From: Candidatus Doudnabacteria bacterium
Lineage (GTDB): Bacteria; Patescibacteriota; Doudnabacteria; UBA920
Direction of reading: 5' to 3'
Assembly: GCA_963837465.1 (NCBI GenBank)
Contig: CAWINB010000004.1
Coordinates: 394,853-458,852 of the forward strand
DNA length: 64,000 nucleotides
Below are positions 1-64,000 of this stretch, piece after piece (position 1 is the first letter of the stretch; each line of letters begins with the position of its first letter). Under the pieces are notes generated by a model. It had not been told where the DNA came from and ran no database searches. It worked only from the letters and a program-made list of their open reading frames with translations. The position numbers were made by a program, and so were the translations under genes.

Positions 1-274
1 CTTTTATTTTAGCTTCCCTGTTGTTTTCCTGGATATTAATGGCCTCGGCAGCCTTGGCGGTTAAGCATACCGACTTTGCCCCGCAGTATAATTAGAACCT
101 GACTTAAACAGGACTTACGCTTTTGGCATTATTGACCTGGATATTGTCCGACCAGCTTTTAAAAATGCCGCAATATGGACCCCAAAGACGGCAAAAATTC
201 TGGGATTGTTTGCCGGGGGAGGGTATGCTCCTGGCATGACGGCCTTAAGTATTTTTGGATAGGCTCGGGGGAAA

Positions 275-283
275 GTGCTATAA
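275..283 (+). promoter_or_regulatory. extended -10 element (TGcTATAAT) upstream of first ORF
   Basis: The sequence gtgctataat lies about 50 nt upstream of the ATG at 332. Confidence 0.3.
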
Positions 284-331
284 TTAAAATAATTAAAATT
301 AACCCTTTAAAAATAAAAAATTTATAATTTT

Positions 332-1942
332 ATGAAAATCGCTAAAATTACAACTTTTATTTTAAGTATTGTTTTATTTTTAGGATCCGCTTCAGCACTG
401 CCCGCCGCCGCCCTTACCTACTCGGAAATAAGCGGCCAGGGAACAGTTTTGGGAGCCAGCGTTAATGTTTCTTACCCCTATCCTTCCGGCAGTTTGGTCA
501 ATGACAGCGGCACCATTTACTTTATCAGCGGCGCCACCAAGATCCCCTTTACCAACTGGCAGGCCTTTGTGGGTTTGGGATATTCCCCAAGCAATGTGGT
601 TAAGGGCGATGTCTCCGATTATACCCCGGCTCAAAGTTATACCATCAACACAGCCAATGCCGCTCATCCCTGGGGTCAGTGGCTTTCTTACCGCGGCACG
701 GTTTACTATTCAACCCAGGCCGGCATGATAGCTGTTCCTTCCGCCGCCGTATTTTTAAATAACGGCGGTCAGTGGAATTTGCTGGTTAAGGCCAACAAGT
801 ATGATTTAACCGCCCTCGCTGCCAACCCTGGTTTGCCTTTGCTTGCCAGCAATGATCCCCGGATTATCGGCCTTCCGGATTTTGGATTTGGCGGTACTGC
901 CGGAGGGCCTTCCGTACCCGCGGCTCCGGTTAGTCCAGGCCTGCCTGCCGAATCTTCTTCTTTGTCCGTTCCTTCCGCTTCCGCCGCAAGCGGCATTGCC
1001 GGCAGTTTAAACACGGCGACTTTAAGCGTTTCTTCGCCCGCCGGCCAATTTGTGTTGTCCGGAGCCCAAAGCCAAACCGCGGCAGTATTTAATTTTACGG
1101 CTTCCGGCAGTCCGGTTACCATTGAGGAGCTGGATTTTATGGTACAAAACAGCGGCGCTTCCGGAATTACCCCGCCGGTTTCCTGGATTTACGTAGACGG
1201 CAATCCCGCGCCGGTATTGACCGGAGCCACCTCGTCGGTAAGCGGCTTAAATATTGTCGTGCCAAATAATGCCGCCGGAGTAAACGTGCCGGTCACAGCT
1301 TCTTACGCCAATATTAATCCTCCCAACAGCCCGTCCAACCAAATTTTTACCATCAACCTTGTTGGCGTTAAATATGTTACAGCCGGACAAACTATGACCC
1401 TTGCCCAAAGCTTGGTTTCCAATCCCATGGATTTGGTCAGCGTTATTCCCAGCGTTACCTTTAGCGGGCCGACCGGCATAATAACGGACGGACTGGTGCT
1501 GCTGGGCCAGGTTACTGTCAGCGCCACCGGAGGCGGAGGAATGCTTCTTGACCAGCTGCCGATTTCAGTCACCTCCTCGGGTAATGCCATTGCCAGCAGC
1601 GTTCCAAATAACCTAGTAGTTGACGATGACGGTTATGCCGTAAATACTTCCAACAGCGCGGTGACTTTCGCCCCCGGCGGCAACAGCAGCGCGGATATTG
1701 TTTTCAGCAGTGACAATACAATCGAGCCCGGCTTGTATAAAACTTATTCTATTTATTTGCCGGTGGAAGGCGCGGTGGGCGAAAGCGCGGGATCTTCCAC
1801 CATTACTACAACCCTGGGAAGCCCGGCCGGATTTATTTTTAATGACATTGACGGCAACACCAGCGGCTTAAATATTTCCGGCAGCAGCAACGGAGTCAGC
1901 ATTGCCAATTATTCAGCCAATTCGGTTACGGCCCACAATTAG
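332..1942 (+). CDS. secreted or cell-surface protein rich in Ser/Gly/Ala/Pro, function unknown
   Basis: The N-terminus (MKIAKITTFILSIVLFLGSASALPAAA) reads as a signal peptide. Composition is low-complexity with long S/A/G/P tracts and no recognisable catalytic motif. Confidence 0.5.
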   Translation: MKIAKITTFILSIVLFLGSASALPAAALTYSEISGQGTVLGASVNVSYPYPSGSLVNDSGTIYFISGATKIPFTNWQAFVGLGYSPSNVVKGDVSDYTPAQSYTINTANAAHPWGQWLSYRGTVYYSTQAGMIAVPSAAVFLNNGGQWNLLVKANKYDLTALAANPGLPLLASNDPRIIGLPDFGFGGTAGGPSVPAAPVSPGLPAESSSLSVPSASAASGIAGSLNTATLSVSSPAGQFVLSGAQSQTAAVFNFTASGSPVTIEELDFMVQNSGASGITPPVSWIYVDGNPAPVLTGATSSVSGLNIVVPNNAAGVNVPVTASYANINPPNSPSNQIFTINLVGVKYVTAGQTMTLAQSLVSNPMDLVSVIPSVTFSGPTGIITDGLVLLGQVTVSATGGGGMLLDQLPISVTSSGNAIASSVPNNLVVDDDGYAVNTSNSAVTFAPGGNSSADIVFSSDNTIEPGLYKTYSIYLPVEGAVGESAGSSTITTTLGSPAGFIFNDIDGNTSGLNISGSSNGVSIANYSANSVTAHN

Positions 1943-1968
1943 GGCGCCTTTTTTAACCAGGAATTTTT

Positions 1969-2634
1969 ATGAAAATTTTAGTGGCGGAAGATGAAAAGGA
2001 CATAAGAGACTTCCTGAAAAAAAATCTGGAAGCGGAGTGTTTCGCGGTTGACGCGGCGGCGGACGGAGAAACCGCAGTGTCCATGGCCAAACTTAACGAT
2101 TATGACATTATAATTTTGGACAACATCCTGCCCAAAAAACAGGGCGCCGATGTCTGCCGCGAAATCAGGGCCGCGGGCAAAAGCTTGCCCATACTTATGT
2201 TATCCGTAAAAACCGAAGCTTCGGCCAAGGTGGAGTTGCTCAACGCGGGGGCTGATGACTACCTGGGCAAACCTTTTTCCTTTGAGGAGCTGCTGGCCAG
2301 GCTGCACGCTTTGCTGCGCAGACCCAGGCCAATCCAAAATCAGCTCTTGGAAATTGAAGATTTAAAATTGGACTGCCGCAACCATTTGGCCCATCGCGGA
2401 GACAAAGGCATTTACCTTAGCCGCAAGGAGTTTATGCTGCTGGAGTATTTTATGAAAAACCGGGACAACGTTTTGTCGCGCGGCATGATTATGGAGCATG
2501 TCTGGGATATGAACGCCGATCCGTTTTCCAACACCATTGAATCGCACGTGCTGTCCCTGCGTAAAAAAATTGACGTGCCGGGAAGAAGGAAGCTTATCCA
2601 TACCGTTTCCGGCAGGGGTTACAAAATATCTTAA
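1969..2634 (+). CDS. two-component response regulator, OmpR/PhoB family
   Basis: A receiver domain (VAEDE, phospho-acceptor Asp in IIILDNILP, conserved K in LGKPF) is followed by a winged-helix C-terminus ending GRGYKI. Confidence 0.85.
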   Translation: MKILVAEDEKDIRDFLKKNLEAECFAVDAAADGETAVSMAKLNDYDIIILDNILPKKQGADVCREIRAAGKSLPILMLSVKTEASAKVELLNAGADDYLGKPFSFEELLARLHALLRRPRPIQNQLLEIEDLKLDCRNHLAHRGDKGIYLSRKEFMLLEYFMKNRDNVLSRGMIMEHVWDMNADPFSNTIESHVLSLRKKIDVPGRRKLIHTVSGRGYKIS

Positions 2635-2644
2635 AATGGGTTTA

Positions 2645-2676
2645 AGGCTCCGGCATCAAGCCGGAGCCTTTATTTT
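2645..2676 (+). terminator. rho-independent terminator after the response regulator
   Basis: A hairpin (aggctccggc atcaa gccggagcct) is followed by ttattttaa. Confidence 0.55.
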
Positions 2677-2896
2677 AAGTTCAGTAAAATTTTATATTTA
2701 TTTGAACAAGCTTTCAAAGGTTTTTCATGTAACCTTCGCTATTGTTTTAATGGATGGCCTGAAGCTATTTTTAAAAACAGCTTCAGGTAAAAAGTTCGCC
2801 AAGAACCTGTCCTAAAACAAATCGGAGGATTGAAGCCCCCGGGGCCTAAAGTTCTTTGACAACCCGCAACGTCGTTCAGAACAAAAAAAGGAAAAT

Positions 2897-3571
2897 ATGT
2901 TAACGAAAAATCAGACGCTTGTCGCGACCCGCGCCAGCCGCCAAAAAATCGGTTTCCCGGCGGATATTTCGCAGTGGCGCCACAGCCCCGCTGTCTACTC
3001 CGCCGGCAGCCTGTCCATTTGCGGCCATCCGGTCATGGAAAATTGGGAAACTCCCTATATGAAGGTTTTATCCGAAATCGCCTGCCAAAATGGCGGCGCG
3101 GTTTTGGAAGTTGGTTTTGGCATGGGTATAGCCTCCGGTTTTATCCAGGCCGCGGAGATTTTTTCCCATACGGTCATTGAGGCCAACGCAGGAGTGTTTA
3201 TACGGCTGCTGGAGTTTGCCAAAAATGCTTCCAGGCCGGTTAGTCCGACCTTGGGTTTTTGGGAAGAAATTTGTCCGGGTTTGCCTTCCGGCGGTTTTTC
3301 CGGAATTTTGTTTGACACCTATCCGCTATCCGAAGGCGATATCCACCAAAACCATTACGCCTTTTTTAGGGAGGCTTACCGGCTGCTTTGCCGGGGCGGA
3401 GCGCTGACTTACTATTCGGATGAAGCGCGGGATTTTTCCCCCGAACATCTGGAGTTATTGCGGACAGCCGGTTTTACGGATATCGGCGGCATAGTCTGTC
3501 CGGTCCGTCCGCCGCCGGACTGCCAATACTGGCAGCAGGGTAGTTTTTTGGCGCCGATCATCAGGAAATAA
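2897..3571 (+). CDS. guanidinoacetate N-methyltransferase (GAMT/RMT2)-family SAM-dependent methyltransferase
   Basis: Several blocks recalled from vertebrate GAMT are present: HPVMENWETPYM, VLEVGFGMGIAS (class I MT motif I), GILFDTYPLSE, and the C-terminal PPPDCQYW. Confidence 0.7.
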   Translation: MLTKNQTLVATRASRQKIGFPADISQWRHSPAVYSAGSLSICGHPVMENWETPYMKVLSEIACQNGGAVLEVGFGMGIASGFIQAAEIFSHTVIEANAGVFIRLLEFAKNASRPVSPTLGFWEEICPGLPSGGFSGILFDTYPLSEGDIHQNHYAFFREAYRLLCRGGALTYYSDEARDFSPEHLELLRTAGFTDIGGIVCPVRPPPDCQYWQQGSFLAPIIRK

Positions 3572-3592
3572 AAACAGGGAGCTATATATAAA

Positions 3593-3994
3593 ATGACGAA
3601 CATTTACGGACAACACCTTACATTGGACGGTTACGGAGCCAGCCCGGCCGCTCTTTCGGACCTGGCGCTGATTTACGATTTTTTGGACCGTTTACCGTTG
3701 CTGATCAACATGGAAAAAATAGGGCCGCCGCAGCTGGCAGTGTTTAAAAATGCCGGCAACGCGGGCATTACAGGGGCTATCCTGATTGTCACCTCGCATA
3801 TTTCCATCCATACTTATTCGCTTAAAGGCTGCCTGTTCCTTGACGTTTTTTCATGCCGGCGGTTCAGCGCGGAACTGGTTGTAAAAACGGTGACGGAAAC
3901 ATTCGGCATTGAGCGTTCGGAAATTTCAGTCATGGACAGAGGCAGGGAGTTTCCCGCCCGCAACCTTTATGGGCCGGAGATAAAAGCGTTATGA
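3593..3994 (+). CDS. S-adenosylmethionine decarboxylase-fold (class 1b SpeH/SpeD-like) pyruvoyl-dependent decarboxylase proenzyme, substrate uncertain
   Basis: The block GITGAILIVTSHISIHTY and the C-terminal LFLDVFSC match the SpeH self-cleavage and active-site region (ESHISIHTWPE ... DVFTCG). Here the canonical Glu-Ser and WPE residues are replaced by Thr-Ser and YSL. Confidence 0.65.
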   Translation: MTNIYGQHLTLDGYGASPAALSDLALIYDFLDRLPLLINMEKIGPPQLAVFKNAGNAGITGAILIVTSHISIHTYSLKGCLFLDVFSCRRFSAELVVKTVTETFGIERSEISVMDRGREFPARNLYGPEIKAL

Positions 3995-4710
3995 AGCGCC
4001 TGGATTTGATGGTGCGTCCGGCTAAGGAGCGGGACTGGCCGGCAATTTTAGAAATCGAACAGCGCTGGCAGCGGGACAATGTGGAGCCATTGTCGGAAAA
4101 AATTTTTCGGCTGTGGATGCGGACTCATCCGGAAGGTTTTTTGGTCGCGGTGGACGGCAGGGGGGAAGTTTGCGCCCATGCTTACGTTGAATGCGTCAGT
4201 TTCAGCTACGGACAGTTTAAAGCAGGGGAGAGCCGGGAAATTTTTACCCGTCCTTACGGCTCCCCCCGGCATAATCCGGACGGCAATTCCGTGCTGGTGC
4301 TGAACATTGCCGCCGTATCGGGAAGCGGCGGCGGAGTGGCGGCGTTGTCGGGGGTTACGGAGCTGGCTCGCGCCTGGGGCAAACAGAGGGTTTTTTACAT
4401 TCCCCGCATGCCCGGACTTTCCGCTTATCTGCAAGCCTGCCGGTCCTGGACACAGGCGGCGCTGCCGGACAAAAAAAGCATCGCCGCTTACTACGCGGTT
4501 AATTCCATGCGCGCGGTGGGCGCGGCAGTGGACACCGCGATTGCCGCGCGGGTGAAAGATCTGGAATTGCCCCCGGTGGAGAAACCCGACCAGGTACTGG
4601 CCCGTTTTATAGGCAGGGAACTGGGCGGCGAGTTGTGGGAAATTATTGACAGCGGCTACTCCGATCCGCTGAGTCTGGATTTGGCAGCGTTGTGCGTTAA
4701 GACTTTATGA
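3991..4710 (+). CDS. GNAT-family acetyltransferase-like protein
   Basis: The start overlaps the previous gene's stop (ATGA), so the two are translationally coupled. A motif-A-like Gly-rich segment (VSGSGGGVAAL) follows a beta-strand core (FLVAVDGRGEV). Confidence 0.45.
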   Translation: MKRLDLMVRPAKERDWPAILEIEQRWQRDNVEPLSEKIFRLWMRTHPEGFLVAVDGRGEVCAHAYVECVSFSYGQFKAGESREIFTRPYGSPRHNPDGNSVLVLNIAAVSGSGGGVAALSGVTELARAWGKQRVFYIPRMPGLSAYLQACRSWTQAALPDKKSIAAYYAVNSMRAVGAAVDTAIAARVKDLELPPVEKPDQVLARFIGRELGGELWEIIDSGYSDPLSLDLAALCVKTL

Positions 4711-4804
4711 CTTGGGGAACTATGCATTTTGGGGTGCCGGGCCAAGCCCGACACCCCTATTTTAAAACATAGCGTTTAATCACCGATAATGCTAAAATTA
4801 CCCT

Positions 4805-6796
4805 ATGATAAGCCCGTTTTTATTTACTTATATTTCCGGTATTTTTTCGGTAATTTGCTGGGTCTACGCCGGGGCGATAATCCGCAAGCGCCGCCAGAAG
4901 CCCCAGGTCCGTTATTTGGCCATGCTGATTGCCTTTGCCGGTTTGTGGGCTTTCAGTAATTCCTGGGCCGATGTCAGCGGAAGCAATGATCAGATACTTT
5001 TTTGGAGCGGCATGGCCATGTTAACCTACGCGTTTTTTACAGCCGGATTTTTTCATTTTACTTACCATTTTGTCGCGGAGTACCAGAAGCCCGCCAAGTG
5101 GATGCTGTGGTTGGTTTACGGGTTGACCATCATATTTTCGGTTTCAGGTTTTACTTCCTTAAGCTATTACAATCCCGTGGTGCTATATACCGGTCCAACC
5201 CTGGTTTCGGTTGGCTTTATGGCCGTAGCCGGCAACGCTTTTTTCTATCTGGTTTTTTTGGCCGCTTATTTTTTGCTCTGGAAAAATTACAAAAAAATGC
5301 CCCCGCGGCAGCGCTACCAGAGTATCTATATTGTAATCGGCAGCCTTGGGACAGTTATCGGCTGCGTGGTTTTTACCGTAATTTTACCGCTGTTCGGCAA
5401 CGCTAATTTTTACAGCACCGGACCGGTGTTTGACGCTTTTTTGATAGTCGGCATTTCTTACGCTATTTTTAAACATAACTTGCTGGACGTTAAATTTGTC
5501 ATCCAGAAATCCATCATTTACCTTTTTTTGCTGGGAATTATCGTGGTTTTTTATTTGACCCTGCTCTATGCCGCCCCCTACTTTCTGGACAACTCAGGCA
5601 GTCACGCCGTCTACCTGATTGACTCTTTGCTTACGGCCATAGCCGGCATTTTTGGTGTGCCTCCCCTGGAGCGCCGCTTCCGCAAAATCACCGACCGCTG
5701 GTTTTACCGCGACGCTTACGATTACGCCCAGGCTCTGCACGAACTCAGCGAGGTGCTGAAGCAGAATCTGGAACTGGAGCCGCTGAAACGGCGGACCGCG
5801 GAGACGCTTAAAAATTTTTTAAAGAGCGGTTATGTTGATTTGAGGCTGCTTGAGGAACCGGCGGGAACCGGCTTTATCGGTTTTGGCGTGGAGATTAAAT
5901 CATCCGGCAGGCAGATAGCCGAACTGCGGCTCGGTGAAAAACTTTCCGGCGACCCCTATTCCCAAAAGGATTTACAGCTCCTGAAAACTTTCGCCAATCA
6001 GGCCGCTGTAGCTCTGGAAAAAACCAGGCTGTTTGAACAGGTCAGGGCGCACTCGGTAATGCTGGAGGAGCAGGTTAACAGCCGCGCCGTCCAGTTGCGC
6101 GGGGCGCGGGAAGCCCAGAAGCAAATGATGATAGATATTTCCCATTCCCTGCAAACTCCGCTGACTGTAATGAAAGGACGCCTGGATTATCTGAAAAACC
6201 GCATCCCCGGAAATGAAGAGGTAAAAATTTTGGAAAAAACCGTGGACGAGATATCCAAGCGGGTTTATGATTTATTGCGTCTGGCCCGTTTGGAGGCCAG
6301 GGAAGAAATTTTTGATTTCCGGCCCATGAACTTAAGCGGCCTCGCCGGAGAAATGGTGGAATATCTCCAGGTTTTATGCGAAGCGCAAAATATTGCTTTG
6401 CGTTCCGCTATAGAGCCGGAAATTTTTGTACAGGGGGACAGGCAAAGGCTGGAAGAGATGATAAATAATATCGTCAGCAACGCCATTAAGTACACCGGTA
6501 ATGAACGTGTGATTTGGGTTTCGCTTCGCCGTAACGGCATTTCGGCCGAGCTTATTATACAAGACAGCGGCGTGGGTATAAATCCGGAGTCTTTGCCCTA
6601 TGTTTTTGACAGATTTTACAGAGAGCCCAATTCCAGCAACGCCGGCGGCATGGGTGTGGGCCTGGCCATAGCCAAAAAAATTGCCGAACAGCATAAAGGC
6701 AATATAAGCGCGGCAAGCGTTGTAGGCAAAGGTTCAACTTTTACTGTCAGCCTGCCGCCGTTGGTTGATGCGTTAAAAACCGGAATACCGGGTTAA
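4805..6796 (+). CDS. membrane sensor histidine kinase
   Basis: About six N-terminal TM helices are followed by a central GAF-like linker, a HisKA H-box (HSLQTPLTVMKGRLDYL) and HATPase_c N/G boxes (NAIKYT, GVGLAIAKKIAEQHKG). Confidence 0.85.
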   Translation: MISPFLFTYISGIFSVICWVYAGAIIRKRRQKPQVRYLAMLIAFAGLWAFSNSWADVSGSNDQILFWSGMAMLTYAFFTAGFFHFTYHFVAEYQKPAKWMLWLVYGLTIIFSVSGFTSLSYYNPVVLYTGPTLVSVGFMAVAGNAFFYLVFLAAYFLLWKNYKKMPPRQRYQSIYIVIGSLGTVIGCVVFTVILPLFGNANFYSTGPVFDAFLIVGISYAIFKHNLLDVKFVIQKSIIYLFLLGIIVVFYLTLLYAAPYFLDNSGSHAVYLIDSLLTAIAGIFGVPPLERRFRKITDRWFYRDAYDYAQALHELSEVLKQNLELEPLKRRTAETLKNFLKSGYVDLRLLEEPAGTGFIGFGVEIKSSGRQIAELRLGEKLSGDPYSQKDLQLLKTFANQAAVALEKTRLFEQVRAHSVMLEEQVNSRAVQLRGAREAQKQMMIDISHSLQTPLTVMKGRLDYLKNRIPGNEEVKILEKTVDEISKRVYDLLRLARLEAREEIFDFRPMNLSGLAGEMVEYLQVLCEAQNIALRSAIEPEIFVQGDRQRLEEMINNIVSNAIKYTGNERVIWVSLRRNGISAELIIQDSGVGINPESLPYVFDRFYREPNSSNAGGMGVGLAIAKKIAEQHKGNISAASVVGKGSTFTVSLPPLVDALKTGIPG

Positions 6797-6837
6797 GAGT
6801 AATATAAATAGTCATAAAGAAGCCTCTTTTTGACTTT

Positions 6838-7605
6838 ATGTGGTATAATACCAATATGAATTTACAGACTACATTAGTCTACAATTTACCCGCCAGCGAT
6901 TTATTGCTTACCGATAATGAGCGGCCTTATGTTTTGCGGGTTCGTGATTTTCCCGCGGAAGAAAAACCCCGCCAAAAGCTTATGCGTTACGGTCCCGGCG
7001 CTTTAAGCTTAAGCGAACTTTTGGCCGTGGTCTTTGGCGATGGCGGCGAAAAAGAAAAGGTCTTGGCCATGTCGGGACGGCTGTTAAAAGAGTACGGCGA
7101 AAAGGCCATAAGCGACCAGCGCGACGCCAAAATGCTGGCCAGGAAGTTGGATATTCCTTTGGCCAAAGCCTGTCAGTTGGTGGCCTGTTTTGAACTCGGA
7201 CGCAGGTTTTTTGCCAAGCCCAAAGGACGGCCGGAATTTTTACGCACCGCCCGCCAGGTTTTTGATTACGCCCGGGACATGCGCCTTCTGCCCAAAGAGC
7301 ATTTGCGCGGCATTTATTTAAACAACCATTACCGCCTGGTCCATGACGAGGTTATTTCCATCGGCACGCTTGACGCCAGCATCATCCACCCGCGCGAAGT
7401 TTTTAAGCCGGCTTTGGAACATTCCGCGTCCGCCGTTATTTTAGTTCATAATCACCCTTCCGGTGTCGTAGCTCCCAGCAAAAGCGATATTGATATTACC
7501 AGGCAAATGGTGGAAGCCGGCAAGCTGCTCGGAATTTTTTTGCTGGATCATATTATTGTCACCGACCAAAAATTTATAAGCATCCCCGCCGATTATGCCC
7601 ATTAA
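6838..7605 (+). CDS. radC: RadC/JAB (MPN)-domain protein, UPF0758 family
   Basis: The C-terminal JAMM-like motif HNHPSG and ...DHII, with SDIDITRQMVEAGKLLGIFLLDHIIV, is typical of RadC. Confidence 0.8.
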   Translation: MWYNTNMNLQTTLVYNLPASDLLLTDNERPYVLRVRDFPAEEKPRQKLMRYGPGALSLSELLAVVFGDGGEKEKVLAMSGRLLKEYGEKAISDQRDAKMLARKLDIPLAKACQLVACFELGRRFFAKPKGRPEFLRTARQVFDYARDMRLLPKEHLRGIYLNNHYRLVHDEVISIGTLDASIIHPREVFKPALEHSASAVILVHNHPSGVVAPSKSDIDITRQMVEAGKLLGIFLLDHIIVTDQKFISIPADYAH

Positions 7606-7921
7606 TTTTACATTTACAGCCCGAGATTTTATCGCCAGTTCGGGTTTCGCCATGAGTCCGTCATACTTTGTGCTGCGCGACAGGCCGTGGGAAAAATTCG
7701 GCCGGCAGGATATGGACGGCTATTTCAAAGACGGCTATAAAATATTCCAGCGCCGCCTCAGGGAATTTAACAAGCTTAAGCGGCCGCTGACATTAAAGGA
7801 AGAATACGAACTGGAGTTTATGCTTTCTTCGCTCGCGCACGCCAAAAAAGTTTTATACGAAGGTGTAGTGAAAATGCCCGAGTATGAGCCGGCACACAAT
7901 TTAGTTAGCTCAAAAAAATAG
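7595..7921 (+). CDS. hypothetical protein
   Basis: The ORF overlaps the radC stop and has no recognisable motif. Confidence 0.3.
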   Translation: MPINFTFTARDFIASSGFAMSPSYFVLRDRPWEKFGRQDMDGYFKDGYKIFQRRLREFNKLKRPLTLKEEYELEFMLSSLAHAKKVLYEGVVKMPEYEPAHNLVSSKK

Positions 7922-7942
7922 CAAAGTTATATAGCGGTCCGC

Positions 7943-7971
7943 GCCCCATCAAGGCCAGGGGCAGCCGGAAA
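7943..7971. repeat. copy of a roughly 30-bp repeat (gccccatcaaggccagRggcagccggaaa), family 5
   Basis: A near-identical copy lies at 61104-61133; both sit just downstream of plus-strand gene ends. Confidence 0.5.
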
Positions 7972-8008
7972 CTCTGTAACTTTTTAGTATTAAGCCCCTA
8001 AGAAGATC

Positions 8009-8854
8009 ATGACTTACCTTCAGGCTATCATCCTTGGCTTGGTCCAGGGAATTTCTGAATTATTTCCAATATCGAGCCTGGGGCACAGCGTGATTTTGCC
8101 CCGGCTTTTGGGCTGGAGTATCAACCAGAGTGCTCCGTTTTTTTTAAGTTTTTTGGTGGCTACGCATTTGGCCACGGCTGTGGTTTTATTCTGCTTTTTT
8201 TGGCGGGACTGGATGAATATTATAAAAGCCCTGGGCCGTTCTTTAGTCCGGAGGGAAATTAAAGTTGATGATTATTACGCCAAGCTTGGCTGGCTGCTGG
8301 TTTTAGGTACCATCCCGGCCGGAATTTTAGGCTTGCTGTTTCAGGATAAGCTGCAAACTCTGTTTGCTTCGGCTCGGGCCGCGGCCGGGTTTTTAATCCT
8401 AAACGGAGTACTTTTATACGGCGCGGAATTGCTCCGGCGGCGGTCGGACGCCGCGCGACAAGGGCAACCCTCGTATGAGCGTATTGCAAAGTTAACCTGG
8501 CGGCAGGGTTTTTTTATTGGCGTATCCCAAACTATTGCCCTAATTCCGGGCTTTTCCCGCTCAGGTTCCACTATGGCCGGCGGTCTTTTGGCCGGGCTTT
8601 CCCACGAAGACGCGGCGCGCTTCAGTTTTTTACTGGCCACGCCCATTATCGCGGCCGCGGCCGTACTGAAACTGCCGTCCCTAAACGGTTCCCAGTTTGG
8701 CATCACAATTGCCGGAGCGGCCTGCGCCGCCCTGGCCGCCTATTTCTCCGTAACCTTCCTGCTAAAATTTTTCAAAACCAACAAAATCACCCCCCTGGCA
8801 GCCTACTGTTTTTTCGCCGGGATAATTTATTCGGTGATTTTATATTTGAGATAG
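8009..8854 (+). CDS. uppP: undecaprenyl-diphosphatase
   Basis: The N-terminus MTYLQAIILGLVQGISELFPISSLGHSVI carries the BacA/UppP signature, and the protein has multiple TM segments. Confidence 0.85.
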   Translation: MTYLQAIILGLVQGISELFPISSLGHSVILPRLLGWSINQSAPFFLSFLVATHLATAVVLFCFFWRDWMNIIKALGRSLVRREIKVDDYYAKLGWLLVLGTIPAGILGLLFQDKLQTLFASARAAAGFLILNGVLLYGAELLRRRSDAARQGQPSYERIAKLTWRQGFFIGVSQTIALIPGFSRSGSTMAGGLLAGLSHEDAARFSFLLATPIIAAAAVLKLPSLNGSQFGITIAGAACAALAAYFSVTFLLKFFKTNKITPLAAYCFFAGIIYSVILYLR

Positions 8855-8933
8855 TTTTTTATATATAGGAACAGGAAACGGCAGCGGTGGCTAAAAAAGG
8901 TGTATAATATATTGAATTATTAAAAAGATCAAT

Positions 8934-9539
8934 ATGAAAATATTCAATCAAGACCAAAATAAAATGACTCTCAAAGACGGGAATGCTTCGGGATTAATAA
9001 TTGGAGTGGTTCTTATAATTGTCGGAGCTTATGGCGCTTATTATCTTCGTTCTACCGACGGATCCTCCAGCGCTGTGTGGGTTGCCGCGGCTGTCCTGTT
9101 ATTTGGGTTGATTACGATATTTGCCAGCTCTGCCATTATTGTCAATATCGACAAAAGCCAAAATCAGATCGCGTTTCAGAGAAAACGCTTACTGGGAAGC
9201 AAATCGCAAAACTATAATATTCCGGATGCCCTGCGGGTAGAATTGCGTAAGTCCTACCATATGCAATCGGCTAACCGTTCCTCAAACGGCGCAATGTCCA
9301 TGCCCCAGGAAGTCCTTAGTTACCAGTCCGTAATTATTTTTAAAGATGGCGCCGAATTGCCTTTGGATAATGTAAAGAATTCCAGCGGCACATCTATAGG
9401 CTCCGCTGTCTTAATGGGAGGCGCTGGAAAAGAACTGTCTATCGCCAGCCAAGTCGCCACTTTTTTAAATATCCCGTTTCAGGAGGTCGGACCGGGCTCC
9501 GCTCCAACGGTTATGGGTATGGGCGGTATAAATTTGTAA
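8934..9539 (+). CDS. hypothetical membrane protein
   Basis: Two TM helices are present; an extended -10 (ggtgtataat) lies upstream. Confidence 0.35.
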   Translation: MKIFNQDQNKMTLKDGNASGLIIGVVLIIVGAYGAYYLRSTDGSSSAVWVAAAVLLFGLITIFASSAIIVNIDKSQNQIAFQRKRLLGSKSQNYNIPDALRVELRKSYHMQSANRSSNGAMSMPQEVLSYQSVIIFKDGAELPLDNVKNSSGTSIGSAVLMGGAGKELSIASQVATFLNIPFQEVGPGSAPTVMGMGGINL

Positions 9540-9618
9540 ACCAAGAAGCAGGTTGCAGAAAAAACTTTAAAGTATGATAATGGCTCCTGACCCCGTTTTT
9601 TACGCAGTGGGAATTTGT

Positions 9619-9846
9619 TTAAGCGGTTTGTTTTTTTCCGCTGGCGAACCAGGAGTAAATGAACAGGGCCGCAGCTACAATTACGGCGGCCAGGCCGTGT
9701 TTGCGGTGGACGGTGTTTGAGCCGGTTTGGTGGCCGGGAAAAAACGTCGGCAGAGAGCCGGCGGTGCGGGCAAAGTAAAACCCGGCTATGATTAAAAAGA
9801 TAATACCCAAAATTACGGACGCGCCGACAAGGAATTTTTTGCTCAT
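9619..9846 (-). CDS. small two-TM membrane protein, hypothetical
   Basis: It has 75 aa and two hydrophobic helices. Confidence 0.3.
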   Translation of the reverse strand: MSKKFLVGASVILGIIFLIIAGFYFARTAGSLPTFFPGHQTGSNTVHRKHGLAAVIVAAALFIYSWFASGKKQTA

Positions 9847-9900
9847 AAAACAATCTATTTTTAATAGTTTAATTTATTATAGAGGATTTTAAGCGAGGGG

Positions 9901-9960
9901 GCTAGCTAATCAGCATATCAGATGATCAGCTAATTAGCTGGCGCACCTGATTGGCTGGCC
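9901..9960. promoter_or_regulatory. cluster of palindromes (agctaattagct perfect 12-mer; gctagctaatcag / ctgattggctggc) upstream of the His-rich membrane protein gene
   Basis: A perfect 12-bp palindrome with flanking inverted repeats lies 60-120 bp upstream of the ATG at 10020. Confidence 0.3.
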
Positions 9961-10019
9961 AAAATTGGCGTATAATTTAAAAAAGTGTATACTAAAGAGA
10001 ACTTAAAATTAATCAAAAA

Positions 10020-10688
10020 ATGATGATAATGAACAGTAAAAATAATTTCAAGAATACTGTTATCCTATGGCTGCCTTTTGCGGCCATGATAGTAATTTTT
10101 TCCGGGTTGGTTTACGGCGCTGCGCAGCAAAATTACAGACAATCGGCCAATGACCCGCAAATCCAGATTGCCGAAGACGTGGCCTCGGCCATTTCCGCCG
10201 GCACTACGGCTCCGGACGCCATTGTGCCACCCAACCCGACCACGGATATGTCGCCGAGTCTGGCAACTTTTTTAATAGTTTACAGCGCCACCGGCACTCC
10301 GATTGGTTCTTCCGTGGAATTGGACGGTAAAATTCCGTCTTTGCCGGCCGGTGTTACAGACTCCACCCTGCTCCACGGCGAAGACCGTTTTACCTGGCAG
10401 CCCCAGCCGGGCGTAAGGATTGCGGCGGTTGTTACCCATTACACTGGGCAGGTTTCCGGTTTTGTGTTGGCCGGCCGCTCTATAAGGGAAGTGGAGCTGC
10501 GTGAAAAGCAACTGGAAATTATGACCGGCATAGCCGCGCTGGCCGCTTTAATCGTAACTTTTTTACTGCTGCTTTGGGTGGTATGGATGGGCCGCTCAGC
10601 CTCTGAACACGAAGGTCATAGCCATATGGACGGCCATGATGATGAGCGCCATCACCAGCATCACGAACATAAAGAAGACAAGGAATAG
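10020..10688 (+). CDS. membrane protein with His-rich C-terminal tail (possible metal binding), hypothetical
   Basis: It has N- and C-terminal TM helices, and the tail reads SEHEGHSHMDGHDDERHHQHHEHKEDKE. Confidence 0.4.
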   Translation: MMIMNSKNNFKNTVILWLPFAAMIVIFSGLVYGAAQQNYRQSANDPQIQIAEDVASAISAGTTAPDAIVPPNPTTDMSPSLATFLIVYSATGTPIGSSVELDGKIPSLPAGVTDSTLLHGEDRFTWQPQPGVRIAAVVTHYTGQVSGFVLAGRSIREVELREKQLEIMTGIAALAALIVTFLLLLWVVWMGRSASEHEGHSHMDGHDDERHHQHHEHKEDKE

Positions 10689-10705
10689 CAGAAGTCCTCA
10701 AATTA

Positions 10706-12200
10706 AAGGCAAATAAAAAGCAAGCGCACTGTTTCCAGCGGCGCAGTAGTTTCTAATCAAGACATGGCCCCTATCCGCCAGCGGCCATTTTTTGATGTTC
10801 CTTAAGTTTAATGTTTTTAAATACTGCTGACTTTGCTTCCTGCATAAGTTTTGCCCATCCGTTATGGCTGTGGCCGGTGCTGATGTCATCCAGTTGTTTT
10901 TCCGTCCGTCCTGGGGCAAGGTAGCGTGTCCAATTATCCAGAGTCTTCAGTTTGGCATAGGGAGTTAAGTAAATATCATATTTTTTCTTTTCCTTGCCCT
11001 TATGGTCAACCGTGGTGGTGGCAAAGCCGCAGGGTCTGTGGAAGTTCAGGTAAGGGTTAAAAAACTTCTGGTAAAATTCGTTAATCTCCTGCGCGTAGGT
11101 TTTCGGGATATGAGTGTAGCCCATATACTTTCTGATGACACTGCCGTTCTTGCTTTCCACTAAGGCATTGTCATTGCAGTGCCTGCTTCGTGATTTTGTC
11201 TGTTTAATAACTAACCTTCTAAGAATATCAGCTACCGTGTAATTAATGTTCTCGCTACCGTTGTCAGAGTGGAAGTTAATTACTGTAAAGGGAAACATTT
11301 GCTGCAACTGTTCAAATATGGGTTTTAAATGCAGCTCGGAAATCGTTTCCACACAGAAGACCATTTCCCATTGGGTGACTTCATCCACCAGGTTTAAGTG
11401 GTAAATACCTTTCTCATACTTGCCCAAAGCCAGCTTACGGTCGCCCTGATGCACGGTATCCACCCGCAGATAGCCCGGAATGCCCATATTGTCGGGTCTT
11501 CTTCTAATACCAATCGGGGTGCTTACTGGATCGGTTATGGTAAAGGTGGTGGAGTGGCTGGTGTAAATTCTTTTAACTCGCAGATTGTAGATATGGGAAA
11601 CGGAAATATCTTTTAGTCTTTTAAACCGTTCGTCACCGAATATTTCATATTCAGCCATTAGGATCTGTTTGGTGGCATGGGCATTCATTCGTTGGTGCAG
11701 ATTATCGGTTTCAGCCAGCAATAGTATTTCTGCCGGGCCATAAACAGTAACAAACCGGTTTTTCTTGCCCCAATTCGGGGACAAGGCCACTAACCCACTT
11801 CCTCTCTTGTTGGTAATCAGTCGTTTTAGCTGTCTGCCCGACATGCCGGTCATCCGTTGGATATATTCCTTAATCTGCCCCTTGTCTTTTTTGCCTTTAA
11901 GCCGGACATAGCCAAACTTGTTTAAGACGTTGTTAATCCATTCATATTTCTCCTTTCTGGAAACTGAGGTAAAATTAATTGCTGTATTGACCTTTAGAAA
12001 TTCCTTGATTTGAGCTATGCTCGTAACGCTTAAGTCTGTCATATCGATTGTCATCAAGTCAGTGTGGCAGGCTTATGCTCTTTGTACAGCTTCCGGGCAA
12101 CCCTCCGGTTTCAGCAATTGGGGTACCGTCCTCCTTTAGAGGCTGTCTCAAAGATAGGGGCCATGTTCCATTGTATAAGACTGGCGCTTGCTTTTTTGGC
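10706..12200 (-). mobile_element. IS element carrying an rve (integrase-core) DDE transposase, with imperfect terminal inverted repeats
   Basis: Left end ...aaaaagcaagcgc...acatggccc (10706-10770) and right end gggccatgt...gcgcttgctttttt (12150-12200) form inverted repeats. Confidence 0.45.
10771..12057 (-). CDS. DDE transposase, integrase-core (rve) superfamily
   Basis: The N-terminus is HTH-like, and the catalytic region has DTVHQ ... HSDNGSE ... LVESKNG (a D, D, E arrangement typical of the rve fold). Confidence 0.75.
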   Translation of the reverse strand: MMTIDMTDLSVTSIAQIKEFLKVNTAINFTSVSRKEKYEWINNVLNKFGYVRLKGKKDKGQIKEYIQRMTGMSGRQLKRLITNKRGSGLVALSPNWGKKNRFVTVYGPAEILLLAETDNLHQRMNAHATKQILMAEYEIFGDERFKRLKDISVSHIYNLRVKRIYTSHSTTFTITDPVSTPIGIRRRPDNMGIPGYLRVDTVHQGDRKLALGKYEKGIYHLNLVDEVTQWEMVFCVETISELHLKPIFEQLQQMFPFTVINFHSDNGSENINYTVADILRRLVIKQTKSRSRHCNDNALVESKNGSVIRKYMGYTHIPKTYAQEINEFYQKFFNPYLNFHRPCGFATTTVDHKGKEKKKYDIYLTPYAKLKTLDNWTRYLAPGRTEKQLDDISTGHSHNGWAKLMQEAKSAVFKNIKLKEHQKMAAGG

Positions 12201-12349
12201 CAATATCGGCTATAATGAGTTTATCATCTTCGATTAAGTGTTTTAGGAACTTAGGCTTTTAGTTCATCTAGAGTTTAATCCAAGCATCAATCGTTTATAA
12301 TATTTAGTTAAGAGTGTAAGGTGAGCTCTTAGATGAAAGCCTAATGTAA

Positions 12350-12727
12350 ATGGCTAAGAAATTATTTGTCGGCGGAATCCCGTGGGCGACCACTTCCGAC
12401 GATTTGCAGGCTCTGTTCAGCCAGCACGGTAATATTACGTCCGCTACCGTTATTAGCGACAAAATGACCGGCAGAAGCCGCGGTTTTGGTTTCGTTGAAT
12501 TTGAAAACGACGCCGAAGCGGACGCAGCTGTTGCGGCCTTAAACAATTCCGACTACAACGGACGCACCTTGGTAGTTAAGGAAGCTCGTCCTTTGGAAGA
12601 CAGACCAAAACGCAGTTTTGGCGGCGGCAGTGGCGGCGGCTACGGCGGCGGTTCCCGCGGTGGTAATGGCGGAGGCTACGGTGGTGGCAATTCCGGCGGA
12701 GGCTACGGCCGACGCGACCAGTACTAA
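12350..12727 (+). CDS. RRM-type glycine-rich RNA-binding protein
   Basis: RNP2 (LFVGGI) and RNP1 (RGFGFVEF) motifs are present, followed by a C-terminal GGGYGGG repeat tail. Confidence 0.85.
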   Translation: MAKKLFVGGIPWATTSDDLQALFSQHGNITSATVISDKMTGRSRGFGFVEFENDAEADAAVAALNNSDYNGRTLVVKEARPLEDRPKRSFGGGSGGGYGGGSRGGNGGGYGGGNSGGGYGRRDQY

Positions 12728-12788
12728 AGATTTGTTTTTATTACAAATTTTATAGATCGCTAATTCCCTAAACTTTGGGAATTAATTA

Positions 12789-12818
12789 AAACTCCCCGAA
12801 AGGGGAGTTTTAATTTTG
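12789..12818 (+). terminator. rho-independent terminator
   Basis: A perfect hairpin (aaaactcccc gaaa ggggagtttt) is followed by aatttt. Confidence 0.7.
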
Positions 12819-13046
12819 CTCTGTCAATTAGTCTGGGCAGGCGGCTCTTGTTTTTATACAGGATTGACGGACAAATTGCCTTTGTGCTATAAAGACTATC
12901 AGCCTTGTCCTTTAAAAATAAGCTAATTTAGCAGGCATTAACTTGTTAGGGATGTAGTTTTTTCGCGATGGATTTCCGCGGGCGCGACTCGCTAACAAGT
13001 GTCCGCCCGCTAAACCAATTTTGTCTAACAGAGAGGAAGAGGGAAA

Positions 13047-13436
13047 ATGGTACGTTTTATAATCTTGCTTGTTGCAGTAACATTGATAGTTGCCTTTGTC
13101 GGCTACTACGAATTGCGTCCCGCCGCTTTGATGGCTGTCACCATCGATAGCCACGACCCTATACTGAAACATGCGGTTGTCGTTGAGACTCAAAAGTCGC
13201 ACACCACGACTTTTGAGCCGGGTAAAGCTACAGCGCGCGCCGACGATCAGCTAATAGTTGTCGTAAAGTACAAAAAAGACGACCCGTCACATGACGGGGT
13301 AGGTGCTTACGAAGTATCGTTTATTTGTGATACTCAAGAGGGCAGATTTCTCAAGGTCGCCAGTCAAGGGGATGCCTTGTTCGCAAGCCTGGACGGAGAG
13401 GCTTGCGGAGTAAGCTCCCAATACATAAAGTGGTAA
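13047..13436 (+). CDS. hypothetical exported protein with N-terminal TM anchor
   Basis: A hydrophobic N-terminus is present and no motif is recognisable. Confidence 0.35.
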   Translation: MVRFIILLVAVTLIVAFVGYYELRPAALMAVTIDSHDPILKHAVVVETQKSHTTTFEPGKATARADDQLIVVVKYKKDDPSHDGVGAYEVSFICDTQEGRFLKVASQGDALFASLDGEACGVSSQYIKW

Positions 13437-13577
13437 CAGCGGCGGCAGCGGGGGAAGACGAACTGCAAACAGTATTAATGTTTGCCCGATCTTCTCCCAG
13501 CCCTTTTAAGTTCATCGATAAGTGATGGATTTGGAAGGGTTTTTTTATTTTTTTTTAGAATATGCTAATATATTTGT

Positions 13578-13991
13578 ATGAATACCAAACATAAATACGA
13601 TGTGATTGTGCTTTTTGGGCTTTTGGGTTTTGCTGTGAGTTTGTATTTGTCGATTACTCATTATTTGGGCTTTACGGTGCCTTGTAATGTTACGCACGGT
13701 TGTGAAATTGTTTTAACCAGCAAGTATTCGGTTTTTTTGGGGTTGCCTGTGGCTGTGTGGGGGGCTGGCTATTTTACGGCCGTTATTTTTTCCGCGCTTT
13801 TGGCCAATCACTATCTGTTTTGGAGGAGGGTAGTGACTGTGCTTTTGTCGGTTGGGGCGCTGGTTTCTTTAGGGCTATTGAGCATCCAATTTTTTGTCTT
13901 AAAAAAGGTTTGCCAGTACTGTTTTACTACAGATTTAACCACCCTACTTCTGTTCTTTTGGGATTTGAATGTTAATTTTAGCAAACCTTAA
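13578..13991 (+). CDS. vitamin K epoxide reductase (VKOR)/DsbB-like membrane thiol-oxidoreductase family protein
   Basis: It has four TM helices, a CxxC (KVCQYC) within a TM segment, and a Cys pair (CNVTHGC) in the first loop. Confidence 0.6.
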   Translation: MNTKHKYDVIVLFGLLGFAVSLYLSITHYLGFTVPCNVTHGCEIVLTSKYSVFLGLPVAVWGAGYFTAVIFSALLANHYLFWRRVVTVLLSVGALVSLGLLSIQFFVLKKVCQYCFTTDLTTLLLFFWDLNVNFSKP

Positions 13992-14211
13992 ATTTAGCCT
14001 TGTTTAAGGCATATTTTGTATTAGCTAAAAGAGCAATTTTCTGAAATTTGCCCTTTTCTTTTTGCCCAAAAACGGTTATAATTTAAGGGTAGACTTTATT
14101 AGAAATAGCTGTTAAAAACAGCCCAATGAATTGGGCGCGCTACATTTATACTCTCTTGCTAAATTAATTCCGAAATGTTAGAATAAGGCCAAGAGCCTTA
14201 ACCCTAACAAA

Positions 14212-14631
14212 ATGTACCAAATAAAACTGTCCGTCAGTGAGCTTAAAAAGATTAAACAACTTCAGGAACAGGAAAAAAATGTCAGAGTTCTGCGCCGTCT
14301 GGAGGCCATAAAGTTACTGAACCAGGGGCAAAACCATCAGGAGATCGCGGAAGCGTTTAATGTCTGCGTGGATACGATTACAGACTGGATAAAAATCTAT
14401 CAATCCGAGAAACTACAGGGACTACGCAAGCTACAATTTAAAGATAAACGGAAGTCAAAAATTAATGATTATGTAGACCAAATCAAACAAGATGTAAAAG
14501 ACAACACTATTACGACTTTAGCTGAAATGCAGGCCTGGATTAAGGAAAAATATTCAATTGAGATGGAACAAAGCTGGCTGTTTCGCTGCTGTAAAAAAAA
14601 CTCAATTTATCTTACAAAAAAACCCATATAG
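14212..14631 (+). CDS. IS630 transposase N-terminal (HTH) portion, orfA
   Basis: An HTH-like segment (QNHQEIAEAFNVCVDTITDWI) is present; the reading frame is split from the downstream DDE portion. Confidence 0.7.
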   Translation: MYQIKLSVSELKKIKQLQEQEKNVRVLRRLEAIKLLNQGQNHQEIAEAFNVCVDTITDWIKIYQSEKLQGLRKLQFKDKRKSKINDYVDQIKQDVKDNTITTLAEMQAWIKEKYSIEMEQSWLFRCCKKNSIYLTKKPI

Positions 14632-14672
14632 TTCCCAGCGGCGCGCCTGACAGAGAGACCCAGGAAGATTTT

Positions 14673-15248
14673 GTGAAATTAATCTTTAAAACCATAAAGA
14701 AAGCTGATAAAGACAAAGGCATCGTGCTGTTTTTAGACCCCGCTCACCTGGTCCATAATGCTGACAATAGCTACTGCTGGCAACTTAAAGGTAAAAGTGA
14801 AACTAAAAAGGTTCCTTCAAACAGCGGCCGGGAAAGATTAACTGTTATTGGCGCTATCAACCCCGTAGCTTTTAAACCCACTATTTTGACGACCGAAGAT
14901 AACTGTGACGGGCAAATGATGACAATATTCTTAGGGGAAGTCAGAAAAGATTATCCTAAAGCTAAAACCATATACATTTTCCTGGATAACGCCAAGTACA
15001 ACCATAGCAAGCAGGCCAACGAGGAAGCGAAACATCTGGGCATTGAGCTGTTGTTCCTGCCGCCGTATTCTCCCAACTTAAACTTGATTGAACGCCTCTG
15101 GAAATTCATGAAAAAGAAAGTTAAAGCCAACAAGTACTACAAAACCTTTCAGGAGTTTACAATCGCCATACATGATTTCTTTAAAAACATATCTCAGTAC
15201 AAAGCGGAGCTTAAAACACTATTAACTCTTAATTTTGAAATTATATAA
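14673..15248 (+). CDS. IS630 transposase DDE catalytic portion, orfB (split or frameshifted from orfA)
   Basis: Catalytic motifs VLFLDPAH, IFLDNAKYNHSK and LPPYSPNLNLIE match the IS630 D, D(34)E arrangement. Confidence 0.75.
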   Translation: MKLIFKTIKKADKDKGIVLFLDPAHLVHNADNSYCWQLKGKSETKKVPSNSGRERLTVIGAINPVAFKPTILTTEDNCDGQMMTIFLGEVRKDYPKAKTIYIFLDNAKYNHSKQANEEAKHLGIELLFLPPYSPNLNLIERLWKFMKKKVKANKYYKTFQEFTIAIHDFFKNISQYKAELKTLLTLNFEII

Positions 15249-15293
15249 TCGGAATTAATTTAGCAAGAGAGTATACATCAATATTATCTTTGG

Positions 15294-15354
15294 ATCTGGA
15301 TCCCGGATATTTTTTACAGCTTGCGATAACCATCAAGGTAAAAAATTCCGGGAT
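15294..15354 (+). repeat. palindromic repeat family 1, copy A (ggatcccggatatttttt-N23-aaaaaattccgggatg)
   Basis: The inverted arms cccggatatttttt / aaaaaattccggg are shared with copies at 22349-22410 and 23723-23783; the internal 23-mer is about 85% identical to the copy B reverse complement. Confidence 0.8.
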
Positions 15355-15376
15355 GACACAACGGAGTTTCAGCGTT

Positions 15377-16003
15377 ATGCAAATACAATACTTCGGTTTA
15401 TCCTCATTTAAAATCACCACCAAAGAAGCCACAATTATTACCGACCCGTTCCATAAAGATTCCGGGCTTACCCCACCACGGGGAGCGACGGAAGTTTTAA
15501 TTTTGGCTGAAAAAAACAGCAAGCTTTATTCCGCCACTTCCGGAATTTCCGGCGAGCATTTTGATATTACCGATCCCGGCGAATACGACGTCAAAGGCGT
15601 AACCGTAACCGGCATCCCGTTAAAACAGGAAGGCAAATACGTTACAATCTTTTTAATAGAAAGCGAAGACATCAGGATTTTAAACCTGACCCACATTAAG
15701 GAGTTTAATATTAAGGAAGATGAGCTGGAAGAGCTGGGCGATATAGACATCTTGATTTTGCCGGTCGGCGGCAACACCGTAATGTCGGCTTCGGCGGCAT
15801 CCAAAGCCGTTGCCGAAGTTGAGCCTAAGCTGGTTATTCCGTCGCACTATAAAATGGCAGATTTAATTTTAGACCTGGACCCGTTGGAAAAATTTATAAA
15901 AGAGATGGGCGGCAAAAAAGAAGAAATGGAAAAACTCACGGTAAAGAAAAAAGATTTGCAGGAAGAGGGAATAAAGGTAGTGGTGCTGGAGCCGTTAAGG
16001 TAG
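15377..16003 (+). CDS. metallo-beta-lactamase-fold metal-dependent hydrolase (UPF0173-like)
   Basis: The likely true start is MQIQYFGLSSFKI at 15377 (the ORF track starts at 15290, inside the repeat). Typical ...ILILPVGG and VIPSHY segments are present. Confidence 0.65.
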   Translation: MQIQYFGLSSFKITTKEATIITDPFHKDSGLTPPRGATEVLILAEKNSKLYSATSGISGEHFDITDPGEYDVKGVTVTGIPLKQEGKYVTIFLIESEDIRILNLTHIKEFNIKEDELEELGDIDILILPVGGNTVMSASAASKAVAEVEPKLVIPSHYKMADLILDLDPLEKFIKEMGGKKEEMEKLTVKKKDLQEEGIKVVVLEPLR

Positions 16004-16004
16004 A

Positions 16005-16086
16005 CAGCGTATAGCGGTTAGGGTATAGCGTTTAGTGCCGACCCTTGACCGCCCTATACGCTAAACGCTAACCCCTATAGGCTAAA
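16005..16086. repeat. palindromic repeat family 2, copy E (ttagcgtttag ... ctaaacgctaa)
   Basis: Arms cggttagggtatagcgtttag and ctaaacgctaacccctatagg are inverted; a related copy lies at 38511-38584. Confidence 0.7.
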
Positions 16087-16289
16087 TGTCCCTAATTCAA
16101 AACATCCAAAAAAAATCCCAAAGTCAAAAACTGGCAATTATGTGGGCCGTGGCCGGAATTGTAGCGGTGTTGCTGGTGGCTGTTTGGGTTATCAGCTCCC
16201 ACTTCCACAAAAACGTACCCGAAGACACAACATTATTCCAAACTATAGGTAAGGGGATTGAGGGTGTGAGAGATAATTATAAGAAATAA
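16086..16289 (+). CDS. small membrane protein, hypothetical
   Basis: A single TM helix is present. Confidence 0.25.
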   Translation: MSLIQNIQKKSQSQKLAIMWAVAGIVAVLLVAVWVISSHFHKNVPEDTTLFQTIGKGIEGVRDNYKK

Positions 16290-16294
16290 TACAA

Positions 16295-16600
16295 ATGATA
16301 CCGGAAGGAAAATATGTTAACAGGGCTTCTCTGGAAGTTATTAAGCCTGTATTATCAGAAATACAAAAAGATAATTTACGTCTGCTAAGCGGTGAGTTAG
16401 ACGAATTAGTTAAATCCTTATATGGCAAAGGAGATGTCAATTCTATAAACCATATTACCGGCGAAATACTGCGACAACAAAAACGGGATATACCTAATGC
16501 GGCTTTAATTGACGGCCTCAATTTGCAGCTAATGGCAGCTTATGCCCCCATTATAATAAACTTGGTTATTTTGTTCGAAACGATTTGCCACAAGCCCTAA
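16295..16600 (+). CDS. hypothetical protein
   Basis: The ORF is in line with neighbours upstream of gyrA and has no motif. Confidence 0.2.
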   Translation: MIPEGKYVNRASLEVIKPVLSEIQKDNLRLLSGELDELVKSLYGKGDVNSINHITGEILRQQKRDIPNAALIDGLNLQLMAAYAPIIINLVILFETICHKP

Positions 16601-16788
16601 TTGATTATCTTAGTAGTCAGGAAATTGATTTAAAAACTTTTCCATCCGATATGTTAAAATCAGTCGCGGGATTAATCTCCCAAGATTTAACGGCAAGTAA
16701 GGAGTCAGAGAATAATAAGTTTAGGTTGCCCGTATGGATAGAGAAAGTCCAAAAAATTCAATTAGCAGTTAAACAATTATTTTAAAAA

Positions 16789-19257
16789 ATGCCCAAAGAT
16801 TCAAAAGCGGAATTATCGGCTGATATCGGGGAGATAAAACCCCGCGATATCCAGACGGAAATGCAGGAGTCGTATTTGGATTACGCGATGAGCGTAATTG
16901 TTAGTCGCGCGTTGCCGGATGTGCGCGACGGGCTTAAGCCCGTGCACCGCCGAATTTTGTATGTCATGCACGAACTGGGACTTCGGCACAATGTTAAATT
17001 CCGCAAAAGCGCGGCGGTAGTTGGTGATGTTTTAGGTAAGTATCATCCTCACGGCGACATTTCCGTGTACGACGCCATGGTCCATATGGCCCAGTTGTTT
17101 GCCATGCGCTATCCATTAATAGACGGCCAGGGAAACTTTGGCAGTATGGACGGCGATGGTCCGGCCGCTATGAGATACACCGAGGCGCGTATGTCGGCGC
17201 TGGCCGAAGAATTGCTGACGGATTTGGACAAAGAAACCGTAGCCTGGCGCGACAACTACGATGCCACCAGAAAAGAGCCGGTCGTACTGCCTGGCAAAGT
17301 CCCCAACCTGTTGCTTAACGGCACACTCGGGATTGCCGTAGGCATGGCCACGGACATTCCGCCCCACAATTTAACTGAAATTTGCGACGCTATTGTTAAA
17401 CTTATAGAAGATCCCGAAGCCACCACCGAAGACCTGATGGAATTCGTTAAAGGCCCGGATTTTCCCACCGGCGGCATTATTTACGATGTCGCCGCCATAA
17501 AAAACGCCTACGCCACCGGCAAGGGCGGCATTGTCATGCGCGGCAAAACGGAAATTGTGGAAAGTAAAAGCGGCGCTTACCAGATTTTGGTGCACGAAAT
17601 CCCCTATCGCGTCAACAAAGCCACGCTGCTGGAAAAAATTGCCGAACTGGTGCGCGACAAAAAAATTGAGGGCATCCGCGACGTGCGCGATGAAAGCGAC
17701 AAAGACGGCGTGCGTATTGTGGTGGACGTAAAAAAGGACGGCCTGCCCAATAAAATTTTAAACCAGCTGTTTTCCTACACCCAGCTGCAGGAAACTTTTC
17801 ATTTAAATATGCTGGCTTTGGTGGATGGTATTGAACCGCACGTTTTAAATTTAAAGACAGTGCTGGAAAAATTCCTGGAACACCGCCAGATTGTGGTAAA
17901 ACGCAGGACGGCTTATGAACTTAAAAAAGCCAAGGAGCGCGCCCATATTTTGGAGGGTTTAAAAAAGGCCCTGGACCATATTGACGAGGTCATCAGCATT
18001 ATCCGCAAAAGCCCGACCAAGGAAGAGGCCAAAGTTAACCTGATGGCCAAGTTTAAGCTGACGGAAATCCAGACCGACGCGATTTTGGAAATGCGTTTGC
18101 AAACTTTGGCCGGCTTGGAACGCAAAAAAATTGAAGATGAGCTAAATGAAAAAAAACTGTTGATTGAAGAACTGGAAGGGATTTTGCAGTCAGCCAAAAA
18201 AATACTGGGAATTATAAAAAAAGAAGTGCTGGAATTGAAGGATAAATACGGCGACGAGCGACGCACCCAGGTTATAAAAAACGCCATCGGTTCTTTTTCG
18301 GCCGAAGATTTAATCCCGGACAGCGATGTCATAATTACCGTAACCAAATCCGGCTATGTTAAACGTCTGGCGCCGGACACCTACAAACAGCAGGCGCGCG
18401 GCGGCAAGGGCGTTATCGGCCAGAGTTTAAAGGAAGAAGATGTCGTGGATAAACTTATTTCTTCCAACACCCACGATGACATTTTATTTTTCACCAACAA
18501 GGGCAGGGTGTTCCAGACCAAAGTTTACGAACTGCCGGAAGGTTCGCGCACGGCCAAGGGCCAGGCTTTGGTTAATTTTTTGCAGCTGCAGAACAACGAA
18601 ACCGCCCAGGCCATTTTAACTTTTTCCAAAAAAGACCAGGCCAAATTTTTGGTCATGGCCACCAAAAAAGGTTTGATAAAAAAAGTGGCGCGCGAGGAAT
18701 TCGCCAAAGTTCGCAAAAGCGGCATGATTGCCCTTAATCTTAAAGGCGATGACGAATTAAAATGGGTTCAAACTTCCTCCGGCGAAGACCAGATTATGCT
18801 GTCCACGGAAAACGGCCAGGCCATCCGCTTTAACGAAAAAGACGTGCGCGCCATGGGCAGAAACGCCAGTGGCGTTGGCGGCATGCGCATAAAAAAAGAC
18901 GACAATATCATAAGCATGGATGTAATCCGCAAGTCCGTGGATGTTAAAACTCTGGAAGTTTTGGTGGTTACGGAAAACGGCTTGGGCAAAAAAACCGAAG
19001 CTTCTTATTATAAAACCCAAAACCGCGGCGGCAGCGGCATAAAAACTTTAAAAGTTACTCCCAAAACCGGCAAGATCGTGGCTATGTACATTTTAAACAA
19101 CAGCGAAGAGCATGACTTGGTTATAATTTCCAAAATGGGCCAAACCATCCGCACATCCCTTAACTCCGTCTCCACTCTGGGCCGCGCCACCCAGGGCGTC
19201 AGGCTGATGAGGCTGGATGAGGGTGATAAAGTGGCAAGCGCTACTATTATAAATTAA
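16789..19257 (+). CDS. gyrA: DNA gyrase subunit A
   Basis: The N-terminal region has [26 protein letters not shown] and the active-site Tyr region. A GyrA-box-like QQARGGKG is present with C-terminal beta-pinwheel repeats. Confidence 0.9.
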
Positions 19258-19269
19258 GTATAAATTAAG

Positions 19270-19297
19270 CCGGCGCGTGTTGTGAGCGCCGGCTCCT
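19270..19297. terminator. hairpin between convergent gyrA and receiver gene (bidirectional terminator candidate)
   Basis: The hairpin agccggcgc gtgttgtga gcgccggct is flanked by A/T-rich sequence. Confidence 0.45.
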
Positions 19298-19300
19298 TCA

Positions 19301-19720
19301 TTACGCCGCGGTTTCTACGATTGTAATCGACCTGAGGGCTTCGATGACATGTTCTAGAAAAGCCTGGAGCGCAAAAGGTTTTCTTAGAACCACTGCCCCT
19401 GCGGGAAGGGTGGTGTCCGGCCATCCCGTGATGAAAATTGTTTTACCATTAGGGAAGTGCTCCCCAAATTTTTTAGCTACTTGGATTCCGTCCAGTCCAG
19501 GCAAAACTACATCTACAATGAGCAGGTGAATCGGTTTTTTGTGTTCACTGATAAATTGCGCGGCTTCCTGACCATTTCCGGCAACAACCGCACGAAGGCA
19601 ATTTAATTCTAGCACTAGAGCTATAAAGCCAGAAATTGCAGAATCGTCTTCGACGACCAGAACAGTAAGTACTTCCCTGTTTCTACGAAAGTAGCCAGTA
19701 TCTAAGCTATTATCCCCCAT
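19301..19720 (-). CDS. single-domain response regulator receiver (CheY-like)
   Basis: It has the VEDD acidic pocket, the phospho-acceptor in LLIVDVVLPG, and a conserved K in RKPF. Confidence 0.75.
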   Translation of the reverse strand: MGDNSLDTGYFRRNREVLTVLVVEDDSAISGFIALVLELNCLRAVVAGNGQEAAQFISEHKKPIHLLIVDVVLPGLDGIQVAKKFGEHFPNGKTIFITGWPDTTLPAGAVVLRKPFALQAFLEHVIEALRSITIVETAA

Positions 19721-19787
19721 AAGACTTTCTCCTTATAGGAGGTATATTCCACAAAACAACTACTGTCAAGTATAAAAAACCCCGGAT

Positions 19788-22124
19788 TTATTCCGAGGTT
19801 TTTTTCTTGCCGAATTTCTTTTTCGGCTTGGGCGGGTTTTCCTTCCAGTTTTTATAAGCTTCGTCCAACTGGGCTTGGCTTTCGGGTTTTATGTTCATTA
19901 CAAAGGTGCAATCCGGAAAGCGGGTACAGGCAAAAAACGGTTTGCCGCGGCCGCGGGATTTTTTTTCCACGACATCGCCGGGTTTATCGCGCCGATTATC
20001 ATCGGCCAGGCACGCCGGGCATTTAAATCCTGTCTTGTTCCATATTTTGGATATGCCTTTGCATTTTGGGTAATCCACGCAGCCCAGGAAAAAGCCGAAG
20101 CGTCCGCGTTTTACTTCCATTGGTTTGCCGCAAATGGGGCACATTTCACCTTTGGTCTTATCCTGTAAGGCCTTAATCTGGGCCGCCTCTTCCGGCATCG
20201 GCAAAGTTACTTTGCTGCCTTCTTCCGGACAGGCCAAAAATTTTCCCATCCGGCCGTATTTTATGAGCATCATTTTGCCGCAGTGCGGGCAGGGGTGGGT
20301 GGAAATTTCAATCTGTTTTTGCACGCTTTTTTCTTTTTCTATCAGGTGCTTTTTGAACGGGCCGTAAAATTCGCGCATTACCTCCACCCACTTAATGGCG
20401 CCGGCGGCAATATCATCCAATTCTTCTTCAATGTGGGAAGTAAAATTAATATCCACTATTTCCGGAAAATTTTCCACCAGCATGTCATTGACCAAAAAAC
20501 CTTCCTCGGTGGGTTTGTACTTTTTGTCTTCTTTGGTGGCGTAGCCGCGGTCCTGGATGGTGGATAGCGTAGGCGCGTAGGTGGATGGCCGGCCCACGCC
20601 GTGGGCTTCCAATGCTTTAATTAAAGTCGCGTCGGTATAGCGCGGAGGCGGCTCGGTAAAATGCTGCAGCGGCAACAGTTCATGTAATTTTAGTATTTCT
20701 TCCGCCGCAACTTCCGGCAGTACGCCCTCTATTTCGTCTTCGGCTTTTTCGTCCTGGCCTTCGGTATAGGCGCGGATAAAGCCGTCAAACTTAACGACTT
20801 GGCCGTTGGCGCGGAAGGTGTAGCTGACTGCTGACTGCTGACTGCTGTTAGTTTGTATATCCACCACCGTTTGCTCCAAAACGGCCTGGGCCATTTGGCA
20901 GGCTATGGCGCGTTTCCATATAAGATCATAAATTTTATACTGGCCGTTATCCAGATACGCTTTAATGTCCGCGGGCTTGCGCGTTACATCGGTCGGGCGG
21001 ATAGCCTCATGCGCTTCCTGCGCGCCTTTGCTTTTATTGGTAAAGTGGCGCGGCTCGCTTAGGGAATATTGTTGCCCAAAATTTTCATCCACAACTTGTT
21101 TTATGGCAAGCAACGCGCTTTGCGCCAGGTTTAAGCTGTCGGTGCGCATATAGGTAATCAACCCCTGGTGGCCTTCGGCTCCAAGCGCTACGCCTTCGTA
21201 CAGTTGCTGCGCAATAACCATGGTTTGCTTGGCGGACATGCCGAACTTGCGCGCGGCTTCCTGCTGCAGCGTGGACGTGATAAACGGCGGCGACGGGTTG
21301 CGCTTAACTTCTTTTTGGAAAATTTCCAAAACTTTATATTCCGCGCCGTTTAAATCGCCGACGATTTTTTGCGCGTCCGCTTGTTTGGCAATACCCATTT
21401 TGCCAATGGCTTTGTCGCCGATTTTGTGGAGTTTGGCGGTGAAGGTTTTATCATCGTTGGACGGCACGCCGCCTGGCGCGGCCGCTACATTATCCATTTT
21501 CGATAATTTCGCTTCAATAGACCAATACTCTTCTTTATTAAATTTCTGGATTTCCCGTTCGCGCTCCACCACCAAACGCACGGCAACCGATTGCACGCGG
21601 CCGGCCGAAAGTCCGTATCTAATTTTTCGCCACAAAAACGGCGACAGTTCATAACCAACCAGCCGGTCCAAAACCCGCCTGGCCTGCTGGGCATCCACCA
21701 GATTTAAGTCCAAATCCCGCGGGTTTTTCATGGCTTCCTCTATGGCCGATTTGGTAATTTCGTGGAAAACAATCCGCTTAATCCTGCCGTCTTCCCTGCC
21801 TTTGGCAATTTCCGCTTCATCACCCAAACCCAAAGCCTGGATAAGATGCCAGGAAATAGCCTCGCCTTCGCGGTCTTCATCAGTCGCCAATATAATAGAG
21901 GGCGCGGTTTTGGCGTCCTTTTTTAACCTGGCCACGACTTCCCTGGCTTTGGGGGGAATAATATAGACAGGTTCAAAGTTGTGTTCAACGTCTATGGACA
22001 GTTTGCTTTTCGGCAAATCGCGCACGTGGCCCATACTGGCCTCCACCTGATATTGCCCGGCCAAAAAACGCGAAATTGTTTTCGCTTTGGTGGGGGATTC
22101 GACGATGATTAAGGGTTTGGACAT
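19788..22124 (-). CDS. topA: DNA topoisomerase I with C-terminal zinc-ribbon domains
   Basis: The TOPRIM N-terminus is MSKPLIIVESPTKAKTI, the active-site Tyr region is LITYMRTDS, and there are several C-terminal C4 ribbons. Confidence 0.9.
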   Translation of the reverse strand: MSKPLIIVESPTKAKTISRFLAGQYQVEASMGHVRDLPKSKLSIDVEHNFEPVYIIPPKAREVVARLKKDAKTAPSIILATDEDREGEAISWHLIQALGLGDEAEIAKGREDGRIKRIVFHEITKSAIEEAMKNPRDLDLNLVDAQQARRVLDRLVGYELSPFLWRKIRYGLSAGRVQSVAVRLVVEREREIQKFNKEEYWSIEAKLSKMDNVAAAPGGVPSNDDKTFTAKLHKIGDKAIGKMGIAKQADAQKIVGDLNGAEYKVLEIFQKEVKRNPSPPFITSTLQQEAARKFGMSAKQTMVIAQQLYEGVALGAEGHQGLITYMRTDSLNLAQSALLAIKQVVDENFGQQYSLSEPRHFTNKSKGAQEAHEAIRPTDVTRKPADIKAYLDNGQYKIYDLIWKRAIACQMAQAVLEQTVVDIQTNSSQQSAVSYTFRANGQVVKFDGFIRAYTEGQDEKAEDEIEGVLPEVAAEEILKLHELLPLQHFTEPPPRYTDATLIKALEAHGVGRPSTYAPTLSTIQDRGYATKEDKKYKPTEEGFLVNDMLVENFPEIVDINFTSHIEEELDDIAAGAIKWVEVMREFYGPFKKHLIEKEKSVQKQIEISTHPCPHCGKMMLIKYGRMGKFLACPEEGSKVTLPMPEEAAQIKALQDKTKGEMCPICGKPMEVKRGRFGFFLGCVDYPKCKGISKIWNKTGFKCPACLADDNRRDKPGDVVEKKSRGRGKPFFACTRFPDCTFVMNIKPESQAQLDEAYKNWKENPPKPKKKFGKKKTSE

Positions 22125-22348
22125 AAAAAAAGTGATTAGTGGCTAGCGGTTAGTGGATAGAAAACGCAGATTGCTTATTGATACAAAAGTGAGTTTAGCC
22201 ATAAAAAAAAAGTTTGTCAAACGACGCAACAGTAACATATATAAAAAATGGCGTCGTCCTGAGCGAGCCGTTAGGCGAGTCGAAGGATCTATGGTCGCTG
22301 ATTTATCGCGGATAAGGACGCTGAACTGGCGCTGAATTTAGGCTTTGT

Positions 22349-22410
22349 CCATCCCGGAATTTTTTACGTTGACGGTTATCGTAAGCTGTAAAAAATATCC
22401 GGGATCCAGA
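22349..22410 (-). repeat. palindromic repeat family 1, copy B (inverted relative to copies A and C), at the capA 3' end
   Basis: The reverse complement reads ggatcccggatatttttt acagcttacgataaccgtcaacg taaaaaattccgggatgg. Confidence 0.8.
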
Positions 22411-22428
22411 ACAGGTAGTAGTGTTAAT

Positions 22429-23607
22429 TTATGGGTAAAGAACGTTTTGGTCTTGTCCTATTTTATTTAAAATAGTTTTTGTTTCCTCGGCCGTGGCCGG
22501 GCGGGGTTGGGCGGTTTGGATTATGACTGGGATGAGCTCAATGGAATCCAATGTCGCGGGCTGGCGCTGGCCTTGGATATCTGACAGGTTTGCCGCGCCA
22601 GGTGTTTGGGCGTTTTGAAATTTGAAATTTGAAATTTGGATTTTCAACGCCAACCCCTCCATCGTATCCTCACTAAATTCCTGGTCAAACACAAAATTGC
22701 CCAAACTGTAAAAAATGTATTTTCCTTTATATTTTTCAACTGGCTGCTCCCAATGCGGGTGCGCGCCTATGACAATATCCGCGCCGTCATCTATGGCTGT
22801 GTGGGCAAAATTAATTTGCGCCTGGTTGGGCGTGCGGGTGTATTCAATTCCGGCGTGCATTGTGGCGACTACAAAATCACATTCTTGTCTTGCCGTTGTA
22901 ATGGCGGATTTTAGCATGACAGTATTTTCTATGCGCGCCACATAATTGTTGGTGACTTTCCCGCCGTCATTTAAGGAAGAAAACGACGCGCCCACAAAAC
23001 AAATTTTTATGCCGTTGGATGTTACTACTGCCGGAGTCCAGGCTTGATCCAAATTGTCCCCGGTGCCTTCGCGCGCTATGCCCAAACCATCAAGAGTTTT
23101 TATCGTGGCGTCCACGCCCGCAAGTCCCTGGTCAAAAGCGTGGTTGTTGGCCAGGTTAATGATCTGGAAATTGTAATCCTTAAGTCCTGTCAGGTTTTGC
23201 GGAGGGTCGCCAAAAACCAGGGAGTTTCCCCCAATGACTTCGTCCTTGGCTGCCGGCGCCACCGGCCCCTCCAGGTTGGCAAAATTAAAATCCGTGGAAC
23301 GTAAGACACCGGCCATGCCAAGAAACGGGTAATCAACATTGCCGGATTTTTGTATGTCCACGGCCGCGTAGCGCGAAAGCATAATATCGCCGACGGCTAA
23401 AAAGGTTGTGGTCGCGGCGGCAGGAGTTGTCTGATTTTGTGATGATAATTGCCGACTCTCCTGGTAAAAATCGTTTAATGACCCCGATGAAGCCGGTAGT
23501 TTGGAAATGGTGGTACGGGAACCAAAAATATCATGGCGCCAAACTAAAAAACCGCCAATAAGCAGGAGGATAAAAACAGGGATAGTAATTTTCCGGATGA
23601 TTTTCAT
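22429..23607 (-). CDS. CapA/PgsA-family metallophosphatase-like protein (poly-gamma-glutamate synthesis family)
   Basis: An N-terminal signal/TM segment is followed by FLAVGDIMLSRY, a CapA-type calcineurin-like fold. Confidence 0.7.
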   Translation of the reverse strand: MKIIRKITIPVFILLLIGGFLVWRHDIFGSRTTISKLPASSGSLNDFYQESRQLSSQNQTTPAAATTTFLAVGDIMLSRYAAVDIQKSGNVDYPFLGMAGVLRSTDFNFANLEGPVAPAAKDEVIGGNSLVFGDPPQNLTGLKDYNFQIINLANNHAFDQGLAGVDATIKTLDGLGIAREGTGDNLDQAWTPAVVTSNGIKICFVGASFSSLNDGGKVTNNYVARIENTVMLKSAITTARQECDFVVATMHAGIEYTRTPNQAQINFAHTAIDDGADIVIGAHPHWEQPVEKYKGKYIFYSLGNFVFDQEFSEDTMEGLALKIQISNFKFQNAQTPGAANLSDIQGQRQPATLDSIELIPVIIQTAQPRPATAEETKTILNKIGQDQNVLYP

Positions 23608-23722
23608 TTATAGGAGTTTACACCCCGGAATTTTTCACTTCAGCGCCTATTATCAGGTGAAAAATATCCGGCTGGTCCGACAAAGCTTTAGCGACGGCGG
23701 AGGTCCAGGATTAAGCTTGTGT

Positions 23723-23783
23723 CCGGATCCCGGATATTTTTTGCGGCTTATGAATTACCATCGGCGCAAAAAATTCCGGGATG
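23723..23783 (+). repeat. palindromic repeat family 1, copy C, at the capA 5' side
   Basis: The sequence is ggatcccggatatttttt gcggcttatgaattaccatcggcgc aaaaaattccgggatgg. Confidence 0.8.
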
Positions 23784-23833
23784 GACGATTATAGTTGCTA
23801 AAATGTTCTAATGCTTACATGCTCTATGAACTA

Positions 23834-24931
23834 CTACCTAGCCAGCACATACTGCTGTCCGCCCAAATTTTTAACCCGGCCTTTCATTTCCAAAAAAGTC
23901 AGGGCCGAGGTTACGGCCGAAGCTTCCAGTCCGGAAGTTTTTATAAGCTGGTTAATTACCACAGGATCAAAACCAATTAATCTTAGCAAAACCGTTTCTT
24001 CCCTGCTGTCGCCCAAAAGGTTTCGCGCGGCTTGTTGCTGGGGCAGGGTCTTTAAGTTTAAATCTTCCAAAATATCATTGGCCGAGGTTACGGGTTTAGC
24101 GCCCATTTTCAGCAAGTTGTTCGGTCCCTGGCTTTGCGGGCTGTAAATTGGTCCGGGCACGGCGTAGAGCTGACGGTTTTGGTCCAGCGCGTGTTTGGCT
24201 GTTATGAGCGTGCCGCTTTGCAAATCGCATTCTATTACCAAAGTCGCCGGGCAAAGTCCGGAAATAATCCGGTTGCGGGCCACGAAGTTTTGTTTAAAGT
24301 TGGGAGTGCCGATGGGATATTCGGCAAGCAACGCTGCCCCGGCATCCACAATTCGCTTGGCCAATAACGCGTGGTGTTTGGGATAAAGGCTTTTTTCATC
24401 CAGGCCGCCGCCCAGCACCGCTATGGTGCGTCGGCCTTTTTTTATGGCGATTTCGTGGGCCGCGCTGTCCACGCCAAAGGCCATTCCCGAAACCACTACC
24501 ACACCCGCGTCCACCAACGGCTCCGTTAATTGGGAAACCGCTACCCGGCCGTAAGCGGTTATTTGCCGCGTGCCGACCACGGCCACGCACAGCTCGTCAG
24601 GCTGGTCCATTGTTCCTTTGTAATACAAAATTACAGGCAGTTTGGGGATTTCCAACAGCAGCCTCGGATAGTTGGCGCTGTTGTAAGCAAGAATTTTAAT
24701 CCCTTCCCTCTCCAGCTTTTCCTGTTCCTGCTCCAGGTTAATTTCGTCCCTCAAAGCCAAAAATTTTTCCGCGACCTCCGGTTCTATGCCCGCGTTTACC
24801 AGCAGACTCTTTTTAGCTTCAAAAGCCTGCTTGTAATTTTCAAAACCGTTGGCCATTCGCATAAGACGGCCGGGTCCGAACTGGGGCAGCAGGTTAAGGC
24901 CGTGCAAATATAAGGAATCATCAAAAACCAT
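23834..24931 (-). CDS. dprA: DNA processing protein DprA (Smf)
   Basis: The Rossmann-like DprA core has GVDSAAHEIAIKKGRRTIAVLGGGLD and a C-terminal winged-helix. Confidence 0.85.
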   Translation of the reverse strand: MVFDDSLYLHGLNLLPQFGPGRLMRMANGFENYKQAFEAKKSLLVNAGIEPEVAEKFLALRDEINLEQEQEKLEREGIKILAYNSANYPRLLLEIPKLPVILYYKGTMDQPDELCVAVVGTRQITAYGRVAVSQLTEPLVDAGVVVVSGMAFGVDSAAHEIAIKKGRRTIAVLGGGLDEKSLYPKHHALLAKRIVDAGAALLAEYPIGTPNFKQNFVARNRIISGLCPATLVIECDLQSGTLITAKHALDQNRQLYAVPGPIYSPQSQGPNNLLKMGAKPVTSANDILEDLNLKTLPQQQAARNLLGDSREETVLLRLIGFDPVVINQLIKTSGLEASAVTSALTFLEMKGRVKNLGGQQYVLAR

Positions 24932-24961
24932 AATAAAACAAGGATTTTATTAACAAACGGC

Positions 24962-24990
24962 TTGACAAAATTGCCGAATGGGAGTATAAT
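24962..24990 (+). promoter_or_regulatory. perfect-consensus sigma70 promoter (TTGACA-N17-TATAAT)
   Basis: The sequence is ttgaca aaattgccgaatgggag tataat. Confidence 0.55.
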
Positions 24991-24997
24991 AACATAT

Positions 24998-25140
24998 CAA
25001 GTACGCTTTTGTGTCCGCTACCCTATCTGCAAGTCGTAAGAGCCGATATCATCCCTCCTATTATCGGCTTGAGCATCAAGCAAAGGTTCGTAGACGATTG
25101 TTTGCGGCCTTTCACTTGCAGGTGGGGTAGTGGGTATAAA
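24998..25140 (+). ncRNA. candidate structured small RNA (unclassified)
   Basis: A 17-bp long-range helix (cuacccuaucugcaagu / acuugcaggugggguag, including two GU wobbles) encloses an 8-bp hairpin (agccgaua/uaucggcu) with a C-rich loop. It is preceded by the consensus promoter and followed by a palindromic element. Confidence 0.3.
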
Positions 25141-25223
25141 TTTACGAAGTACGAACAGGTGCGAACTTACGAACCAACAAGCGTATCGATTCGTACGTTC
25201 GTAAACTTAGTACTTCGTAAACT
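25141..25223. repeat. solo palindrome of repeat family 3 (tttacgaagtacgaa ... ttcgtacttcgtaaa), the cargo-less form of the GxxExxY mini-element TIRs
   Basis: The two arms match the TIRs flanking the GxxExxY gene at 59828-60316. Confidence 0.7.
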
Positions 25224-25226
25224 CCG

Positions 25227-25775
25227 CTAAGATATTATAAATGTTTGAATCTCTTCTTTAATTTTAGGAAATACTTCTTCCCGAAGTTTTTTTATTTCTT
25301 CATCGCTAAAATTTTCTAGCACAAACACGTCGGTCGGCATGTCCAGCCGGGAGGCGCGGGTGTCCACGCCAATTCTGATTCTGTGAAAATCCTGCGTGCC
25401 CAGGTTATCAATAATGCTTTGCACGCCGTTGTGGCCGGCGGCGGAAGATGACTCCGTGGAGCGCGTAACGCCAAATGGCAGGTCAACCTCGTCGTGGACG
25501 ACCAAAAGGTCTTTGGACAAATCCATTTTATAAAAATTACAGATTACTTTTAAAGCCTGGCCGCTGTCGTTCATATAAGTTTGCGGTTTTAAAAAAATAA
25601 CTTTATCCGGCCCGTTCTGCCAGGTGTAAATTTCGGACTTAAATTCACGGCCCGGTTTGGCCGTCATGAATCCATCGCCGTCATTTAAAATAAAATCCAA
25701 AGCCAAAAAACCCACATTATGGCGCGTAGTCTTATATTTCTCCCCCGGATTTCCCAAACCAACAATAAGTTTCAT
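25227..25775 (-). CDS. pth: peptidyl-tRNA hydrolase
   Basis: The N-terminus MKLIVGLGNPGEKY...RHNVGF is the Pth signature. Confidence 0.9.
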   Translation of the reverse strand: MKLIVGLGNPGEKYKTTRHNVGFLALDFILNDGDGFMTAKPGREFKSEIYTWQNGPDKVIFLKPQTYMNDSGQALKVICNFYKMDLSKDLLVVHDEVDLPFGVTRSTESSSAAGHNGVQSIIDNLGTQDFHRIRIGVDTRASRLDMPTDVFVLENFSDEEIKKLREEVFPKIKEEIQTFIIS

Positions 25776-25892
25776 TGGTGCATTCTAGCAAATATTCCTT
25801 TACTTGACAAAAGCGACGGTTTTGCTAATATATAAATACAAACGCCCCGTCCAGCCGTAAGGTCCGACGGGGTTTTGTGTTATAATTAAGCC

Positions 25893-26483
25893 ATGAAGAC
25901 AATACTTTACATTGACGGCAGAAACACGCTCGGAAAAATGGCCTCTATTTTGACGTCCGAAGGCCAGCCTGTTCCCGCTTGGGACACTTACAACTTTAAG
26001 GGGCTATTGGCCAAAGTTTTGGAAGGAATTGCCATTGACGAAATGGTATTTTATTTTGCCAAAATTAAAGAACATCCCGATACTAAAGACAAATCCCAAG
26101 CCTTAATTCAGGCTCGTCGGTTGCTTAAAACCGCACTGGAAAAACAGGGTTTCAAAGTTATTTTGGCTGGCGTAGTCCGTGGCAACATTGCCAAAGATCT
26201 CAGAGGTAAAGAAATTTTAGTCTTTAAGGAAAAAGGTGTTGACGTTAGTATCGCCGTGGATATGGTAGCAGCTGCCTGCGATGGCAATGTAAAAACCGCA
26301 ATCCTTGCCAGTTCCGATTCTGATTTACAGCCGGCCATTCGGGAAATAACAAAACGAAATGTGGAAAGTATCTACCTTGGCTTTGAGCTACAGCCAAACA
26401 AGGGACTGACCGCTACTACCAAACGAACAATTTTAATACGTAATTCCGAAGTCTTGGCTTATACCAAAGCAAAGCCGCTTTAA
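25893..26483 (+). CDS. NYN-domain (LabA/DUF88-like) putative ribonuclease
   Basis: The segment EKGVDVSIAVDMV ... ILASSDSDLQPAI matches the NYN/PIN-like acidic residue pattern. Confidence 0.6.
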   Translation: MKTILYIDGRNTLGKMASILTSEGQPVPAWDTYNFKGLLAKVLEGIAIDEMVFYFAKIKEHPDTKDKSQALIQARRLLKTALEKQGFKVILAGVVRGNIAKDLRGKEILVFKEKGVDVSIAVDMVAAACDGNVKTAILASSDSDLQPAIREITKRNVESIYLGFELQPNKGLTATTKRTILIRNSEVLAYTKAKPL

Positions 26484-26520
26484 TAAAAAGGTGCTATAAT
26501 ATGTCCGTAAGTTTAACTTT

Positions 26521-27108
26521 ATGAACAAAGTTTACGCATTTAAAACTGAACAACGAACCAGCGTAGCTATCACTGTAATTGTCGGCTTGATAATTGTTAT
26601 TTTATCAATTGGTTTATTTTTTATCACTGCTCGTCCCATAGGCAACCCTTCCGGTACCCCAGGATATTTTTTGACACAACTTATATATACATATCCCGTA
26701 TTGGGTTTAGTTATCGGCGGCTGTTTAATTTTTTTCAGTATGCGCCCATTCTTAATTAAGTTAAAAATTGCTGATGGCATTTTGCGAATAAGAAATTTTT
26801 TAAATTTAAATCAAATCGAAATTGAAAAGATAACTGAAATTGGGAATAGATACGAAATAAAGAAACCCAGTTGGCGTGGACTTCTACCCTCATCCGTTAG
26901 GCAATGCGGTTTGTTGATAAAAGAACAAAGCGGCAAAATATATGAAATTCCAAGAGATATTCAAAAACCTCAACAATTTATTTCAGATTTGCAAAAAATT
27001 AATCCCCACATTGTTTATAACGAAGGTTTAAGCCAACAATCTAAAGCCCAAATCGAAAAAGAAATTAGTGAAACTTCCGACACTAAAAGGGGTAGTCTTT
27101 TTAAATAG
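26521..27108 (+). CDS. hypothetical membrane protein
   Basis: It has two TM helices and no motif. Confidence 0.35.
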   Translation: MNKVYAFKTEQRTSVAITVIVGLIIVILSIGLFFITARPIGNPSGTPGYFLTQLIYTYPVLGLVIGGCLIFFSMRPFLIKLKIADGILRIRNFLNLNQIEIEKITEIGNRYEIKKPSWRGLLPSSVRQCGLLIKEQSGKIYEIPRDIQKPQQFISDLQKINPHIVYNEGLSQQSKAQIEKEISETSDTKRGSLFK

Positions 27109-27232
27109 TTTTTCATTTCAAGAACTTACAAAATAAGTTCCTACTTGGTCAAAAACAGTAATAAGCCCAATTTATAATTTTATAACAATACGCAGTTCTG
27201 AATGCATCCAACGATGGGAGGGAATAAAATAA

Positions 27233-27268
27233 CAGAAACTTACCTAAGGTAAGTTTCTGTTATTTTTG
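27233..27268. terminator. bidirectional rho-independent terminator between convergent genes
   Basis: The hairpin acagaaacttacc taa ggtaagtttctgt is followed by tattttt. Confidence 0.6.
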
Positions 27269-27275
27269 GATACGG

Positions 27276-28730
27276 TTAACTTTTATCCTTCCCCTGCAAC
27301 CGTAAAGTAATGGGGGTGCCCCAGAAGCCGAGTTCTTTAATGAGGGAGTTTTCCAGGAATTTACGGAATTGTTGGGAGATGGCTGCGGGGTGGTTGACCA
27401 GGAGTTCAAATTTTGGCGGGTTGGTTTCCGTTTGGCGGAGGGAAAAAACTTTGGGTTTTTTTTGGTCGCGCAACAGTTTGGGCGGATTTTTTTTCATAAC
27501 TTTGGCCAAAAATTCTTTTAAGACATCGGCGTCAATTATTTTGTGCCTGGTTTCGTAAATGGGTTTTATGGCCGAAAGAGCCTCCTGCAAACCTTTGCCC
27601 GTAACCGCCGAGACAAAAAACATCGGGCACATCCAAAAAAACGGGAAGTGGGTGGAAATGTAATCGCGGATGCTGTTGTAGTCGTCATCTTTTCTGCCGG
27701 AAAGCGACCGTGGTTTTGGTTTATTACCCTTTTTCTCTAAAGCTGCCTCGGGCGCCAAATCTATCTTGTTGGCTAAAATTACGCAGCCCTTTTGCATATT
27801 TAAAATTTCTCCGGCAATATGCTGGTCCTGTTTGGTAATTTCTTCGGTGGCGTCAATAACCAAAAAGCAGACGTCGCTGCGCCTGATGGACTTAAAGCTC
27901 TGGAAGCCGGAAAAAACATCAGGCTCGGCCTGGCGGTGATCTTTTCTTTTTAGGCCCGCGGTGTCGATAAAAGTATAATCCGTGCCATCCATCGTTATAT
28001 TTTCGTCTATGGCCGCGCGCGTGGTGCCGGGCACCGGCGAAACAACGACCCGTTCTTTTTTCAGGATGGCGTTAAACAGGCTGGACTTGCCGACGTTGGG
28101 TTTGCCGACAATGGATACGGCGATTGTATCGGGGTTTTGTAGGGGCAGAGCTTGCTTGTCCGCCGTAGCTTTAGCGTAGGAGGGCTCGCCCGGTTGATCG
28201 GATAGCGGGCGGCCAAGGCCAGCCCCTACACCCAGTTTAGCAGCCACCGCGTCCAGCATATCGCCTATGCCGCGTCCGGAAACCGCCGAGACGCCGAAGG
28301 AAGGCTTTACGCCCAGGCGGGAAAATTCACCGAGCGTTTCGGCCCAGGTTTTCGGCGAGTCCAGTTTGTTGACGCAGAGCATGACAGGTTTTTTGGCGGC
28401 GCGGATTTTTTTTAACACTGTTTTGTCGACGGCCATAACTCCTTCTTTGCCGTCGGCTACAAAAATAATTACATCGGCTTCGGTTAAAGCAACATCAATT
28501 TGTTTGCCGACATTTTTTTCCAAATCCCCGCCGTGGTCAAAACCCAGGCCCGCGGTATCCACCAAAGTAAAAGCCGCGCCGTTCCAGGCAGTGTCAATGT
28601 ACTGGCGGTCGCGGGTCGTTCCGGCGACTGCTGAGGTTACAGCCAGGGAACGGCCGGTTATTTTGTTTAGCAATGTGGATTTGCCGGCGTTGGGCTGGCC
28701 GACGAGGGCGACTATGGGAAGAGGTTTCAT
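27276..28730 (-). CDS. der: ribosome-associated GTPase Der (EngA)
   Basis: Two tandem GTPase domains (GQPNAGKSTL and GKPNVGKSSL P-loops) are followed by a C-terminal KH-like domain. Confidence 0.85.
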   Translation of the reverse strand: MKPLPIVALVGQPNAGKSTLLNKITGRSLAVTSAVAGTTRDRQYIDTAWNGAAFTLVDTAGLGFDHGGDLEKNVGKQIDVALTEADVIIFVADGKEGVMAVDKTVLKKIRAAKKPVMLCVNKLDSPKTWAETLGEFSRLGVKPSFGVSAVSGRGIGDMLDAVAAKLGVGAGLGRPLSDQPGEPSYAKATADKQALPLQNPDTIAVSIVGKPNVGKSSLFNAILKKERVVVSPVPGTTRAAIDENITMDGTDYTFIDTAGLKRKDHRQAEPDVFSGFQSFKSIRRSDVCFLVIDATEEITKQDQHIAGEILNMQKGCVILANKIDLAPEAALEKKGNKPKPRSLSGRKDDDYNSIRDYISTHFPFFWMCPMFFVSAVTGKGLQEALSAIKPIYETRHKIIDADVLKEFLAKVMKKNPPKLLRDQKKPKVFSLRQTETNPPKFELLVNHPAAISQQFRKFLENSLIKELGFWGTPITLRLQGKDKS

Positions 28731-28798
28731 CCAGGCATTTTAGCATTTAAACATAGAAGCATACAAGCACGGGGTCATTGGATCATGTGAGCATTAAA

Positions 28799-30331
28799 TC
28801 AACTGCTTGTCGCTGCCGTTGTCGTAGATGTCTGCGGTATGGCGCCGGCCGGTTGCTGCGCCGGAGGCGCTACGTAAGGCGTAGGCGGCGGTTCCGTAGG
28901 CGCGTTTTGTCCCAGCACTACAATTACGTCAACTTTATTTTTATCCGGAGTCACGCCAGGCGGCGGCAAAGTTACGGCCGTGGCGTTAAGCTCGTTGCCG
29001 ATAAATTCCGCCGTGGCCGGCTTGGGATTGACCTGGTAATAAATAGTTTGCGGCAGCTTGTCCAAGCTGTAATTTAGTTGATAGACAGTCAGTCCGGCAT
29101 CGGTTAGATCCCTAAAAGCCGTATTGTAAGCTTGCGTATCTCCGGTGGAGCTGGCCAGCCAGACTGTCGCGTTTTCGTCTTTAAGCTTGGCTATGGCAAA
29201 ACTGTTCTTAAAAAAGTTTTGGATGTCGGCGTCGCTTTTGCCCGGGCAGGGAGTTAAAATATAAGCGCCGTCCGAAGCCAGGATTTCCGGACAAATTAAA
29301 TAGGTGTCGGGATCCAGGCTTAATGACAGGATGTTCATGTTGTTGTTTTTTGTCAGGTTGTAAAGCTGCAGCATTTCGGCCGGGCTGATGTTAGTATGGA
29401 AATGGTCGGCTACAATATTAAGCAGGTTATTGACCGTGGAAATCCCGCTGACCAGATTTTCCGACAAAACTTTTTGCTTAAAGGCGTCTATGATTTTTTG
29501 CTGGCGCTGGGAGCGGGCAAAGTCAGAGCCTTCCACGCCGGCGGCGTGGCGCGAGCGGGCAAAAATCAGGGCCCTGGCCCCGTCCATATGCTGCGGGCCG
29601 GCAATAAAAGTTTGCGGCGGCAGGTAGCCGTTGTCGGCGCCGTCGTCCGGATAGGCGTAATCGGTAAAAGTCCGGTCCACCGTAACGTCCACGCCGCCTA
29701 CGGAGTCTATGGCTTTTTCAAAGCCGGAAAAATCCAGAACCGCGAAATAGGGGATTTGCAGGCCGGTTAGGTTTTGTACCGCAGTGATGGCCGATTGCCC
29801 GGCCTCGTTCCAGTCGTAATTTTTTATGTAGCCGTCGGAAAAAGCTTCGTTAATTTTGCCCATGCCGCCGTCAGGCAGGGTTACCCAGTAATCGCGCGGT
29901 ATGGAAGTCAGCGTCACTTCGCCTATGTCCGGGCGGATTTGGGCCAAAATCATGGTGTCGGTCAGGTAGGGGCCGTCGTGACCCTCGCCGCCTATGCCCA
30001 AAATCAAAATATTAATCTGGCTGAGGTTTTCCCCCGATAAGGTCTGATTCCCCCCCATGCCCATAACCTGGGCGATCTTTTCCAGAAATGTGGTTTTTTG
30101 TCCGACAAAGATTTTTTGCGACAAATTATCGGCGCGAATAGCCGCGGCGCCTATAAGTATTATTACCGACGCTGTTAGCAGGGTTAAAAACCATTTTAAA
30201 ATTTTCCCGCCCCGGCCTTTGTTTTTGGCTTTGGGCAAATTTGTCGGCGCGACCGGCGCCGGCCGGTTAAAGGCCGGCGTTTTAGGCGCCGGGCTATTGA
30301 TTTTTGGATTTATGGAGTCTAAATTTTTCAT
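28799..30331 (-). CDS. LytR-CpsA-Psr (LCP) family protein
   Basis: An N-terminal TM segment is followed by the LCP core ILILGIGGEGHDGPYLTDTMILAQIRPD...TSIPRD. Confidence 0.8.
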   Translation of the reverse strand: MKNLDSINPKINSPAPKTPAFNRPAPVAPTNLPKAKNKGRGGKILKWFLTLLTASVIILIGAAAIRADNLSQKIFVGQKTTFLEKIAQVMGMGGNQTLSGENLSQINILILGIGGEGHDGPYLTDTMILAQIRPDIGEVTLTSIPRDYWVTLPDGGMGKINEAFSDGYIKNYDWNEAGQSAITAVQNLTGLQIPYFAVLDFSGFEKAIDSVGGVDVTVDRTFTDYAYPDDGADNGYLPPQTFIAGPQHMDGARALIFARSRHAAGVEGSDFARSQRQQKIIDAFKQKVLSENLVSGISTVNNLLNIVADHFHTNISPAEMLQLYNLTKNNNMNILSLSLDPDTYLICPEILASDGAYILTPCPGKSDADIQNFFKNSFAIAKLKDENATVWLASSTGDTQAYNTAFRDLTDAGLTVYQLNYSLDKLPQTIYYQVNPKPATAEFIGNELNATAVTLPPPGVTPDKNKVDVIVVLGQNAPTEPPPTPYVAPPAQQPAGAIPQTSTTTAATSS

Positions 30332-30481
30332 AACGCCTCTTAACTGCCTCTTGATTATAGTTCAAAATTCCTGAATCGTTAAGAGCCTTGCGTGAATTCT
30401 TTAAACAATGTTATATTTTAGCCACATGTAGTGTTGTTTTTTGGGTGATGCCAAGTTGCGGCGGCGGTTTACGCAAATTTT

Positions 30482-30558
30482 GGTCGTATAGCTCAGTTGG
30501 TTAGAGCGTTCCGTTCACATCGGAAAGGTCTCTGGTTCGAGTCCAGATACGACCACCA
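30482..30558 (+). tRNA. tRNA-Val (anticodon CAC), CCA encoded
   Basis: The cloverleaf has acceptor ggtcgta/tacgacc, a D-arm, anticodon stem ttccg/cggaa with loop ttCACat, T-arm tctgg ttcgagt ccaga, discriminator A, and CCA. Confidence 0.9.
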
Positions 30559-30698
30559 CTTTGAGCGCCTTAATTCAGACCGAGGTATTCAAAGTTTGTA
30601 GCAAAAGATAAAACACGGTTAATCCGTGTTTTTAGTTTCCCCACCTCCGTGTCGTTGCGAGGAGTGCAGCCGACGAAGCAATCTTTCCATTGTGGTGT

Positions 30699-30738
30699 CC
30701 ATCCCGGCCGAGTGCAACCGAGAGCCGGGATCCAGAAC
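30699..30738. repeat. short variant of repeat family 1 (catcccgg ccgagtgcaaccgagag ccgggatccagaac) between tRNA-Val and the recombinase gene
   Basis: It shares the terminal gtccatcccgg ... ccgggatccagaac with copy B but lacks the A/T arms. Confidence 0.5.
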
Positions 30739-30743
30739 CAAGA

Positions 30744-32126
30744 TTATTCCAACGTTAAAATTTTGTTTGTTAGTATAAGTTTGCTTTTCAAGCACCCCAG
30801 CAGTTCCCGCTTGTCTTGGATGCTGCCTTCCTTGAGAATATATTTTGCGTAATTTCGGGTGGTAATATTTTTGTGTTTAATTTTAGCCTCCGCAGTTAAA
30901 TCCAAAACCATGGATTGGAATTTACTGTAACGGTCCATCTCCTGGGTAATTTTGTCCTTAATGCCCAACTCGTCCAAGTCAATCCGGTCTATAATATTAA
31001 ACAGTTGGCTGATGAGCAGTTCTTCCCGAACGTAACCGCTCTTGCATTGGTAATCTTTGCTCTTGTTACAGCCGTAATAAACATAGCGGTTTATACTGCC
31101 GTCTTTAAGTTTTTTAAATTTTTCATCAGCACACACGCCCGAGCCGCATAGCCCGCAAGTGACCAGTTTTGTAAAAGCAAACTCCTTGCCGTAGGTTTTA
31201 GTGGAAGTACTGATTTCTTGATTAAGTTTTTCCTGCACCTTGGCAAAAAGTTCCTGGGTAATTATCGGCGTATGCTTGCCGGTGTACCATTTGCCGGACT
31301 TTCTTGGGTATTCGTAAGTGCCGTAGTAAAAGGAATTTCTTAGCATGAGGTAAATATTACTCAGCGATAAAATTTTTCCGGTTTTGGTCACAAATCTTAA
31401 ATCGTTTTTCAGCCAGTTGTGAATCTTGCGGCCACTCCAGCCATTGTCGGCCACTTTTTCAAACATTTGTTTTACGACTGGCGCTCTCATTGGGTCGGGA
31501 ATAACCGAGCAGGGCTTGTCCGTCCGTTTTTCGTTGAGGTACCCGGTCGGCGCAACTCCCGGCCAAAGACCCATCTCCACCCGAGTCCGCATTCCGCGCT
31601 TGATGTTTATGCTGCGGTTGTCATTTTCCAGCTTGGCTTGACTGCCCAAAATCATAAGCAAAAATTTTTCGTTAGGAGAGTCTGTAAAAGCTTGGCTGTA
31701 AGTCCTAATCTGAATCAACAGCTTTTGATCCATCAAATCTATGATGGAGCCGAGGTCTCCTGCGTTCCTACTTAACCTATCTGGTGCCCATGTTAAAATG
31801 CAGTTGAATTTACCCGAGCGAATGTCTGTAATTAGCTCGTTAAAAACCTCGCGCTGGCCCGAAGACTTGGCGCTGTGGCTTTCCCGTTTTACGTCAACTA
31901 CATGAAGCCCCTCCCGTTGGGCAATCTGCGCCATTTCTTTAATTTGGCTATCAATGCTTAAAATTTGTTTTTCCTCTTGCTCCGTGGACTTACGGGCATA
32001 GAGGCAATACTTTAGCGGTGGCGGGACCACAGCAGTAGAAGGGCTACCTACTGCCTGCCTTAAATTCCTCAAAAATCTTGCGTTTTCCATATGCGTTGTA
32101 GGGTTGGTTAATAATCTATACAACAC
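30744..32126 (-). CDS. large serine recombinase (resolvase/invertase N-terminal domain with recombinase and Zn-ribbon extension)
   Basis: The catalytic Ser region is YCLYARKSTEQEE..LSIDSQ, with VFNELITDIRSGKFNCILTWAPDRLSRN and C-terminal Cys-rich and coiled-coil regions. Confidence 0.85.
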   Translation of the reverse strand: MLYRLLTNPTTHMENARFLRNLRQAVGSPSTAVVPPPLKYCLYARKSTEQEEKQILSIDSQIKEMAQIAQREGLHVVDVKRESHSAKSSGQREVFNELITDIRSGKFNCILTWAPDRLSRNAGDLGSIIDLMDQKLLIQIRTYSQAFTDSPNEKFLLMILGSQAKLENDNRSINIKRGMRTRVEMGLWPGVAPTGYLNEKRTDKPCSVIPDPMRAPVVKQMFEKVADNGWSGRKIHNWLKNDLRFVTKTGKILSLSNIYLMLRNSFYYGTYEYPRKSGKWYTGKHTPIITQELFAKVQEKLNQEISTSTKTYGKEFAFTKLVTCGLCGSGVCADEKFKKLKDGSINRYVYYGCNKSKDYQCKSGYVREELLISQLFNIIDRIDLDELGIKDKITQEMDRYSKFQSMVLDLTAEAKIKHKNITTRNYAKYILKEGSIQDKRELLGCLKSKLILTNKILTLE

Positions 32127-32252
32127 ATTGATGACGCAGGCTGGGCAGTAAGTCCAGGCGACCAGAGTTGATAAGAAGTAGGTAACTTATTTTCTTTAAA
32201 TCTTAGAAAATGCTATTATTAAGGCATAATTAATGGTTTATTTATTCGCTAT

Positions 32253-33272
32253 ATGAAAAAATTATTATTTTTGTTTCCAATTGTAACGTTGTTGGCCGTC
32301 AGTTGTAATTCCGCCCCTCAGGCCAGCAATCCATCTGCCACACCAAGTATACAAACAACGCCGTCAACGACGAACACCACCCAAATTAATACCTCCAACT
32401 GGAAAACTTACACTAACACATCGGATAAGAGCACTTTGTACCCCAATGGTTATGCGATAAATTACCCTGCAGATGTTACCATTAAAATGCAGGAAAATTT
32501 TATAGCCGACCCTTATTTTTATTTTCCGAGCAGTTATTTCGGCGGGGCCAATATAACCCAGGCTACTTTTGCTATTAACGAAACCCCTTGCCACGCCGAA
32601 CTCCCGCCGTCCCAACAAGTAATTTTAGGAGGCAGCACTTATTCTAAGAGCAGTTGGGTAATAAATCAGAATATGGCCACACTTAGCTACTGGCAAAACT
32701 GTTTTACCATTTTAAATTTGACTTTGACCTCAAATGGCGGAGCGATAGCAAAATCAGTGGAAAATCAATTTGAGTTAATCACAGACCAAATGGTGGCCAC
32801 GCTACATGGTTTAAAATCAAATGGCCCTGACACATCAAAATGGTCCACGTTCAACAGTTCGCAGTTGGGTTTCCAAATTAAATATCCAACTGGCTGGACT
32901 TATGATGTTTTGACAGATAAGTCAGAGAATATCCCTGTCACGAGCGTCCATTTCTATCCACCAGGAAAAACTGCTGGCTATGAGTATCAAGGGGATATTA
33001 TTATCGACACCGTTGCCAATCCCAGACAGTTAGATTTAAAAACATTTTATAGTGATCCACAAAATAATCTGGTGGACGGTGGCACCTTAACCACCCTGAC
33101 AAATCTTTTTGGCTACCCTGAAATAAAATTTACGAACATTCCGGCCATGGTTCCCAGCGATCAGGTCTCCGTAAATTTAGGCAAAACCATAGTTGAGCTT
33201 GTAGATGTCGGTCAGCAACACAGCGATGACGGAATCACTAATGCTATGGCGAATTCTATAAACAAATACTAA
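32253..33272 (+). CDS. lipoprotein, hypothetical
   Basis: A lipobox is present (LLAVSC at MKKLLFLFPIVTLLAVSCNS). Confidence 0.4.
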   Translation: MKKLLFLFPIVTLLAVSCNSAPQASNPSATPSIQTTPSTTNTTQINTSNWKTYTNTSDKSTLYPNGYAINYPADVTIKMQENFIADPYFYFPSSYFGGANITQATFAINETPCHAELPPSQQVILGGSTYSKSSWVINQNMATLSYWQNCFTILNLTLTSNGGAIAKSVENQFELITDQMVATLHGLKSNGPDTSKWSTFNSSQLGFQIKYPTGWTYDVLTDKSENIPVTSVHFYPPGKTAGYEYQGDIIIDTVANPRQLDLKTFYSDPQNNLVDGGTLTTLTNLFGYPEIKFTNIPAMVPSDQVSVNLGKTIVELVDVGQQHSDDGITNAMANSINKY

Positions 33273-33345
33273 GCTGCATCTCGCCTATTTTTACGTCGGC
33301 TAGCTCTTACGGATTAGTTGTATTTTAATTATCTGGAACACACGT

Positions 33346-33640
33346 TTTGGAACACGAAACACACCCTTAAGGCGTGTTCCAAGTGTTCCAAAATCCGACA
33401 AAATGGGACATTGTCCTAATACCCCCTACACTGGCTTCTGGCCTGTAACATTCCAGATTCGGCCATAGCTATGGGCTTGAAAGGTAAAAATTTTACACTT
33501 TCTAATACCCCCTACAGCGTAACATTTGTAACATTCGGGACACTTTCTACTGACATTAAGGACTGTCCCAAACTGTCCCATTTTGTAAAAATTGGAACAC
33601 GGAACACAGGCTTAAGGCGTGTCCCAAGTGTTCCAAAATT
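33346..33640. repeat. complex repeat region: two roughly 45-bp direct repeats about 250 bp apart, each containing a hairpin (ggaacacg...cgtgttcc), enclosing inverted aaaatgggaca/tgtcccatttt and duplicated taataccccctaca
   Basis: DR1 at 33346-33390 and DR2 at 33596-33640 are about 90% identical. Confidence 0.6.
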
Positions 33641-33764
33641 AGGCAACTTCCCAAAATCCAGACCCGACCGAGAGGGCTGATTTTGGCGACTTTGCAAAAC
33701 TCTCAGAAACCCTTACAATACTCCAAGACGGCCGCTTCGCGAGCGGAGTACTCCACCAGGAATT

Positions 33765-34649
33765 ATGGGAAAAAAGTCATTAATAAATAAAATACGCCGC
33801 GAATTTCCGGACCTAAAATGGCAGCACGCCCAGCATATTGTCGAAGGTTGGGATCATTATGTTTTGAAGTTGGACGACAAATATATCTTTCGTTTTCCGC
33901 GCAAAGTAAATTATGCCAAAAGGTTGTATGGCGAAGTATTGCTTTTAAAATACCTGTCGGCGAAGAAGCTTCCTATTCCGGTACCGCGGTATGAATTCGT
34001 GGCAAAAGATAAAAGTTTCGCCGGATATTCAATTCTGGAGGGCGACCAGATGAGAAAGGTAATTTTTGACGAGCTGACTAATAGTGCCAAAATTACTATT
34101 GCCAAACAAATAGGCTCCTTTCTCTCAATTTTGCACACAACGCCATTATCCATCGGTAAAAAATTTGGAGCTCGGCAGGTTGATTCTCGCAAGCAGTACA
34201 AAGACTTGGTTAAAAATACTAAAAAATATATTAAGCCGCGTCTGTCTAAAAAAGATAATGCTTTAGTTGATGAATTTTTAAAAGACTTTGGCGAATATCA
34301 GGGTTACCCACATAAGTGCTTGACTCATAGTGATATTTATCGGGACCACCTAATTGTAGATAAGAGCAAAAAGAGGCTTTCCGGCATTATAGATTTTGCG
34401 GACAGAAGCATCGCGGATCCAGCTTGGGATTTTTCTGAACTATGGACATATGGTAAAAAGTTTGTGGAAGAAGTTTATAAGAATTACACTGGCCCGAAAG
34501 ATAAAGATTTTTTACATCGGTCCCAACTCTACTGTAAACGAGTCCCTCTATGGGTTATGATATCTCCTTTTTTGGGAACGAGAGGAACTTTCGCTCTTGG
34601 GCGTAAATTATTCAAAGAGATATATTTGGGAAACTTATTTGATGAATAA
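33765..34649 (+). CDS. aminoglycoside phosphotransferase (APH)/choline-kinase-like phosphotransferase family protein
   Basis: The catalytic loop is HSDIYRDHLIV and the DFG-like region is IIDFADRSIADPAWDF. Confidence 0.7.
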   Translation: MGKKSLINKIRREFPDLKWQHAQHIVEGWDHYVLKLDDKYIFRFPRKVNYAKRLYGEVLLLKYLSAKKLPIPVPRYEFVAKDKSFAGYSILEGDQMRKVIFDELTNSAKITIAKQIGSFLSILHTTPLSIGKKFGARQVDSRKQYKDLVKNTKKYIKPRLSKKDNALVDEFLKDFGEYQGYPHKCLTHSDIYRDHLIVDKSKKRLSGIIDFADRSIADPAWDFSELWTYGKKFVEEVYKNYTGPKDKDFLHRSQLYCKRVPLWVMISPFLGTRGTFALGRKLFKEIYLGNLFDE

Positions 34650-34726
34650 ACTATAGTTAAACCCATAGCTTGACCAAAGCCCAAATCCCGGTAGAATGAC
34701 AATATCAATCTAAATTAAATTATTTT

Positions 34727-35341
34727 ATGGAAACCCCGGAAAATCAAAACCAACCTGCCCCAGTCAATCCCGGCAATCCCAACGGCGCTTTACAGTCAGT
34801 TGGGGCTTTTATTTGGGATTTGGTCAAAATTTTAATCATTGCCCTTATTATAATTGTGCCGTTTAGGATGTTTGTGGCCGAGCCTTTTGTGGTTTCGGGT
34901 TCGTCCATGCTGCCCAATTTCCAAAACCATAATTATTTAATAGTAGACAGGCTGTCTTACATAACCGGCGCTCCAAAGCGCGGCGACGTTATTGTTTTGC
35001 TTTATCCCAAAGATACTTCGCAATTTTTTATTAAAAGGATTATCGGGCTGCCCGGCGACACGGTTGAGCTTGAAAACGGCTATGTGGTCATAAAAAACAG
35101 CCAATGGCCCCAGGGACAAAGGCTGGCAGAGCCTTATTTGCCCGACCAATCCGAAACTTTTGGCAGTCCGGATCCCGTGGTTTTGGGCAGCGGCGAATAT
35201 TTTGTTTTGGGTGATAACCGCACCGCCAGTTCAGATTCCCGCGTCTGGGGTATTTTGCCGCGCAACGATATTGTAGGCAGGGTCTGGGTCCGGATTTATC
35301 CCTTCAGCGACGCGGGGTTTATTAAAACTCCGACTTATTAA
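34727..35341 (+). CDS. lepB: signal peptidase I
   Basis: It has an N-terminal TM segment, catalytic Ser in GSSMLPNF, catalytic Lys in FIKRIIGLPGD, and the GDNRTASSDSR box. Confidence 0.85.
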   Translation: METPENQNQPAPVNPGNPNGALQSVGAFIWDLVKILIIALIIIVPFRMFVAEPFVVSGSSMLPNFQNHNYLIVDRLSYITGAPKRGDVIVLLYPKDTSQFFIKRIIGLPGDTVELENGYVVIKNSQWPQGQRLAEPYLPDQSETFGSPDPVVLGSGEYFVLGDNRTASSDSRVWGILPRNDIVGRVWVRIYPFSDAGFIKTPTY

Positions 35342-35485
35342 AATTTTAAATGCTAATTTCTAAACTCTAAACAAATTACAATATTTAAATTTTAAGTACC
35401 AAACCTGAAACACGAACACCCCAGTTTTAAATTTAATGTTTATGAGTTAGGATTTGTTTAGTATTTAGTTTTTAAAATTTAGAAT

Positions 35486-36799
35486 TTGATTTTTATTATG
35501 GGTCGACCAAAGAAAAACCAAACCGCGGCCGCGGGCTCCGCGCCGAAAAAAATCCACAGCCTGCCGGCTTTGGAAGATATTACCGCGGAGACAGACCCTT
35601 TATGGGCCGCGATTTTTAACAAACTGGCCAGGTTTTCCCGGGTTTACGGTTTTGAAAAAATTGAAACCCCGCTTTTGGAAGACAGCAGGCTGTACGAAAA
35701 TTTTTACCAAAGCGACCCAAAAGCCCTGGCCGCGGTTGTCCGCCTGGAGATGCCGGGCAGGCAGGCGGCGCTGCGGGCGGATTTACTGCCGGGCGCGCTC
35801 AGGCCTTACTACCAATATAAAATTTACGAAAAATCCACGCTTTCCAAATGGGCTTACTCCGGTTTTGCCGTAAAATCAGACCAAAAGACCGGGGACTTGC
35901 TCAGTGATTACCAGTTCGGCTTTGAAGTTTTCGGCTTGTTTGGCCACCTGACCGAAGCGCAGACCATAGGAGCGGTCTGGGAATTTTTGCGGAGCCTGGG
36001 ACTCAAAGATTCACTGCTGGAAATCAATCACATCGGGCAGGAGGAGTGCCAGGAAGCCTACAGCCGGACTCTGCAGGAGTATCTGTCCGCAAAAAAGTTT
36101 CAACTGTGCGATAATTGCAACGAGCAGCTTAAAGGCAGGATCTTAAACGTTTTCCGCTGCGATAATCTGGACTGCCAGGCTCTGCTTTCGGAAGCGCCCA
36201 CGGTTTTGGATTTTTTGGACGATGACAGCCGCAAGCATTTTACCAGTATTTTGGAAGCCTTGGATGAATTAAGGGTGCCTTACCAGCTGAATTCGCTTTA
36301 CGCCGGCCCAGCCGGGTACGGCAAAACCAATTTGGTTATCAAGTATAAAACCAAAGACGAGAATGTTGTGATAGGCGAAGGCGGCTACCACGACAGTTTA
36401 ATCCAGAGCCTCAGCGGCAAAAGCTATTGTTGTTTTGGTTTTTCCGGCAGCTTGTCCATGGTCCGCGAGCTTTTGGAATTAAATAAAATTACAGTATCCA
36501 GGGAGCATAAGAGCGATGTATTTTTGGTGCCGCTGGGCGAGCTGGCCGCCAAAAAAGCCCTGCGGCTGTTTAGGGATCTTACGGCTGAAAAAATTTCGGT
36601 GCACGACCATTTTGGCAACAGCGGCGTGAAAAATCAGCTTAAACAGGCGGAAACCCAGGGATCGCCCATAGCTTTGATAATGGGGCAAAAAGAGGCGGTG
36701 GATGAAATGGTAATCCTGCGCGACGTAAAAAGCGGCATGCAGGAAATTATTTCTTATGATAAAATAGTGGCGGAAGTGAAGAAAAGATTGGGGAGATAG
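35486..36799 (+). CDS. hisS: histidyl-tRNA synthetase-like protein (class II aaRS catalytic core with anticodon-binding domain; divergent motif 2; Cys-rich insertion)
   Basis: A motif-3-like GEGGYHDSL and a C-terminal anticodon-binding-domain pattern (VFLVPLGE...IALIMGQKEAVDEMVILRD) are present. Motif 2 is degenerate. An inserted CDNCNEQLKGRILNVFRCDNLDC is present. Confidence 0.6.
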   Translation: MIFIMGRPKKNQTAAAGSAPKKIHSLPALEDITAETDPLWAAIFNKLARFSRVYGFEKIETPLLEDSRLYENFYQSDPKALAAVVRLEMPGRQAALRADLLPGALRPYYQYKIYEKSTLSKWAYSGFAVKSDQKTGDLLSDYQFGFEVFGLFGHLTEAQTIGAVWEFLRSLGLKDSLLEINHIGQEECQEAYSRTLQEYLSAKKFQLCDNCNEQLKGRILNVFRCDNLDCQALLSEAPTVLDFLDDDSRKHFTSILEALDELRVPYQLNSLYAGPAGYGKTNLVIKYKTKDENVVIGEGGYHDSLIQSLSGKSYCCFGFSGSLSMVRELLELNKITVSREHKSDVFLVPLGELAAKKALRLFRDLTAEKISVHDHFGNSGVKNQLKQAETQGSPIALIMGQKEAVDEMVILRDVKSGMQEIISYDKIVAEVKKRLGR

Positions 36800-36802
36800 C
36801 TG

Positions 36803-37274
36803 GGGTAATGACAAAAATGAGCAAAAATAATAAAAATGACAAAAATGGCGGACAGAGATTTAAAACAAAGGACAAAGAAGTTTGGTATTGAAGTAATTAA
36901 GCTAGTTCAGCAAATTAATGAAAAAGGTCCGGTTGCGGCAAAAATAATCGCCAATGGGCAGCTAATAAGGTCGGGTACCGGAGTAGCCGCGAACTACAGA
37001 GCTGCGTGCAGATGTAAGTCCAGAAAAGATTTTATTTCAAAAATTGGTACGGTAATTGAAGAAGCGGACGAAACTCAGTTGTGGCTTGAGTTACTTATTG
37101 AATCAGGACTTATAAAAGCGGAATTAATTAAAGAGCTTTTACAGGAATCAGGAGAGATAACAGCGATCATGACTTCATCAAAAGATTCGGCAATTAGAAA
37201 TCAACAAGGCGCGAAAGAATAGAGCGGTCGTATTTTTGTCATTTTTTTAATTTTTATTATTTTTGTCATTACCC
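36803..37274 (+). mobile_element. mini-element: four-helix-bundle protein gene flanked by roughly 45-bp terminal inverted repeats (gggtaatgacaaaaat ... aaaaatgacaaaaatg)
   Basis: The left TIR (36803-36848) and the reverse complement of the right TIR (37231-37274) are near-identical. The element sits between hisS and the HIT gene. Confidence 0.7.
36836..37222 (+). CDS. four-helix-bundle protein (TIGR02436-like; '23S rRNA intervening-sequence protein' family)
   Basis: The helical pattern and the motifs LIRSGTGVAANYRAACRCKSRKDFISKI and EADETQLWLELL are characteristic. Confidence 0.7.
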   Translation: MTKMADRDLKQRTKKFGIEVIKLVQQINEKGPVAAKIIANGQLIRSGTGVAANYRAACRCKSRKDFISKIGTVIEEADETQLWLELLIESGLIKAELIKELLQESGEITAIMTSSKDSAIRNQQGAKE

Positions 37275-37281
37275 TATCCTT

Positions 37282-37617
37282 ATGGATGATTGCGTATTTT
37301 GTAACATAGTCAGCAAAACCATAGACTCCGAGTTATTTTTTGAAGACCCGGATTTAATAGTTATAAAGGATATTTTGCCCAAAGCGCCCGTGCATCTTTT
37401 GGTTATTCCCAAAAGGCATATTGTCAGCATCGGCGAAATGTCAGACGCTGATCAGACTTTGGCCGGCGATATGATTTTAACGGCCAAAAAAATGGCGGAA
37501 AAATTTAACGTGGCCGAAAGCGGCTATAAGCTGGTTTTTAACGTTGGCACCGATGGCGGCATGGTAGTGCCGCATTTGCATTTGCATTTGCTCGGCGGCA
37601 AGAAATTGCCGGAGTAG
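37282..37617 (+). CDS. HIT (histidine triad) family protein
   Basis: The N-terminus is CVFCNI and the triad is HLHLHLLGG. Confidence 0.85.
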   Translation: MDDCVFCNIVSKTIDSELFFEDPDLIVIKDILPKAPVHLLVIPKRHIVSIGEMSDADQTLAGDMILTAKKMAEKFNVAESGYKLVFNVGTDGGMVVPHLHLHLLGGKKLPE

Positions 37618-37622
37618 GGCGC

Positions 37623-37683
37623 TGGAATTATGAATTAGGAAGTATGAATTAGGGTCATAATTCCTAATTTATACTTCCTAATT
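37623..37683. repeat. palindromic repeat family 4, upstream copy (ggaattatgaattaggaagtat ... tcataattcctaatttatacttcctaat)
   Basis: The interleaved inverted repeats are related to the copy at 37996-38063. Confidence 0.6.
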
Positions 37684-37746
37684 TTTTTATGTTGCCAAAA
37701 TAAGACTATCCTGTTATAATTATTCCATCCTAAATCCGAAAGGAGA

Positions 37747-37995
37747 GTGAGTGTTTTGGTAGAAGTAAAGAAAAAAGACAACGAAAGTTTTGACAGCCTG
37801 CTTAGGCGTTTTAACCGCAAGATCCAGCAAAGCGGCGTGCTTATACGCGCCCGCAGAACCCGATTTTTTGACCCCCCCAAGTCCAGAAACCTGCAAAAAG
37901 TCGCCGCCCGCCGCCGCAGCCAGATAAAAGCGGAAAAAGAAGAGCTGAAAAAAATGGGCAAACCGGTTCCGGTAAGGCGTTTCGGGAGAAGATAA
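37747..37995 (+). CDS. rpsU: 30S ribosomal protein S21
   Basis: The sequence ...SFDSLLRRFNRKIQQSGVLIRARRTRFFDPPKSRN... is S21-like. Confidence 0.85.
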   Translation: MSVLVEVKKKDNESFDSLLRRFNRKIQQSGVLIRARRTRFFDPPKSRNLQKVAARRRSQIKAEKEELKKMGKPVPVRRFGRR

Positions 37996-38063
37996 TCGAA
38001 TTATGAAGCATGAATCAGGAATTTTGAATCGCCATTTCCTAATTCATAATTCCTGATTCCTAA
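37996..38063. repeat. palindromic repeat family 4, downstream copy (gaattatgaagcatgaatcaggaatt ... aattcataattcctgattcc)
   Basis: These inverted repeats flank rpsU on its other side. Confidence 0.6.
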
Positions 38064-38067
38064 TTCA

Positions 38068-38508
38068 ATGCTGAATTTACAACAAATTGAAGCCGACCTG
38101 ACAACAGCCATGAAGGCTAAGGACCGGTTAACTGTAGATACCCTGCGCGGCTTGAAGGTTAGAATTCAGAATGAACAAATCGCCAAAATAAGGGAGTTAA
38201 ACGAAGCGGAGATTGTCACTCTGATAAGATCCGAAGTCAAACGCCGCAAAGAGGCGGCGGAAAGTTTTGCCGTGGGAGGCAGGCCGGAAATGGCCGATAA
38301 AGAAGCCCGGGAAGCTTTGGCGCTGGAAAAATACCTGCCGGCGCAAATTTCCGAAACTGAGCTGGCCGCAATTATAGACGCTGTTATCGTGGAAAACAAT
38401 TTTACAGCCGCGGATTTTGGCAAAGCCATGGGAGCGCTGAAATCCAAAACCGGACAATCGGCCGATGGCGCCATGATGGCGAAATTATTGAAAGAAAAAC
38501 TAAAGTAA
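38068..38508 (+). CDS. yqeY: GatB/YqeY-domain protein
   Basis: The N-terminus reads LQQIEADLTTAMKAKDRLTVDTLRGL; the rpsU-yqeY pair is a conserved arrangement. Confidence 0.8.
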   Translation: MLNLQQIEADLTTAMKAKDRLTVDTLRGLKVRIQNEQIAKIRELNEAEIVTLIRSEVKRRKEAAESFAVGGRPEMADKEAREALALEKYLPAQISETELAAIIDAVIVENNFTAADFGKAMGALKSKTGQSADGAMMAKLLKEKLK

Positions 38509-38510
38509 AA

Positions 38511-38584
38511 TTAGGGTTTAGCGGCTAGGGGTTAGCGTTTAGTGTTCCCGTTAATCCCTAAACGCTAAACGCTAAACGCTAATT
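38511..38584. repeat. palindromic repeat family 2, copy F, with three tandem ctaaacg units
   Basis: The left arm gggtttagcggctaggggttagcgtttag is inverted against ctaaacgctaaacgctaaacgctaa on the right. Confidence 0.7.
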
Positions 38585-38586
38585 TA

Positions 38587-39834
38587 ATGGCTAAAGAAAG
38601 TTACATTGTCGGCGTCGACGTTGGCACATCCAGCGTGCGCGTGGTGCAGGCTAAGCTGGACGGGCAGACCGGCCAGCTTAATATTATCGGCTCAAGCGAA
38701 GTCCCCTCGGCCGGTATGCGCCGCGGCGTAATTGTGGATATAGAAGAAGCGGTTTCCGCCATTTCCAGCGCCCTGGAAAAAGCCGAGCGGATGACCGGCG
38801 TGCCCGTGGCCTCGGCCAACGTGAGCGTGGGCGGCAGCCATATTTCGTCGCTTCAGTCGCACGGCGTTATCGCCGTATCGCGGGCCGACGGCGAAATTAC
38901 GGAAAATGATATTGTGCGCTGCGTGGATGCCAGCCAGGCCATATCCATCCCCCAAAACAAGGAAGTTCTTCACGTTTTTCCCAAAACTTTTACTTTGGAC
39001 GGGCAAAGCGGCATTAAAGACCCTGCCGGAATGAGCGGCATCCGTCTGGAAGTGGATACTATCATAGTCCAGGGCGGGTTGCCGTTCATTAAAAATTTGA
39101 CCCGTGCGGTAACCCAGGCCGGTTTGTCTATAGATGATTTGGTTTTGGCGCCGTGCGCGGCGGCCGAAGCTGTTTTAAGCAAACGACAAAAAGATCTGGG
39201 AGTCTGTCTGGTGGATTTTGGCGCCGGCACAACCAGCCTGGCGGTTTACGAAGAAGGCGATTTAATGCATACCGTGGTTTTACCCATAGGCAGCATGCAT
39301 ATTACCAACGACATTGCCATCGGCCTTCGCTGCAGCATTGAAACCGCGGAAAAAGTTAAACTGCTGTTTGGCCACAGTGACCCCAAAGCCATAGACCAGG
39401 ACGAAGAAATAGATTTATCCAAACTGGACAAAACAGAAGAACATTCCACCGTGCGCGGCTATGTGGCGGAAATTATAGAAGCGCGTCTGGAAGAAATTTT
39501 CAGGATGATAAACAGCGAGCTGAAAAAAATTTCGCGCGACGGCAAACTGCCGGCCGGAATTATTTTAACCGGCGGCGGCGCCAAAATGCCCGGCATAGTG
39601 GAATTTTGCAAAAAACATTTGCGCCTGCCCTCGTCTTTAGGCAAACCTCAAGTCTCCACAGTCATAGACCGCGTGGAAGACCCCAGCTTTGCCACAGCCT
39701 CCGGCCTCGTCCTCTGGGGCAACAAATACACCTCCAGCTCCGGCCAGCAACAACTGGGCAGCATAATCAAAAACCTGCTCAGCAACCAAAGCGTGGCAAA
39801 GCTAAGAAATTGGATGAAGAGCTTTTTGCCGTAG
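38587..39834 (+). CDS. ftsA: cell division protein FtsA
   Basis: The actin-like ATPase N-terminus is YIVGVDVGTSSVRVV, with conserved DFGAGTTSLAV and GGGA motifs. Confidence 0.9.
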   Translation: MAKESYIVGVDVGTSSVRVVQAKLDGQTGQLNIIGSSEVPSAGMRRGVIVDIEEAVSAISSALEKAERMTGVPVASANVSVGGSHISSLQSHGVIAVSRADGEITENDIVRCVDASQAISIPQNKEVLHVFPKTFTLDGQSGIKDPAGMSGIRLEVDTIIVQGGLPFIKNLTRAVTQAGLSIDDLVLAPCAAAEAVLSKRQKDLGVCLVDFGAGTTSLAVYEEGDLMHTVVLPIGSMHITNDIAIGLRCSIETAEKVKLLFGHSDPKAIDQDEEIDLSKLDKTEEHSTVRGYVAEIIEARLEEIFRMINSELKKISRDGKLPAGIILTGGGAKMPGIVEFCKKHLRLPSSLGKPQVSTVIDRVEDPSFATASGLVLWGNKYTSSSGQQQLGSIIKNLLSNQSVAKLRNWMKSFLP

Positions 39835-39860
39835 TTAACTTTTTGTGCTATAATATCAAT

Positions 39861-40067
39861 ATGCGCAATTGGTTTATGAATGATAAACATTTTGCTAATA
39901 ATAATGAAAAAGCTATTTGGCAACTGGAACAAATGGTGAATTTTGGTTTGGCCCGGGGGGAGAAACTTAACAAGAAACAACTGTTAAAATTTTGGGACAA
40001 CCTGAGCCTGGATCCGTCCAAAAAGAAATTTTTACAGGATATAATTCCCGAATTATGGACATCTTAA
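39861..40067 (+). CDS. small hypothetical protein (possible remnant of a partner gene of the adjacent AbiEii-like toxin)
   Basis: It is 68 aa counted from MRNWFMNDKHF; the ORF track entry 39606.. begins inside ftsA. Confidence 0.25.
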   Translation: MRNWFMNDKHFANNNEKAIWQLEQMVNFGLARGEKLNKKQLLKFWDNLSLDPSKKKFLQDIIPELWTS

Positions 40068-40847
40068 GTTCCAGGCAGATTTTACTTTTGGAAAGTTTTG
40101 GCAAAGAAAAATTCCTGAAACAAAACTTTTATCTGACCGGCGGCACTCCCTTGGCCGCTTTTTATTTGCGGCATCGTTATTCCGAAGACCTGGATTTTTT
40201 CAGCGAAACGGAATTTGATGTTTTAGAGCCTGTTTAATAAATTGCTTTTGAAGGCGATCTGCCAGAGGCGGAGGAGCTAAAAAGTTGAAGAAAAATGAGG
40301 CGATACCAGGGATTATCGGTGAATTTTGATGAGACTTTTGCAGCCCAATTCCTGAAATTGCGGCCAAAATGAATTTTTAAACAGGCTCTTAGACATTACT
40401 TCTTATTTCGGTAAAGTTAAGCAGGAAGCGGGCTTTGAAAAAATTGATTTGCAGCAAAGCTTTAACCGCAATCTTTATTTTTTAACTTTTCCGGAGGAAG
40501 TTTTGAAGCTGGAGTTTACCTATTTTCCTTTTCCCCGCATTGAGCGCGGGCCGGAACATTATGGAATTACCACTGACAGCCTTACGGATATAGCGGTCAA
40601 TAAATTATTTTCTGTCTACCAGCGTACCAAGGCCCGCGACTACATAGACTTATATTTTATTTGCAGGCGGGAAAATTTTACAATCCAGGATTTAATCGTC
40701 AAAGCCAGGGCCAAGTTTGATTTCCACATTGACCTGCTGCAGCTGGGGACAAAGTTTTCGCGGGCCGCCCAGGCAACGGATTACCCGCGAATGATAACAA
40801 AAGTTACCGACTCCGAATGGCAAGATTTCTTTAAGGATGAAGGATGA
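40055..40847 (+). pseudogene. AbiEii/AbiGii-family nucleotidyltransferase toxin gene, disrupted (two ORF fragments at 40055-40237 and 40449-40847)
   Basis: The N-terminal fragment has LTGGTPLAAFYLRHRYSEDLDFF (AbiEii/DUF1814 signature) and the C-terminal fragment continues the family. About 210 nt between them lack a continuous frame. Confidence 0.6.
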
Positions 40848-40919
40848 AGCCAAAAAACTCGGCAGTCAAATTTTGGAATAAGCGCGGCTTTCTTTGTCAC
40901 TGTAGGGCAACAAATACCC

Positions 40920-41015
40920 CCCGGCTCAGCCCAACTCGGCAGCATAGTAAAAAATTTAATGAACAACGAAAACGTGGCCAAAATAAGGAAATGGATGAAA
41001 AGCTTTTTGCCGTAA
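40920..41015 (+). other. diverged duplicate of the ftsA 3' end (encodes ...QLGSIVKNLMNNENVAKIRKWMKSFLP*)
   Basis: It is about 75% identical at the nucleotide level to the ftsA terminus at 39744-39834 and ends with the same MKSFLP-stop. Confidence 0.65.
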
Positions 41016-41152
41016 TATTGACGCCATAAGGTATAAAGGTTACTTATATATTATACCCTTAAATAAGGGTTAATTTTGTAATAATATATTAAATATTAAT
41101 GTCGGCTAAACTTGTGTGTATTATAAAAAAGTCTTGACTTTTTTGTAATATC

Positions 41153-41533
41153 GTGTATAGTAGTCATATTTATTTTTTTGACACGGGATTGGTGAATGGG
41201 GATGAGGGTAAAAAGTTTGAAAATTTTATGGCTGTCAGCCTGCTTAAATCGGCATTGGGGGAAACAGACTATAGCGGAAAGGCCCATGAAGTAAACTATG
41301 TGCGCACTAAAGAAGGCAGGGAGGTCGATTTTGCCCTGGTGGAGAACAATAAAATTATCAGCCTGGTTGAAGCCAAACTGGCCGATGGAGAACCGGATAA
41401 AAATCTGAAATATTTTTCAGAAAAATACGGCATTGCCGGAACACAAGCGGTTAAGGAGCTTAAGCGCGAAAAATCTTTGGGCAAAATTGACGTGCTTTCG
41501 GCCGAGAGGTATTTAAAAAGCCTGTTTTTATGA
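41153..41533 (+). pseudogene. C-terminal fragment of an AAA-ATPase/DUF4143-family protein (N-terminal ATPase domain missing)
   Basis: A YFFDTGL motif lies near its start, and no upstream coding region for an ATPase domain is present. Confidence 0.45.
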
Positions 41534-41609
41534 AAACAGTTTCGTAGCGGTCTCTAAAATCTTCTATAACAAACCATAAGTATAAGTAAGGGTAAATTTA
41601 TCCAAGTTC

Positions 41610-42929
41610 TTACTTTTCCTCAAACGCCGCCCATAGGGCGCGGAATTTGTCTACATAAGGCTGAGTTTCTGCTTTCAAATGATGCTGCCAATTGGCGCCA
41701 TAGTCCCGAATGGCGTGAGCTGCTGTAGGGGCGCCGCCATTATAGGCTGCCGCCAAGTACTCTCCCATAAACTTAGAATCCTGGGAAAATACTCTTCTTT
41801 GCTCCGGGCTGGCATTACTTAAATCTGAATCGAAAAGCAACAGGGAAGCCATTGCGCTATTTTGATGGTCGTCCATACCATCTCGAAAGCCTTTAACCAA
41901 CCTGGCTTCGGGATACTTTCGGGCAATCGATTCATAAGTATTAGGAATGAATTGGAACAAACCACCGGCTCCGGCGTTGCTATAGGCATAAATATAGGAG
42001 TATTCCCTATTAGCTCCTACAACGGTTAGCACTCTGTTAGTCAAATCGCCAATAACTTCTCGCTCAGCGTTGGCCTGGGTCAACGTCGGTACATTTGGCG
42101 CGGTTGGATGCTCTAATTTATGAGCCTCACGTTTAAAGACAAAGGGGTCAATATGTTCGCTCATGGAAAGTAGTAATGCTACCTTCATAGGCATGGCATC
42201 GGCCAAAAGTTTGCCTGGGAAAGCTTTGGATACTACCTTCCTCATTCGCAAAGCCTCCTGGGCCGCAATTAGTTGCCCGACTAAATAATCATAACCCTTT
42301 TTTCTTATGACTGGCGTGTCCAGGTCTTCGGTGTAGGGGGTATATATTTCTTCCTCAAAATTATTTTCGATTTGCAGCGCTCTTTTCAGGGCTAAAACTA
42401 CATGATGTTGGGGAGCCGTAATTTCAAACGCTGTGCCAATACCTAACGCCTCTCCTTTTACTACTTTAAAACCCTCCTTGTTAGGGGCGCCGTTTTGATC
42501 TACGTTTATGAACTCAATTTGGTTAGGGTGATTTACGGAATCAGTAGCCGCCAACAGGATATTGTAAGTTTTTAGCTTTTCTTTATGCTTTATAACAGGC
42601 GCCCTTTTTTGTCCTTTTCTTTTCTTCCCGTAAATCGGTACGGACTCAACTGTAAATCCCGCTTTTTCATCTTCTAAGCCAATCCAGGCCTGGTCAATAA
42701 TGCCAAAAATTTCCGGACGGTTAACATAAGCGTCTTCACTGCTTAGAGATTCTCCGCTAATGAATTTGGGCGGCCTCAACTCGCCTTCTTGTTCCTTTTT
42801 CACTTCTTGGGCCACTTTGGCCGAATCAACTTTTGACCCTTCGCGCGGCAGCCGGTTGCGGATAAAATTAGCGGCGGCTCCGGCTCCGGCGGCAATGAAT
42901 AGATCCCTTCTGGAAAATTTTTCCGGCAT
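41610..42929 (-). CDS. secreted lytic transglycosylase (SLT-domain) protein
   Basis: The N-terminus is Tat-like (SRRDLFIAAGAGAAA), and the SLT motif is YSNAGAGGLFQFIPNTY. Confidence 0.65.
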   Translation of the reverse strand: MPEKFSRRDLFIAAGAGAAANFIRNRLPREGSKVDSAKVAQEVKKEQEGELRPPKFISGESLSSEDAYVNRPEIFGIIDQAWIGLEDEKAGFTVESVPIYGKKRKGQKRAPVIKHKEKLKTYNILLAATDSVNHPNQIEFINVDQNGAPNKEGFKVVKGEALGIGTAFEITAPQHHVVLALKRALQIENNFEEEIYTPYTEDLDTPVIRKKGYDYLVGQLIAAQEALRMRKVVSKAFPGKLLADAMPMKVALLLSMSEHIDPFVFKREAHKLEHPTAPNVPTLTQANAEREVIGDLTNRVLTVVGANREYSYIYAYSNAGAGGLFQFIPNTYESIARKYPEARLVKGFRDGMDDHQNSAMASLLLFDSDLSNASPEQRRVFSQDSKFMGEYLAAAYNGGAPTAAHAIRDYGANWQHHLKAETQPYVDKFRALWAAFEEK

Positions 42930-42941
42930 AAAATTTTATAC

Positions 42942-43937
42942 TTAGTAATAAAGATCTTGTTTGTATTTGTTCATCAGGTCGCGGTAGTTTTTTTCAACCA
43001 TGACATGGTAACAAGGCTGGTTGCCTTCTTGTTCCGCTTCAACGATGCCTTTTTCTTTGAGTAAAATCAGACGGCCTTCCAGCCAGCGTTTTTGCTGCGC
43101 AGTTAAAGGCCTGGAGATTTTTTCCAGGGGTGAAACTGCGTTCCCCGCGAGATCTTTTTTAAATTCATCACCCCAGACAATATCAACTGCCGCCCCGGTC
43201 GGGTGCACGGAACGGCTGGAACGGTTTCGGTTCCCCACTCTGGCCAAATCACCCGATTGCACGTCCCAAGGCCGGACAGCCGAGGAAACCATAAGCGGTG
43301 GCGCATCAGGAAACTCCAGAGCGTAGTCGTGGGCCAAATCGGTTAGGAATTCGGCGGTCCATTCCGCGCAATAATCTCGTTTATATTTGCTGCCTTGATG
43401 GACTTCTTTTCGGTGGTGCGGGCCTGTAGTGTAATAGGTGAAGTCTCCATGCAGCGATAAGTAAGGATCAAGAGTTAAAAATTTATTAGTTGGCAATTCC
43501 ACAAGGTAGCCACCATGGGGATTAGGAATCCCTTCGCCTTCTTTGTTCCTCATGTATCCATTATCGTTGACTTCAAACTTCATATGTTGCCACATGGCTT
43601 CTTTGTCTCGCAGACGGCTTAATCCATCTTGATCGGCCATTTCATTTTGCCGGTTCAGCGATTCGCGTCTGCCCAATAATTGAGTGGGGATGGCGTTTTT
43701 TTCATGGCTTAAGTCTGCGACTTTGGCGTGCCCTGGTTGACCTTCTTTAGCTTCATGTTTAGCTTCGGGTTTGGCTGCTTTTTGTGCTTCGGTCGGAAGA
43801 GGTTTGGGTTTGCTGCTCTCCAAAGAAGCCAGTTTTTTTGCAATGCCCTCTCCTGCTTGCTCCAGCATTGCGCCACCCAAAAAAGCGCCGCCAAGCCTAA
43901 GTGCATCCCTTCGATCGTATCCTTCTCTTTTAGCCAT
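42942..43937 (-). CDS. secreted peptidase M15/LAS-family-like cell-wall hydrolase (tentative)
   Basis: An SxHxxGxAxD-like motif (SVHPTGAAVD) and a Tat-like N-terminus (RRDALRLGGAFLGGA) are present. Confidence 0.45.
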   Translation of the reverse strand: MAKREGYDRRDALRLGGAFLGGAMLEQAGEGIAKKLASLESSKPKPLPTEAQKAAKPEAKHEAKEGQPGHAKVADLSHEKNAIPTQLLGRRESLNRQNEMADQDGLSRLRDKEAMWQHMKFEVNDNGYMRNKEGEGIPNPHGGYLVELPTNKFLTLDPYLSLHGDFTYYTTGPHHRKEVHQGSKYKRDYCAEWTAEFLTDLAHDYALEFPDAPPLMVSSAVRPWDVQSGDLARVGNRNRSSRSVHPTGAAVDIVWGDEFKKDLAGNAVSPLEKISRPLTAQQKRWLEGRLILLKEKGIVEAEQEGNQPCYHVMVEKNYRDLMNKYKQDLYY

Positions 43938-44012
43938 AGAGGTTATTTTAAATAATATAAGTAATTATAGCATATTACGGGTAAGAAGCGACAAAAACCT
44001 ACTAAATAAGAC

Positions 44013-44041
44013 GCTTTTGCTATTGACAAAATATGGAAAAA
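44013..44041 (+). promoter_or_regulatory. perfect-consensus sigma70 promoter (TTGACA-N17-TATAAT) followed by a short hairpin with U-run, abutting the IS5 left end
   Basis: The promoter reads ttgaca aaatatggaaaaaatga tataat. Downstream aaaaacatca ttat tggtgttttt forms a hairpin. Confidence 0.4.
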
Positions 44042-44113
44042 ATGATATAATACAAAGTCAATATTATAAAGCGCCAGATAAAAACATCATTATTGGTGTT
44101 TTTAGCCGGCCCT

Positions 44114-45389
44114 TTAAGGGCCTGTTGCCGAATGCTTAAATTGGTAAAAAGATAAGCAAGCTGATTTTAGTCTAACCCTTTTTAGGATTAAGTTTGGTTA
44201 TCTTCGTATCAATTGTTTTGTTTGAGCGGTTTCGGAGGGAAATTTCAGGATACTTTTTCCTCTCCGGACGCGCTCCATCTCAAAGCCCCAATCTAGGGGC
44301 TTGTTTGTATTGGCAGAATGGTTATGGCTTTTTTAAGGTTATGGCAAATGGCTTCAAACGTGACCTGGAAAAATACTTTAGCCCGGCCTCTGAATTTGGC
44401 TCGTTTTCTGCATTTGGAGAAGGTGCCTTCAAAGGGCATTCTCATGGCGGATATCCAGCGATCCAAATCTTTGTTCTTGGTTTTGTTATTGTTCTTTCTG
44501 ATAGTTCCCGCGTGCAGACCGTGAGCTTTTAAAACATTATCGTTTTCTTTGCAGTCAAACAGCTTGTCGGAAAATACCATACCCTGTTTGGGGCAAATAC
44601 TGTCGGTAGTCTTGTAATCAGGTACATTAGCGGCGGTTACGGCCAGTTTGGTAATTAAACCGTATCTCATGTCCACGGCCTCGTGCCGCTTGTAGCCAAA
44701 CCAAATGCTGGTCTTGCTTTTGGCTCCCCAGCGGGCGTCTTTGTCGGTGGCGTAGTTTTTAACGTTTTTGTTGTTAAGTTTTTCCTCTCCGTCGGCTATG
44801 GCTTTGTCCCGTTCATCCCAGAGGGCGGTTTTGGTAATGATACTGGAAGCATCGATGAAGGTAAAAACATTGCCGACTAAGCCAAGTGATTCTAAATGCT
44901 TGTTAATACCGGTAAAAATATCGTAGAGTTTTTGTGCGCCAATTCTCTTTCGTAGCTTGCAAAAGTAGGTATGGTCAGGAGTTTGTTCTAGCAGGCCAAA
45001 GCCAGCAAACCAGCGGACAGCCATATTTTCCTTTACGCACTTTTCCATTTCCCGGTCCGAGTAGTCTTCCCAAAACTGGATAAGCAAAGCCAGAAAGCCT
45101 TTTTCTATGGCTATGCCGGTAGTGCCTAAATCGCTATACAAAGAACGTAAGGGAGAAACAAACTGCTCAAAGTCGATGATTTCCTTAAGTCTCCTAAATG
45201 GATGAGTGGCCTCTATTATTTTGTTAAAGATCTGTTGTTCTGTCTGCAAAAGAAACGGGCTGGTTTTATCATTGGGCTGTAACATTTTTTTATTTTCCTT
45301 AATGTTTACAGCTTAATTATATCATTTTAAAAACTTTTTTACTTGAGGAAAACTTAATATTTTTTGCCATTCGGCAACAGTCCCTTTAA
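44114..45389 (-). mobile_element. IS5-family insertion sequence with roughly 22-bp terminal inverted repeats
   Basis: Left end ttaaagggcctgttgccgaatg (44114-44134) matches the reverse complement of right end cattcggcaacagtccctttaa (45368-45389). Confidence 0.65.
44293..45285 (-). CDS. IS5-family DDE transposase
   Basis: The DDE_Tnp_1-like pattern has FIDASSIITK ... DKLFD ... and a C-terminal basic tail. Confidence 0.75.
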   Translation of the reverse strand: MLQPNDKTSPFLLQTEQQIFNKIIEATHPFRRLKEIIDFEQFVSPLRSLYSDLGTTGIAIEKGFLALLIQFWEDYSDREMEKCVKENMAVRWFAGFGLLEQTPDHTYFCKLRKRIGAQKLYDIFTGINKHLESLGLVGNVFTFIDASSIITKTALWDERDKAIADGEEKLNNKNVKNYATDKDARWGAKSKTSIWFGYKRHEAVDMRYGLITKLAVTAANVPDYKTTDSICPKQGMVFSDKLFDCKENDNVLKAHGLHAGTIRKNNNKTKNKDLDRWISAMRMPFEGTFSKCRKRAKFRGRAKVFFQVTFEAICHNLKKAITILPIQTSP

Positions 45390-45440
45390 CAAAATTTTCG
45401 ATTCACAAGTACCACGAATTTCGTCCAGGAGGACAACCCA

Positions 45441-46610
45441 ATGAAGAAGCAACACATGACGGCGAGCACGCTCGCCATTTTCGCGCTGATGGTTCTGGCC
45501 ACCATGACCGGATGCAGCAAACCCCAACCCGCGCCTGTTCAACAAAAAGCCGCGGAACAGCCCGAGCCGCCGCCGGCGCCCAAGAAGGTGTCCGTCACCT
45601 TTAAATCGTCGGAGGCCCCGTTCTATCTATCGGAGCATTACAGCGCTGGCAGAATCCAGGAGTTTAGGACGCAAAGCAATAAGTCTGACGATGTGTGGAC
45701 GGCTACCTACGACGAGATGAACCTTGGTAATAACAATCAGTACGCGACCCTGGTCCAAGACGGCAATATTGTGCTTACCAAGCGCATTCCGGCAGAGAAG
45801 TTCTCGGGCACCGAAGACAAGAGTATAGACTTAGACGACAGCGAGCTTGAGGCTCTCAGTCCTGACGGCTGGGTCGTGCGCCCGAATGTTCGCGTGCACG
45901 CGTTCAAGAGCGAATTCGCCGATACCAAGACCGTTAAAGTCGGGGGTGACGACAAGACCCTTGACGAACTCGCGAAGAGCCAGTACCCCTGGAGGATTAC
46001 CCGCTTCGGCCAAGGTTTCCAGGCCGAAGTGGATAACGATGTCCTCCTCAATGGCTTCCGTCCGGACGGAGTGCGCCTGTTCCTGCGGCGCCAAGAGGAG
46101 CTTAAGGCCGGCGACGACCTGGTCGAAGCCATTAAGGACGGATCCGTAACCGGTTTGGCCGTTGAGCAGCAGATTGGGAACTTCCATGAGTACGCTGCTC
46201 TGTTCGATTCTATGCCGGATGCCATTAAAGGTCCGGCGATCGATACGCTGGTTACCATCATGATTCCCAAAGTGACGGCCAAGGCTGACGAGCCTTCTGC
46301 TAGAAACGCTGCTGCTCGAGTCCTGCTAGATTTTACTTGGGACATGGTCAAGGCCATGCCGCCAACGATGGACTCAGCATGCAGTAACTGGCCAGATACA
46401 GTCGCAGACAGGCCGGTTCCGAACTATGGCAATCTCACCCAAAAGCAGTGCATGGAGAGGGTGGATATGCTTAAGTTCTGGGCGCGGCGCGGGCAGTTTT
46501 CATTCGAGAGGACCAAGGCCGATGTGGCCAAGGCGCTCGGTTCAGCTCCTGCTCCGGCCACCGGCGGCATTCCGAAAAAAGGTATCCCCAAGAAGGGAGC
46601 TGGTAAGTAG
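45441..46610 (+). CDS. lipoprotein, hypothetical (high-GC gene)
   Basis: A lipobox MTGCS follows a signal peptide, and the C-terminal tail is Gly/Lys-rich. Local GC is clearly above the window average. Confidence 0.5.
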   Translation: MKKQHMTASTLAIFALMVLATMTGCSKPQPAPVQQKAAEQPEPPPAPKKVSVTFKSSEAPFYLSEHYSAGRIQEFRTQSNKSDDVWTATYDEMNLGNNNQYATLVQDGNIVLTKRIPAEKFSGTEDKSIDLDDSELEALSPDGWVVRPNVRVHAFKSEFADTKTVKVGGDDKTLDELAKSQYPWRITRFGQGFQAEVDNDVLLNGFRPDGVRLFLRRQEELKAGDDLVEAIKDGSVTGLAVEQQIGNFHEYAALFDSMPDAIKGPAIDTLVTIMIPKVTAKADEPSARNAAARVLLDFTWDMVKAMPPTMDSACSNWPDTVADRPVPNYGNLTQKQCMERVDMLKFWARRGQFSFERTKADVAKALGSAPAPATGGIPKKGIPKKGAGK

Positions 46611-46776
46611 TAGTTGCTTTACCTCAAAATCCTCACTATAGGATCAGGGCGAGCAGTTTGCATCTAAATGATGTATTCTGCCCGCCCTGTTTTATTAGTT
46701 TAAATAGATATAAAGTTTTAATTATAGGAAAAAATATAATTTTCCTTTTAAATAAGGTACTAGATAATACTTATTC

Positions 46777-46805
46777 TTGACATATAGTTAGAAATAATGT
46801 ATAAT
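46777..46805 (+). promoter_or_regulatory. perfect-consensus sigma70 promoter (TTGACA-N17-TATAAT) with a long structured leader
   Basis: The promoter reads ttgaca tatagttagaaataatg tataat. Three hairpins follow before the ATG at 47082, including gtatcccttgc...gcaagggatac. Confidence 0.5.
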
Positions 46806-47081
46806 AATAAGTCAAAATTAAATTAGTTCTTTATCTTCTGGTTTCATTTTTGCTCTTAAAGAAAAAGCAAAAATGAGTCCAGAATTTCTGGCTCAATTGT
46901 TCTTTAATAAATATCCAGGAGGATAAACGTTACTATTTTAAATTTAAGTATCCCTTGCGAATAAAGCATCCATAAAATGAATGTTTGGATTCTTTCTTAG
47001 CAAGGGATACTCTCAAGTTCCCAAGCGCCCGGCACGTAGTGCCGGTATCCCAGTCAATACACTGTACAACGGAGAAAAAAG

Positions 47082-48584
47082 ATGCGTCAGAATTTTTTCG
47101 TCACTTTACTCGCCGCGATGCTCATTCTCACGGTGGGAAACGTAAACGCCCAACACAAGTTCGTCCCGACAACACCCGCTCCGGCCGTCGCACAGGAAAA
47201 ACCGGTGGCCGCGGAGCCCCCGGCGGAAACTCCGGAACAGGCCGCACCGGCAATAACTGACGACCATATTAAAGAGATCGCAGCAGCGGCGGTAGCAGAT
47301 GCTATTGCCAAACTGCCGGCCCCGCCAAGCAAGACCGCTATCGTGACGGAGGTTGTGAAGCAAATGCCATCCGCCCCCAACTATGACTTTTTCTTCTATA
47401 TCCAGGGTGGGATTGACCTCGTTCTGGCGATCGTTGGGGTTGTGTTTCTGTTGTTGCGCCGTAAGTCCAAGCGAAGAGTGATCTCTGGGGGAGCCGCGGC
47501 AGCCATTTTGTTGGCTTGCTTGATTGCTCTTTCCACGGTTCCTGTTCATGCAGCCGGTCCTACTGCAACTTGCACGCCCTATGTAACCAAGGACGGCACC
47601 CCCGTCGATATTACGTGCAAGGTTAACGGCATTACCAGCGCCGGCACGGTTACGTTTAGTGATACTAATGTGACCGCGACTGACGTCCACCTGACAGGCA
47701 ACACCTTGAAGTTCAAGGCAACGGCGGGCACTGCGGCGACGGCTCCCAACAGCCCCGACATGGCGGTTGATACTACCGCCGTCGGTTCTCCACTTGCGGT
47801 ACTGGACAATAACAGCGCCGCTCTCGCAGATATGGTCGTCAACATCGTCAAAGGATCCCCCGCTCCCACCACGGGCAGCGGCGCTTCCTCGGGAGGCGAC
47901 GACATCCGTTGGCACGCATTGTTTAACAGCGTCTGCGGAGTTGATAAGGCCCATGCCCGCTGCGGAAGGGAATTCGGACCCGCCATTACGGGGGACGAAT
48001 TGTTTGCGAAGCTGAAGGCGGCTCGCAACCAAGCGGAGGAAAACCTGGTGATGGGTATGTTCTCCAATGCTGTGGAGTTTAACTCTACCGACCGGGTTTT
48101 CCAAGACGATCGCTTCAAGGACGCCGCAAAGAAGACCGCGGATGCTCTCGCCGCCCTGAATGGGGCTGTTCAGAGCATCCAAGGCGGCGTAACCGAAACC
48201 CGCGTTCGCGCAATCGCTCGCGAGGAAGTTCAACCGGCCACCACGGCGGCTAATGAGGCTAAGGGCATCGCTGGTCAGGCGCTTGGCGAGGCAACTCGCG
48301 CCAATCTTCGGTTGACCAACATCGAACCCGTCATCAGTGCGAACGTCGAAGCCACGCAAGCGGCTCTCGAACTTGGTGACCATGGCGGTTCCTTCCTCGG
48401 CTTCGGCGGCGGCCCCAAACGGGATGTCAAGGTCGAAGCGAGGGCGGCTGGGTTTAAGCTCTTCTGTGCCCAGACGCTAGCCAAAACCGGCAAACCGGGC
48501 GAAGGTTGCCCGGTTCCGCAGTCCCAAGCTTCGGCCCAAAACGGCACCGCTGGTACAGTGGTGCAGATGCAGCCGAAGAAATAG
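47082..48584 (+). CDS. secreted protein with internal TM/anchor segment, hypothetical (high-GC gene)
   Basis: It has a signal peptide (MRQNFFVTLLAAMLILTVGNVNAQ) and a second hydrophobic segment followed by RRKSKRR. Confidence 0.5.
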   Translation: MRQNFFVTLLAAMLILTVGNVNAQHKFVPTTPAPAVAQEKPVAAEPPAETPEQAAPAITDDHIKEIAAAAVADAIAKLPAPPSKTAIVTEVVKQMPSAPNYDFFFYIQGGIDLVLAIVGVVFLLLRRKSKRRVISGGAAAAILLACLIALSTVPVHAAGPTATCTPYVTKDGTPVDITCKVNGITSAGTVTFSDTNVTATDVHLTGNTLKFKATAGTAATAPNSPDMAVDTTAVGSPLAVLDNNSAALADMVVNIVKGSPAPTTGSGASSGGDDIRWHALFNSVCGVDKAHARCGREFGPAITGDELFAKLKAARNQAEENLVMGMFSNAVEFNSTDRVFQDDRFKDAAKKTADALAALNGAVQSIQGGVTETRVRAIAREEVQPATTAANEAKGIAGQALGEATRANLRLTNIEPVISANVEATQAALELGDHGGSFLGFGGGPKRDVKVEARAAGFKLFCAQTLAKTGKPGEGCPVPQSQASAQNGTAGTVVQMQPKK

Positions 48585-48912
48585 TAACGTAATAAAACTC
48601 TAAGGACAGGCCTCTGCCAACAAACCTACCTTAGAGAGAACACTTAAAGGGGCGCCGTGCTCAGCTTATGCTGACTCCGCGCCCCCTTCACTTTTATATC
48701 ATTAAAATTTGTTAATATGGACAATGGTAAAAAGCCGTTGCGAAGTTGGAGAATTGTGATAAAATGAAAAGTCAAACTTGCCGCGTGGTTAAAAAAGCCA
48801 AATAGTTAGCTTTTTTAATTGCCCGGTAATATTGGGCAGGCTTAAAATATTTCAGGAGGATAAAATTTAATGATGCGTAATTGTCATACCGACAAGCAAA
48901 GTATGGGTTATT

Positions 48913-50103
48913 TTGTTTGTGGGTGTGACGATTATGAAAAATACTATACTACGAATTGCGTTGTTTTGTGCTGTGTTCGCCGCGGCTTCGGTCGCGTCGG
49001 CACAGCAAATGTTTTTTGAAACTCCCGAAGCCTGCACTTCGGCCGCTCCGGGAACATTTTCCGTTTACCAGCCCAAGTACGATACCAAATTGGGGTGGTG
49101 GAAGGAGATGAAATCCTTGGGCAAGGCTGAGCTCGTGGAAAACCACGGCAAGGTCTACTGTGCCGATGAGTTTACGGTTGTCGGCTGGAGAATTATTCAA
49201 TGGCCGGAAAACAACCCGTACTACACTTCGGACGGTAAGATTGCCGATGGTCGGTGTGGCAACGAAGTTCGCCACATTTGGGAAGTTCCTCCGCCTGCAC
49301 CGCCGCCCCAGTTGCCTCCACCGACCGGGAATATTCACGTAGTGAAAAAGACCTTTGATCCCGATTCGGTGCATATGATAATACCTACGGGCGCCGCGCA
49401 GGTGTTCGCGGGTACTACTCAAATACCGTTGAACCGGAATGATAACGGTGATGCCGAAGGCCTTATCGCTCTCCCCGAGGGCGATTACGACATAAGTGAA
49501 CAGTTTGACCCACAAGTCTGGACTCAGATTTGGTTGTCAAACAAGCGTGTTCATGTAGTTGCCGGTCAAACAGTTGAAGTCGAAATCAAGAACCAGCAAC
49601 TGCGCCCTCCGCCTCAACCGGTTGCCCCTCCCCATGTTTGCCCTATTTGCGGGGAAGTCGTCGCTTCGGCGGACTTGTCCCAGGTAGTGCTTACCGCGGA
49701 TCTTCAGCTTTGGGTTCGCGTGAAGTGGGAGGCAGTTCGGGTCATTGGAGTTTTTTGGCAGAATCGAGAGGTTTTTTCCGGACCCAACGGGACTCTCACT
49801 GTCTCCAACTTTAAGGGTGCTGGAATCTATGAGATGGAAGTACACGGAGAAGACAACGAAGGGCATATTCTGATTTGTGCTTTCAACGTTGTAACCGTGC
49901 TGCCCCCACCTCCACCGGCTCCCCATAAGGTAAAGAAAAACCACAAAAAGTTAGTGGTCGGCATAGTAATTGCAGTAGGTGTGGGGGTTTGCATTGCCTC
50001 TGCTGTTGAGGGGTGGCCTGTCCCATGCGGATGGGTGGTGAAGCTTTTTCATAAAGCCGCAGCCGCGCCAATTCAAAAGGCTCCCATTCCTGTAACCCGG
50101 TAG
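48913..50103 (+). CDS. secreted protein with C-terminal TM anchor and Pro-rich linkers, hypothetical (high-GC gene)
   Basis: A signal peptide follows MKNTIL (the probable start is near 48934). PPPAPPPQLPPP tracts are present, and the C-terminus has LVVGIVIAVGVGVCIASAV. Confidence 0.45.
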   Translation: MFVGVTIMKNTILRIALFCAVFAAASVASAQQMFFETPEACTSAAPGTFSVYQPKYDTKLGWWKEMKSLGKAELVENHGKVYCADEFTVVGWRIIQWPENNPYYTSDGKIADGRCGNEVRHIWEVPPPAPPPQLPPPTGNIHVVKKTFDPDSVHMIIPTGAAQVFAGTTQIPLNRNDNGDAEGLIALPEGDYDISEQFDPQVWTQIWLSNKRVHVVAGQTVEVEIKNQQLRPPPQPVAPPHVCPICGEVVASADLSQVVLTADLQLWVRVKWEAVRVIGVFWQNREVFSGPNGTLTVSNFKGAGIYEMEVHGEDNEGHILICAFNVVTVLPPPPPAPHKVKKNHKKLVVGIVIAVGVGVCIASAVEGWPVPCGWVVKLFHKAAAAPIQKAPIPVTR

Positions 50104-50372
50104 TTTTTCAGCCCCGGGCGCCACGGGCAAGCATCATATAAATGGCGCGGTAATCTCTTAAAAAGGCAGTTTGTTGGGAATTTTATTCCTACAACTGCCT
50201 TTTGTTTTTGGTTATAAGGTTAATTTTTTTGTTGCGCTTGACAGAAATACAGTTAATAGGTATAATATAAAGTCATTTTTTATTATTATCAACAAATAAT
50301 ATTTTTTGTGTTATAATTAACCAAGTTTATAAAAGCATTTAGTTTAATCAAATCTAATAATATAGCTAAATT

Positions 50373-51890
50373 ATGGAAAATCCATTTTCAAAAATTGCTA
50401 AAGCATATAAGGATAGTGATTTTGCTTTACGCGGGCAGACCAAAAGAGAAACCAAGGCTTTAGCCAGGGAAGAGGAGTTGACTGACGAGGCTTTGGTAGA
50501 CAAAATCCTCCAAGACCGGGGTTTTGGTAAATTTTTAGTGGACAGCAATCCAAAATACCAGAGCATGAACTTTGACAAGAAAGATTTTAAGGATATTCGG
50601 GAAAAGTATTACGCCTATACGGAATCCAAAAAGGTAGCCACGGAACTTAGGACTGTCTACAGCCAAGAGATAATGCAGGATTTGGATATTGAGCTAACAC
50701 CGGCTGAGCAAGATCAGGTATTTGAGAGCATGGATGTGGCACTAAGCAGCAGACTGCAAAAAGACGGCAGGAATATTGAAATTTCCAGGCTTAAAAATAA
50801 GCTGGAGGAATATAATAAATTAAAAGAACGGATTGAGCAACTTGAAAGCAAATTCCAGCAGGCGGGGGTCAACGAAGCTGTTATTGAGGGAATGTCCAGC
50901 GAAAAGGGAATGGATAAGCTAAGGGATCGCGAGAAGTTGGCAAAAACGGCTAAAAAGATAAAGGTGCCGTTTATGAAAGGCCGTAACCGCGGCATACAGG
51001 AAGCGCGTCAGGATTTAGTGGGTAATTTTGAAATTGAGAGAGAAAATATTAAAGCCCAATTCCAGGAGGTCAAAGCCGGCAGAAAAGAAGCGGAAGGACT
51101 GCGGCGACAACTCGACGAATTGAGGCAATATTTTTTGGTGCAGATTAAGATAGCGGACTCGGTCATAGACCGGGCAAGATTCCGGGCCAACGAAGTCCTT
51201 AAGGCTCGCGTAGAAACTGCCACCATCGAATACCAAAGACATGACCCTGCTTCAACCAAAAAAATGCAGGAGTTAGCTGACCTGCAGGCTTATTCAGAAC
51301 TTATGGACTCCACAGCCAGAAGCAAAACCGATGAAGATTATATGAATGATTTAGACGCGAAGCATCATTTTGGTGGGCGCAGGATTACGACTGCGGAGGC
51401 AGACCAGTTGGAAGCCTGGAGAGACCAGGAAGAGACCCGTGCAGCTTCAACTTTAGACACTACCGATTCAGCCAGTAAATTATTGGGCAAAATGCGTGAA
51501 GGCCGGAAGAAAAAAGGCAAAGGCGGCATTGATTATACAGCTGGCGGCCAGGTTGTTGACTTTTATGACCTTTATGACTTGGACACTGATACAGAGTTGG
51601 TAAAGAATTTGGATAGTATGCTGGAGAAGGAACTGGAGACTGTGATGGAACGAGCGGTTTTCACTTCCCGTACTATTCAGCAGTTTGAAGGCGCCTTGGA
51701 TCCGGTTTTAAAACGCTGGGAAGCCGGTCAGTATAATACCCGTGGCAAGGTCAGGAATTTTATCGCGGACAAGTTAGTTGCTCTTTGCAATACTCCTTCT
51801 ATGGAACCGGTTATGAAGGTGCAGGTTAAAGCTTTGCTGTATAAGCGCGGCATTTTTAAAGGCTTAACGCGCGTAGCGATACCTAAATAA
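50373..51890 (+). CDS. hypothetical coiled-coil protein, first gene of a four-gene operon
   Basis: It is charged and helical (505 aa) with no catalytic motif recognised. Confidence 0.4.
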   Translation: MENPFSKIAKAYKDSDFALRGQTKRETKALAREEELTDEALVDKILQDRGFGKFLVDSNPKYQSMNFDKKDFKDIREKYYAYTESKKVATELRTVYSQEIMQDLDIELTPAEQDQVFESMDVALSSRLQKDGRNIEISRLKNKLEEYNKLKERIEQLESKFQQAGVNEAVIEGMSSEKGMDKLRDREKLAKTAKKIKVPFMKGRNRGIQEARQDLVGNFEIERENIKAQFQEVKAGRKEAEGLRRQLDELRQYFLVQIKIADSVIDRARFRANEVLKARVETATIEYQRHDPASTKKMQELADLQAYSELMDSTARSKTDEDYMNDLDAKHHFGGRRITTAEADQLEAWRDQEETRAASTLDTTDSASKLLGKMREGRKKKGKGGIDYTAGGQVVDFYDLYDLDTDTELVKNLDSMLEKELETVMERAVFTSRTIQQFEGALDPVLKRWEAGQYNTRGKVRNFIADKLVALCNTPSMEPVMKVQVKALLYKRGIFKGLTRVAIPK

Positions 51891-51923
51891 TACCGATTTA
51901 AATTATAAAATAAAATAATATAT

Positions 51924-52214
51924 ATGAGCGTAGACCTATCAAAACTAGAACAGCTAGTTGAAGAAGAAAATTTTGAGCAAGCACAAAGTATGTTGGTGGA
52001 TTATTTTAGCCAACCCTTAACTCCGGAAGAACGCGGGCAGGCTTATATTGAAGTCGCCTCCGTTTATCTGGATATTGCCAATTATTTTAACAAGCAAAAG
52101 GCCGAGCTTCTTGAGGCCGGAATAAAAGCTTTGGCCGAACTGGACAAGCAGAGAAAGCAATTGGATGACTTGATAGATCTGGACAAAGTTCGCAAAGCCA
52201 TTAAAGACTCCTAA
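51924..52214 (+). CDS. small acidic helical protein, hypothetical
   Basis: It is 96 aa and lies 34 nt after the previous gene. Confidence 0.3.
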   Translation: MSVDLSKLEQLVEEENFEQAQSMLVDYFSQPLTPEERGQAYIEVASVYLDIANYFNKQKAELLEAGIKALAELDKQRKQLDDLIDLDKVRKAIKDS

Positions 52215-52230
52215 GAGCCTGTTTAAATTT

Positions 52231-52548
52231 ATGGATTCATTTGATATTCCAATGCCACCAGAAATCCGGCAGTTTTTGGAAGATATGCTCAAAGACGCGG
52301 ATGCTATGCCGGAGGCCGAGGAGCTGAAAGAAATGATGCTGAGCGATTTATACACCCGCTTGCAGGCCAAGCTGTTTTTACTTTTAGCCGACAAGTTGGA
52401 AGAAGACCAACTGGAAACTTACAGCAGGCTATCTACTTTGGATCCAGCCCAGGGAAACGCTTATTTAGATGATGTCCTGCCAAACTATAGGCAATTGTTT
52501 TTGCAAACTCTGGCGGAATTCAGGGGTGTGTTTTTAGGCAAAAAATAA
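52231..52548 (+). CDS. small acidic helical protein, hypothetical
   Basis: It is 105 aa and lies 17 nt after the previous gene. Confidence 0.3.
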   Translation: MDSFDIPMPPEIRQFLEDMLKDADAMPEAEELKEMMLSDLYTRLQAKLFLLLADKLEEDQLETYSRLSTLDPAQGNAYLDDVLPNYRQLFLQTLAEFRGVFLGKK

Positions 52549-52561
52549 GTTAAAACTTTTT

Positions 52562-55500
52562 ATGCCCAGGGAATATCGTCAAGGCACAGTTCTTGACCAA
52601 ATAGACGAGGAAAACAAAAACCGCGATACCGACATTGGCCATATTGAGCAGTCCCACCAGCCGGTTTTTCACAAGTCACAAAAATCCCGCGATGAGATTA
52701 AAATTAAACGCAAGCTGGATCTCGATAAGCCCGAAGTCCAGACTTTTAAGATTACCGCCGCGGCTGTGGACGAAATAATAGATGCGGCCGCTCAGAGAGT
52801 GGGCGAGCAAAAGGCTCAGGAATATTTGGATAAAGCGGGTTGGATAAAGAAATCTTTTGTGCGTCCCAGTGAAAAGGCACTGATAGAAAAGTTTAAAGAA
52901 GAAGTCAAAGCCGAGATTCTGGCCAACCGCAATTTAATGGCCAGCATTGAGGGCAGGGCGCTGCTGAATTCAAAAGTTGAAAAATTGCACGCCGATTCTG
53001 ACAGGGCGACACAGGCTATTTTTGAGGTATTGGTGGAAAGAGCTCATAATTTAGAGCGTAAATCTAATGAAGAATTTTGGGGACTTAGTTCAGGTCCGGA
53101 AGATAAAAAATCAAAACAAAAGAATGAAAAATACGAAACCAGGGAAAAAATCGCGCATACTGCGTCTATGGATGCCGCTGCCGCGGACTTGATCGCCAAA
53201 TGGGCTTTTGAGGAAATTCCTGACCGCAACGCTTTTGACGCCTTAGCTGAAGAGAAAATTTTTCGCAAATTAACCACCAAAGCCAATCTTGGCAAAGCGG
53301 AAACTTTTGCTTCCAATCTGTTTTTTGTCGCCGAGCAATATAAAGAGTCAATAGAAAAAACTTTAAAGAAAGCCGCTAAAGAATTTTCCCCGGCCGAAAA
53401 AACTAAAGTCCGTAATTATTTAAGGGGATCGGTTAGGTTAGATATCAATATGGCCCTGAGTAAGGCGGATATGGCTCGCCGCAAGCCCGAGGGTGTTATG
53501 CGCGCGGTGGAAGCAGTGGTTGATTTTACCCAAATGCCTTATTTGGCAAAACTAGGTAAATTTGCCGGTACTGGATTTGGCAAATTTTTGTCTAAAATTC
53601 CTGGTGGGAATTTTATGAGTAAAACAATTGACCGTCTATGGGGCTTAAGCGTTGGTAACCCTTTAGTTTATGCTTGGGTGGGTAACAGGTTAGCTTACGC
53701 GGCGGCTTCCGGAGTTGGTATTAAAACCGCAATGCTGGCCGGCACAGCTTTAGCCGTGGGTTTGGGGCCCGGCACTATTATGGCTATTGGCGCGGCTCTG
53801 GGCGGCGGCAGTTATTTTGCTTTGAGAAAAGCCGCCGAAATGAGCCGTGATAGGCGCAGGCGTGAAGACAAAGCCATTTTGGGAACAGGCCCTAAAGAAA
53901 GTCTGCAACCTGTAGATACCAGGGAAATTGGCCTGAAGCTTATTTTGCAATTGACTGAAAAAAAGGAGCCATTAACAGAAGAGGAAAAACAAAAAATTGG
54001 CCAATGGGCGGCGGCTTTGCGTTTGCATAATGTCCATAATGTTAATATTTTAGGAGTATCCAGGGAAGAAGGAGAAAGTAATAAAAGTAATATTGTGGCA
54101 GTGGATAATTTGCAAGAGGCTATTTTAAATTTGTTGGAAAAAAAACATGCGGAATTTCAGCATTACGACAGTAGCGCAAATAATTGGGACGCGCAAGCCC
54201 GCGATTTTAGCCGTTATATAGGTGACGCGGAAAGGAAGTTGCTGGAGAAAATCAAACTGGTCGATAAAGAAAAAGCCGCGGAAATTGTGCGGGGTGCTTT
54301 GGTTGCGGGCGTGGTGGGTGGCGCTATCGCGGGCGTCGGTTCTATATTAAGTCCCGAAGTCCTGAAGTTACTTAAAGAGGGGGTAAATGTCGCTTCCCAC
54401 AATCTTGGCGGACATGATGTCTTTGATACCAACTATAATACTTATGCCGAAGCTTTGTGGCATAAGGGGGCTGAAAAGCTTGGCTGGGTTCCTGCTGCCC
54501 CCACTCATTTTAATGGTGAAATGGTGCCAAATGATTTTGCTATTTTTAATGGTCACACTCAAATTAAATTACCGGTAGGGTATGGTAGTTTTCATTTACA
54601 TAATAACAGCGGTGATTTTATTGTCATTACAGATCCGGCACAGCATGTTGTGGGAAACCCCATTCAAGTTGGTGCTGACGGTATAATAAACCCGGCCTCC
54701 TGGAACCATTTTACCCATGACTTAGGGTGGCAAGTTAATCATGCAGACGCAGCCGCGGCCGCTCACGGCGGCATCCCTGGCCATTCCCGCAGCTTTACGG
54801 ACTGGCTGCATGACTTAAGGTCTCATTTGCCCAACGGAGTTAAGATAGAAGAAGCTCATTTTAAGGGAAATTATGACAACTTAACCCCAAATTCAGATTT
54901 AAATGAGCTTAATTTCCATATTAATGTGGCAGGGAATGGTGATGTCCACTGGGATGTGCAGAACTTAATGCAGTATGGCTCATTTCATCAAGTTGGAGGA
55001 ACTTTTATTCCGGGCGCTGCTCCCTATCAGCCTGATATGACGGCATTGCTTCATTCCGGCGACCTTAAATTTGTAATTATTCCCGATGCGGCGCATCCGC
55101 ATGACGCCATATTTTTAAATATGGACTCAACAGGACACGCTATTGTTCCCAAAGATATAGCGCAGTGCCTGTTAAATTCCGCCACCGGCCACCCCAAAGA
55201 AGGTGTGCTTATTGGCTCCGCTCATATTTTAGACAGACCCGGCGGTGGTAAAGATATGATAATGATCAACGCAATTAAGGGTCATGGCGAGGCTGTAAAT
55301 TATGACATGTCTTCGGCCGCTACCCCTACGGGCACTACAGCAGGTCCGGCAATTTGGGATGCCCGCCCTCCGATTGTATACACCAGCGAAGCCCCGTACG
55401 GTCCTGCCGGTTATCGCCGCCAGACGGACGAGGATATAACTACCGCACGGGAAAAACGGGAAACAAAAGAATTGGAACGGCAGTGGAAAGAGCAACTTGC

Positions 55501-56959
55501 TAAAATGTCTCCGGAAGAAAAAATGCTTATGGCGCAGAATGATATGCTGGCTGTTTTAAGCGGATCTGACAAAACGCTGACCGCGATTATTCCGGCTTTT
55601 GATAAAACATCCGCTAGGTACCGATTAGATGAAGCACAGCAGGAAAAATTACTTGTAGATATCTGTAAGGCTAAGGGTATGACTGATGAAGAAGTAAAGA
55701 CCGCGTTGGCTCAACAAGTTCAACAGAACGCCGCGCCTGTAGCAGTTGCTGCGGGCGGGGGTACCCCTGAGGCGCAAGCATCCTCTACTCCTGCGGCCCA
55801 GTCGTTTTCCACTAAAAAAACAGCATTGCTCAATAGTTTGCTGGCAAGAGAAATGGAAGCAAGCAGGAAAGCCGCGTTTCCCGAAGCTGCTCCTGACAGG
55901 CGGTTCCTCAGCGAACTTAATAAAAGAGAATCCAATCGTGCTCCGCATTTGGAATTCAGCGCGGACGATGGTTTATTGAAAAAGAAAACGGATTTAGATT
56001 TTATAAACTCCCTGGCCGAGTCTGTCCATGACTTTTTGGTCGCGGAAGGTCTGGACGCAAATGTTTACAGCCTGGCATCTTATAAAATTAAAATTACGGA
56101 AACCCCTCCTTATGGTTGGAATGAAAAGGATAAGAGCTTGTTGTCTGTGGGAACAACTGAATCTCCAAATAAAATAGCTTTGGATATTTTGGAAAAAATT
56201 AAAACTCCGGATTCGCCCCTTGAATATAGATATAGGGACCTGACGGAAGTTAATAATTCAGCAGATAATAAAGAGCCGACCTTAAAATTTAGCTATGATC
56301 CAGGTGTGTTGATTGGCATTGGTCAAAGTGCCGTTAACAATTATGGCAAACGTTTGCATAGCGAACTACGAAGCCAGATCGGCACTGACCCAAGGTTTGA
56401 AGACGCTCTGTTAAGAATTAATTTTATAAACCCTCGGGATCCAATGCCCGATGTTCCGGATATTGATGCTCATGGGTATACTATTATGACGTTGCCTTTT
56501 GGCGACAATGTTAAAAGAGATGCAGGGATAATTTTAAGGGAAATGAAACGATTGGCACCCGAGACATTGCCGCCGGTTGATAGAGTGTTTTTGAGGGATA
56601 TTAATAATTTGCCCGGAAACCAGAATCCCAATATAGCATTTGATATGCCGGATTCAATAATCAGAGAAATGGGATCACCGGAAGCCAAGATTTATGTGAC
56701 AAGAATAGCGGCAAAAATGGAAGCGAAGCTCAATCAACTGAAAGCGGCTAATGGAGGAAGGGATAGGGCCTTTTTTGAATCTTTGGTTATTTCAGTTGGG
56801 GTTAGCAGGAATGCGGCTGATTTGCACGGCACTCTTGGAGCTGACGGTAGTTTTCAGTTCACTTTTCCCGCTTACAAAGGAACGGTTAATAGGGAGCCGG
56901 ATAATAGAATAGAGGCCAGAATTAATCAGCAGTTTGAAGAAATAAGGAATGCGCCCTAA
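52562..56959 (+). CDS. giant protein (1465 aa) with Gly-rich hydrophobic segments, function unknown
   Basis: It starts 14 nt after the previous gene. It contains putative membrane-inserting Gly/Ala-rich segments (GTALAVGLGPGTIMAIGAALGGGSYFAL; LVAGVVGGAIAGVGSIL). No known catalytic motif was recognised by eye. Confidence 0.5.
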   Translation: MPREYRQGTVLDQIDEENKNRDTDIGHIEQSHQPVFHKSQKSRDEIKIKRKLDLDKPEVQTFKITAAAVDEIIDAAAQRVGEQKAQEYLDKAGWIKKSFVRPSEKALIEKFKEEVKAEILANRNLMASIEGRALLNSKVEKLHADSDRATQAIFEVLVERAHNLERKSNEEFWGLSSGPEDKKSKQKNEKYETREKIAHTASMDAAAADLIAKWAFEEIPDRNAFDALAEEKIFRKLTTKANLGKAETFASNLFFVAEQYKESIEKTLKKAAKEFSPAEKTKVRNYLRGSVRLDINMALSKADMARRKPEGVMRAVEAVVDFTQMPYLAKLGKFAGTGFGKFLSKIPGGNFMSKTIDRLWGLSVGNPLVYAWVGNRLAYAAASGVGIKTAMLAGTALAVGLGPGTIMAIGAALGGGSYFALRKAAEMSRDRRRREDKAILGTGPKESLQPVDTREIGLKLILQLTEKKEPLTEEEKQKIGQWAAALRLHNVHNVNILGVSREEGESNKSNIVAVDNLQEAILNLLEKKHAEFQHYDSSANNWDAQARDFSRYIGDAERKLLEKIKLVDKEKAAEIVRGALVAGVVGGAIAGVGSILSPEVLKLLKEGVNVASHNLGGHDVFDTNYNTYAEALWHKGAEKLGWVPAAPTHFNGEMVPNDFAIFNGHTQIKLPVGYGSFHLHNNSGDFIVITDPAQHVVGNPIQVGADGIINPASWNHFTHDLGWQVNHADAAAAAHGGIPGHSRSFTDWLHDLRSHLPNGVKIEEAHFKGNYDNLTPNSDLNELNFHINVAGNGDVHWDVQNLMQYGSFHQVGGTFIPGAAPYQPDMTALLHSGDLKFVIIPDAAHPHDAIFLNMDSTGHAIVPKDIAQCLLNSATGHPKEGVLIGSAHILDRPGGGKDMIMINAIKGHGEAVNYDMSSAATPTGTTAGPAIWDARPPIVYTSEAPYGPAGYRRQTDEDITTAREKRETKELERQWKEQLAKMSPEEKMLMAQNDMLAVLSGSDKTLTAIIPAFDKTSARYRLDEAQQEKLLVDICKAKGMTDEEVKTALAQQVQQNAAPVAVAAGGGTPEAQASSTPAAQSFSTKKTALLNSLLAREMEASRKAAFPEAAPDRRFLSELNKRESNRAPHLEFSADDGLLKKKTDLDFINSLAESVHDFLVAEGLDANVYSLASYKIKITETPPYGWNEKDKSLLSVGTTESPNKIALDILEKIKTPDSPLEYRYRDLTEVNNSADNKEPTLKFSYDPGVLIGIGQSAVNNYGKRLHSELRSQIGTDPRFEDALLRINFINPRDPMPDVPDIDAHGYTIMTLPFGDNVKRDAGIILREMKRLAPETLPPVDRVFLRDINNLPGNQNPNIAFDMPDSIIREMGSPEAKIYVTRIAAKMEAKLNQLKAANGGRDRAFFESLVISVGVSRNAADLHGTLGADGSFQFTFPAYKGTVNREPDNRIEARINQQFEEIRNAP

Positions 56960-57014
56960 ACAGATTTTGTTTATTTACCAACAGGCTTACTTAGCAGTGT
57001 CGTCTAATAAGATA

Positions 57015-58289
57015 TTATGGTGACTTAGCCGGAGTACTTTGGGTAGTTGTCGGTGTCACAACGGTGGTCGGCTGGATTTGCGCTTGGAGCAAACTTTCCA
57101 CAATCGCGATAATGCTAAAGGACAGGATGGCGACTACAAGGCCCAGGATTGCCCAGGTGATGGTTTTTTTGGCTTTAGTGATAGCTTCTTCGCTGCCGGA
57201 GCCCACAATCATTTGAAAACCTCCCACTATAATAAACACCACGGCCAATACCCCAAGTACGGAAAGCAAACCCTGCGCCACCAGCAAAAACGCGTGCACC
57301 AAATCACTTTCGGGCAAGGGGTCGTAAAGGCATGATGTTGGATCGGTGCAGGGGGTGGTGGAATTTGGTGTGGCGGCGTTAGCACCGCTTGCGGAAGTTA
57401 CTGGCGCCACGCACACACCTTGGGAAACGTTGCAAGTATAGCCAACTTCATCGGCGGCGTTGCAATCTGGGTCACTAGTGCAAGCCCTGCATAAACCGGC
57501 ATTAGTGCAAAGCTGGGAAGCGCATTGGCTAAAGTCAGTACAAGTCGCGCCATTAGGCAAATTTGTTGTTGCGGCTGTTGGCGCAACGCATACGCCTTGG
57601 GAAACGTTGCAAGTATAGCCAACTTCATCAGAGGCGTTACAATCAGCGTTACTTGTGCAAGCCCGGCAAAGGCCTGCATTAGTACAAAGTTGAGAGGCGC
57701 ATTGGCTGAAGTCGGTGCACCCTCCTCCATTTGGGACGTTGCTCGTTGCGGCCTGTGTGAGAGTAATGCCAACTGGAGATGATTCAGTTAAAACTGGCCA
57801 ATTATTTGAGCCATCAGTGACTTTAACCATAGCCGCTACCTGCAAGCTGCTAGGTATGTTCCCATTGTTCCAAGAAGAAGATGGAGTGAAGGTGTTGTTT
57901 GGCAATGAGAATGTCTGGGAAGTTTGAGCCGGTTGTCCGCTCTGGGCATTATAGGTTAATGGGAAAACAATATCAGATAGCAATCTATTGCCAGTAGTTT
58001 TATCATAAACAGTTACATAGACGTTAAGCGCGTTTGTATTGCTGTTCGGAACAGGACAAGTGCCTGTTAAGCTGCCGTTGTCTGTTAGTAGGTTATTCAC
58101 TGTTACAGAACCGGAAATAGTAAATGGCGTATTATTAGCTCCAGATTTTGGATTTACGTCAAAGCTTATTTGCGCGGCGCAACTGGCGGAAGAGGCTGTT
58201 GCAATATTTGGAGTAAGCGAAACCAAGCCAAAAATCTCCACCATCAAAAAGCTTAAGGCAAAGACTATTTTTACTATTTTTTGTTTCAT
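57015..58289 (-). CDS. secreted Cys-rich protein with duplicated module and C-terminal two-helix hydrophobic anchor
   Basis: It has a signal peptide. The module TDFSQCASQLCTNAGLCRACTS..DCNA.DEVGYTCNVSQGVCVAP is duplicated. The C-terminal LSVLGVLAVVFIIVGGFQMIV...ILGLVVAILSFSIIAIV resembles a pilin-like double helix. Confidence 0.45.
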   Translation of the reverse strand: MKQKIVKIVFALSFLMVEIFGLVSLTPNIATASSASCAAQISFDVNPKSGANNTPFTISGSVTVNNLLTDNGSLTGTCPVPNSNTNALNVYVTVYDKTTGNRLLSDIVFPLTYNAQSGQPAQTSQTFSLPNNTFTPSSSWNNGNIPSSLQVAAMVKVTDGSNNWPVLTESSPVGITLTQAATSNVPNGGGCTDFSQCASQLCTNAGLCRACTSNADCNASDEVGYTCNVSQGVCVAPTAATTNLPNGATCTDFSQCASQLCTNAGLCRACTSDPDCNAADEVGYTCNVSQGVCVAPVTSASGANAATPNSTTPCTDPTSCLYDPLPESDLVHAFLLVAQGLLSVLGVLAVVFIIVGGFQMIVGSGSEEAITKAKKTITWAILGLVVAILSFSIIAIVESLLQAQIQPTTVVTPTTTQSTPAKSP

Positions 58290-58367
58290 AAATAAGTTTA
58301 ATTTTATCGTTATTATTATACAATAAATTAATTAAATTGGGAATTTTAGCCTGCCAGACTGAGGTTT

Positions 58368-58396
58368 TTGACAAAGTTTTGCATATAATCCATAAT
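58368..58396 (+). promoter_or_regulatory. sigma70-like promoter (TTGACA-N17-CATAAT) upstream of ftsZ; a second extended -10 (TGTTATAAT) lies at 58482-58490
   Basis: The promoter reads ttgaca aagttttgcatataatc cataat; the second element is tgttataat. Confidence 0.45.
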
Positions 58397-58525
58397 TGGA
58401 TTCATAAAGAACTGTGAAGCCGTTTATTGTTGCCTATAAAATCCCAAGGATTTCAAATATCTGTCAGGTTCCCACTTTTTGTGTTATAATCTTTGCAGTT
58501 AAAAAACAAAAATTTAAAATCAAAA

Positions 58526-58577
58526 ATCAAGACCATCCAGAAAGCTTTCGCTTAAGTCTTGATTTTATTTTTTTTAT
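58526..58577 (+). promoter_or_regulatory. hairpin plus U-run (terminator-like) in the ftsZ leader
   Basis: The pairing caagac ... gtcttg is followed by attttattttttttat, immediately before the ftsZ RBS. Confidence 0.3.
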
Positions 58578-58607
58578 CTATTATTCTGTAACTTAAGGGG
58601 TTCCGTT

Positions 58608-59828
58608 ATGAAAAAAACTATGGAAGTCAAACCAAAAATTGAAGCTTTTGCCAGGATTAAGGTTTTGGGCATTGGAGGGTCGGGGACTAACGCGGTTAAC
58701 CGTATGACCCAGCTGGGCATTAAGGGTGTGGAGTTTATTGCTATTAATACCGACGCGCAGGCTTTGCATAATAACCAGGCCGACCGGAAGGTCCATATTG
58801 GCAAAAGCGCCACCAAGGGCCTTGGCAGCGGTATGAATCCCGATTTGGGCAGGCAGGCGGCCGAAGAAAGCGTGGAAGAACTGGAAGAGGTTATAGACAA
58901 CGCGGATATGGTGTTTATTACCTGCGGTTTAGGAGGCGGCACGGGTAGCGGCGCGGCTCCTATTGTGGCTGAGCTGGCTAAAAACAAAGGCATCTTAACC
59001 GTGGGCGTAGTTACCAAGCCATTTACCTTTGAAGGCAGCAAGCGCAAGGAAGTGGCCGAAACCGCTTACGATAATTTAAAGGATAAAGTAGATGCCATTA
59101 TCTCCATCCACAACGACCGCATCCTCCAAATCATCGACAAAAAAACTTCACTCATCGAAGCTTTTAAAACTGTGGATGAAGTCCTGCGCCAGGGCATTGC
59201 GGGTATTTCCGACCTGATTACCACCCATGGTATTGTTAACGCGGATTTCGCGGACGTAAAAAGCATAATGCAGGACGCGGGCACGGCGCTTATGGGTATT
59301 GGCCGGGCCACGGGCGAAAATCGCGCGGCGGAAGCGGCTAAAGCGGCCATTAATTCTCCTTTGCTGGAAATGACCGTAGACGGAGCCAAAGGCGTGCTGT
59401 TTAATATTACCGGCGGCAGCAGTTTGGGAATGTTTGAAATAGACGAGGCAGCCAAGGTTATTACCAGGAGCATAGACCCGGATGCCAAGGTTAAGTTTGG
59501 CGCGGTTATAGACGAAAATATGGGCGACGAAGTGCGCATTACGGTTATTGCCACGGGTTTTGATGAAAGCAGCAAGCGTACCACCACGGCCCAAATGGTT
59601 TTAAACGAACAACCTAAAACTGTCAGGATGCCCGAACCTAAAATTGTTAACCCGGTTATACCGCCGGTAGAAATCCGCAAGCCGATGTTTAATCCCAAAC
59701 CGGCTCCGGTACCGGAAAATATAGATTTTACCCCGAACGCCGTAAACATCGGCAAGCCGGAACCAAGCGAACCGGTCAACGAAGACGATCTGGAAATCCC
59801 GGCGTTTATTAGAAAGAAGATGAAATAG
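58608..59828 (+). CDS. ftsZ: cell division GTPase FtsZ
   Basis: The tubulin signature GGGTGSG is present, with N-terminal IKVLGIGGSGTNAVNRM and a conserved C-terminal DDLEIPAFIRKK peptide. Confidence 0.9.
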   Translation: MKKTMEVKPKIEAFARIKVLGIGGSGTNAVNRMTQLGIKGVEFIAINTDAQALHNNQADRKVHIGKSATKGLGSGMNPDLGRQAAEESVEELEEVIDNADMVFITCGLGGGTGSGAAPIVAELAKNKGILTVGVVTKPFTFEGSKRKEVAETAYDNLKDKVDAIISIHNDRILQIIDKKTSLIEAFKTVDEVLRQGIAGISDLITTHGIVNADFADVKSIMQDAGTALMGIGRATGENRAAEAAKAAINSPLLEMTVDGAKGVLFNITGGSSLGMFEIDEAAKVITRSIDPDAKVKFGAVIDENMGDEVRITVIATGFDESSKRTTTAQMVLNEQPKTVRMPEPKIVNPVIPPVEIRKPMFNPKPAPVPENIDFTPNAVNIGKPEPSEPVNEDDLEIPAFIRKKMK

Positions 59829-60316
59829 TTTACGAAGTACGAAAATTTACGAACTTACGAACATGACGCCTTCTATTTTGCGGCGACAGGATTTAATTCA
59901 TCCTGAGCTAAGCTATAAAATAGTAGGCGTCCTTTTAAATGTTTATGGTCAGTTAGGCTATGGCTTATATGAGCGCGCTTATCAGAAAGCTGTTGGCGTA
60001 GGTTTTAAAAAGGCAGGCTTATTGTTTGTGGAACAGCTCTACGCTCCGATTGTTTTTGAGGGTACTGTTGTGGCTAAAAATTATCTGGACTTTTTGGTGG
60101 AAGATAAGGTGGCCGTTGAATTAAAACGCGGAGACAAGTTTGTTAAAGCCCATATCGATCAATTGTATAATTATTTAGTGGCTAAAGATTTACGGCTGGG
60201 AATTTTGGTTTATTTTGCTCCTAACAGGTTGCACTACAAAAGAATTGTGAACCTGCCCCAAGATCCAAAGGTCAAATAAGTTTCGTAAGTTCGTACCCTT
60301 TTCGTACTTCGTAAAC
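59828..60316 (+). mobile_element. mini-element: GxxExxY-family gene flanked by roughly 36-bp near-perfect terminal inverted repeats
   Basis: Left TIR gtttacgaagtacgaaaatttacgaacttacgaaca (59828-59862) and the reverse complement of the right TIR (60280-60316), gtttacgaagtacgaaaagggtacgaacttacgaaac, are about 90% identical. Confidence 0.75.
59863..60279 (+). CDS. GxxExxY-family protein (PD-(D/E)XK nuclease-like fold, TIGR04256-like)
   Basis: The sequence YERAYQKAVGVGFKKAGLLFVEQLYAPIVFEGTVVAKNYLDFLVEDKVAVELKRGD has the GxxExxY-like pattern, with an acidic core (D...E.K). Confidence 0.7.
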   Translation: MTPSILRRQDLIHPELSYKIVGVLLNVYGQLGYGLYERAYQKAVGVGFKKAGLLFVEQLYAPIVFEGTVVAKNYLDFLVEDKVAVELKRGDKFVKAHIDQLYNYLVAKDLRLGILVYFAPNRLHYKRIVNLPQDPKVK

Positions 60317-60643
60317 TCATAAAGCTGATCCACTTGCTTTTTCTCTCTCGCTGTGCTATAATAAGTAGGTAATGATATTTCACGGTCGGTTTCCCAAAAA
60401 CAGGGAAGGAATATCTTTAGGACTAATATCAAAGAAACAAAAACAATCCGGATAATTTTCTGGAGAAGTTATCGGGATAAAACCAAAACACAATTAAATA
60501 TTTCCAAAAGCTTTATAATTGGCTCTGTCAATTGGAGAGCGAATTTATATCGCGGATTTATCCAAAAGCATTTAATGTTTTTGGAGTATATCCTGTTTTT
60601 GTGAATAAGAACCTATTTTCTCAAACAGGTTCCAAATAGATAT

Positions 60644-61021
60644 ATGACCAAATTTTTAACCCAGGAAACTCCTGCCAAAGTAATGAGCCTGCTTAGCTTA
60701 TCTTTGGCTTCCATGTTCTTTTTATTCGCTGTTACCTTAAGTAACGCCAGTTTCAGCCAGGTGCAAAACCCGCTACCCGACCCTTTCGCGGCCACAAACA
60801 TTACGCGTGTGTTGGATGTGGCTTCAAACAGCTACAGTAATTTCCTTTACGCCAACTTAATAAATCCCACGCAAGCGGAATACGCTTTTGTGGCCGGCAA
60901 TGTGGCTTATGTGGGGCAAAATGCCGGTTATGAAATTGCCGAACTTAGCAGTCCTATTTATGCTTCGGCTTCCCAGGGTCAGGCGGCTGGCGCTGCCGCT
61001 GAATTGGTTGCCACAAAGTAG
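60644..61021 (+). CDS. small secreted protein, hypothetical
   Basis: An N-terminal hydrophobic signal-like segment is present. Confidence 0.35.
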   Translation: MTKFLTQETPAKVMSLLSLSLASMFFLFAVTLSNASFSQVQNPLPDPFAATNITRVLDVASNSYSNFLYANLINPTQAEYAFVAGNVAYVGQNAGYEIAELSSPIYASASQGQAAGAAAELVATK

Positions 61022-61052
61022 GCCCGGCGACTATCAGTCAAATAAATATAAA

Positions 61053-61090
61053 AACAACCCCGGCTGTGCCCCCGGGGTTGTTTTATTATT
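61053..61090 (+). terminator. rho-independent terminator
   Basis: The hairpin aacaaccccgg ctgtgcc cccggggttgtt is followed by ttattatt. Confidence 0.7.
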
Positions 61091-61103
61091 ATAGGACTTC
61101 CGT

Positions 61104-61133
61104 GCCCCATCAAGGCCAGAGGCAGCCGGAAAA
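61104..61133. repeat. second copy of repeat family 5 (gccccatcaaggccagaggcagccggaaa)
   Basis: It matches the copy at 7943-7971. Confidence 0.5.
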
Positions 61134-61564
61134 TTCTTTTGCCTTCGTCTTGCCTAGTAATAATGTACATATTAGTTAAAACCGCGCGTGGCAAGACGTG
61201 AGTCAAAACAAATTTACCGACTACCCTGGCCTGCAGTCGGGCGGCGCGAGCCTTATATTCGGGTTTACTTTTGTGGATATCTGTCAAAAAAATTACAGGG
61301 TTTTTAAAAAACCCCAATAATTCGCGGTCTTGTAAAAATCTATATCTAGTATTATAATATTTAAGGATGCTACTACATATGGTAGCGACAGGAAAACAGC
61401 GAAATACAAATAAAAAGCAAAAAAGTCCCGGCCGAACCTTAAACGGGACTAAATAATAAGAATTACCAGCAATTCTTGCAAGCAAGGGTTGTTAAATGAC
61501 CTCAAAAACATTATAGAAATAAATTTTTACTCTTATTTAATTACAACCAAAAGATTTTAAAAGT

Positions 61565-62011
61565 ATGCGTTGCCCTAATTGCCAGTTTGAAGACACAAAA
61601 GTGCTGGATAGCCGGCCGGTGGACGAGGGTAGCGCCATAAGGCGCCGCAGGGAGTGTGAAAAATGCGAGTTCCGCTTTAGCACTTACGAAGAAATAGAAA
61701 TTTTGGACTTGGCGGTTGTGAAAAAAGACGGCAGCAAGCAGATATTTTCCAAAGAGAAGCTGGAAACCGGCATACGAAGACCTTTTGAAAAACTCCCGCA
61801 TACCGATGAAACACTCAGAAAGCTGGTTTCGGCCATAGAGATAGAAATCCAAAAAAAAGCAAAGGACGGGCAAATCAGCAGCCTGGAAATCGGCGAGATT
61901 GTGATGAAGAAAATAAAAAAAGTGAACAAAGTCGCCTACATCCGCTTTGCCGCCGTTTACAGGCAATTTGAGGATGTGGATGAGTTTAAGGAAGAACTAC
62001 GCAAACTATAA
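61565..62011 (+). CDS. nrdR: transcriptional repressor NrdR
   Basis: An N-terminal Zn-ribbon (MRCPNCQFEDTKVLDSRPVDEG...RRRECEKCEFRFSTYE) is followed by an ATP-cone. Confidence 0.9.
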   Translation: MRCPNCQFEDTKVLDSRPVDEGSAIRRRRECEKCEFRFSTYEEIEILDLAVVKKDGSKQIFSKEKLETGIRRPFEKLPHTDETLRKLVSAIEIEIQKKAKDGQISSLEIGEIVMKKIKKVNKVAYIRFAAVYRQFEDVDEFKEELRKL

Positions 62012-62021
62012 GTTTGCAATT

Positions 62022-62120
62022 ACAAATTTCCAATTTCAAATGATAAAATAAGTTTCGGTTAGGAAATTTGATGCTTGCGATTTTATTTGAAATTTGAAAT
62101 TTGGCATTTGAAATTTTTAA
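62022..62120. promoter_or_regulatory. repeat array in the nrdR-nrdJ intergenic region (candidate NrdR or other operator sites)
   Basis: Inverted arms caaatttccaatttcaaatg (62022-62041) and tttgaaatttgaaatttgg (62086-62104) are present, with three tttgaaattt direct repeats at about 11-bp spacing. Confidence 0.3.
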
Positions 62121-62188
62121 ACTAATTAACTTGTTTATTCGTCCATCATAATATTGATGTCGTAAACATCACCAGAAAATAAAACAAT

Positions 62189-64000
62189 ATGCAACCCAAA
62201 GTCAATCTCCAGACCAGAACAACCAACGCGCTGTCCGAATTAGGCGAAAAAATATTTTTGGACCGTTACGCGGTTAAGGATATTAAACGCGAAACTTTGG
62301 CCGTGGGCGATACCGTGGTGGTTTTGGTGAATCCCAAAACCGGCCAGCGCGAGATTGGCGTTATTGAAAATATTGACTTTGCCAGCAAAGATGTCAGCGT
62401 GCGTATGCGCGACGGCCAGCTGGAACACCGGACCATTGAGCACGTGGACAAGCCGCTGGAACTGGTGCCGGAGCAGATGTTCGACCGCATTGCCAGGCAT
62501 ATTGCCAGCGTGGAAAAAACCGCTTCCAAGCAGGACGAGTGGCAGGAAAAATTCCGTAAATTAATGGATGACTGGAAGTACGTGCCCGCCGGCCGGATTT
62601 TTACCGGAGCGGGCACCGGACAGAATTTAACTTTTTATAACTGTTATGTTATTCCGCATCCCAAAGATTCCGCGGCGGTATTTTTGAAACCCTGAGCCAA
62701 ATGGCGGAAATTATGTCCAGAGGCGGCGGCGTTGGCATTAATGTCTCATCGCTCCGCCCCCGCTACGCTTACGTTAAAGGTGTAAACGGTCGCTCCTCCG
62801 GCGCGGTCTCCTGGGCATCGCTCTACAGTTTTGTTACAGGTTTAATCGAGCAGGGTGGATCCAGGCGCGGCGCTTTGATGTTAATTTTAAACTGCTGGCA
62901 TCCGGACGTTTTGGATTTTATCAATTCCAAAAAAGAAGCCGGAAAAATCACCAACGCCAACATCAGCGTCGGCATTACCGACGACTTTATGGACGCGGTG
63001 AAAAACGACAAGCCCTGGGACCTGATTTTTCCCGACACTTCGGACCCGCTTTACAAAGACAAATGGGACGGCAATATCAAGCGCTGGCAGGAAACCGGCG
63101 GTAAAATCATAAAGCACAAAACCGTGCGCGCCACCGATATTTGGGACAACATTATTACTTCGGCCTGGCAGTCGGCCGAACCCGGCATGTATTTTATTGA
63201 CCGCGCCAATTACTATTCCAATTCCTGGTACTTTGCCGATTTGCCCTGCACCAACCCCTGCGGCGAACAGCCTCTGCCGGCCTGGGGCGTGTGCAATTTG
63301 GGCCACGTTAATTTGGCCAGGCACATCAACAAAGAAACCGGAGAGGTTTTATGGAACGATTTAAAGCAAACCGTGCAGTACGCCGTGCGTTTTCAGGATA
63401 ATGTTATAGACGCCACGCCCTATTTTTTTGACGAGAACAAAAACCAGCAAATGAGTGAGCGCAGGGTCGGCATGGGCACTATAGGTTTGGCGGAAATGAT
63501 GATTTACAGCGGCGTAAAATACGGCAGTTCCGAGTCCGTGGATTTTATAGACAAACTTTACCAGTTTATAGCGGTTACGGCTTACGAAACTTCCATAGAG
63601 CTGGCGCGCGAAAAAGGCGCGTTCCCGAAATTTGACGCTGAAAAGTTTTTACAGTCGGGTTATATGAAGCAGATGCCCGCCTACATTCGCAACCTGACCG
63701 CCAAGTACGGCATCCGCAACGTCACCATTTTAACCCAGGCGCCAACGGGCACTGTGGGCACTATGGTTGGCACCAGCACCGGCATTGAGCCGTTTTTTTC
63801 CTGGACTTATTTCAGGAAGTCGCGTTTGGGCGTGCACGAGGAAAAAATCAAACTGGCGCAGGATTGGGAGGCCTTGCATCCGGGCCAGGATTTGCCAGAT
63901 TATTTTGCCACGGCCATGGAACTGATGCCGGAAGAACACGTGCGGGTGCAGGCCGCTGTCCAGCGCTGGACAGACTCGGCTATTTCCAAAACCTGCAACG
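62189..64000 (+). CDS. nrdJ: class II (adenosylcobalamin-dependent) ribonucleotide reductase, with apparent +1 frameshift at a T5 run near 62680; continues past the window end
   Basis: The upstream frame ends ...CYVIPHPKDSAAVFLKP*. Another frame continues FETLSQMAEIMSRGGGVGINVSSLRPR...C..NPCGEQPL... (RNR active-site regions). One extra T would join the two frames. Confidence 0.75.

Follow-up and report, generated by a model that had tools for sequence, protein, structure and literature searches.

Why are ftsA and ftsZ, two cell division genes that are adjacent in all other lineages sampled here, far apart in one lineage of CPR bacteria, and what is the DNA between them? We analyzed a 64,000-nucleotide stretch (the window) of an 868-kb contig from Candidatus Doudnabacteria (Patescibacteria), which are tiny, uncultured bacteria. 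The gap spans positions 39835-58607 and, at 18,773 bp, is the longest among all loci compared (Table 1). The original prediction, made from the letters of the window, is thus borne out for the coordinates of both genes and their separation by 18.7 kb, and every item that it listed in the interval was found. It had also taken ftsA for the tail of the dcw cluster, whose conservation has been reviewed (PMC8871954). This is not the case: the 5' neighbors in the window are hisS, a 23S_rRNA_IVP gene, HIT, rpsU, and yqeY, none of ftsQ, ftsL, or ftsB adjoins ftsA, and no dcw genes are found upstream of ftsA in the lineage.

Table 1. Features of the ftsA-ftsZ locus, in window positions.
Feature	Position	Strand	Details and evidence
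ftsA, left anchor	38587-39834	+	415 aa, intact; Pfam FtsA PF14450 (6e-36), SHS2_FTSA (7e-28)
Degraded AbiE-type toxin-antitoxin cassette	39826-40847	+	
Promoter-like site of AbiE cassette	39826-39854	+	promoter scan
68-aa ORF of AbiE cassette	39861-40067	+	
AbiEii N-terminal fragment	40055/39992-40237	+	Pfam, PADLOC
Inverted repeats bracketing the AbiEii break	40199-40240 / 40374-40415		repeat search
AbiEii C-terminal fragment	40449-40847	+	Pfam, PADLOC
Pseudo-copy of last ~40 ftsA codons	40898-41014	+	direct repeat of 39712-39834; flanks AbiE cassette
DUF4143 (AAA-ATPase-associated) gene, C-terminal fragment	41153-41533	+	Pfam, profile positions 102-159 of 160 only
SLT-like protein	41610-42929	-	Pfam weak (7.7e-4, below gathering score); PHROG endolysin (7e-7)
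DUF5715 protein	42942-43937	-	Pfam (1.5e-12)
Perfect consensus promoter TTGACA-17-TATAAT, with TG	44023-44051	+	promoter scan, 12/12 matches
IS5-family insertion sequence	44113-45389	-	Pfam DUF772, DDE_Tnp_1
IS5 terminal inverted repeats	44113-44134, 45368-45389		22 nt, 91%
IS5-type transposase	44293-45285	-	330 aa, intact
p389, orphan	45441-46610	+	N-terminal hydrophobic (lipoprotein-like) segment at residue 7
p500	47082-48584	+	membrane or secreted; hydrophobic segments
p396	48934-50103	+	membrane or secreted; hydrophobic segments
Consensus promoter of p505-p1465 operon	50238-50266	+	promoter scan
Four-gene operon p505, p96, DUF5663, p1465	50373-56959	+	gaps 33, 16, 13 nt
DUF5663 protein	52231-52548	+	Pfam
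p1465, giant membrane protein	52562-56959	+	1465 aa; last operon gene
Cys-rich exported protein	57015-58289	-	C-terminal T4SS-pilin-like two-TM domain; Pfam T4SS_pilin (5e-8)
Tandem duplication (174 nt) in Cys-rich gene	57402-57752		repeat search
Second promoter-like site upstream of ftsZ	58368-58396	+	promoter scan
ftsZ extended -10 promoter TGTGTTATAAT	58461-58490	+	promoter scan; conserved
ftsZ leader element	58523-58584	+	hairpin, U-run, conserved box
Leader hairpin AAAAUCAAGAC...GUCUUGAUUUU	58523-58566	+	fold; U-run to ~58577
Conserved leader box ATCTATTAT	within 58523-58584	+	after U-run
ftsZ, right anchor	58608-59828	+	406 aa, intact; Tubulin (4e-47), FtsZ_C (6e-36)

The comparison covered about 160 related loci; 80 genome loci were recovered with FtsA, and metagenomes were scanned from the FtsZ side. 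The window FtsA is 60-82% identical to the FtsA, equal in length, of at least 60 Doudnabacteria loci. Among the 80 genome loci, every one with FtsA at least 68% identical has ftsZ away from ftsA, and the metagenome scan gave the same boundary (split at FtsZ identities of at least 78%, adjacent at 77% or less; FtsZ is 78-96% identical across the split clade). Every one of the clade's 20 species-level genomes is split, as are about 15 additional contigs from metagenomes. In a neighbor-joining tree of FtsA (single gene, without support values), the split genomes all fall into one clade, and its sister clade has the adjacent state. All informative members of this monophyletic Doudnabacteria clade are split, with gaps from 2.6 kb to more than 10 kb (2,566, 5,393, 7,557, and 9,848 bp, or >10 kb; two further complete intervals measure 10.8 and 10.1 kb). 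In the sister clade and all other lineages sampled the gap is -1 to ~950 nt; more distant Doudnabacteria and other phyla, where the loci include enough downstream sequence, have ftsZ within ~1 kb of ftsA, mostly <200 nt.

Because the split is common to the whole clade, the arrangement is ancestral to it. Comparison with relatives therefore gave the original prediction a divided answer: adjacency is indeed the rule outside the clade, and the clade-wide split goes halfway toward the ancestral arrangement that it had set against its own reading. In 21 loci, synteny extends over the 10 kb upstream of ftsA. The left flank hisS-HIT-rpsU-yqeY-ftsA and the right flank ftsZ ... nrdR-RNR (p125, nrdR, and RNR follow ftsZ in the window and likewise in relatives) are collinear in both split and adjacent clades, and thus a single ancestral insertion between ftsA and ftsZ would explain the split.

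The left edge of the interval is occupied by toxin-antitoxin DNA. Since the window AbiEii is in two fragments, and the preceding 68-aa ORF has no detectable AbiEi domain, this cassette is a remnant and not a working system. The same small ORF and an intact 244-aa AbiEii lie directly 3' of ftsA in another species (L015), and an AbiEii domain is also present in the interval of L012. The ftsA pseudo-copy that closes the cassette shares 80% identity with 39751-39833 over 83 nt, its translation still ends in ...LGSIVKNLMNNENVAKIRKWMKSFLP*, and its identity to the 3' ends of ftsA in relatives reaches 82%. Comparable repeats are found in L004/L163 (115 nt, 87%) and L015 (48 nt, 79%), so toxin-antitoxin cassettes immediately 3' of ftsA, bounded by a duplicated ftsA 3' end, occur in three species. 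Other such cassettes sit in the ftsZ leader, bounded by a duplicated leader motif; MNT and HepT pairs are found in the intervals of L004/L163, L083, and L107. The DUF4143 fragment matches PADLOC PDC-S01 in its C-terminal part only.

The DUF5715 and SLT-like genes, in this order, form a two-gene unit (41610-43937, minus strand), in which an SxHxxGxAxD-like motif (SVHPTGAAVD) and RR-containing N-termini can be read; their sequences indicate that the products are probably exported peptidoglycan hydrolases. A homologous pair (45% and 52% identity) lies in the interval of L037 in the opposite orientation. The IS5 element, flanked on both sides by a TT(T)AA target duplication and without a second copy in the window, now lies between the perfect consensus promoter and p389. 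This orphan has no Pfam, NCBIfam, or PHROG match and no homologue in the other loci compared, and is thus private to the genome. It opens a block of 48-57% GC (45441-50103; 0.52-0.57 in the p500/p396 region, 47082-50103) that encodes three proteins with N-terminal hydrophobic segments, p389, p500, and p396. Relatives of p500 are found in L015, L016, L034, and L037 and those of p396 in L005, L012, L016, L088, and L105; the two are also neighbors in L016.

The four-gene operon is the "type A" form of a recurrent core. DUF5663, a small five-helix protein, is encoded in 15 clade loci, each time within the ftsA-ftsZ interval and adjoining a protein of 900-2000 aa, and in no locus outside the clade. 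The giant partners occur in two arrangements; in type B, a seven-gene co-oriented block leads straight into the ftsZ leader. Among 1.84 billion cluster representatives, only 20 are related to the p1465 ectodomain. The core is often accompanied by a T4SS-pilin-like gene, represented in the window by the Cys-rich protein (which also matches NCBIfam Mbov_0395 pilin-like, below cut-off); its relatives are on the minus strand in L017, L034, L084, L085, and L092/L165.

Overall, interval proteins are mostly orphans and are enriched for membrane or secreted types: by a crude hydropathy heuristic, a TM-like segment is present in 49% of interval ORFs vs 28% upstream. In 91 interval proteins of relatives, only 21 Pfam families match, each in 1-4 proteins, and these include AbiEii, HepT/MNT, BrnT, PIN, and DDE transposases. 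Most interval genes of the window are from families that recur in other clade intervals: DUF5663, the giant protein, the pilin-like protein, p500, p396, p96, SLT/DUF5715, and AbiE. In adjacent-clade loci, by contrast, the 10 kb around ftsAZ contain homologues of almost none of the interval ORFs. The content differs for every species pair. For most relatives the view was limited to 10 kb around ftsA or ftsZ, and many intervals are incomplete.

In the window the gene just 5' of ftsZ is divergent, so ftsZ needs its own promoter. Two promoter-like sites were found, as had been predicted. The leader hairpin is also present, in a shorter stretch than the 58368-58577 assigned to it, which spans promoters and hairpin together. 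The TTGTG(C/T)TATAAT block is invariant in five aligned clade loci and present in further ones. The leader motif occurs a single time in the window. Its 16-mer is found in 12 loci, one copy in each, always in the split clade and on the ftsZ strand, and it lies upstream of ftsZ in the loci checked. An equivalent terminator-like hairpin folds in 13 of 13 species, with differing inner stems, and the conserved hairpin is confined to the split clade; no Rfam family matches the leader. These observations suggest that ftsZ is transcribed independently, possibly with attenuation.

Could the separation be an artefact of assembly, or the product of a large inversion or translocation that displaced ftsZ? 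The genome is derived from a metagenome, its ftsA-ftsZ interval includes an IS, inverted repeats, and a tandem repeat, and independent short contigs stop at two repeats (40253-40360 and 57600). However, Logan contigs (run ERR10755945) reproduce 37242-40252, 40361-45770, 48683-50128, and 57600-61153 at 99.97-100% (45771-48682 and 50129-57599 are outside their coverage). They cross the ftsA-AbiE and pilin-ftsZ junctions, and one runs through the AbiE C-terminal fragment, ftsA remnant, DUF4143, SLT, DUF5715, IS5, and p389. More than 30 independently assembled relatives have the same split, so the chimeric join against which the original prediction had cautioned is excluded as far as this clade-wide pattern and the four contig stretches allow. 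On both sides the gene order is that of adjacent-state relatives, so nothing was inverted or translocated, and we consider this whole class of explanations extremely improbable. A recent, genome-specific island acquired horizontally at the junction (an integrative element, ICE remnant, or prophage) would account for the toxin-antitoxin remnants, a direct repeat of the ftsA 3' end that looks like an attL/attR pair, the IS with its target duplication, the higher-GC block at 47-50 kb, the conjugal-transfer-type pilin-like domain, and the lytic-transglycosylase-like genes. Tetranucleotide correlation also drops to 0.77-0.80 at 43.5-52.5 kb, but it is just as low at 10.5-15 kb and 31.5-34.5 kb, outside the interval. 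The GC block is confirmed. The tetranucleotide deviation of the interval is modest, overlaps that of other parts of the window, and neither proves nor excludes a foreign origin. The split of the whole clade largely refutes this explanation, and most window cargo families are found in the intervals of other species at 30-50% identity, which implies old residence. Profile searches found no integrase, VirB4/VirD4 or other conjugation ATPase, or phage structural genes in the interval, p500 has no relatives on viral contigs, the ftsA repeat bounds only a 1.2-kb cassette, and the IS5 copy is the sole recent-looking part. A recent island is accordingly very unlikely.

It is also conceivable, though we regard it as unlikely, that DUF5663 and the giant protein, with or without the p96-like protein, are kept between ftsA and ftsZ as functional partners, forming a lineage-specific component of the divisome or septal envelope, and that later hitch-hikers give the locus its island look. 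The invariable position of the pair in 15 loci would fit, as would the run of the type B block into the ftsZ leader, the DUF5663-like or p96-like gene directly preceding ftsZ in L002, L014, L017, L093, L094, L097, L108, and L109, a family of ~20 clusters that matches the clade size, and the lack of ftsQ, ftsL, and ftsB beside ftsA. However, sampling was confined to the ftsAZ neighborhood, which biases any statement that the pair is always here. The complete 2.6-kb interval of L011 consists of two small genes without DUF5663 or the giant protein, and neither family was detected in the complete intervals of L014 and L017. Types A and B differ in how the core is ordered and oriented relative to ftsZ, and in the window the divergent pilin-like gene separates the pair from ftsZ. 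Moreover, species that share 75-85% identity in FtsA and FtsZ share only 14-45% in the core proteins, a divergence atypical of the divisome and typical of exposed surface proteins.

We therefore favor, as the probable explanation, a one-time insertion in the clade ancestor that became a persistent flexible locus, with ftsZ under its own promoter and leader. DNA would have entered once between adjacent ftsA and ftsZ, leaving hisS-HIT-rpsU-yqeY-ftsA and ftsZ-(p125)-nrdR-RNR otherwise untouched, and the site would have endured. The clade-restricted core of DUF5663 and a giant, fast-evolving membrane protein would have been inherited, shuffled, inverted, lost, or swapped among lineages, often joined by T4SS-pilin-like and other exported proteins, while AbiE and MNT-HepT cassettes and IS elements would have gathered as selfish elements at the edges and inside. 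The window version is a mosaic of families from the clade pool with a private IS5 copy, DUF4143 fragment, and p505, in which the IS5 insertion would have severed p389 from its promoter. Loss of co-transcription with ftsA would explain the dedicated extended -10 promoter of ftsZ, followed by the terminator-like hairpin. Exchange may proceed by recombination, with the conserved flanks at ftsA and ftsZ as anchors, and the cargo may serve the envelope or host interaction. The nearest relatives, none of them conspecific or near-identical, are only ~80% identical to the window in ftsZ DNA, so we infer, and do not see, present strain-level flexibility and flank recombination. In substance the insertion hotspot of the original prediction stands, given adjacency outside the clade, flanks that are collinear in both clades, the variable content, and the toxin-antitoxin cassettes, duplicated IS target, and gene-end remnants; the recent or genome-specific island does not.

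Parts of the locus resemble known systems. The AbiEii domains of the window, L012, and L015 are like those of type IV toxin-antitoxin/abortive-infection AbiE systems, except that the window gene is split around an inverted-repeat-bounded break, and the MNT and HepT pairs are like MNT-HepT modules. Integrative elements that target gene 3' ends (of tRNA, tmRNA, or protein genes) carry a replacement 3' end, and their integrase-less derivatives are cis-mobilisable elements. The ftsA-end cassettes (three species, two cargo types) are similar in that 1.0-1.2 kb follow ftsA directly, bounded by a direct repeat of its last 48-120 nt, of which the left copy is the functional one; likewise, a leader-motif duplication flanks MNT-HepT cassettes. 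Unlike such elements, they have no integrase in or nearby, their repeats vary in length and identity by species (68-89%), and the duplicated sequence is the local site (ftsA end or ftsZ leader) and not a fixed att core. Homology-driven insertion, Campbell-type or by homology-facilitated illegitimate recombination, is at least as likely a route. In the ftsQAZ region of model bacteria, ftsZ is fed by promoters within upstream dcw genes. The ancestral ftsA-ftsZ order and more than one promoter-like site 5' of ftsZ are shared, whereas here no dcw genes precede ftsA, 2.6-18.8 kb uncouple ftsZ from it, the window gene just upstream is divergent, and a terminator-like hairpin lies between promoter and start codon. 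Flexible (replacement or additive) genomic islands lie between conserved genes, as in SAR11 HVR2 between rRNA genes and in O-antigen/surface-structure islands. Like these, the locus has a fixed chromosomal site between conserved anchors, content that differs in each related genome, mostly exposed or envelope cargo with toxin-antitoxin and IS passengers, and little compositional contrast. It differs in that its anchors are ftsA and ftsZ, its variation is documented among species and genera and not strains, a clade-specific DUF5663/giant-protein core persists inside it, and it comes with a new conserved ftsZ promoter and leader.

Few genes stay adjacent across bacteria as regularly as ftsA and ftsZ, and the members of the clade considered here are ultra-small, probably host-dependent bacteria. 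Judged by the relatives of its FtsA and FtsZ, the window belongs to Candidatus Doudnabacteria (Patescibacteria/CPR). ORF lists and Pfam scans bear out the original prediction that the two genes are parted in the window, by 18,773 bp, and every element that it had named within this interval was found (ORF list, Pfam, PHROG, PADLOC and repeat search). It had also placed ftsA at the tail of the dcw cluster, which does not hold: the genes upstream are hisS, a 23S_rRNA_IVP gene, HIT, rpsU and yqeY, no preceding dcw genes (ftsQ, ddl, mur) were found, and ftsZ lies 18.8 kb downstream, not directly after. Relatives in which ftsA and ftsZ are neighbours (the adjacent state) have an identical non-dcw gene set upstream of ftsA. 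Independent Logan contigs (run ERR10755945) match window positions 37242-40252, 40361-45770, 48683-50128 and 57600-61153 at 99.97-100% identity. They cross the ftsA-AbiE junction, cover the stretch from the ftsA remnant (a pseudo-copy of the ftsA 3' end) through DUF4143, SLT, DUF5715 and IS5 to p389 (interval proteins are named by their length in amino acids), and span the junction between the pilin-like gene and ftsZ; positions 45771-48682 and 50129-57599 lie outside their coverage.

Features of the ftsA-ftsZ interval, of the remaining window and of related loci (window positions unless a locus is named)
Feature	Position	Description and basis
rve-type integrase-like ORF	10771-12057, minus
IS630-like pair	14212-15248	HTH + DDE_3
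Inverted repeat around gyrA-topA segment	15295-15358/22346-22410	65 nt, 94%
Putative islet	30482-34650	tRNA-Val(cac), large serine recombinase (30744-32126, minus), 339-aa orphan, APH-family kinase
23S_rRNA_IVP unit	36803-37274	PF05635 gene 36836-37222 enclosed by 33-nt inverted-repeat arms
ftsA	38587-39834
ftsA remnant	about 40898-41014	about 40 last codons, 80% identical to 39751-39833
Palindromic AAGAGCCTGTTTAA, three copies	40224, 40377 (minus), 52213	two flank the AbiEii break, third between p96 and DUF5663
C-terminal DUF4143 fragment	in interval	Pfam
SLT-like and DUF5715 genes	41610-43937, minus	twin-arginine-like N-termini, …SRRDLFIAAGAG…, …DRRDALRLGGAFLGG…
Consensus promoter towards IS5	44023-44051	TTGACA-17-TATAAT with TG extension
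Consensus promoter of p500	46777-46805
Consensus promoter of p505 operon	50238-50266
Three proteins with N-terminal hydrophobic segments		block of 48-57% GC; hydropathy, GC
Tight four-gene operon		last gene encodes a 1465-aa protein; ORF list
Cys-rich protein		C-terminus T4SS_pilin; Pfam
ftsZ upstream element	58461-58584	extended -10 box, hairpin, U-run, ATCTATTAT box
Promoter of ftsZ upstream element	58461-58490	upstream of hairpin
Hairpin of ftsZ upstream element	58523-58566	11-bp stem, then UUUUAUUUUUUUU
ftsZ	58608-59828
PDDEXK_3 unit	59827-60317	gene 59863-60279 within perfect 19-nt inverted arms starting at ftsZ stop codon
Duplicated-end toxin-antitoxin cassettes	L163 2896-4100, 13131-13863; L107 1111-1872; L015 9284-10333	MNT-HepT, AbiE
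ftsZ upstream element in relatives	L002, L011, L085, L087-L089, L092, L105, L107, L117, L120, L163

We collected 80 genome loci with an FtsA query and 80 metagenome loci with an FtsZ query, with flanks of at most 10 kb (L numbers denote these relatives' loci around ftsA or ftsZ). Among the genome loci, ftsZ never adjoins ftsA where FtsA is at least 68% identical. The gap is 2,566 bp in L011, 5,393 bp in L014, 7,557 bp in L002 and 9,848 bp in L017, where ftsZ falls within range, and exceeds 10 kb in six loci; look-ups with DUF5663 gave complete intervals of 10.8 kb in L163, which is from the L004 genome, and of 10.1 kb in L168. Wherever the downstream sequence suffices, the more distant Doudnabacteria, the other CPR and the other phyla all have ftsZ within about 1 kb of ftsA, with gaps of -1 to 184 nt in nearly all loci and of 596 and 948 nt in two. 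On the ftsZ side of the metagenome loci, ftsA is missing upstream when FtsZ is at least 78% identical and present upstream at 77% or less. The nearest relatives reach only about 80% identity in ftsZ DNA, and a neighbour-joining tree of FtsA places the split genomes in one clade, with an adjacent-state clade as sister. The synteny comparison proposed with the original prediction thus returned adjacent genes in distant relatives, but the split itself is common to the clade and not private to the window.

The left flank is collinear in both states (hisS-HIT-rpsU-yqeY-ftsA and 6-7 genes further upstream, 21 loci), and nrdR and a ribonucleotide reductase gene follow ftsZ in both. Because the flanks are collinear in both states and the split genomes form one clade, the simplest history would be a single insertion between ftsA and ftsZ in the ancestor of the clade. 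A rearrangement as the cause of the split is rejected, as the gene order of both flanks is kept, and so is a private acquisition by the window genome, as the split is found in all informative clade members. The ftsZ-nrdR spacer of five adjacent-state loci (L018, L023, L026, L030 and L047) measures from about 0.4 to 8 kb and is hence also variable. Its genes have no detectable homology to the interval genes of the split clade, and we therefore discarded this spacer as their origin.

Within the clade, interval length ranges from 2.6 to 18.8 kb and gene content turns over to an extreme degree. Most interval ORFs have no homologue in other loci, and the recurrent families, obtained by clustering all interval ORFs and by profile search, vary in combination and orientation (the pilin-like gene, on the minus strand, and p396 in six loci each, p500 in five, p96 in four, AbiE in three, SLT and DUF5715 in two). 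The window's only private elements are p389, p505, the DUF4143 fragment and the IS5 copy. Recurrent interval proteins are 14-50% identical across species, compared with 75-85% for FtsA and FtsZ of the same species. None of these families was found in adjacent-state loci, searched to a distance of 10 kb from ftsAZ, and a viral-contig scan returned no relatives of p500. Only 21 Pfam families were detected in 91 relatives' interval proteins, each in one to four proteins (AbiEii, MNT/HepT, BrnT, PIN, DDE transposases, DUF5663 and few others), and PHROGs and NCBIfam gave essentially no matches on the cargo. By a hydropathy heuristic, which is not a signal-peptide predictor, 53 of 109 interval ORFs (49%) contain a transmembrane-like segment, against 56 of 198 upstream ORFs (28%); such a segment is N-terminal in 39% of interval ORFs and in 18% of the conserved upstream genes. 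Pilin-like, SLT-like and DUF5715 proteins are among the cargo (Pfam). Because the recurrent families are clade-restricted and highly diverged, we infer that the interval comprises a fast-evolving core of probable envelope proteins, restricted to this clade, and passengers.

The composition of the interval differs little from that of the remaining window in GC (0.40-0.57 versus 0.37-0.56) and in tetranucleotide correlation with the rest of the window (0.77-0.94 versus 0.80-0.95 outside). The lowest correlation is at 43.5-52.5 kb, and it is equally low at 10.5-15 and 31.5-34.5 kb. These values are compatible with long residence or with compositionally similar donors, but not with a fresh foreign island.

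The core pairs DUF5663, found in 15 loci, with a neighbouring giant protein of 900-2000 aa (p1465 in the window). In type A loci, DUF5663 precedes the giant protein (the window, L003, L006, L012, L037, L088, L089 and L120). Type B loci (L004/L163, L087/L167, L092/L165 and L168) have the order of an approximately 300-aa gene, the giant protein, DUF5663, three small genes and then ftsZ, and in L002 the giant protein and DUF5663 immediately precede ftsZ. DUF5663 is predicted to form a five-helix bundle (pLDDT 90), and its model has no informative structural neighbour. The giant protein combines a long, coiled-coil-rich N-terminal part with glycine-rich transmembrane segments and an ectodomain, about 330 aa long, that is conserved, and has no match in PDB (profile), Pfam, NCBIfam or PHROG. 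Only 20 relatives of the ectodomain were found among 1.84 billion cluster representatives, 19 of them proteins of roughly 900-1700 aa. Word-indexed searches with p1465 and with a nine-sequence profile returned the protein itself and one homologue, low-complexity words having probably swamped the candidates, and an AlphaFold model of the p1465 ectodomain from a two-sequence alignment was unusable (pLDDT 36). Our working inference is that the core encodes envelope or host-contact proteins under diversifying selection. It is suggested by features of transmembrane and exported proteins, by neighbouring genes for a pilin-like protein and peptidoglycan hydrolases and by the very fast divergence, and also by L011, whose interval is the smallest complete one and lacks the core. 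The main rival is a division-linked role of DUF5663 and the giant protein, which we consider unlikely.

The IS5 element proposed originally is present as an intact copy with a target duplication (DUF772 and DDE_Tnp_1 transposase, 22-nt terminal inverted repeats at 91%, TT(T)AA at both ends). A perfect consensus promoter aims into its left end, and further perfect ones precede p500 and the p505 operon. Because IS5 sits between the former promoter and p389, its insertion probably uncoupled p389 from this promoter. As for the two secreted cell-wall hydrolases, the SLT-like and DUF5715 genes are there, but the SLT Pfam score is below gathering; the assignment is backed by a PHROG endolysin profile. 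The N-termini of both proteins hint at putative Tat-type export in a CPR organism.

Toxin-antitoxin cassettes are found at both edges of the interval. In the window, a 1.18-kb AbiE cassette lies between ftsA and the decayed copy of its 3' end, so that both the degraded toxin and the duplicated gene end of the original prediction are recovered. The remnant shows 81-82% identity with the ftsA ends of L003 and L005 but only 76-80% with the resident copy, and either of the two window copies may be the original one. The toxin is represented by two AbiEii fragments (Pfam and PADLOC; profile positions 8-41 and 120-224 of 238), parted by stop codons and an inverted-repeat-bounded insert, and is not intact. 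The break is flanked by 42-nt inverted repeats, the core motif of which also occurs at 52213; the count of AAGAGCCTGTTTAA is only borderline above chance (three matches are reached in 4 of 100 shuffles). Where an AbiEi antitoxin would be expected upstream, we found a 68-aa ORF with no PADLOC or PHROG match, and a longer ORF with the same stop (39606-40067) has no Pfam match; the 68-aa ORF is kept in L015. That locus carries an intact AbiE cargo with an ftsA-end repeat of 48 nt at 79%, and L004/L163 carries MNT-HepT with a repeat of 115 nt at 87% and a remnant still in frame. On the ftsZ side, L163, L107 and L083 carry a second MNT-HepT family, only 35% identical to the ftsA-side family, between the ftsZ leader motif and ftsZ. 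These cassettes come with a duplicated leader motif and, in L107, with a duplication of the first ftsZ codons as well.

Because this cassette-plus-duplicated-end architecture recurs across species and at both edges, toxin-antitoxin cassettes without an integrase appear to have inserted repeatedly and exactly at the anchor ends, duplicating 20-120 nt of local sequence. Candidate mechanisms are Campbell-type integration of a circular fragment bearing the gene end, homology-facilitated illegitimate recombination, and a site-specific process with a recombinase encoded elsewhere. A joint reading, in which the cassettes target the ends of ftsA and ftsZ by means of end or leader copies and the leader is a new cis-regulatory RNA of ftsZ, has a low probability in our judgement. 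If true, its cassette part would represent a so far undescribed use of essential-gene termini as landing pads by addiction modules.

The split clade has a dedicated, conserved region upstream of ftsZ that is absent from adjacent-state relatives. An invariant extended -10 box, TTGTG(C/T)TATAAT, lies about 120-130 nt before ftsZ in five clade species with differing upstream genes, and also occurs in further clade species. It is followed on its 3' side by a conserved element, AAA(A/U)CAAG...CUUGAUUUU-UAUUUUUUUU-AUCUAUUAU. A 27-mer of the leader is single-copy in the window. Its 16-mer core was detected in 12 loci, with one copy in each; these loci all belong to the split clade, every copy is on the ftsZ strand, and in the loci checked it is upstream of ftsZ. 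The original prediction of promoters and a hairpin at 58368-58577 is correct in that a hairpin followed by a U-run and two promoter-like sites are present, but the hairpin is at a different position (table). RNAalifold found no pairs on a MAFFT alignment of the leaders, in which the 5' arms are misaligned, and single-sequence folds were used instead. The hairpin folds in 13 of 13 species, with a conserved basal stem and an inner stem that pairs despite differing sequence; several species have an extra first hairpin with a CCAAAAUAGCGG-like loop. Rfam gave no credible match to the leader, and only chance-level ones at permissive E-values.

A stem-loop and U-run between promoter and ORF fit the layout of an intrinsic terminator, and the order of promoter, hairpin, ribosome-binding site and start codon is that of a predicted attenuator or leader. 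Alternatively, the same elements could represent a gene for a small RNA and, after it, a weaker second promoter overlapping the U-run and the ATCTATTAT box. In the joint reading given above, which we consider improbable, promoter, hairpin and ATCTATTAT leader would form a new cis-regulatory RNA, either an attenuator or a small RNA. This RNA would have taken over the control of ftsZ dosage after uncoupling from ftsA, in which case the DUF5663/giant-protein pair might be a partner in the envelope or in division that is specific to this lineage.

Other mobile features were observed in the window. The segment at 30482-34650, with a tetranucleotide correlation of 0.80, looks like a genome-specific integrative islet; in relatives, the LytR-like and signal-peptidase genes on either side of this site are no more than about 0.5-0.7 kb apart. 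The 23S_rRNA_IVP and PDDEXK_3 units look like mobile mini-cassettes, comparable to rRNA intervening sequences but in mRNA operons, and both families occur at other intergenic sites in L015, L017 and L167. The rve-type ORF and the IS630-like pair are both within the low-correlation region at 10.5-15 kb, and the inverted repeat around the gyrA-topA segment is a possible inversion substrate.

Between ftsA and ftsZ, the clade has long tolerated 3-19 kb of DNA with selfish cassettes and fast-evolving, probable envelope genes, and co-transcription of the two genes appears dispensable in it. Their uncoupling coincided with a new conserved promoter and leader of ftsZ. A division locus, too, may thus be a recombination-anchored showcase for surface-protein diversification. 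The arrangement also provides a natural clade marker (split versus adjacent, type A versus type B core). In this uncultured group, the clade-restricted DUF5663 and giant membrane protein are candidates for a part in host interaction or in the biology of the envelope. The locus does not amount to a new principle.

Regarding the class of the locus, Pfam, NCBIfam and PHROGs detected no integrase or recombinase among all interval ORFs, only the IS5 DDE transposase. No att repeats surround the whole 18.8 kb (the ftsA-derived repeat bounds 39835-41014 only), the repeat search found none on the ftsZ side in the window, and the interval has no VirB4/VirD4, relaxase or phage structural genes. The NCBIfam match of the pilin-like domain is below cut-off, and the sole PHROG match is the endolysin-like segment of the SLT-like protein. 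With integrase, bounding att repeats and transfer or phage genes missing, we rejected an integrative element, an ICE and a prophage. A type IV secretion system was rejected as well, as the T4SS_pilin domain is its only component found and no ATPase or VirB6-like protein is present among the interval ORFs and the other window ORFs scanned. That the dcw cluster is conserved in general is documented in a paper from which CPR were explicitly omitted (PMC8871954). Our literature searches found no paper on DUF5663, nor on the split in Doudnabacteria, its protein core, the end-duplicating cassettes or the ftsZ leader.

The proposed insertion hotspot or island is therefore retained as a fixed site with differing content, but not as a recent, genome-specific integrative element. 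As expected of a flexible genomic island or hypervariable region, the interval occupies the same site between conserved core genes with syntenic flanks, and its gene content differs between genomes. Judged from gene order and content, the locus behaves as a flexible genomic island anchored between conserved genes. It is unusual in having ftsA and ftsZ as its anchors, in its clade-wide persistence with a specific core, in its end-duplicating cassettes and in the co-occurrence of a new ftsZ leader.

Follow-up and report, generated by a model that had tools for sequence, protein, structure and literature searches.

How does the end of an essential gene come to stand twice in a genome, with a toxin operon between the two copies? 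This question is raised by the 3' end of ftsA in a Candidatus Doudnabacteria bacterium, in the 64,000-nucleotide stretch of DNA that we analysed and call the window (GenBank assembly GCA_963837465.1, contig CAWINB010000004.1, positions 394,853 to 458,852 of the forward strand). An earlier note had read the arrangement as the trace of an integrating element that carried a replacement 3' end for its target gene, and whose toxin-antitoxin (TA) module has since decayed. The features that bear on this reading are the following, in window coordinates.

38587..39834, forward strand: ftsA, 415 aa, intact (Pfam FtsA and SHS2_FTSA); its last ~40 codons are tail copy 1
39712..39834, forward strand: ftsA tail copy 1, the linker and C-terminal helix ...LGSIIKNLLSNQSVAKLRNWMKSFLP-stop, attached to ftsA (alignment)
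39826..39854, forward strand: promoter-like site of the cassette (consensus scan only, 10/12 matches, extended -10)
39861..40067, forward strand: 68-aa open reading frame (ORF), intact, overlapping the toxin start codon (40055) by 13 nt
40055..40225, forward strand: AbiEii-family toxin gene, 5' part, 57 codons, running to the insertion point
40226..40388, no strand assigned: MITE-like insertion of 163 bp that splits the toxin gene (inverted-repeat and repair analysis)
40392..40881, forward strand: AbiEii-family toxin gene, 3' part, with the ancestral stop at 40879-40881
40900..41015, forward strand: ftsA tail copy 2, the putatively displaced 3' end (alignment and nhmmer)
41153..41533, forward strand: DUF4143 fragment, N-terminally truncated (positions 102-159 of a 160-position Pfam model), outside the cassette
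58608..59828, forward strand: ftsZ, the ancestral neighbour of ftsA (Pfam Tubulin and FtsZ_C)

The likeness of the two ftsA ends is significant: their local alignment scores 94, whereas the best of 200 shuffles reached 24. The strongest block pairs 39751-39833 with 40932-41014 (83 nt, 80% identity), a second pairs 39712-39732 with 40900-40920 (21 nt, 86% identity), and a 7-nt indel lies between them. An nhmmer profile built on 44 Doudnabacteria ftsA tails also matches 40893-41015 (E=1.7e-19). The second copy described in the earlier note is thus present, but it begins at about 40900 rather than 40920 and is about 80% rather than 75% identical. Copy 2 translates to ...LGSIVKNLMNNENVAKIRKWMKSFLP-stop, and its last 28 codons, stop included, are intact; the first ~12 codons are disabled by a TGG to TAG change in an upstream Trp codon and by a 7-nt deletion that shifts the frame. 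The homology ends no more than 1-2 nt from the stop codon on the right, and on the left it begins with the same GGGCAACAAATAC in the window and in a relative, locus L005. Identical blocks common to both window copies, GGGCAACAAATAC and AGCTTTTTGCCGTA, stand at the two edges of the repeat. The insert is therefore bracketed by direct repeats of the target gene's 3' end, both of which reach the stop codon (39712-39834 and 40900-41015). Two separately assembled Logan contigs, L001 (37242-40252) and L173 (40361-45770), are 100% identical to the window and jointly span the left junction, the right junction and both insert ends. Together with the shuffle statistic (z=39.5), these independent contigs rule out chance similarity and misassembly.

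Between the tails lie ~1.06 kb that hold a promoter-like site and two TA genes only. The -35 element, TTGCCG, is formed by the last two codons of ftsA and is followed by a 17-nt spacer and TG-TATAAT; in another relative, locus L016, a TGCTATAAT box is found at an equal distance past the ftsA stop. A -35 element inside the gene end fits the idea that tail 1 and the cargo form one unit. The first gene, the 68-aa ORF, has a homologue upstream of AbiEii in nine of the nine cassettes examined by alignment, and HMMER finds relatives of it in 74 cluster representatives among 1.8 billion proteins, one of which, a 282-aa protein with this domain at its N-terminus, appears to be a fusion. Its sequence has no match in Pfam, PADLOC (which holds AbiE models), NCBIfam or the PDB sequences, and a word-index homology search returned the query itself only. 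AlphaFold2 in single-sequence mode models it as three helices (pLDDT 68), for which Foldseek gave no fold match. It is a conserved partner of this AbiEii subfamily and, putatively, its antitoxin or a regulator.

AbiE is a type IV TA and abortive-infection system formed by the AbiEi/AbiEii pair of Lactococcus and Streptococcus agalactiae, and its antitoxin AbiEi, about 200-300 aa long, has a winged-helix N-terminal domain and a C-terminal domain. The window cassette resembles AbiE in its toxin, which belongs to PF08843 (DUF1814/AbiEii nucleotidyltransferase) and has the GG...SEDLD motifs, and in its overlapping two-gene operon. It differs in that the toxin is inactivated and in that the upstream protein, at ~65 aa with three predicted helices, has no detectable relation to AbiEi.

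The toxin gene does lie in two fragments after the 68-aa ORF, as the earlier note had it, with present ORFs at 39992/40055-40237 and 40449-40847. The note had allowed that the split might be a sequencing error, but it is instead the product of two precise lesions, the MITE-like insertion, whose ends are supported by the independent contigs, and a 7-bp tandem duplication, GGATGAA GGATGAA (40835-40848), that shifts the frame and creates the present stop at 40847. With both lesions removed, a full-length AbiEii protein of 217 aa is restored. It matches PF08843 at 70.1 bits (cut-off 22.5) as well as 19 PADLOC AbiEii models, more than 100 proteins of similar size (217-221 aa) align with it along 99-100% of its length, and its end, ...DFFKDEAKKLGSQILE, is comparable to ...FFLNEARKLKSQIFEE in L016 and ...FFIAEAKKIKNEIIA in locus L163. 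The 132-aa toxin fragment was absent from an exact-protein look-up. The TA module has decayed, then, in the sense that its toxin gene is inactivated, but the damage is confined to these two lesions rather than diffuse and the 68-aa ORF is intact.

The 163-bp insert has perfect 12-bp terminal inverted repeats (GAGCCTGTTTAA) and no ORF, it is flanked by a TTA target duplication (40223-40225 and 40389-40391), and its precise excision restores the toxin reading frame at that point. It folds as a long hairpin (-55.6 kcal/mol), and L001 and L173 both end 27-28 nt inside it, as expected of a repeat. Only one full copy and a partial solo end at 52215 are found in the 64 kb. In its inverted repeats, 3-bp TTA duplication, hairpin and lack of an ORF it is like the MITEs derived from IS5-family elements, and its ends, TTA followed by GAGCCTGTT..., resemble those of an IS5-family element 3.7 kb away (44113-45389; TAA followed by GGGCCTGTT...) as well as the solo end at 52215. 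Elsewhere in the window, a suspected IS element at 22347-23786 turned out to be a PGA_cap homologue flanked by palindromic repeats. "Split" toxin genes can thus be precise MITE insertions rather than the result of decay or sequencing error.

The ftsA product is 72-83% identical to more than 100 FtsA proteins of Doudnabacteria and Patescibacteria, all of which end in ...KSFLP. In more distant Doudnabacteria ftsZ follows ~20-200 nt after the ftsA stop, whereas here the distance is 18.8 kb, which marks 39835-58607 as a variable interval. This interval holds an IS element and foreign-looking genes. Across 41-58 kb the tested ORFs contain no recombinase domain other than a DDE transposase, and no integrase was found in the window cassette or among the tested ORFs of the 18.8-kb interval. 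The DUF4143 fragment is the first feature past tail copy 2. Comparison of 41016-41620, this fragment included, with the DNA that follows ftsA in relatives found no counterpart, so that the native context of copy 2 is unconfirmed by synteny. A gene for DprA lies at 23834-24931, and its presence is compatible with DNA uptake. An Avd-family (23S_rRNA_IVP) gene is located at 36836-37222, 2.6 kb upstream.

Is the arrangement peculiar to this genome? Among 107 loci with an ftsA-tail match, a full second tail was found only in the window, L005 and L016, with a 23-nt remnant of one in L017. More than 40 relatives have only a single tail, and the unoccupied site is thus represented. In L016, a 70-aa ORF stands next to ftsA, then comes AbiEii in intact form, and after it the ftsA tail for a second time. 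The earlier note had proposed to look in relatives for an intact AbiEi/AbiEii pair between the same boundaries; L016 supplies an intact pair there, but one in which the partner of AbiEii is the small ORF and not AbiEi. In L005, the second tail instead follows an unrelated TA pair, an MntA-like nucleotidyltransferase gene and HepT, and the repeat covers 115 nt at 87% identity. Contig L082, which is 100% identical to L005, breaks off precisely at the ftsA stop codon, a hint that a circular or an empty-site form may coexist there. The identity of the window AbiEii to that of L016 is only 45.6%, against 61-65% to more than 100 proteins from other lineages of the candidate phyla radiation (CPR), from which we conclude that the two cargoes are independent. 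On the ftsA tree, the repeat-bearing genomes are interspersed with repeat-free ones.

Comparable repeats occur at the ends of other genes in further CPR genomes. In L163, the tail of a PEP-utilizer gene is repeated directly past the AbiEii stop (84-89% identity). In L062, the ftsZ tail is repeated around a PLD-like gene, with 9 nucleotide differences and an identical peptide (DEWDIPAFLRQGKH), and in L033 two ftsZ tails enclose 2.5 kb of cargo, the last genes of which form a PIN-domain TA pair. Four independent cases have one compact TA operon as cargo, with the promoter 26-90 nt past tail 1, and in the window, L005, L016 and L163 the toxin stop falls up to ~20 nt before copy 2. No integrase or recombinase is encoded in the L005, L016 and L163 cassettes, and the cases at ftsA, at ftsZ and at the PEP-utilizer gene have no core sequence in common. 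Ahead of copy 2, ~25 nt of T-rich sequence in the window and L005 agree at 12 of 23 positions, too weak a resemblance to use. The same AbiEii cassette is also found at seven loci, in at least four different contexts, that lack a flanking repeat, which shows that the repeat is no inherent part of the cassette. TA genes directly follow ftsA without a repeat in L009 (PIN) and L013 (AbiEii, on the reverse strand). A scan of metagenomes, from which the inverted chimeric contig L140 was left out, gave ~9 close relatives, several of them cut off at the ftsA end, and no new case, and a scan of viral contigs for a phage with an ftsA tail gave a single, spurious match. Our literature searches found no description of cassettes flanked by ftsA tails, which is not proof of absence.

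The differences between the two tails bear on where each came from. Comparison of the two copies gives a pN/pS of 0.18 for the window, 0.23 for L005, 0.31 for L016 and 0.04 for L062; the pooled value over five tail pairs, 0.27, is close to the 0.30 of orthologous tails and below the ~0.6 that free drift of copy 2 after a duplication would be expected to give (P=3e-4). The L163 pair, read by hand, has 5 synonymous and 2 non-synonymous differences. That the differences are mostly synonymous suggests that each tail evolved as a functional gene end, and so a foreign tail probably came in with the inserted DNA. As to which of the two is native, a question that the earlier note would have put to phylogenetic comparison, over the last 84 nt the best identity to relatives' tails is 81% for copy 2 and 73% for copy 1, and the RKW typical of the clade is present in copy 2 but reads RNW in copy 1. 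Copy 2 is accordingly the better candidate for the native tail, though only weakly so, given how small these differences are, and copy 1 is probably the imported one. Within each genome the two tails also have lineage-specific residues in common (window, WMKSFLP; L016, RVRKW; L005, NKTVA), which fits in-place duplication or gene conversion between the copies as well. Sliding-window identity against 14 relatives, a noisy measure of poor resolution, gave no signal of a donor-derived mosaic in the body of ftsA.

On balance, we think it probable that a recombinase-free cassette was inserted into the 3' end of ftsA by a Campbell-type event and brought a foreign tail with it. Insertion at this gene end with a replacement end, as the earlier note proposed, is supported by L016, L005, the single-tail relatives and the pN/pS values. 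Of its "integrating element", the geometry stands; no integrase turned up among the tested ORFs, and we infer the mechanism. The incoming DNA would have carried its own last ~38-40 ftsA codons, from another Doudnabacteria lineage, and recombination within the tail would have joined this foreign end in frame to the resident ftsA as copy 1, so that FtsA kept its C-terminal membrane-binding helix. The resident tail would have been displaced beyond the cargo to become copy 2. Most likely, a circular or circularised DNA consisting of an ftsA tail and cargo was taken up by the cell and integrated by a single crossover in the conserved tail, an "insertion-duplication" of the Campbell type that may have been carried out by the host's own homologous recombination. 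If the two tails then recombined with each other, the circle could be set free once more, and the conserved gene tail might in this way act as a reusable attachment site, which would explain why relatives hold different TA cargo in the same slot. Decay came later: the toxin gene was inactivated by the MITE-like element and the 7-bp duplication, and the upstream part of the displaced tail by the nonsense change and the 7-nt deletion. Several observations count against this reading. Neither a circular form nor a same-species empty-site allele was observed, and only three genomes have the ftsA form. The repeats are 80-87% identical with longest identical blocks of 13-20 nt, little for recombination by RecA if the partners were not more similar when the insertion took place. 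The lineage-specific residues common to both tails, the repeat-free loci of the same AbiEii cassette, the lack of a mosaic signal in ftsA and the small differences by which the foreign tail was chosen weigh against it too.

Another, unlikely, possibility is that the cassette is the remnant of an integrase-driven element (a prophage, genomic island or mobilisable island) whose attP contained the ftsA 3' end, all but the addictive TA module having been deleted or a helper integrase having acted in trans, as for the CIMEs of streptococci. Such elements typically leave an attL-cargo-attR geometry with a replacement end, which is the geometry here; the identical GGGCAACAAATAC and AGCTTTTTGCCGTA blocks at both repeat edges could be read in the same way, and the surrounding 18.8 kb, with its IS element and foreign-looking genes, is a variable island. 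But no integrase was found in the cassette or the tested island ORFs, random deletion would rarely be so neat as to leave exactly one compact TA operon in four cases, and the lack of a core sequence common to the three target genes also argues against it.

We consider it still less probable that the tail and cargo were captured during natural transformation by homologous recombination on one side only (homology-facilitated illegitimate recombination), with the far end joined illegitimately just upstream of the recipient's tail, which would survive as copy 2. Illegitimate joints should be scattered, yet the window and L005 repeats start at the same GGGCAACAAATAC and the cargo ends at the toxin stop codon in four cases; a donor-like mosaic is also not visible in the body of ftsA, where resolution is poor. 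Such a capture would nevertheless need no recombinase to account for a tail 1 that is foreign and selected beside a tail 2 that is native, and it would have possible donors in arrangements like those of L009 (PIN) and L013 (AbiEii, reverse strand), as well as DprA in the recipient.

A target-site or tandem duplication of ~50-120 bp made in place, after which copy 2 drifted, gene conversion perhaps intervening at times, and the cargo was perhaps swapped, seems to us very improbable. It predicts a pN/pS of ~0.6, well above the 0.04-0.31 seen in the tail pairs (pooled P=3e-4), and all 9 differences in L062 leave the peptide unchanged; moreover, we know of no transposition mechanism that makes duplications of this size. 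What speaks for it is that the tails share lineage-specific residues and are mutual best or near-best matches within each genome, and that window copy 2 carries its nonsense change and frameshift in its first third.

Finally, although diversity-generating retroelements (DGRs) are common in these genomes and likewise place a gene-end repeat a few hundred nt downstream (genuinely so in L042 and L033), and although the window has the Avd-family gene 2.6 kb upstream, the idea that the tails are the variable and template repeats of a DGR acting on the FtsA C-terminus is refuted by the mismatch spectrum, since mismatches fall at template adenines in 17/17 and 20/23 cases in the genuine pairs of these two positive controls, which have bAvd and RVT_1 adjoining, but in only 10/18 in the window, 6/17 in L005, 0/9 in L163 and 2/9 in L062, and the window repeat has an indel, a TA operon between its copies and a reverse transcriptase neither between nor beside them.

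The tail-plus-cargo insertion that we prefer has partial parallels in known systems. Integrative islands and prophages target the 3' ends of tRNA or protein genes and carry a replacement end, and the CIMEs of Streptococcus thermophilus are reportedly integrase-less derivatives at the 3' end of fda. Like these, the ftsA cassette is bracketed by a repeat of the target gene's 3' end, leaves the gene intact and has an unoccupied counterpart in relatives. It differs in being an insert of 1.06 kb with a single TA operon and no integrase found in or near it, in having repeats of ~115 nt at 80% identity rather than a short identical core, and in belonging to a pattern that spans varied cargoes and targets (ftsA, ftsZ and the PEP-utilizer gene). 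Campbell-type insertion-duplication is a means of laboratory mutagenesis in naturally transformable species, among them Streptococcus pneumoniae and Bacillus subtilis, where the homology is identical over several hundred bp. The fragment-insert-fragment order is the same, as is the principle that the gene remains functional when the fragment reaches the stop codon, but the event here would be a natural one between diverged tails of 50-120 nt, and no circle was observed. Small recombinase-free cassettes, often with TA genes, that differ from strain to strain at a fixed position between conserved genes are known as well: in Neisseria as minimal mobile elements, and on Acinetobacter plasmids as pdif modules. 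The former swap by a double crossover that involves the genes on either side and duplicates no gene end, unlike the ftsA cassette; the latter are bounded by XerC/D sites, which are not evident here.

Having found this arrangement at the ends of several genes, we may ask what it means for these bacteria. CPR bacteria have tiny genomes with few recognisable mobile elements, and their routes of gene exchange are poorly understood. One lesson is practical: not every gene-end repeat found in these genomes belongs to a DGR, and the adenine-mismatch test separates the two cleanly. We also speculate, tentatively and with more doubt than confidence, that the highly conserved 3' tails of essential division genes serve as portable attachment sites for recombinase-free TA or defence cassettes in CPR bacteria, which would enter after DNA uptake by a single tail-plus-cargo crossover, leaving the old tail in place, and exit by loop-out. 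The end of an essential gene, such as the one that encodes the membrane helix of FtsA or the C-terminal peptide of FtsZ, would then play the role that the attC and attI sites play in integrons, and other conserved gene ends may serve as well. The cases gathered here suggest that TA and defence genes are recurrently added at the end of an essential gene, which stays whole, and that no dedicated recombinase is needed for this. If true, cassettes would move by a simple mechanism that the host itself drives, and this would help to explain the variable island at the normally fixed ftsA-ftsZ junction in this clade.

The last ~120 nt of ftsA are present twice in the window, once as the 3' end now carried by ftsA (copy 1) and again downstream (copy 2), on either side of a toxin-antitoxin (TA) cassette.

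Features of the ftsA 3' end and its surroundings (window positions)
38587-39834, ftsA
39712-39834, copy 1, the ftsA 3' end
directly 3' of the ftsA stop, promoter-like site (consensus match only)
39861-40067, 68-aa ORF, overlapping the start of the AbiEii-family gene by 13 nt
40226-40388, 163-bp element with perfect 12-bp inverted ends (GAGCCTGTTTAA) and duplicated TTA flanks
~40900-41015, copy 2, the second ftsA 3' end
44113-45389, complete-looking IS5-family insertion sequence with 22-nt inverted ends (TTTAAGGGCCTGTTGCCGAATG)
52215-52548, solo end of the 163-bp element (GAGCCTGTTTAA) just before a 105-aa ORF
58608-59828, ftsZ

The copies align in two blocks, 83 nt at 80% and 21 nt at 86% identity with a 7-nt indel between them, and the local alignment score of 94 compares with a maximum of 24 over 200 shuffles (z=39.5). 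A profile built from 44 ftsA tails matches copy 2 at E=1.7e-19, and the two junctions lie within independently assembled Logan contigs, L001 (37242-40252) and L173 (40361-45770), that match the window at 100% identity. The duplication that the earlier note proposed is therefore real. Copy 2 ends in the C-terminal reading ...NVAKIRKWMKSFLP-stop. A TGG-to-TAG change and the 7-nt indel, a frameshifting deletion, have disabled the first third of copy 2, and the right edge of the homology falls within 1-2 nt of the stop codon.

The promoter-like site reaches back into ftsA: by consensus match only, the final two ftsA codons form its -35 hexamer (TTGCCG), with TG-TATAAT 17 nt on. The AbiEii-family gene of the cassette is broken at codon 57 by the 163-bp element, a MITE-like sequence predicted to fold as a long hairpin, and shifted in frame near the 3' end by a 7-bp tandem duplication (GGATGAA, from 40835). 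With the element, one TTA and one 7-mer removed, a 217-aa protein is restored that scores 70 bits against PF08843. Among the matches listed, at least 120 proteins align to it over 99-100% of the length at 57-65% identity; the homologues come from many lineages of the candidate phyla radiation (CPR), measure 215-232 aa (mostly 217-221), and agree with its C-terminus, ...EAKKLGSQILE. Because removal of the element and the 7-mer restores a full-length homologous protein, the two AbiEii fragments are one gene with two discrete lesions. The module is thus degraded, as had been claimed, but the damage comes from a MITE-like insertion plus a 7-bp duplication, not from diffuse decay, and a sequencing error does not account for the split. 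Both Logan contigs end 27-28 nt inside the 163-bp element, as would be expected of a repeated element in short-k assembly. The element has ends similar to those of the IS5-family element lying 3.7 kb downstream, whose 330-aa DDE transposase (DUF772 and DDE_Tnp_1) is encoded on the minus strand, and to the solo end at 52215; the PEAEELK stretch of the 105-aa ORF located there also matches the MITE interior, and this ORF has homologues in the ftsA-ftsZ intervals of two comparison loci, L013 and L038.

A homologue of the 68-aa ORF lies 5' of the AbiEii gene in all nine cassettes examined, and its family comprises 74 cluster representatives in a 1.8-billion-protein library searched with HMMER, among which one seems to be a fusion with a toxin-sized protein. 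Searches of Pfam, PADLOC, NCBIfam and PDB sequences gave no match to the 68-aa ORF, and no fold match was found for its single-sequence model (three helices, with a modest pLDDT of 68). Given a partner with neither sequence nor fold match, the module is an AbiEii toxin with a non-canonical partner and not a canonical AbiEi/AbiEii pair, so that "AbiE-like" holds for the toxin but not for the partner gene.

Among 161 related loci scanned from GTDB genomes and metagenomes, a second ftsA tail is found in two further species. In the first (L016), an intact AbiEii gene preceded by a 70-aa ORF lies between the ftsA stop and the second tail, and the intact pair sought between the same boundaries was thus found. 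In the other (L005), the same slot holds an unrelated pair, an MntA-like nucleotidyltransferase and HepT, and the tail repeat spans 115 nt (87% identity), opening with the same GGGCAACAAATAC as that of the window. The AbiEii protein of the window is 61-65% identical to proteins of other CPR lineages versus 45.6% to that of L016, so the three cargoes are independent. In an ftsA tree the three two-tail genomes are interspersed among single-tail genomes. One locus (L017, 6435-6520) has a 23-nt second ftsA end (CTTAAATCTTTATTGCCTTAG, LKSLLP-stop) 41 nt past the real stop with no cargo between, which may, on marginal evidence, be the scar of a lost cassette. A metagenome contig 100% identical to L005 over 6490 nt (L082) ends exactly at the ftsA stop codon, which could reflect population heterogeneity downstream of ftsA. 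Two other close relatives carry toxin genes directly after ftsA without a tail repeat: a PIN-domain gene in L009 (9546-9917), and an AbiEii-like gene with a 102-aa ORF on the reverse strand in L013 (5487-6418).

A blind self-comparison across all loci showed that the tails of further conserved genes are repeated as well. In L163, the AbiEii cassette closest to that of the window (64.7% identical) follows a PEP-utilizer gene whose tail is repeated directly 3' of the toxin stop codon. In a Gottesmanbacteria locus (L062, 10392-11752), two copies of the ftsZ C-terminal tail (DIPAF... peptide) enclose a PLD-like gene; in a Doudnabacteria genome (L033, 8515-11152), the ftsZ tail copies enclose a 2.5-kb cargo, a four-gene block with a PIN-domain TA pair at its end. 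The same AbiEii cassette occurs without a flanking repeat in seven further loci and at least four distinct contexts (after ligA, pilC, glycosyltransferase genes and one uncharacterised gene); the repeat therefore marks insertion into a coding 3' end and is not a property of the cassette.

How the two tails arose can be approached through their divergence. If copy 2 were a drifted target-site duplication, pN/pS between tails would be expected near 0.6, the mean of a constrained and a neutral branch. The values are 0.18 in the window, 0.23 in L005, 0.31 in L016 and 0.04 in L062, where nine nucleotide differences leave the peptide unchanged; the pooled value of 0.27 lies at the level of orthologous working tails (0.30) and below 0.6 (P = 3e-4). 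Most of the divergence would thus have arisen in different lineages while both tails were working gene ends, so the insertion probably set a foreign tail beside the native one. Copy 2 is the closer to relatives' tails (best identity 81%, versus 73% for copy 1) and retains the near-universal RKW, against RNW in copy 1. Copy 2 is thus the likelier native tail and copy 1 the likelier import with the cargo, a reading that the geometry and the straddling promoter also suggest. Counting against import of copy 1, lineage-specific residues such as WMKSFLP are common to both tails within each genome, which could point to donors that were close relatives, to gene conversion between the copies, or to recombination in and out more than once.

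A diversity-generating retroelement (DGR) is ruled out for the window pair by its adenine spectrum (10/18 mismatches on adenines), its indel and the lack of a nearby reverse transcriptase. Genuine DGR pairs occur in L042 (11216-13174) and L033 (3923-5316), and also in L119 and L120; the variable repeat is at a gene 3' end with the template repeat ~430 nt downstream, and genes for bAvd and reverse transcriptase adjoin. Template adenines account for 17/17 mismatches in L042 and 20/23 in L033. Of the other tail pairs, L005 has 6/17 mismatches on adenines, L163 0/9 and L062 2/9.

More distant Doudnabacteria have ftsA followed directly by ftsZ. In the window, whose FtsA is 72-83% identical to Candidatus Doudnabacteria and Patescibacteria proteins, the two genes stand 18.8 kb apart, making 39835-58607 a variable interval; close relatives too have 2.6-8 kb of unrelated genes at this position. 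Besides the TA cassette and IS5-family element, it holds a truncated DUF4143 gene, a T4SS-pilin-like gene, several large ORFs without family match, and an inverted SLT-like/DUF5715 gene pair found after ftsA on the other strand in L038. ORFs at 45441-48584 have 56-59% GC versus ~45% elsewhere. Two tandem 174-177-nt units, 80% identical, lie at 57402-57752 inside the minus-strand gene with the T4SS-pilin-like C-terminus. Just 5' of ftsA is a palindromic repeat of TTAGGG and TAAACGC units (38508-38585), with a related copy 22 kb off (16006-16037). Further upstream, at 36803-37274, a gene for a 128-aa "23S rRNA intervening sequence protein" (an Avd-like four-helix bundle) with 33-nt inverted-repeat flanks separates hisS from a HIT gene, whereas close relatives have ~100 nt between these two. 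The 128-aa protein gene has the look of one more small inserted cassette, and a 74%-identical copy lies at a different location in L018. A ~60-nt intergenic palindromic repeat (GGATCCCGGATATTTTTT...AAAAAATTCCGGGATG) recurs at 15295-15355, 22350-22410 and 23722-23786, two inverted copies flanking a PGA_cap gene (22429-23607). Two further transposable-element genes (14144-15278 and 10771-12057) encode, respectively, a DDE_3 (IS630-like) transposase, with 30-nt inverted repeats on either side, and a protein of 428 aa that matches the rve integrase core weakly.

We propose Campbell-type insertion-duplication as the simplest model giving the observed architecture: a circle of gene tail plus cargo would undergo one crossover with the chromosomal tail, and recombination between the two direct repeats would regenerate it. 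The cassettes are compact, with the promoter 26-90 nt past the first tail and the toxin stop at most ~20 nt before the second; few stretches of the genes concerned are as conserved as the targeted tails, and DprA is encoded in the window's genome. No recombinase gene was found in any cassette or among the tested ORFs of the 18.8-kb island, and no core sequence common to the ftsA, ftsZ and PEP-utilizer cases. Less probable alternatives are an integrase supplied in trans, homologous capture at one side combined with an illegitimate joint, and a slot of ancient origin whose cargo turned over later. The earlier interpretation, an integrating element carrying a replacement ftsA 3' end, was essentially right, refined here by the two lesions, the non-AbiEi partner and the lack of an integrase. 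To it we add recurrence with different cargo and at other genes, and the insertion is best filed as a recombinase-free, tail-carrying TA cassette at the 3' end of an essential gene.

Follow-up and report, generated by a model that had tools for sequence, protein, structure and literature searches.

Results

A variable island separates ftsA from ftsZ

The window is a 64-kb stretch of Doudnabacteria DNA from an 868-kb contig; the host GyrA groups with proteins of Candidatus Doudnabacteria. The window carries the division genes ftsA and ftsZ separated by a variable island of 18.7 kb. Three genes of this island, termed P1, P2 and P3, form the block at 45400-50110 on which the analysis was centered. 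The features are as follows (the terminator-like hairpins were read from the sequence).

38587..39834, + strand: ftsA, left conserved flank (Pfam FtsA and SHS2_FTSA; synteny with relatives)
40932..41014, + strand: relic copy of the ftsA 3' end, encoding QLGSIVKNLMNNENVAKIRKWMKSFLP* (80% nucleotide identity to 39751-39833)
41610-42929, - strand: SLT-like lytic transglycosylase with an RR-containing N-terminus
42942-43937, - strand: DUF5715 protein with an RR-containing N-terminus
44023..44051, + strand: sigma-70 promoter of perfect consensus, TTGACA-17-TATAAT with TG (motif scan)
44113..45389, - strand: IS5-family insertion sequence (transposase at 44293-45285, - strand)
45441..46610, + strand: P1, 389-aa probable lipoprotein (ORF and AGGAGG Shine-Dalgarno)
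46645..46696, + strand: terminator-like hairpin (CAGGGCGAGCAG...CTGCCCGCCCTG) followed by TTTTATT, 3' of P1
46777..46805, + strand: sigma-70 promoter of perfect consensus upstream of P2, leader of about 277 nt (motif scan)
47082..48584, + strand: P2, predicted 500-aa exported protein, GC 58.6% (ORF)
48647..48697, + strand: terminator-like hairpin (AAGGGGCGC...GCGCCCCCTT) followed by a T-rich tail, 3' of P2
48934..50103, + strand: P3, predicted 389-aa exported protein, GC 52.2% (homologues align from the MKNT start)
50165..50209, + strand: terminator-like hairpin (GGCAGTTTGT...ACAACTGCC) followed by TTTTGTTTTT, 3' of P3
within 50373..58289: 505-aa coiled-coil protein, preceded by a perfect promoter of its own (50238-50266)
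within 50373..58289: 96-aa protein
52231-52548: DUF5663 protein
52562-56959: 1465-aa membrane protein (the giant protein)
57015-58289, - strand: 424-aa protein with a T4SS_pilin domain
58608..59828, + strand: ftsZ, right conserved flank (Pfam Tubulin and FtsZ_C; 80 related loci)

The relic copy appears to mark an earlier end of ftsA, and the 1.18 kb separating the two ftsA 3' ends carries AbiEii-like pseudogene fragments. The backbone pair at 41610..43937, called AT-poorer, shows a synonymous GC deficit of -0.03 and has a homologous pair in relative L021. The genes at 50373..58289 have a GC content of 44-48% and also show a synonymous GC deficit. No integrase, tRNA or direct repeats were found flanking the block, the tRNA-Val and serine recombinase genes being 15 kb away, and no repeat of at least 30 nt involved 45400-50110 except one pair, 71% complementary, at chance level. 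A diversity-generating retroelement was also sought: no template/variable repeat pair was found, and no reverse transcriptase was present among the scanned proteins of the window.

P1, P2 and P3 are predicted to be exported and anchored

An earlier sequence-only reading had described a lipoprotein, a secreted protein with an internal anchor and a Pro-rich protein anchored at its C-terminus. These features, including the signal peptides, are readable in the three sequences and are retained in the homologues.

The N-terminus of P1 is short and basic and is followed by a hydrophobic core, and in the signal peptide Cys25 follows ...LATMTGC; a conserved motif, FWARRGQF-FERTK, lies in its C-terminal part. 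Two homologues were found (L083:148-1344 and L088:1503-2648 on the - strand; 35-37% identity, E 5e-49 and 2e-60), and Cys25, Cys314 and Cys337 are invariant across the three family members. The lipobox of the window protein, MTGC, is non-canonical at position -3; with the invariant Cys25 and the canonical LAAC of the L083 homologue, P1 is a probable lipoprotein. No match to P1 was found in Pfam, NCBIfam or PHROG, and profile searches revealed no known relative of its mature domain.

P2 consists, from N- to C-terminus, of a signal peptide, a Pro/Ala-rich segment, a TM helix, RRKSKRR, a second hydrophobic helix ending in VHA/AG, a putative Ig-like beta-sandwich (residues 161-241), a Cys-containing helical domain (DMRW..FN.VCG...CGREFG) and long helices. 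The internal hydrophobic hairpin can be read from the sequence and is retained in the family alignment. A HMMER search of 1.84 billion representative proteins identified 11 relatives (27-46% identity); a word-indexed search of 5.8 billion proteins identified none for either P1 or P2. In the AF2 model, residues 161-241 have a pLDDT of 83-93 and give weak Ig-like Foldseek matches (1jmx, InvE 5n40 and filamin domains; E 2.5e-3 to 5e-2), and no Pfam Big or Ig-like family matched this segment at E <=0.01.

The ORF of P3 opens at a TTG codon (48913-50103, 396 aa); the true start is probably the ATG at 48934, and P0050, the protein as annotated in the deposited record (331 aa), lacks part of the N-terminus. 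P3 comprises a signal peptide (MKNTILRIALFCAVFAAASVASA/QQ), a Cys-containing N-domain, Pro-rich linkers, two beta-sandwich domains, HVCPxCG and a C-terminal TM anchor; signal peptide, linkers and anchor are retained in homologues. Its C-terminus reads ...HKVKKNHKKLVVGIVIAVGVGVCIASAVEGWPVPCGWVVKLFHK..., in which no LPXTG was found; it is not of the LPXTG-sortase type and the conserved motif is EGWPVPCGW. Residues 131-222 were modelled with a pLDDT of 76-91, and by fold P3 matches surface proteins of Gram-positive bacteria (TIE, BcpA and SraP; E 4.5e-5 to 1e-3). Taken as a whole, the AF2 models of P2 and P3 are of low confidence (mean pLDDT 59.6 and 53.7), and the folds matched are of a generic kind.

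Each gene has its own predicted expression signals and the IS5 element is a later insertion

Four perfect sigma-70 matches occur in the window compared to 0.03 expected. P-family genes of L029, L085/L086 and L088 (two in L088) are likewise preceded by perfect promoters: among the 37 perfect sites detected in 937 kb, 6 lie within 500 nt upstream of a P-family gene, compared to an estimated 0.25 or so expected by chance. Each of the three genes is followed by a terminator-like hairpin, that of P1 being absent from the automatic scan list because its loop is long. From these signals, P1, P2 and P3 are predicted to form three separate transcription units.

The IS5 element that the earlier reading had placed beside the block sits in the 5' leader of P1, 51 bp upstream of its ATG. 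Its transposase contains DUF772 and DDE_Tnp_1 above the Pfam cut-offs and matches the NCBIfam IS5 and IS1182 models, the match to the IS5 model NF033581 (E 1e-35, 123 bits) falling under the 140-bit cut-off of that model. The ends are 22-nt inverted repeats (44113-44134 and 45368-45389, 91% complementary) flanked on both sides by TTTAA; with a DDE transposase, terminal inverted repeats and a target duplication, the element belongs to the IS5 family. We found 22 transposases at least 90% identical to this one in other samples. No second match to the inverted repeats was detected within the window; the element occurs there once, beside one end of the block, and none of the related loci was found to carry it. 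Because it has its own TTTAA duplication, is single and one-sided and is missing from related loci, the proposal that the element is a clue to how the block was acquired is not supported; it is a later, independent insertion. The perfect promoter at 44023..44051 was probably the original P1 promoter. The insertion lies between it and P1 and probably uncouples P1 from its promoter.

The GC enrichment is confined to the three coding sequences

The 4.7 kb at 45400-50110 are the GC maximum of the window (52.3%; mean 46.1%, sd 2.4); only 0.17% of 4.7-kb windows reach this value, and 401-5100 is close to it with 51.8%. The enrichment of three genes within AT-rich surroundings, as first noticed from the sequence, was thus borne out. 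GC and GC3 are 56.6 and 67.9% for P1, 58.6 and 64.1% for P2 and 52.2 and 53.7% for P3, compared to means of 47.9% (sd 5.2) and 52.7% (sd 8.4) for 39 large ORFs of the window. P3 is raised only marginally relative to these ORFs, and the compositional contrast between block and window is modest. The excess is confined to the coding sequences. The spacers have 31.8% (46611-47081), 39.0% (48585-48933) and 29.0% GC (50104-50372); they are AT-rich and typical of the host, whose intergenic DNA averages 38.4% (sd 7.2) in the window. The long antisense ORFs that had been noticed were located at 45737-46357, 47106-48383 and 48949-49515.

Much of the contrast comes from the Ala/Pro/Gly/Val-rich composition of the proteins: decomposition of GC in the window gave amino-acid-expected values of 0.514 for P1, 0.551 for P2 and 0.522 for P3, compared to a mean of 0.481. 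Once amino-acid composition was corrected for, P1 kept a synonymous GC excess of +0.053, which no other of the 39 genes equals (z about 1.8), compared to +0.036 in P2 and +0.001 in P3. Core genes of the window range from +0.015 to +0.032, FtsA (+0.032) and LytR (+0.031) being close to P2. Relative to core genes of the 64-kb window, the values are about +0.03 for P1, +0.01 for P2 and -0.02 for P3. Synonymous usage in P2 and P3 is core-like and that of P1 is mildly higher; P1 also has a high codon-bias distance (0.449 compared to a mean of 0.322). The sequence-only reading had held that the proposed foreign origin would fall if GC and codon usage of the genes did not differ significantly from the rest of the genome: raw GC does set the block apart, but synonymous usage lies near that of the core genes, which comes close to that outcome. 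The only ribosomal protein gene of the window, rpsU, lacks the high GC3 of the block genes (0.554; about 0.40-0.49 in L089 and L091), so that expression level alone is unlikely to explain the GC3 of the block.

The three families appear to be confined to Doudnabacteria and to one locus

L011, L025 and about 20 more distant relatives have an uninterrupted hisS-HIT-YqeY-ftsA-ftsZ order, and the island is absent from all of them; in closer relatives, at least 7 kb of variable genes separate ftsA and ftsZ. This patchiness applies to the island as a whole and not specifically to the three-gene block. DUF5663, giant and pilin-domain proteins recur upstream of ftsZ in relatives.

The context of P2 homologues was read for 7 relatives and for 2 further homologues (L017 and L019). 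Their setting is either ftsA-ftsZ synteny of the Doudnabacteria type or the neighbourhood of the DUF5663 and giant genes; that of L083 lies beside a P1 homologue, the sole context on this 4-kb contig. Relatives of P1 and P3 share the places of P2 relatives: a P1-like gene adjoins a P2-like gene in L083 and L088, and P2 is followed by P3 in four genomes (the window, L085/L012, L089 and L091). No homologue was found in another taxon, P2 having been searched exhaustively with HMMER and P1 and P3 by word-indexed and pattern-based searches; none was found on viral contigs, and PHROG gave no match. At this depth of search, which was lower for P1 and P3, the three appear to be small families restricted to Candidatus Doudnabacteria. 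The donor first suggested, a high-GC host or neighbour, is not supported by these contexts.

All 25 family members found have a GC content of 0.52-0.70 and a GC3 of 0.54-0.83, while the GC3 of the local ftsZ varies from 0.36 to 0.75. Within their families, the copies of the window rank low in GC: P3 has the lowest GC, P1 the lowest of its three members and P2 the lowest GC3. In low-GC relatives, P-family genes look foreign in codon usage, with a synonymous GC excess of +0.05 to +0.105 relative to core genes of the same genome. Alleles from different genomes are at most 62% identical in every pair; in L017 and L019, FtsZ is 96% identical and the P2 homologues are 62% identical.

Discussion

A proposed long-resident envelope module

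On balance, we favour the reading in which the block is a long-resident cell-envelope protein module of Doudnabacteria whose high GC is intrinsic to the protein families, with the IS5 element arriving later and no recent import being involved. Firstly, the same GC-rich genes occur at the same ftsA-ftsZ position in related species, which points to long residence. Secondly, codon usage near that of core genes in the window genome indicates that P1, P2 and P3 are old residents. The module would combine a lipoprotein (P1), a hairpin-anchored Ig-like protein (P2) and a Pro-rich beta-sandwich protein anchored at its C-terminus (P3), on an island that splits the otherwise adjacent ftsA and ftsZ within one subclade. 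Each gene would be expressed from a strong, perfect or near-consensus sigma-70 promoter through a long leader and a Shine-Dalgarno, and would end at a hairpin/T-run terminator, with AT-rich spacers between the units. The products may be made in large amounts, exported and retained on the cell surface, where contact with other cells or substrates would be their most likely role; they diverge very quickly. High GC would be a property of the families, due partly to an Ala/Pro/Gly/Val/Thr-rich composition and partly to G/C-ending codons, and would be held at about 52-70% in every genome regardless of background. The IS5 element entered the P1 leader later and probably uncouples P1 from its promoter.

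Attachment to other cells is the presumed lifestyle of CPR/Patescibacteria such as Doudnabacteria, and few of their contact proteins are known. With their strong predicted promoters, fast evolution and constant location at one locus, the P1-P3 families are concrete candidates for surface or host-interaction factors, and a role in cell-surface or host contact is likely. More speculatively, we can envisage an exchangeable three-family surface cassette that sets partner-cell contact and whose composition is actively held at about 60% GC, whatever the surrounding genome, by recombination-linked biased gene conversion or by selection. Should GC be actively held, the locus would offer a natural example of gene-specific GC homeostasis in bacteria; should the cassette view be correct, the IS5 element in the P1 leader would be one way to turn off a surface protein.

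Alternative origins of the GC content

The foreign-looking codon usage in low-GC relatives makes a lateral origin plausible somewhere in the history of the module. The module might be native to higher-GC lineages (L087, L050) and spread inside Doudnabacteria, passing repeatedly into lower-GC relatives by recombination in the conserved flanks (ftsA and ftsZ), with slow amelioration afterwards, the window copy being an old and largely ameliorated arrival. With a GC of about 0.6 and a GC3 of about 0.65-0.8, the families match the core composition of L087 and L050 (core GC3 0.69-0.75), where P2 and P3 are not outliers. Presence and absence of the island among close relatives (contiguous ftsA-ftsZ in L011 and L025), recombination or insertion at the border with the relic ftsA end, and the low P2 identity beside a conserved FtsZ in one genome pair are also consistent with such spread. 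However, divergent genomes yielded no P alleles that were nearly identical, the block's spacers have the AT richness of intergenic DNA of the host, and the AT-rich backbone genes of the island (DUF5663, giant and pilin-domain) lack the GC signature of the P genes. We consider this course of events unlikely as the main explanation. The interpretation originally proposed, horizontal acquisition, is only partly supported; the core-like codons of P2 and P3 and the mild difference of P1 speak against a recent arrival in the window genome.

GC might instead be maintained in place, by GC-biased gene conversion tied to frequent allelic recombination at a hypervariable surface-protein locus or by direct selection on codon or mRNA composition under very high expression. 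Constant GC across very different genome backgrounds fits this view, as do the very fast divergence expected under diversifying selection or recombination and the perfect promoters, which suggest strong transcription; recombination-associated elevation of GC3 in bacteria has reportedly been seen in one study. Conversion tracts should nevertheless reach into the spacers, and the enrichment ends at the boundaries of the coding sequences; rpsU has an ordinary GC3, and the giant proteins of the same island, which evolve equally fast, are AT-rich. Maintenance in place is in our view rather doubtful.

Recent acquisition from a high-GC host or neighbour outside the lineage, possibly aided by IS5, is highly improbable and already largely refuted: the GC maximum with its adjoining IS, the synonymous excess and codon-bias distance of P1 and the failure of the word-indexed search for P1 and P2 would fit it, but the homologues found, with the exhaustive search covering P2, come only from Doudnabacteria and the same island, with none found on viral contigs or in PHROG, P2 and P3 match core codon usage, the one-sided IS with its own duplication is missing from relatives that carry the block, and no integrase, tRNA or direct repeats flank it.

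Combined, these results indicate that a GC-rich block beside an IS is insufficient for calling horizontal transfer, the signature here being a conserved family trait, and they document a hot spot at which accessory genes recurrently come between ftsA and ftsZ.

Comparison with known systems

The locus resembles the flexible (hypervariable) envelope islands known from comparisons of strains and metagenomes: a variable segment lies between conserved flanks and is patchy in relatives, its surface or exported proteins diverge far faster than the flanks, and it has an atypical composition, toxin-antitoxin remnants and an IS. It differs by its site inside the division gene cluster, by distinctive genes that are GC-rich rather than AT-rich, and by the persistence of three families and of the P2-P3 order across species. 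Classical genomic islands, linked to a tRNA and bearing an integrase, share with it a GC content atypical of the neighbourhood and an adjoining mobile element; in contrast, the block here lacks integrase, tRNA and flanking repeats, the IS is a simple and later insertion, the closest homologues belong to the same lineage and locus, and codon usage is near-native.

Regarding the proteins, P1 shares with bacterial lipoproteins of the Lgt/LspA pathway the basic N-terminus, hydrophobic core and invariant Cys25, and differs by its non-canonical M-T-G-C; neither Lgt nor LspA was noticed among the scanned genes of the window. P2 has one confidently modelled sandwich that may relate it to Ig-like/CnaB-type adhesins and to the Big domains of invasin/intimin. 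Signal peptide, tandem beta-sandwiches, Pro-rich linkers and C-terminal anchor relate P3 to Gram-positive adhesins and pilins (B. anthracis TIE, B. cereus BcpA, S. aureus SraP), from which it differs by the lack of LPXTG and of any sign of isopeptide bonds or polymerisation; P2 and P3 have no Pfam match, and fold scores are weak, TM being at most 0.18 over the whole model. As in the dcw cluster, ftsA and ftsZ are adjacent (gap of about 100-250 bp) in more distant Doudnabacteria and in L011 and L025, whereas the window pair is split by 18.7 kb, with the relic ftsA 3' end lying 1.18 kb downstream of the functional one.

Composition of the block

A sequence-only reading had described 45400-50110 as a compositionally distinct, high-GC block of surface-protein genes next to an IS5 element, acquired horizontally and possibly from a high-GC host or neighbour. 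The three open reading frames on which this view relied are present, as are the long antisense ORFs noted with them:

45441-46610: P1, a probable lipoprotein
47082-48584: P2, a hairpin-anchored Ig-like protein
48913-50103: P3, a Pro-rich, C-terminally anchored protein, with ATG 48934 as its most likely start

P1, P2 and P3 have a GC content of 56.6, 58.6 and 52.2% and a GC3 of 67.9, 64.1 and 53.7%, respectively, compared with means of 47.9% (sd 5.2) and 52.7% (sd 8.4) for the 39 large ORFs of the window. No other 4.7-kb stretch of the window is as GC-rich as the block (52.3% for a mean of 46.1%, sd 2.4), but the contrast is modest, the stretch at 401-5100 coming close with 51.8%, and P3 is marginal. 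As the spacers of the block (29-39% GC) are at or below the window intergenic mean of 38.4%, GC richness is limited to the coding sequences. The runner-up stretch holds a 52% GC gene (332-1942) encoding a 536-aa Ser/Gly/Ala/Pro-rich product with a signal peptide and no family.

The GC content expected from amino-acid composition was computed with the leave-one-out codon usage of the window. It amounts to 0.514 for P1 and 0.522 for P3, with a mean of 0.481, and P2 has the highest value of any gene, 0.551; P2 contains 17% Ala, and P3 9.8% Pro and 12.3% Val. The excess of observed over expected GC, hereafter synonymous excess, is +0.053 for P1 (the window maximum), +0.036 for P2 and +0.001 for P3. 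The core genes encoding GyrA, TopA, Der, LytR, HisS, FtsA and FtsZ range from +0.015 to +0.032, and nearby accessory genes (SLT-like, DUF5715, a 1465-aa protein and a pilin-domain protein) from -0.03 to -0.05. Raw GC is thus high, but the codon usage of P2 and P3 is core-like and that of P1 only mildly different, and part of the visual contrast arises because neighbours and spacers are unusually AT-rich.

A variable island between ftsA and ftsZ

The block sits between ftsA (38587-39834) and ftsZ (58608-59828), in an island of variable genes 18.7 kb long. Searching species-representative genomes with FtsZ gave 80 loci. The genes hisS-HIT-YqeY-ftsA-ftsZ form an uninterrupted run in loci L011 and L025 and in some 20 Doudnabacteria-like genomes of greater distance; in most of the closer relatives (FtsZ 76-86% identical), at least 7 kb of variable genes split ftsA from ftsZ, with a DUF5663 protein, a giant protein and a T4SS_pilin-domain protein recurring among them. 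A literature search on Doudnabacteria returned nothing on this locus.

At the ftsA border, the following features were found:

39992-40237 and 40449-40847: AbiEii-like pseudogene or toxin fragments, between the two ftsA 3' copies
40932-41014: diverged second ftsA 3' end, a copy of the last 83 nt of ftsA (from 39751; 80% identity) with the complete FtsA C-terminal helix and stop
41153-41533: DUF4143-like fragment, past the second copy

The 3' copy and the AbiEii-like fragments point to repeated insertion at this border. Further inside, the SLT-like and DUF5715 proteins (41610-43937) have RR-containing, Tat-like N-termini, SRRDLFIAAGAGAAA and DRRDALRLGGAFLGG; the same gene pair has the opposite orientation relative to ftsZ in the related locus L021. 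The gene of the 424-aa T4SS_pilin-domain protein contains a tandem duplication of 174-177 nt (57402-57752; 80% identity). A Logan contig from sample ERR10755945 (L002) corresponds to 50130-56078 and represents the same strain in a short-read assembly made independently (99.98% identical). In it, a 1-bp indel, reflecting population heterogeneity or an assembly error, breaks the gene of a 505-aa coiled-coil protein into parts of 193 and 305 aa.

Homologues of P1, P2 and P3

In a word-indexed search, P1 and P2 each matched only themselves, and P3 matched its own deposited, shortened version and two relatives. The apparent orphan status of P1 and P2 reflected a limit of sensitivity and was rejected, as later searches found relatives. 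P2, alone of the three proteins, was searched exhaustively with HMMER against 1.84 billion representatives; this identified 11 relatives with 27-46% identity. The contig context was read for seven of them:

P0040: upstream of DUF5663, a 1691-aa gene and ftsZ
P0041: with a pilin-domain gene, a toxin-antitoxin pair and ftsZ
P0042: between ftsA and ftsZ
P0043: upstream of DUF5663 and a giant gene
P0047: downstream of ftsA
P0049: upstream of DUF5663
P0039: on L083, a 4-kb contig without flanking core genes, adjoining a P1 homologue

All except P0039 occupy the same place as P2 in the window. A further P2 homologue is found upstream of ftsZ in each of two GTDB loci, L017 and L019. Homologues of P1 adjoin P2 homologues in L083 and L088 (35-37% identity, E values of 5e-49 and 2e-60), and P3 homologues directly follow P2 homologues in L085/L012, L089 and L091, the order seen in the window. 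Iterative searches of the fetched related loci gave families of 3, 11 and 11 members for P1, P2 and P3. Sequence searches of Pfam, NCBIfam, PHROGs and the PDB returned no family for the three proteins; scans of viral contigs with P1 and P3, and pattern scans of metagenome contigs for the P1 and P2 families, gave no match.

These results do not favour a high-GC outsider as the donor: the relatives whose context was read share Doudnabacteria-type locus or island genes, and no relative turned up in the viral-contig scans with P1 and P3 or in PHROGs. To detect transfer, FtsZ was compared with P2 and P3 in trees and identity matrices; these were uninformative, because FtsZ varies too little in its N-terminus and the P families have diverged too far.

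GC richness is a trait of the families

All members of the three families have a GC content of 0.52-0.70 and a GC3 of 0.54-0.83, and the GC3 of ftsZ at the same loci goes from 0.36 (L017, L019) up to 0.75 (L050). The contrast is far stronger in low-GC relatives than in the window: three adjacent signal-peptide genes of L089 have a GC3 of 0.57-0.66, and the core genes there one of 0.23-0.39. The synonymous excess over the core genes of the same genome reaches +0.08 to +0.105 in L089 and +0.05 to +0.09 in L091; in the higher-GC loci L087 and L050, family genes are not outliers. AT-rich backbone genes of the islands are below core in every case. Within their families, the window copies rank towards the bottom in GC: P3 has the lowest value, P1 the lowest among the three members of its family, and P2 the lowest GC3. 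The constancy of the families over differing backgrounds indicates that the module has its compositional distinctness as a conserved trait, rather than as the mark of a recent arrival in this genome.

The block is distinct and encodes probable surface proteins, as proposed, but its recent acquisition from a high-GC outsider is not supported. It is best described as a conserved, fast-evolving, GC-rich module of putative surface proteins, within the variable island by which ftsA and ftsZ are separated in Doudnabacteria. Three candidate causes may account for its composition. One is lateral spread out of higher-GC Doudnabacteria, a lateral origin within the lineage being possible. Another is recombination-linked biased gene conversion; recombination-associated elevation of GC3 has reportedly been seen in bacteria in one study. 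The third is selection. The ribosomal protein gene rpsU has an unremarkable GC3, which weakens the case for high expression as the sole cause of elevated GC3.

Related islands contain more GC-rich genes (53-68% GC), several with signal peptides, that are not members of the P1, P2 or P3 families by BLAST, and this class may hold further families:

L085: 4858-7579
L091: 6713-9300
L092: 127-1846
L084: 3418-4026
L089: 6919-7776

Transcription units and the IS5 element

The window carries four perfect TTGACA-17-TATAAT promoters compared with 0.03 expected:

24962-24990, + strand: just past the start of dprA (23834-24931, - strand)
44023-44051, + strand: upstream of the IS5 element
46777, + strand
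50238, + strand

Of the 37 perfect sites in 937 kb of related loci, 6 are located at most 500 nt upstream of genes of the P families, for a chance estimate of about 0.25. A hairpin followed by a T-run is present 3' of P1, P2 and P3. These signals indicate that the three genes are separate units with long leaders, and that they are probably transcribed strongly. Shortly before the P3 start, a small ORF that is out of frame and has a strong AGGAGG site begins at 48870. The promoter at 24962-24990 has no obvious + strand gene until 25893; its target could be a small RNA or a small ORF.

The IS5-family element (44113-45389) carries inverted repeats of 22 nt, and TTTAA occurs at either end of it. 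It is present in a single copy, with many near-identical transposases in other samples, and is absent from all related loci examined. Its position between promoter 44023-44051 and the P1 start codon, its own repeats and its absence from relatives indicate a later insertion into the P1 leader rather than the vehicle of the block, so that the role in acquisition suggested by its proximity finds no support. The insertion may have silenced P1. A composite transposon was rejected because only one IS copy, with its own target duplication, is present. An Avd-like gene near ftsZ in L087 suggested a DGR, which was rejected for the block as a search for repeats revealed no template/variable pair.

Other features of the window

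Several features lie outside the island:

12058-14672: 2.6 kb of 43% GC with no ORF of at least 150 aa on either strand
15295-15355 and 22350-22410: inverted repeat of about 60 nt, 95% complementary, 7 kb apart and flanking gyrA-topA
23710-23786: a further related copy of this repeat
30482-30558, + strand: tRNA-Val
30744-32126, - strand: large serine recombinase gene, directly after the tRNA and followed by AT-rich genes
33765-34649: APH-type phosphotransferase among these AT-rich genes

The repeat could represent a MITE-like element or serve as a substrate for inversion, and the tRNA-Val/recombinase region may be an element integrated at the tRNA. GyrA of the window belongs to a cluster of at least 90% identity with proteins named Candidatus Doudnabacteria, and the contig of origin measures 868,218 bp. 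Two members of the cluster, on 4-kb contigs, are deposited under Candidatus Limnocylindria (Chloroflexota) MAGs; this is probably mis-binning, although co-occurrence with a partner organism could also explain it.

Features of the encoded proteins

P1 carries a signal of the lipoprotein type, in which Cys25 is invariant. In P2, an N-terminal signal peptide is followed by a TM helix, the motif RRKSKRR, a second hydrophobic helix with an AxA-like end, a confidently predicted Ig-like sandwich (161-241, pLDDT 83-93), a conserved helical domain that contains Cys, and long helices; fold matches of the model, which is weak overall, are generic Ig-like domains. The deposited annotation of P3 (P0050) has 331 aa from an internal Met, without the signal peptide that homologues keep. 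P3 contains Pro-rich linkers, an HVCPxCG motif and a C-terminal TM anchor, with no LPXTG, and in a weak predicted model its two beta-sandwich domains resemble those of the Gram-positive surface proteins TIE, BcpA and SraP.
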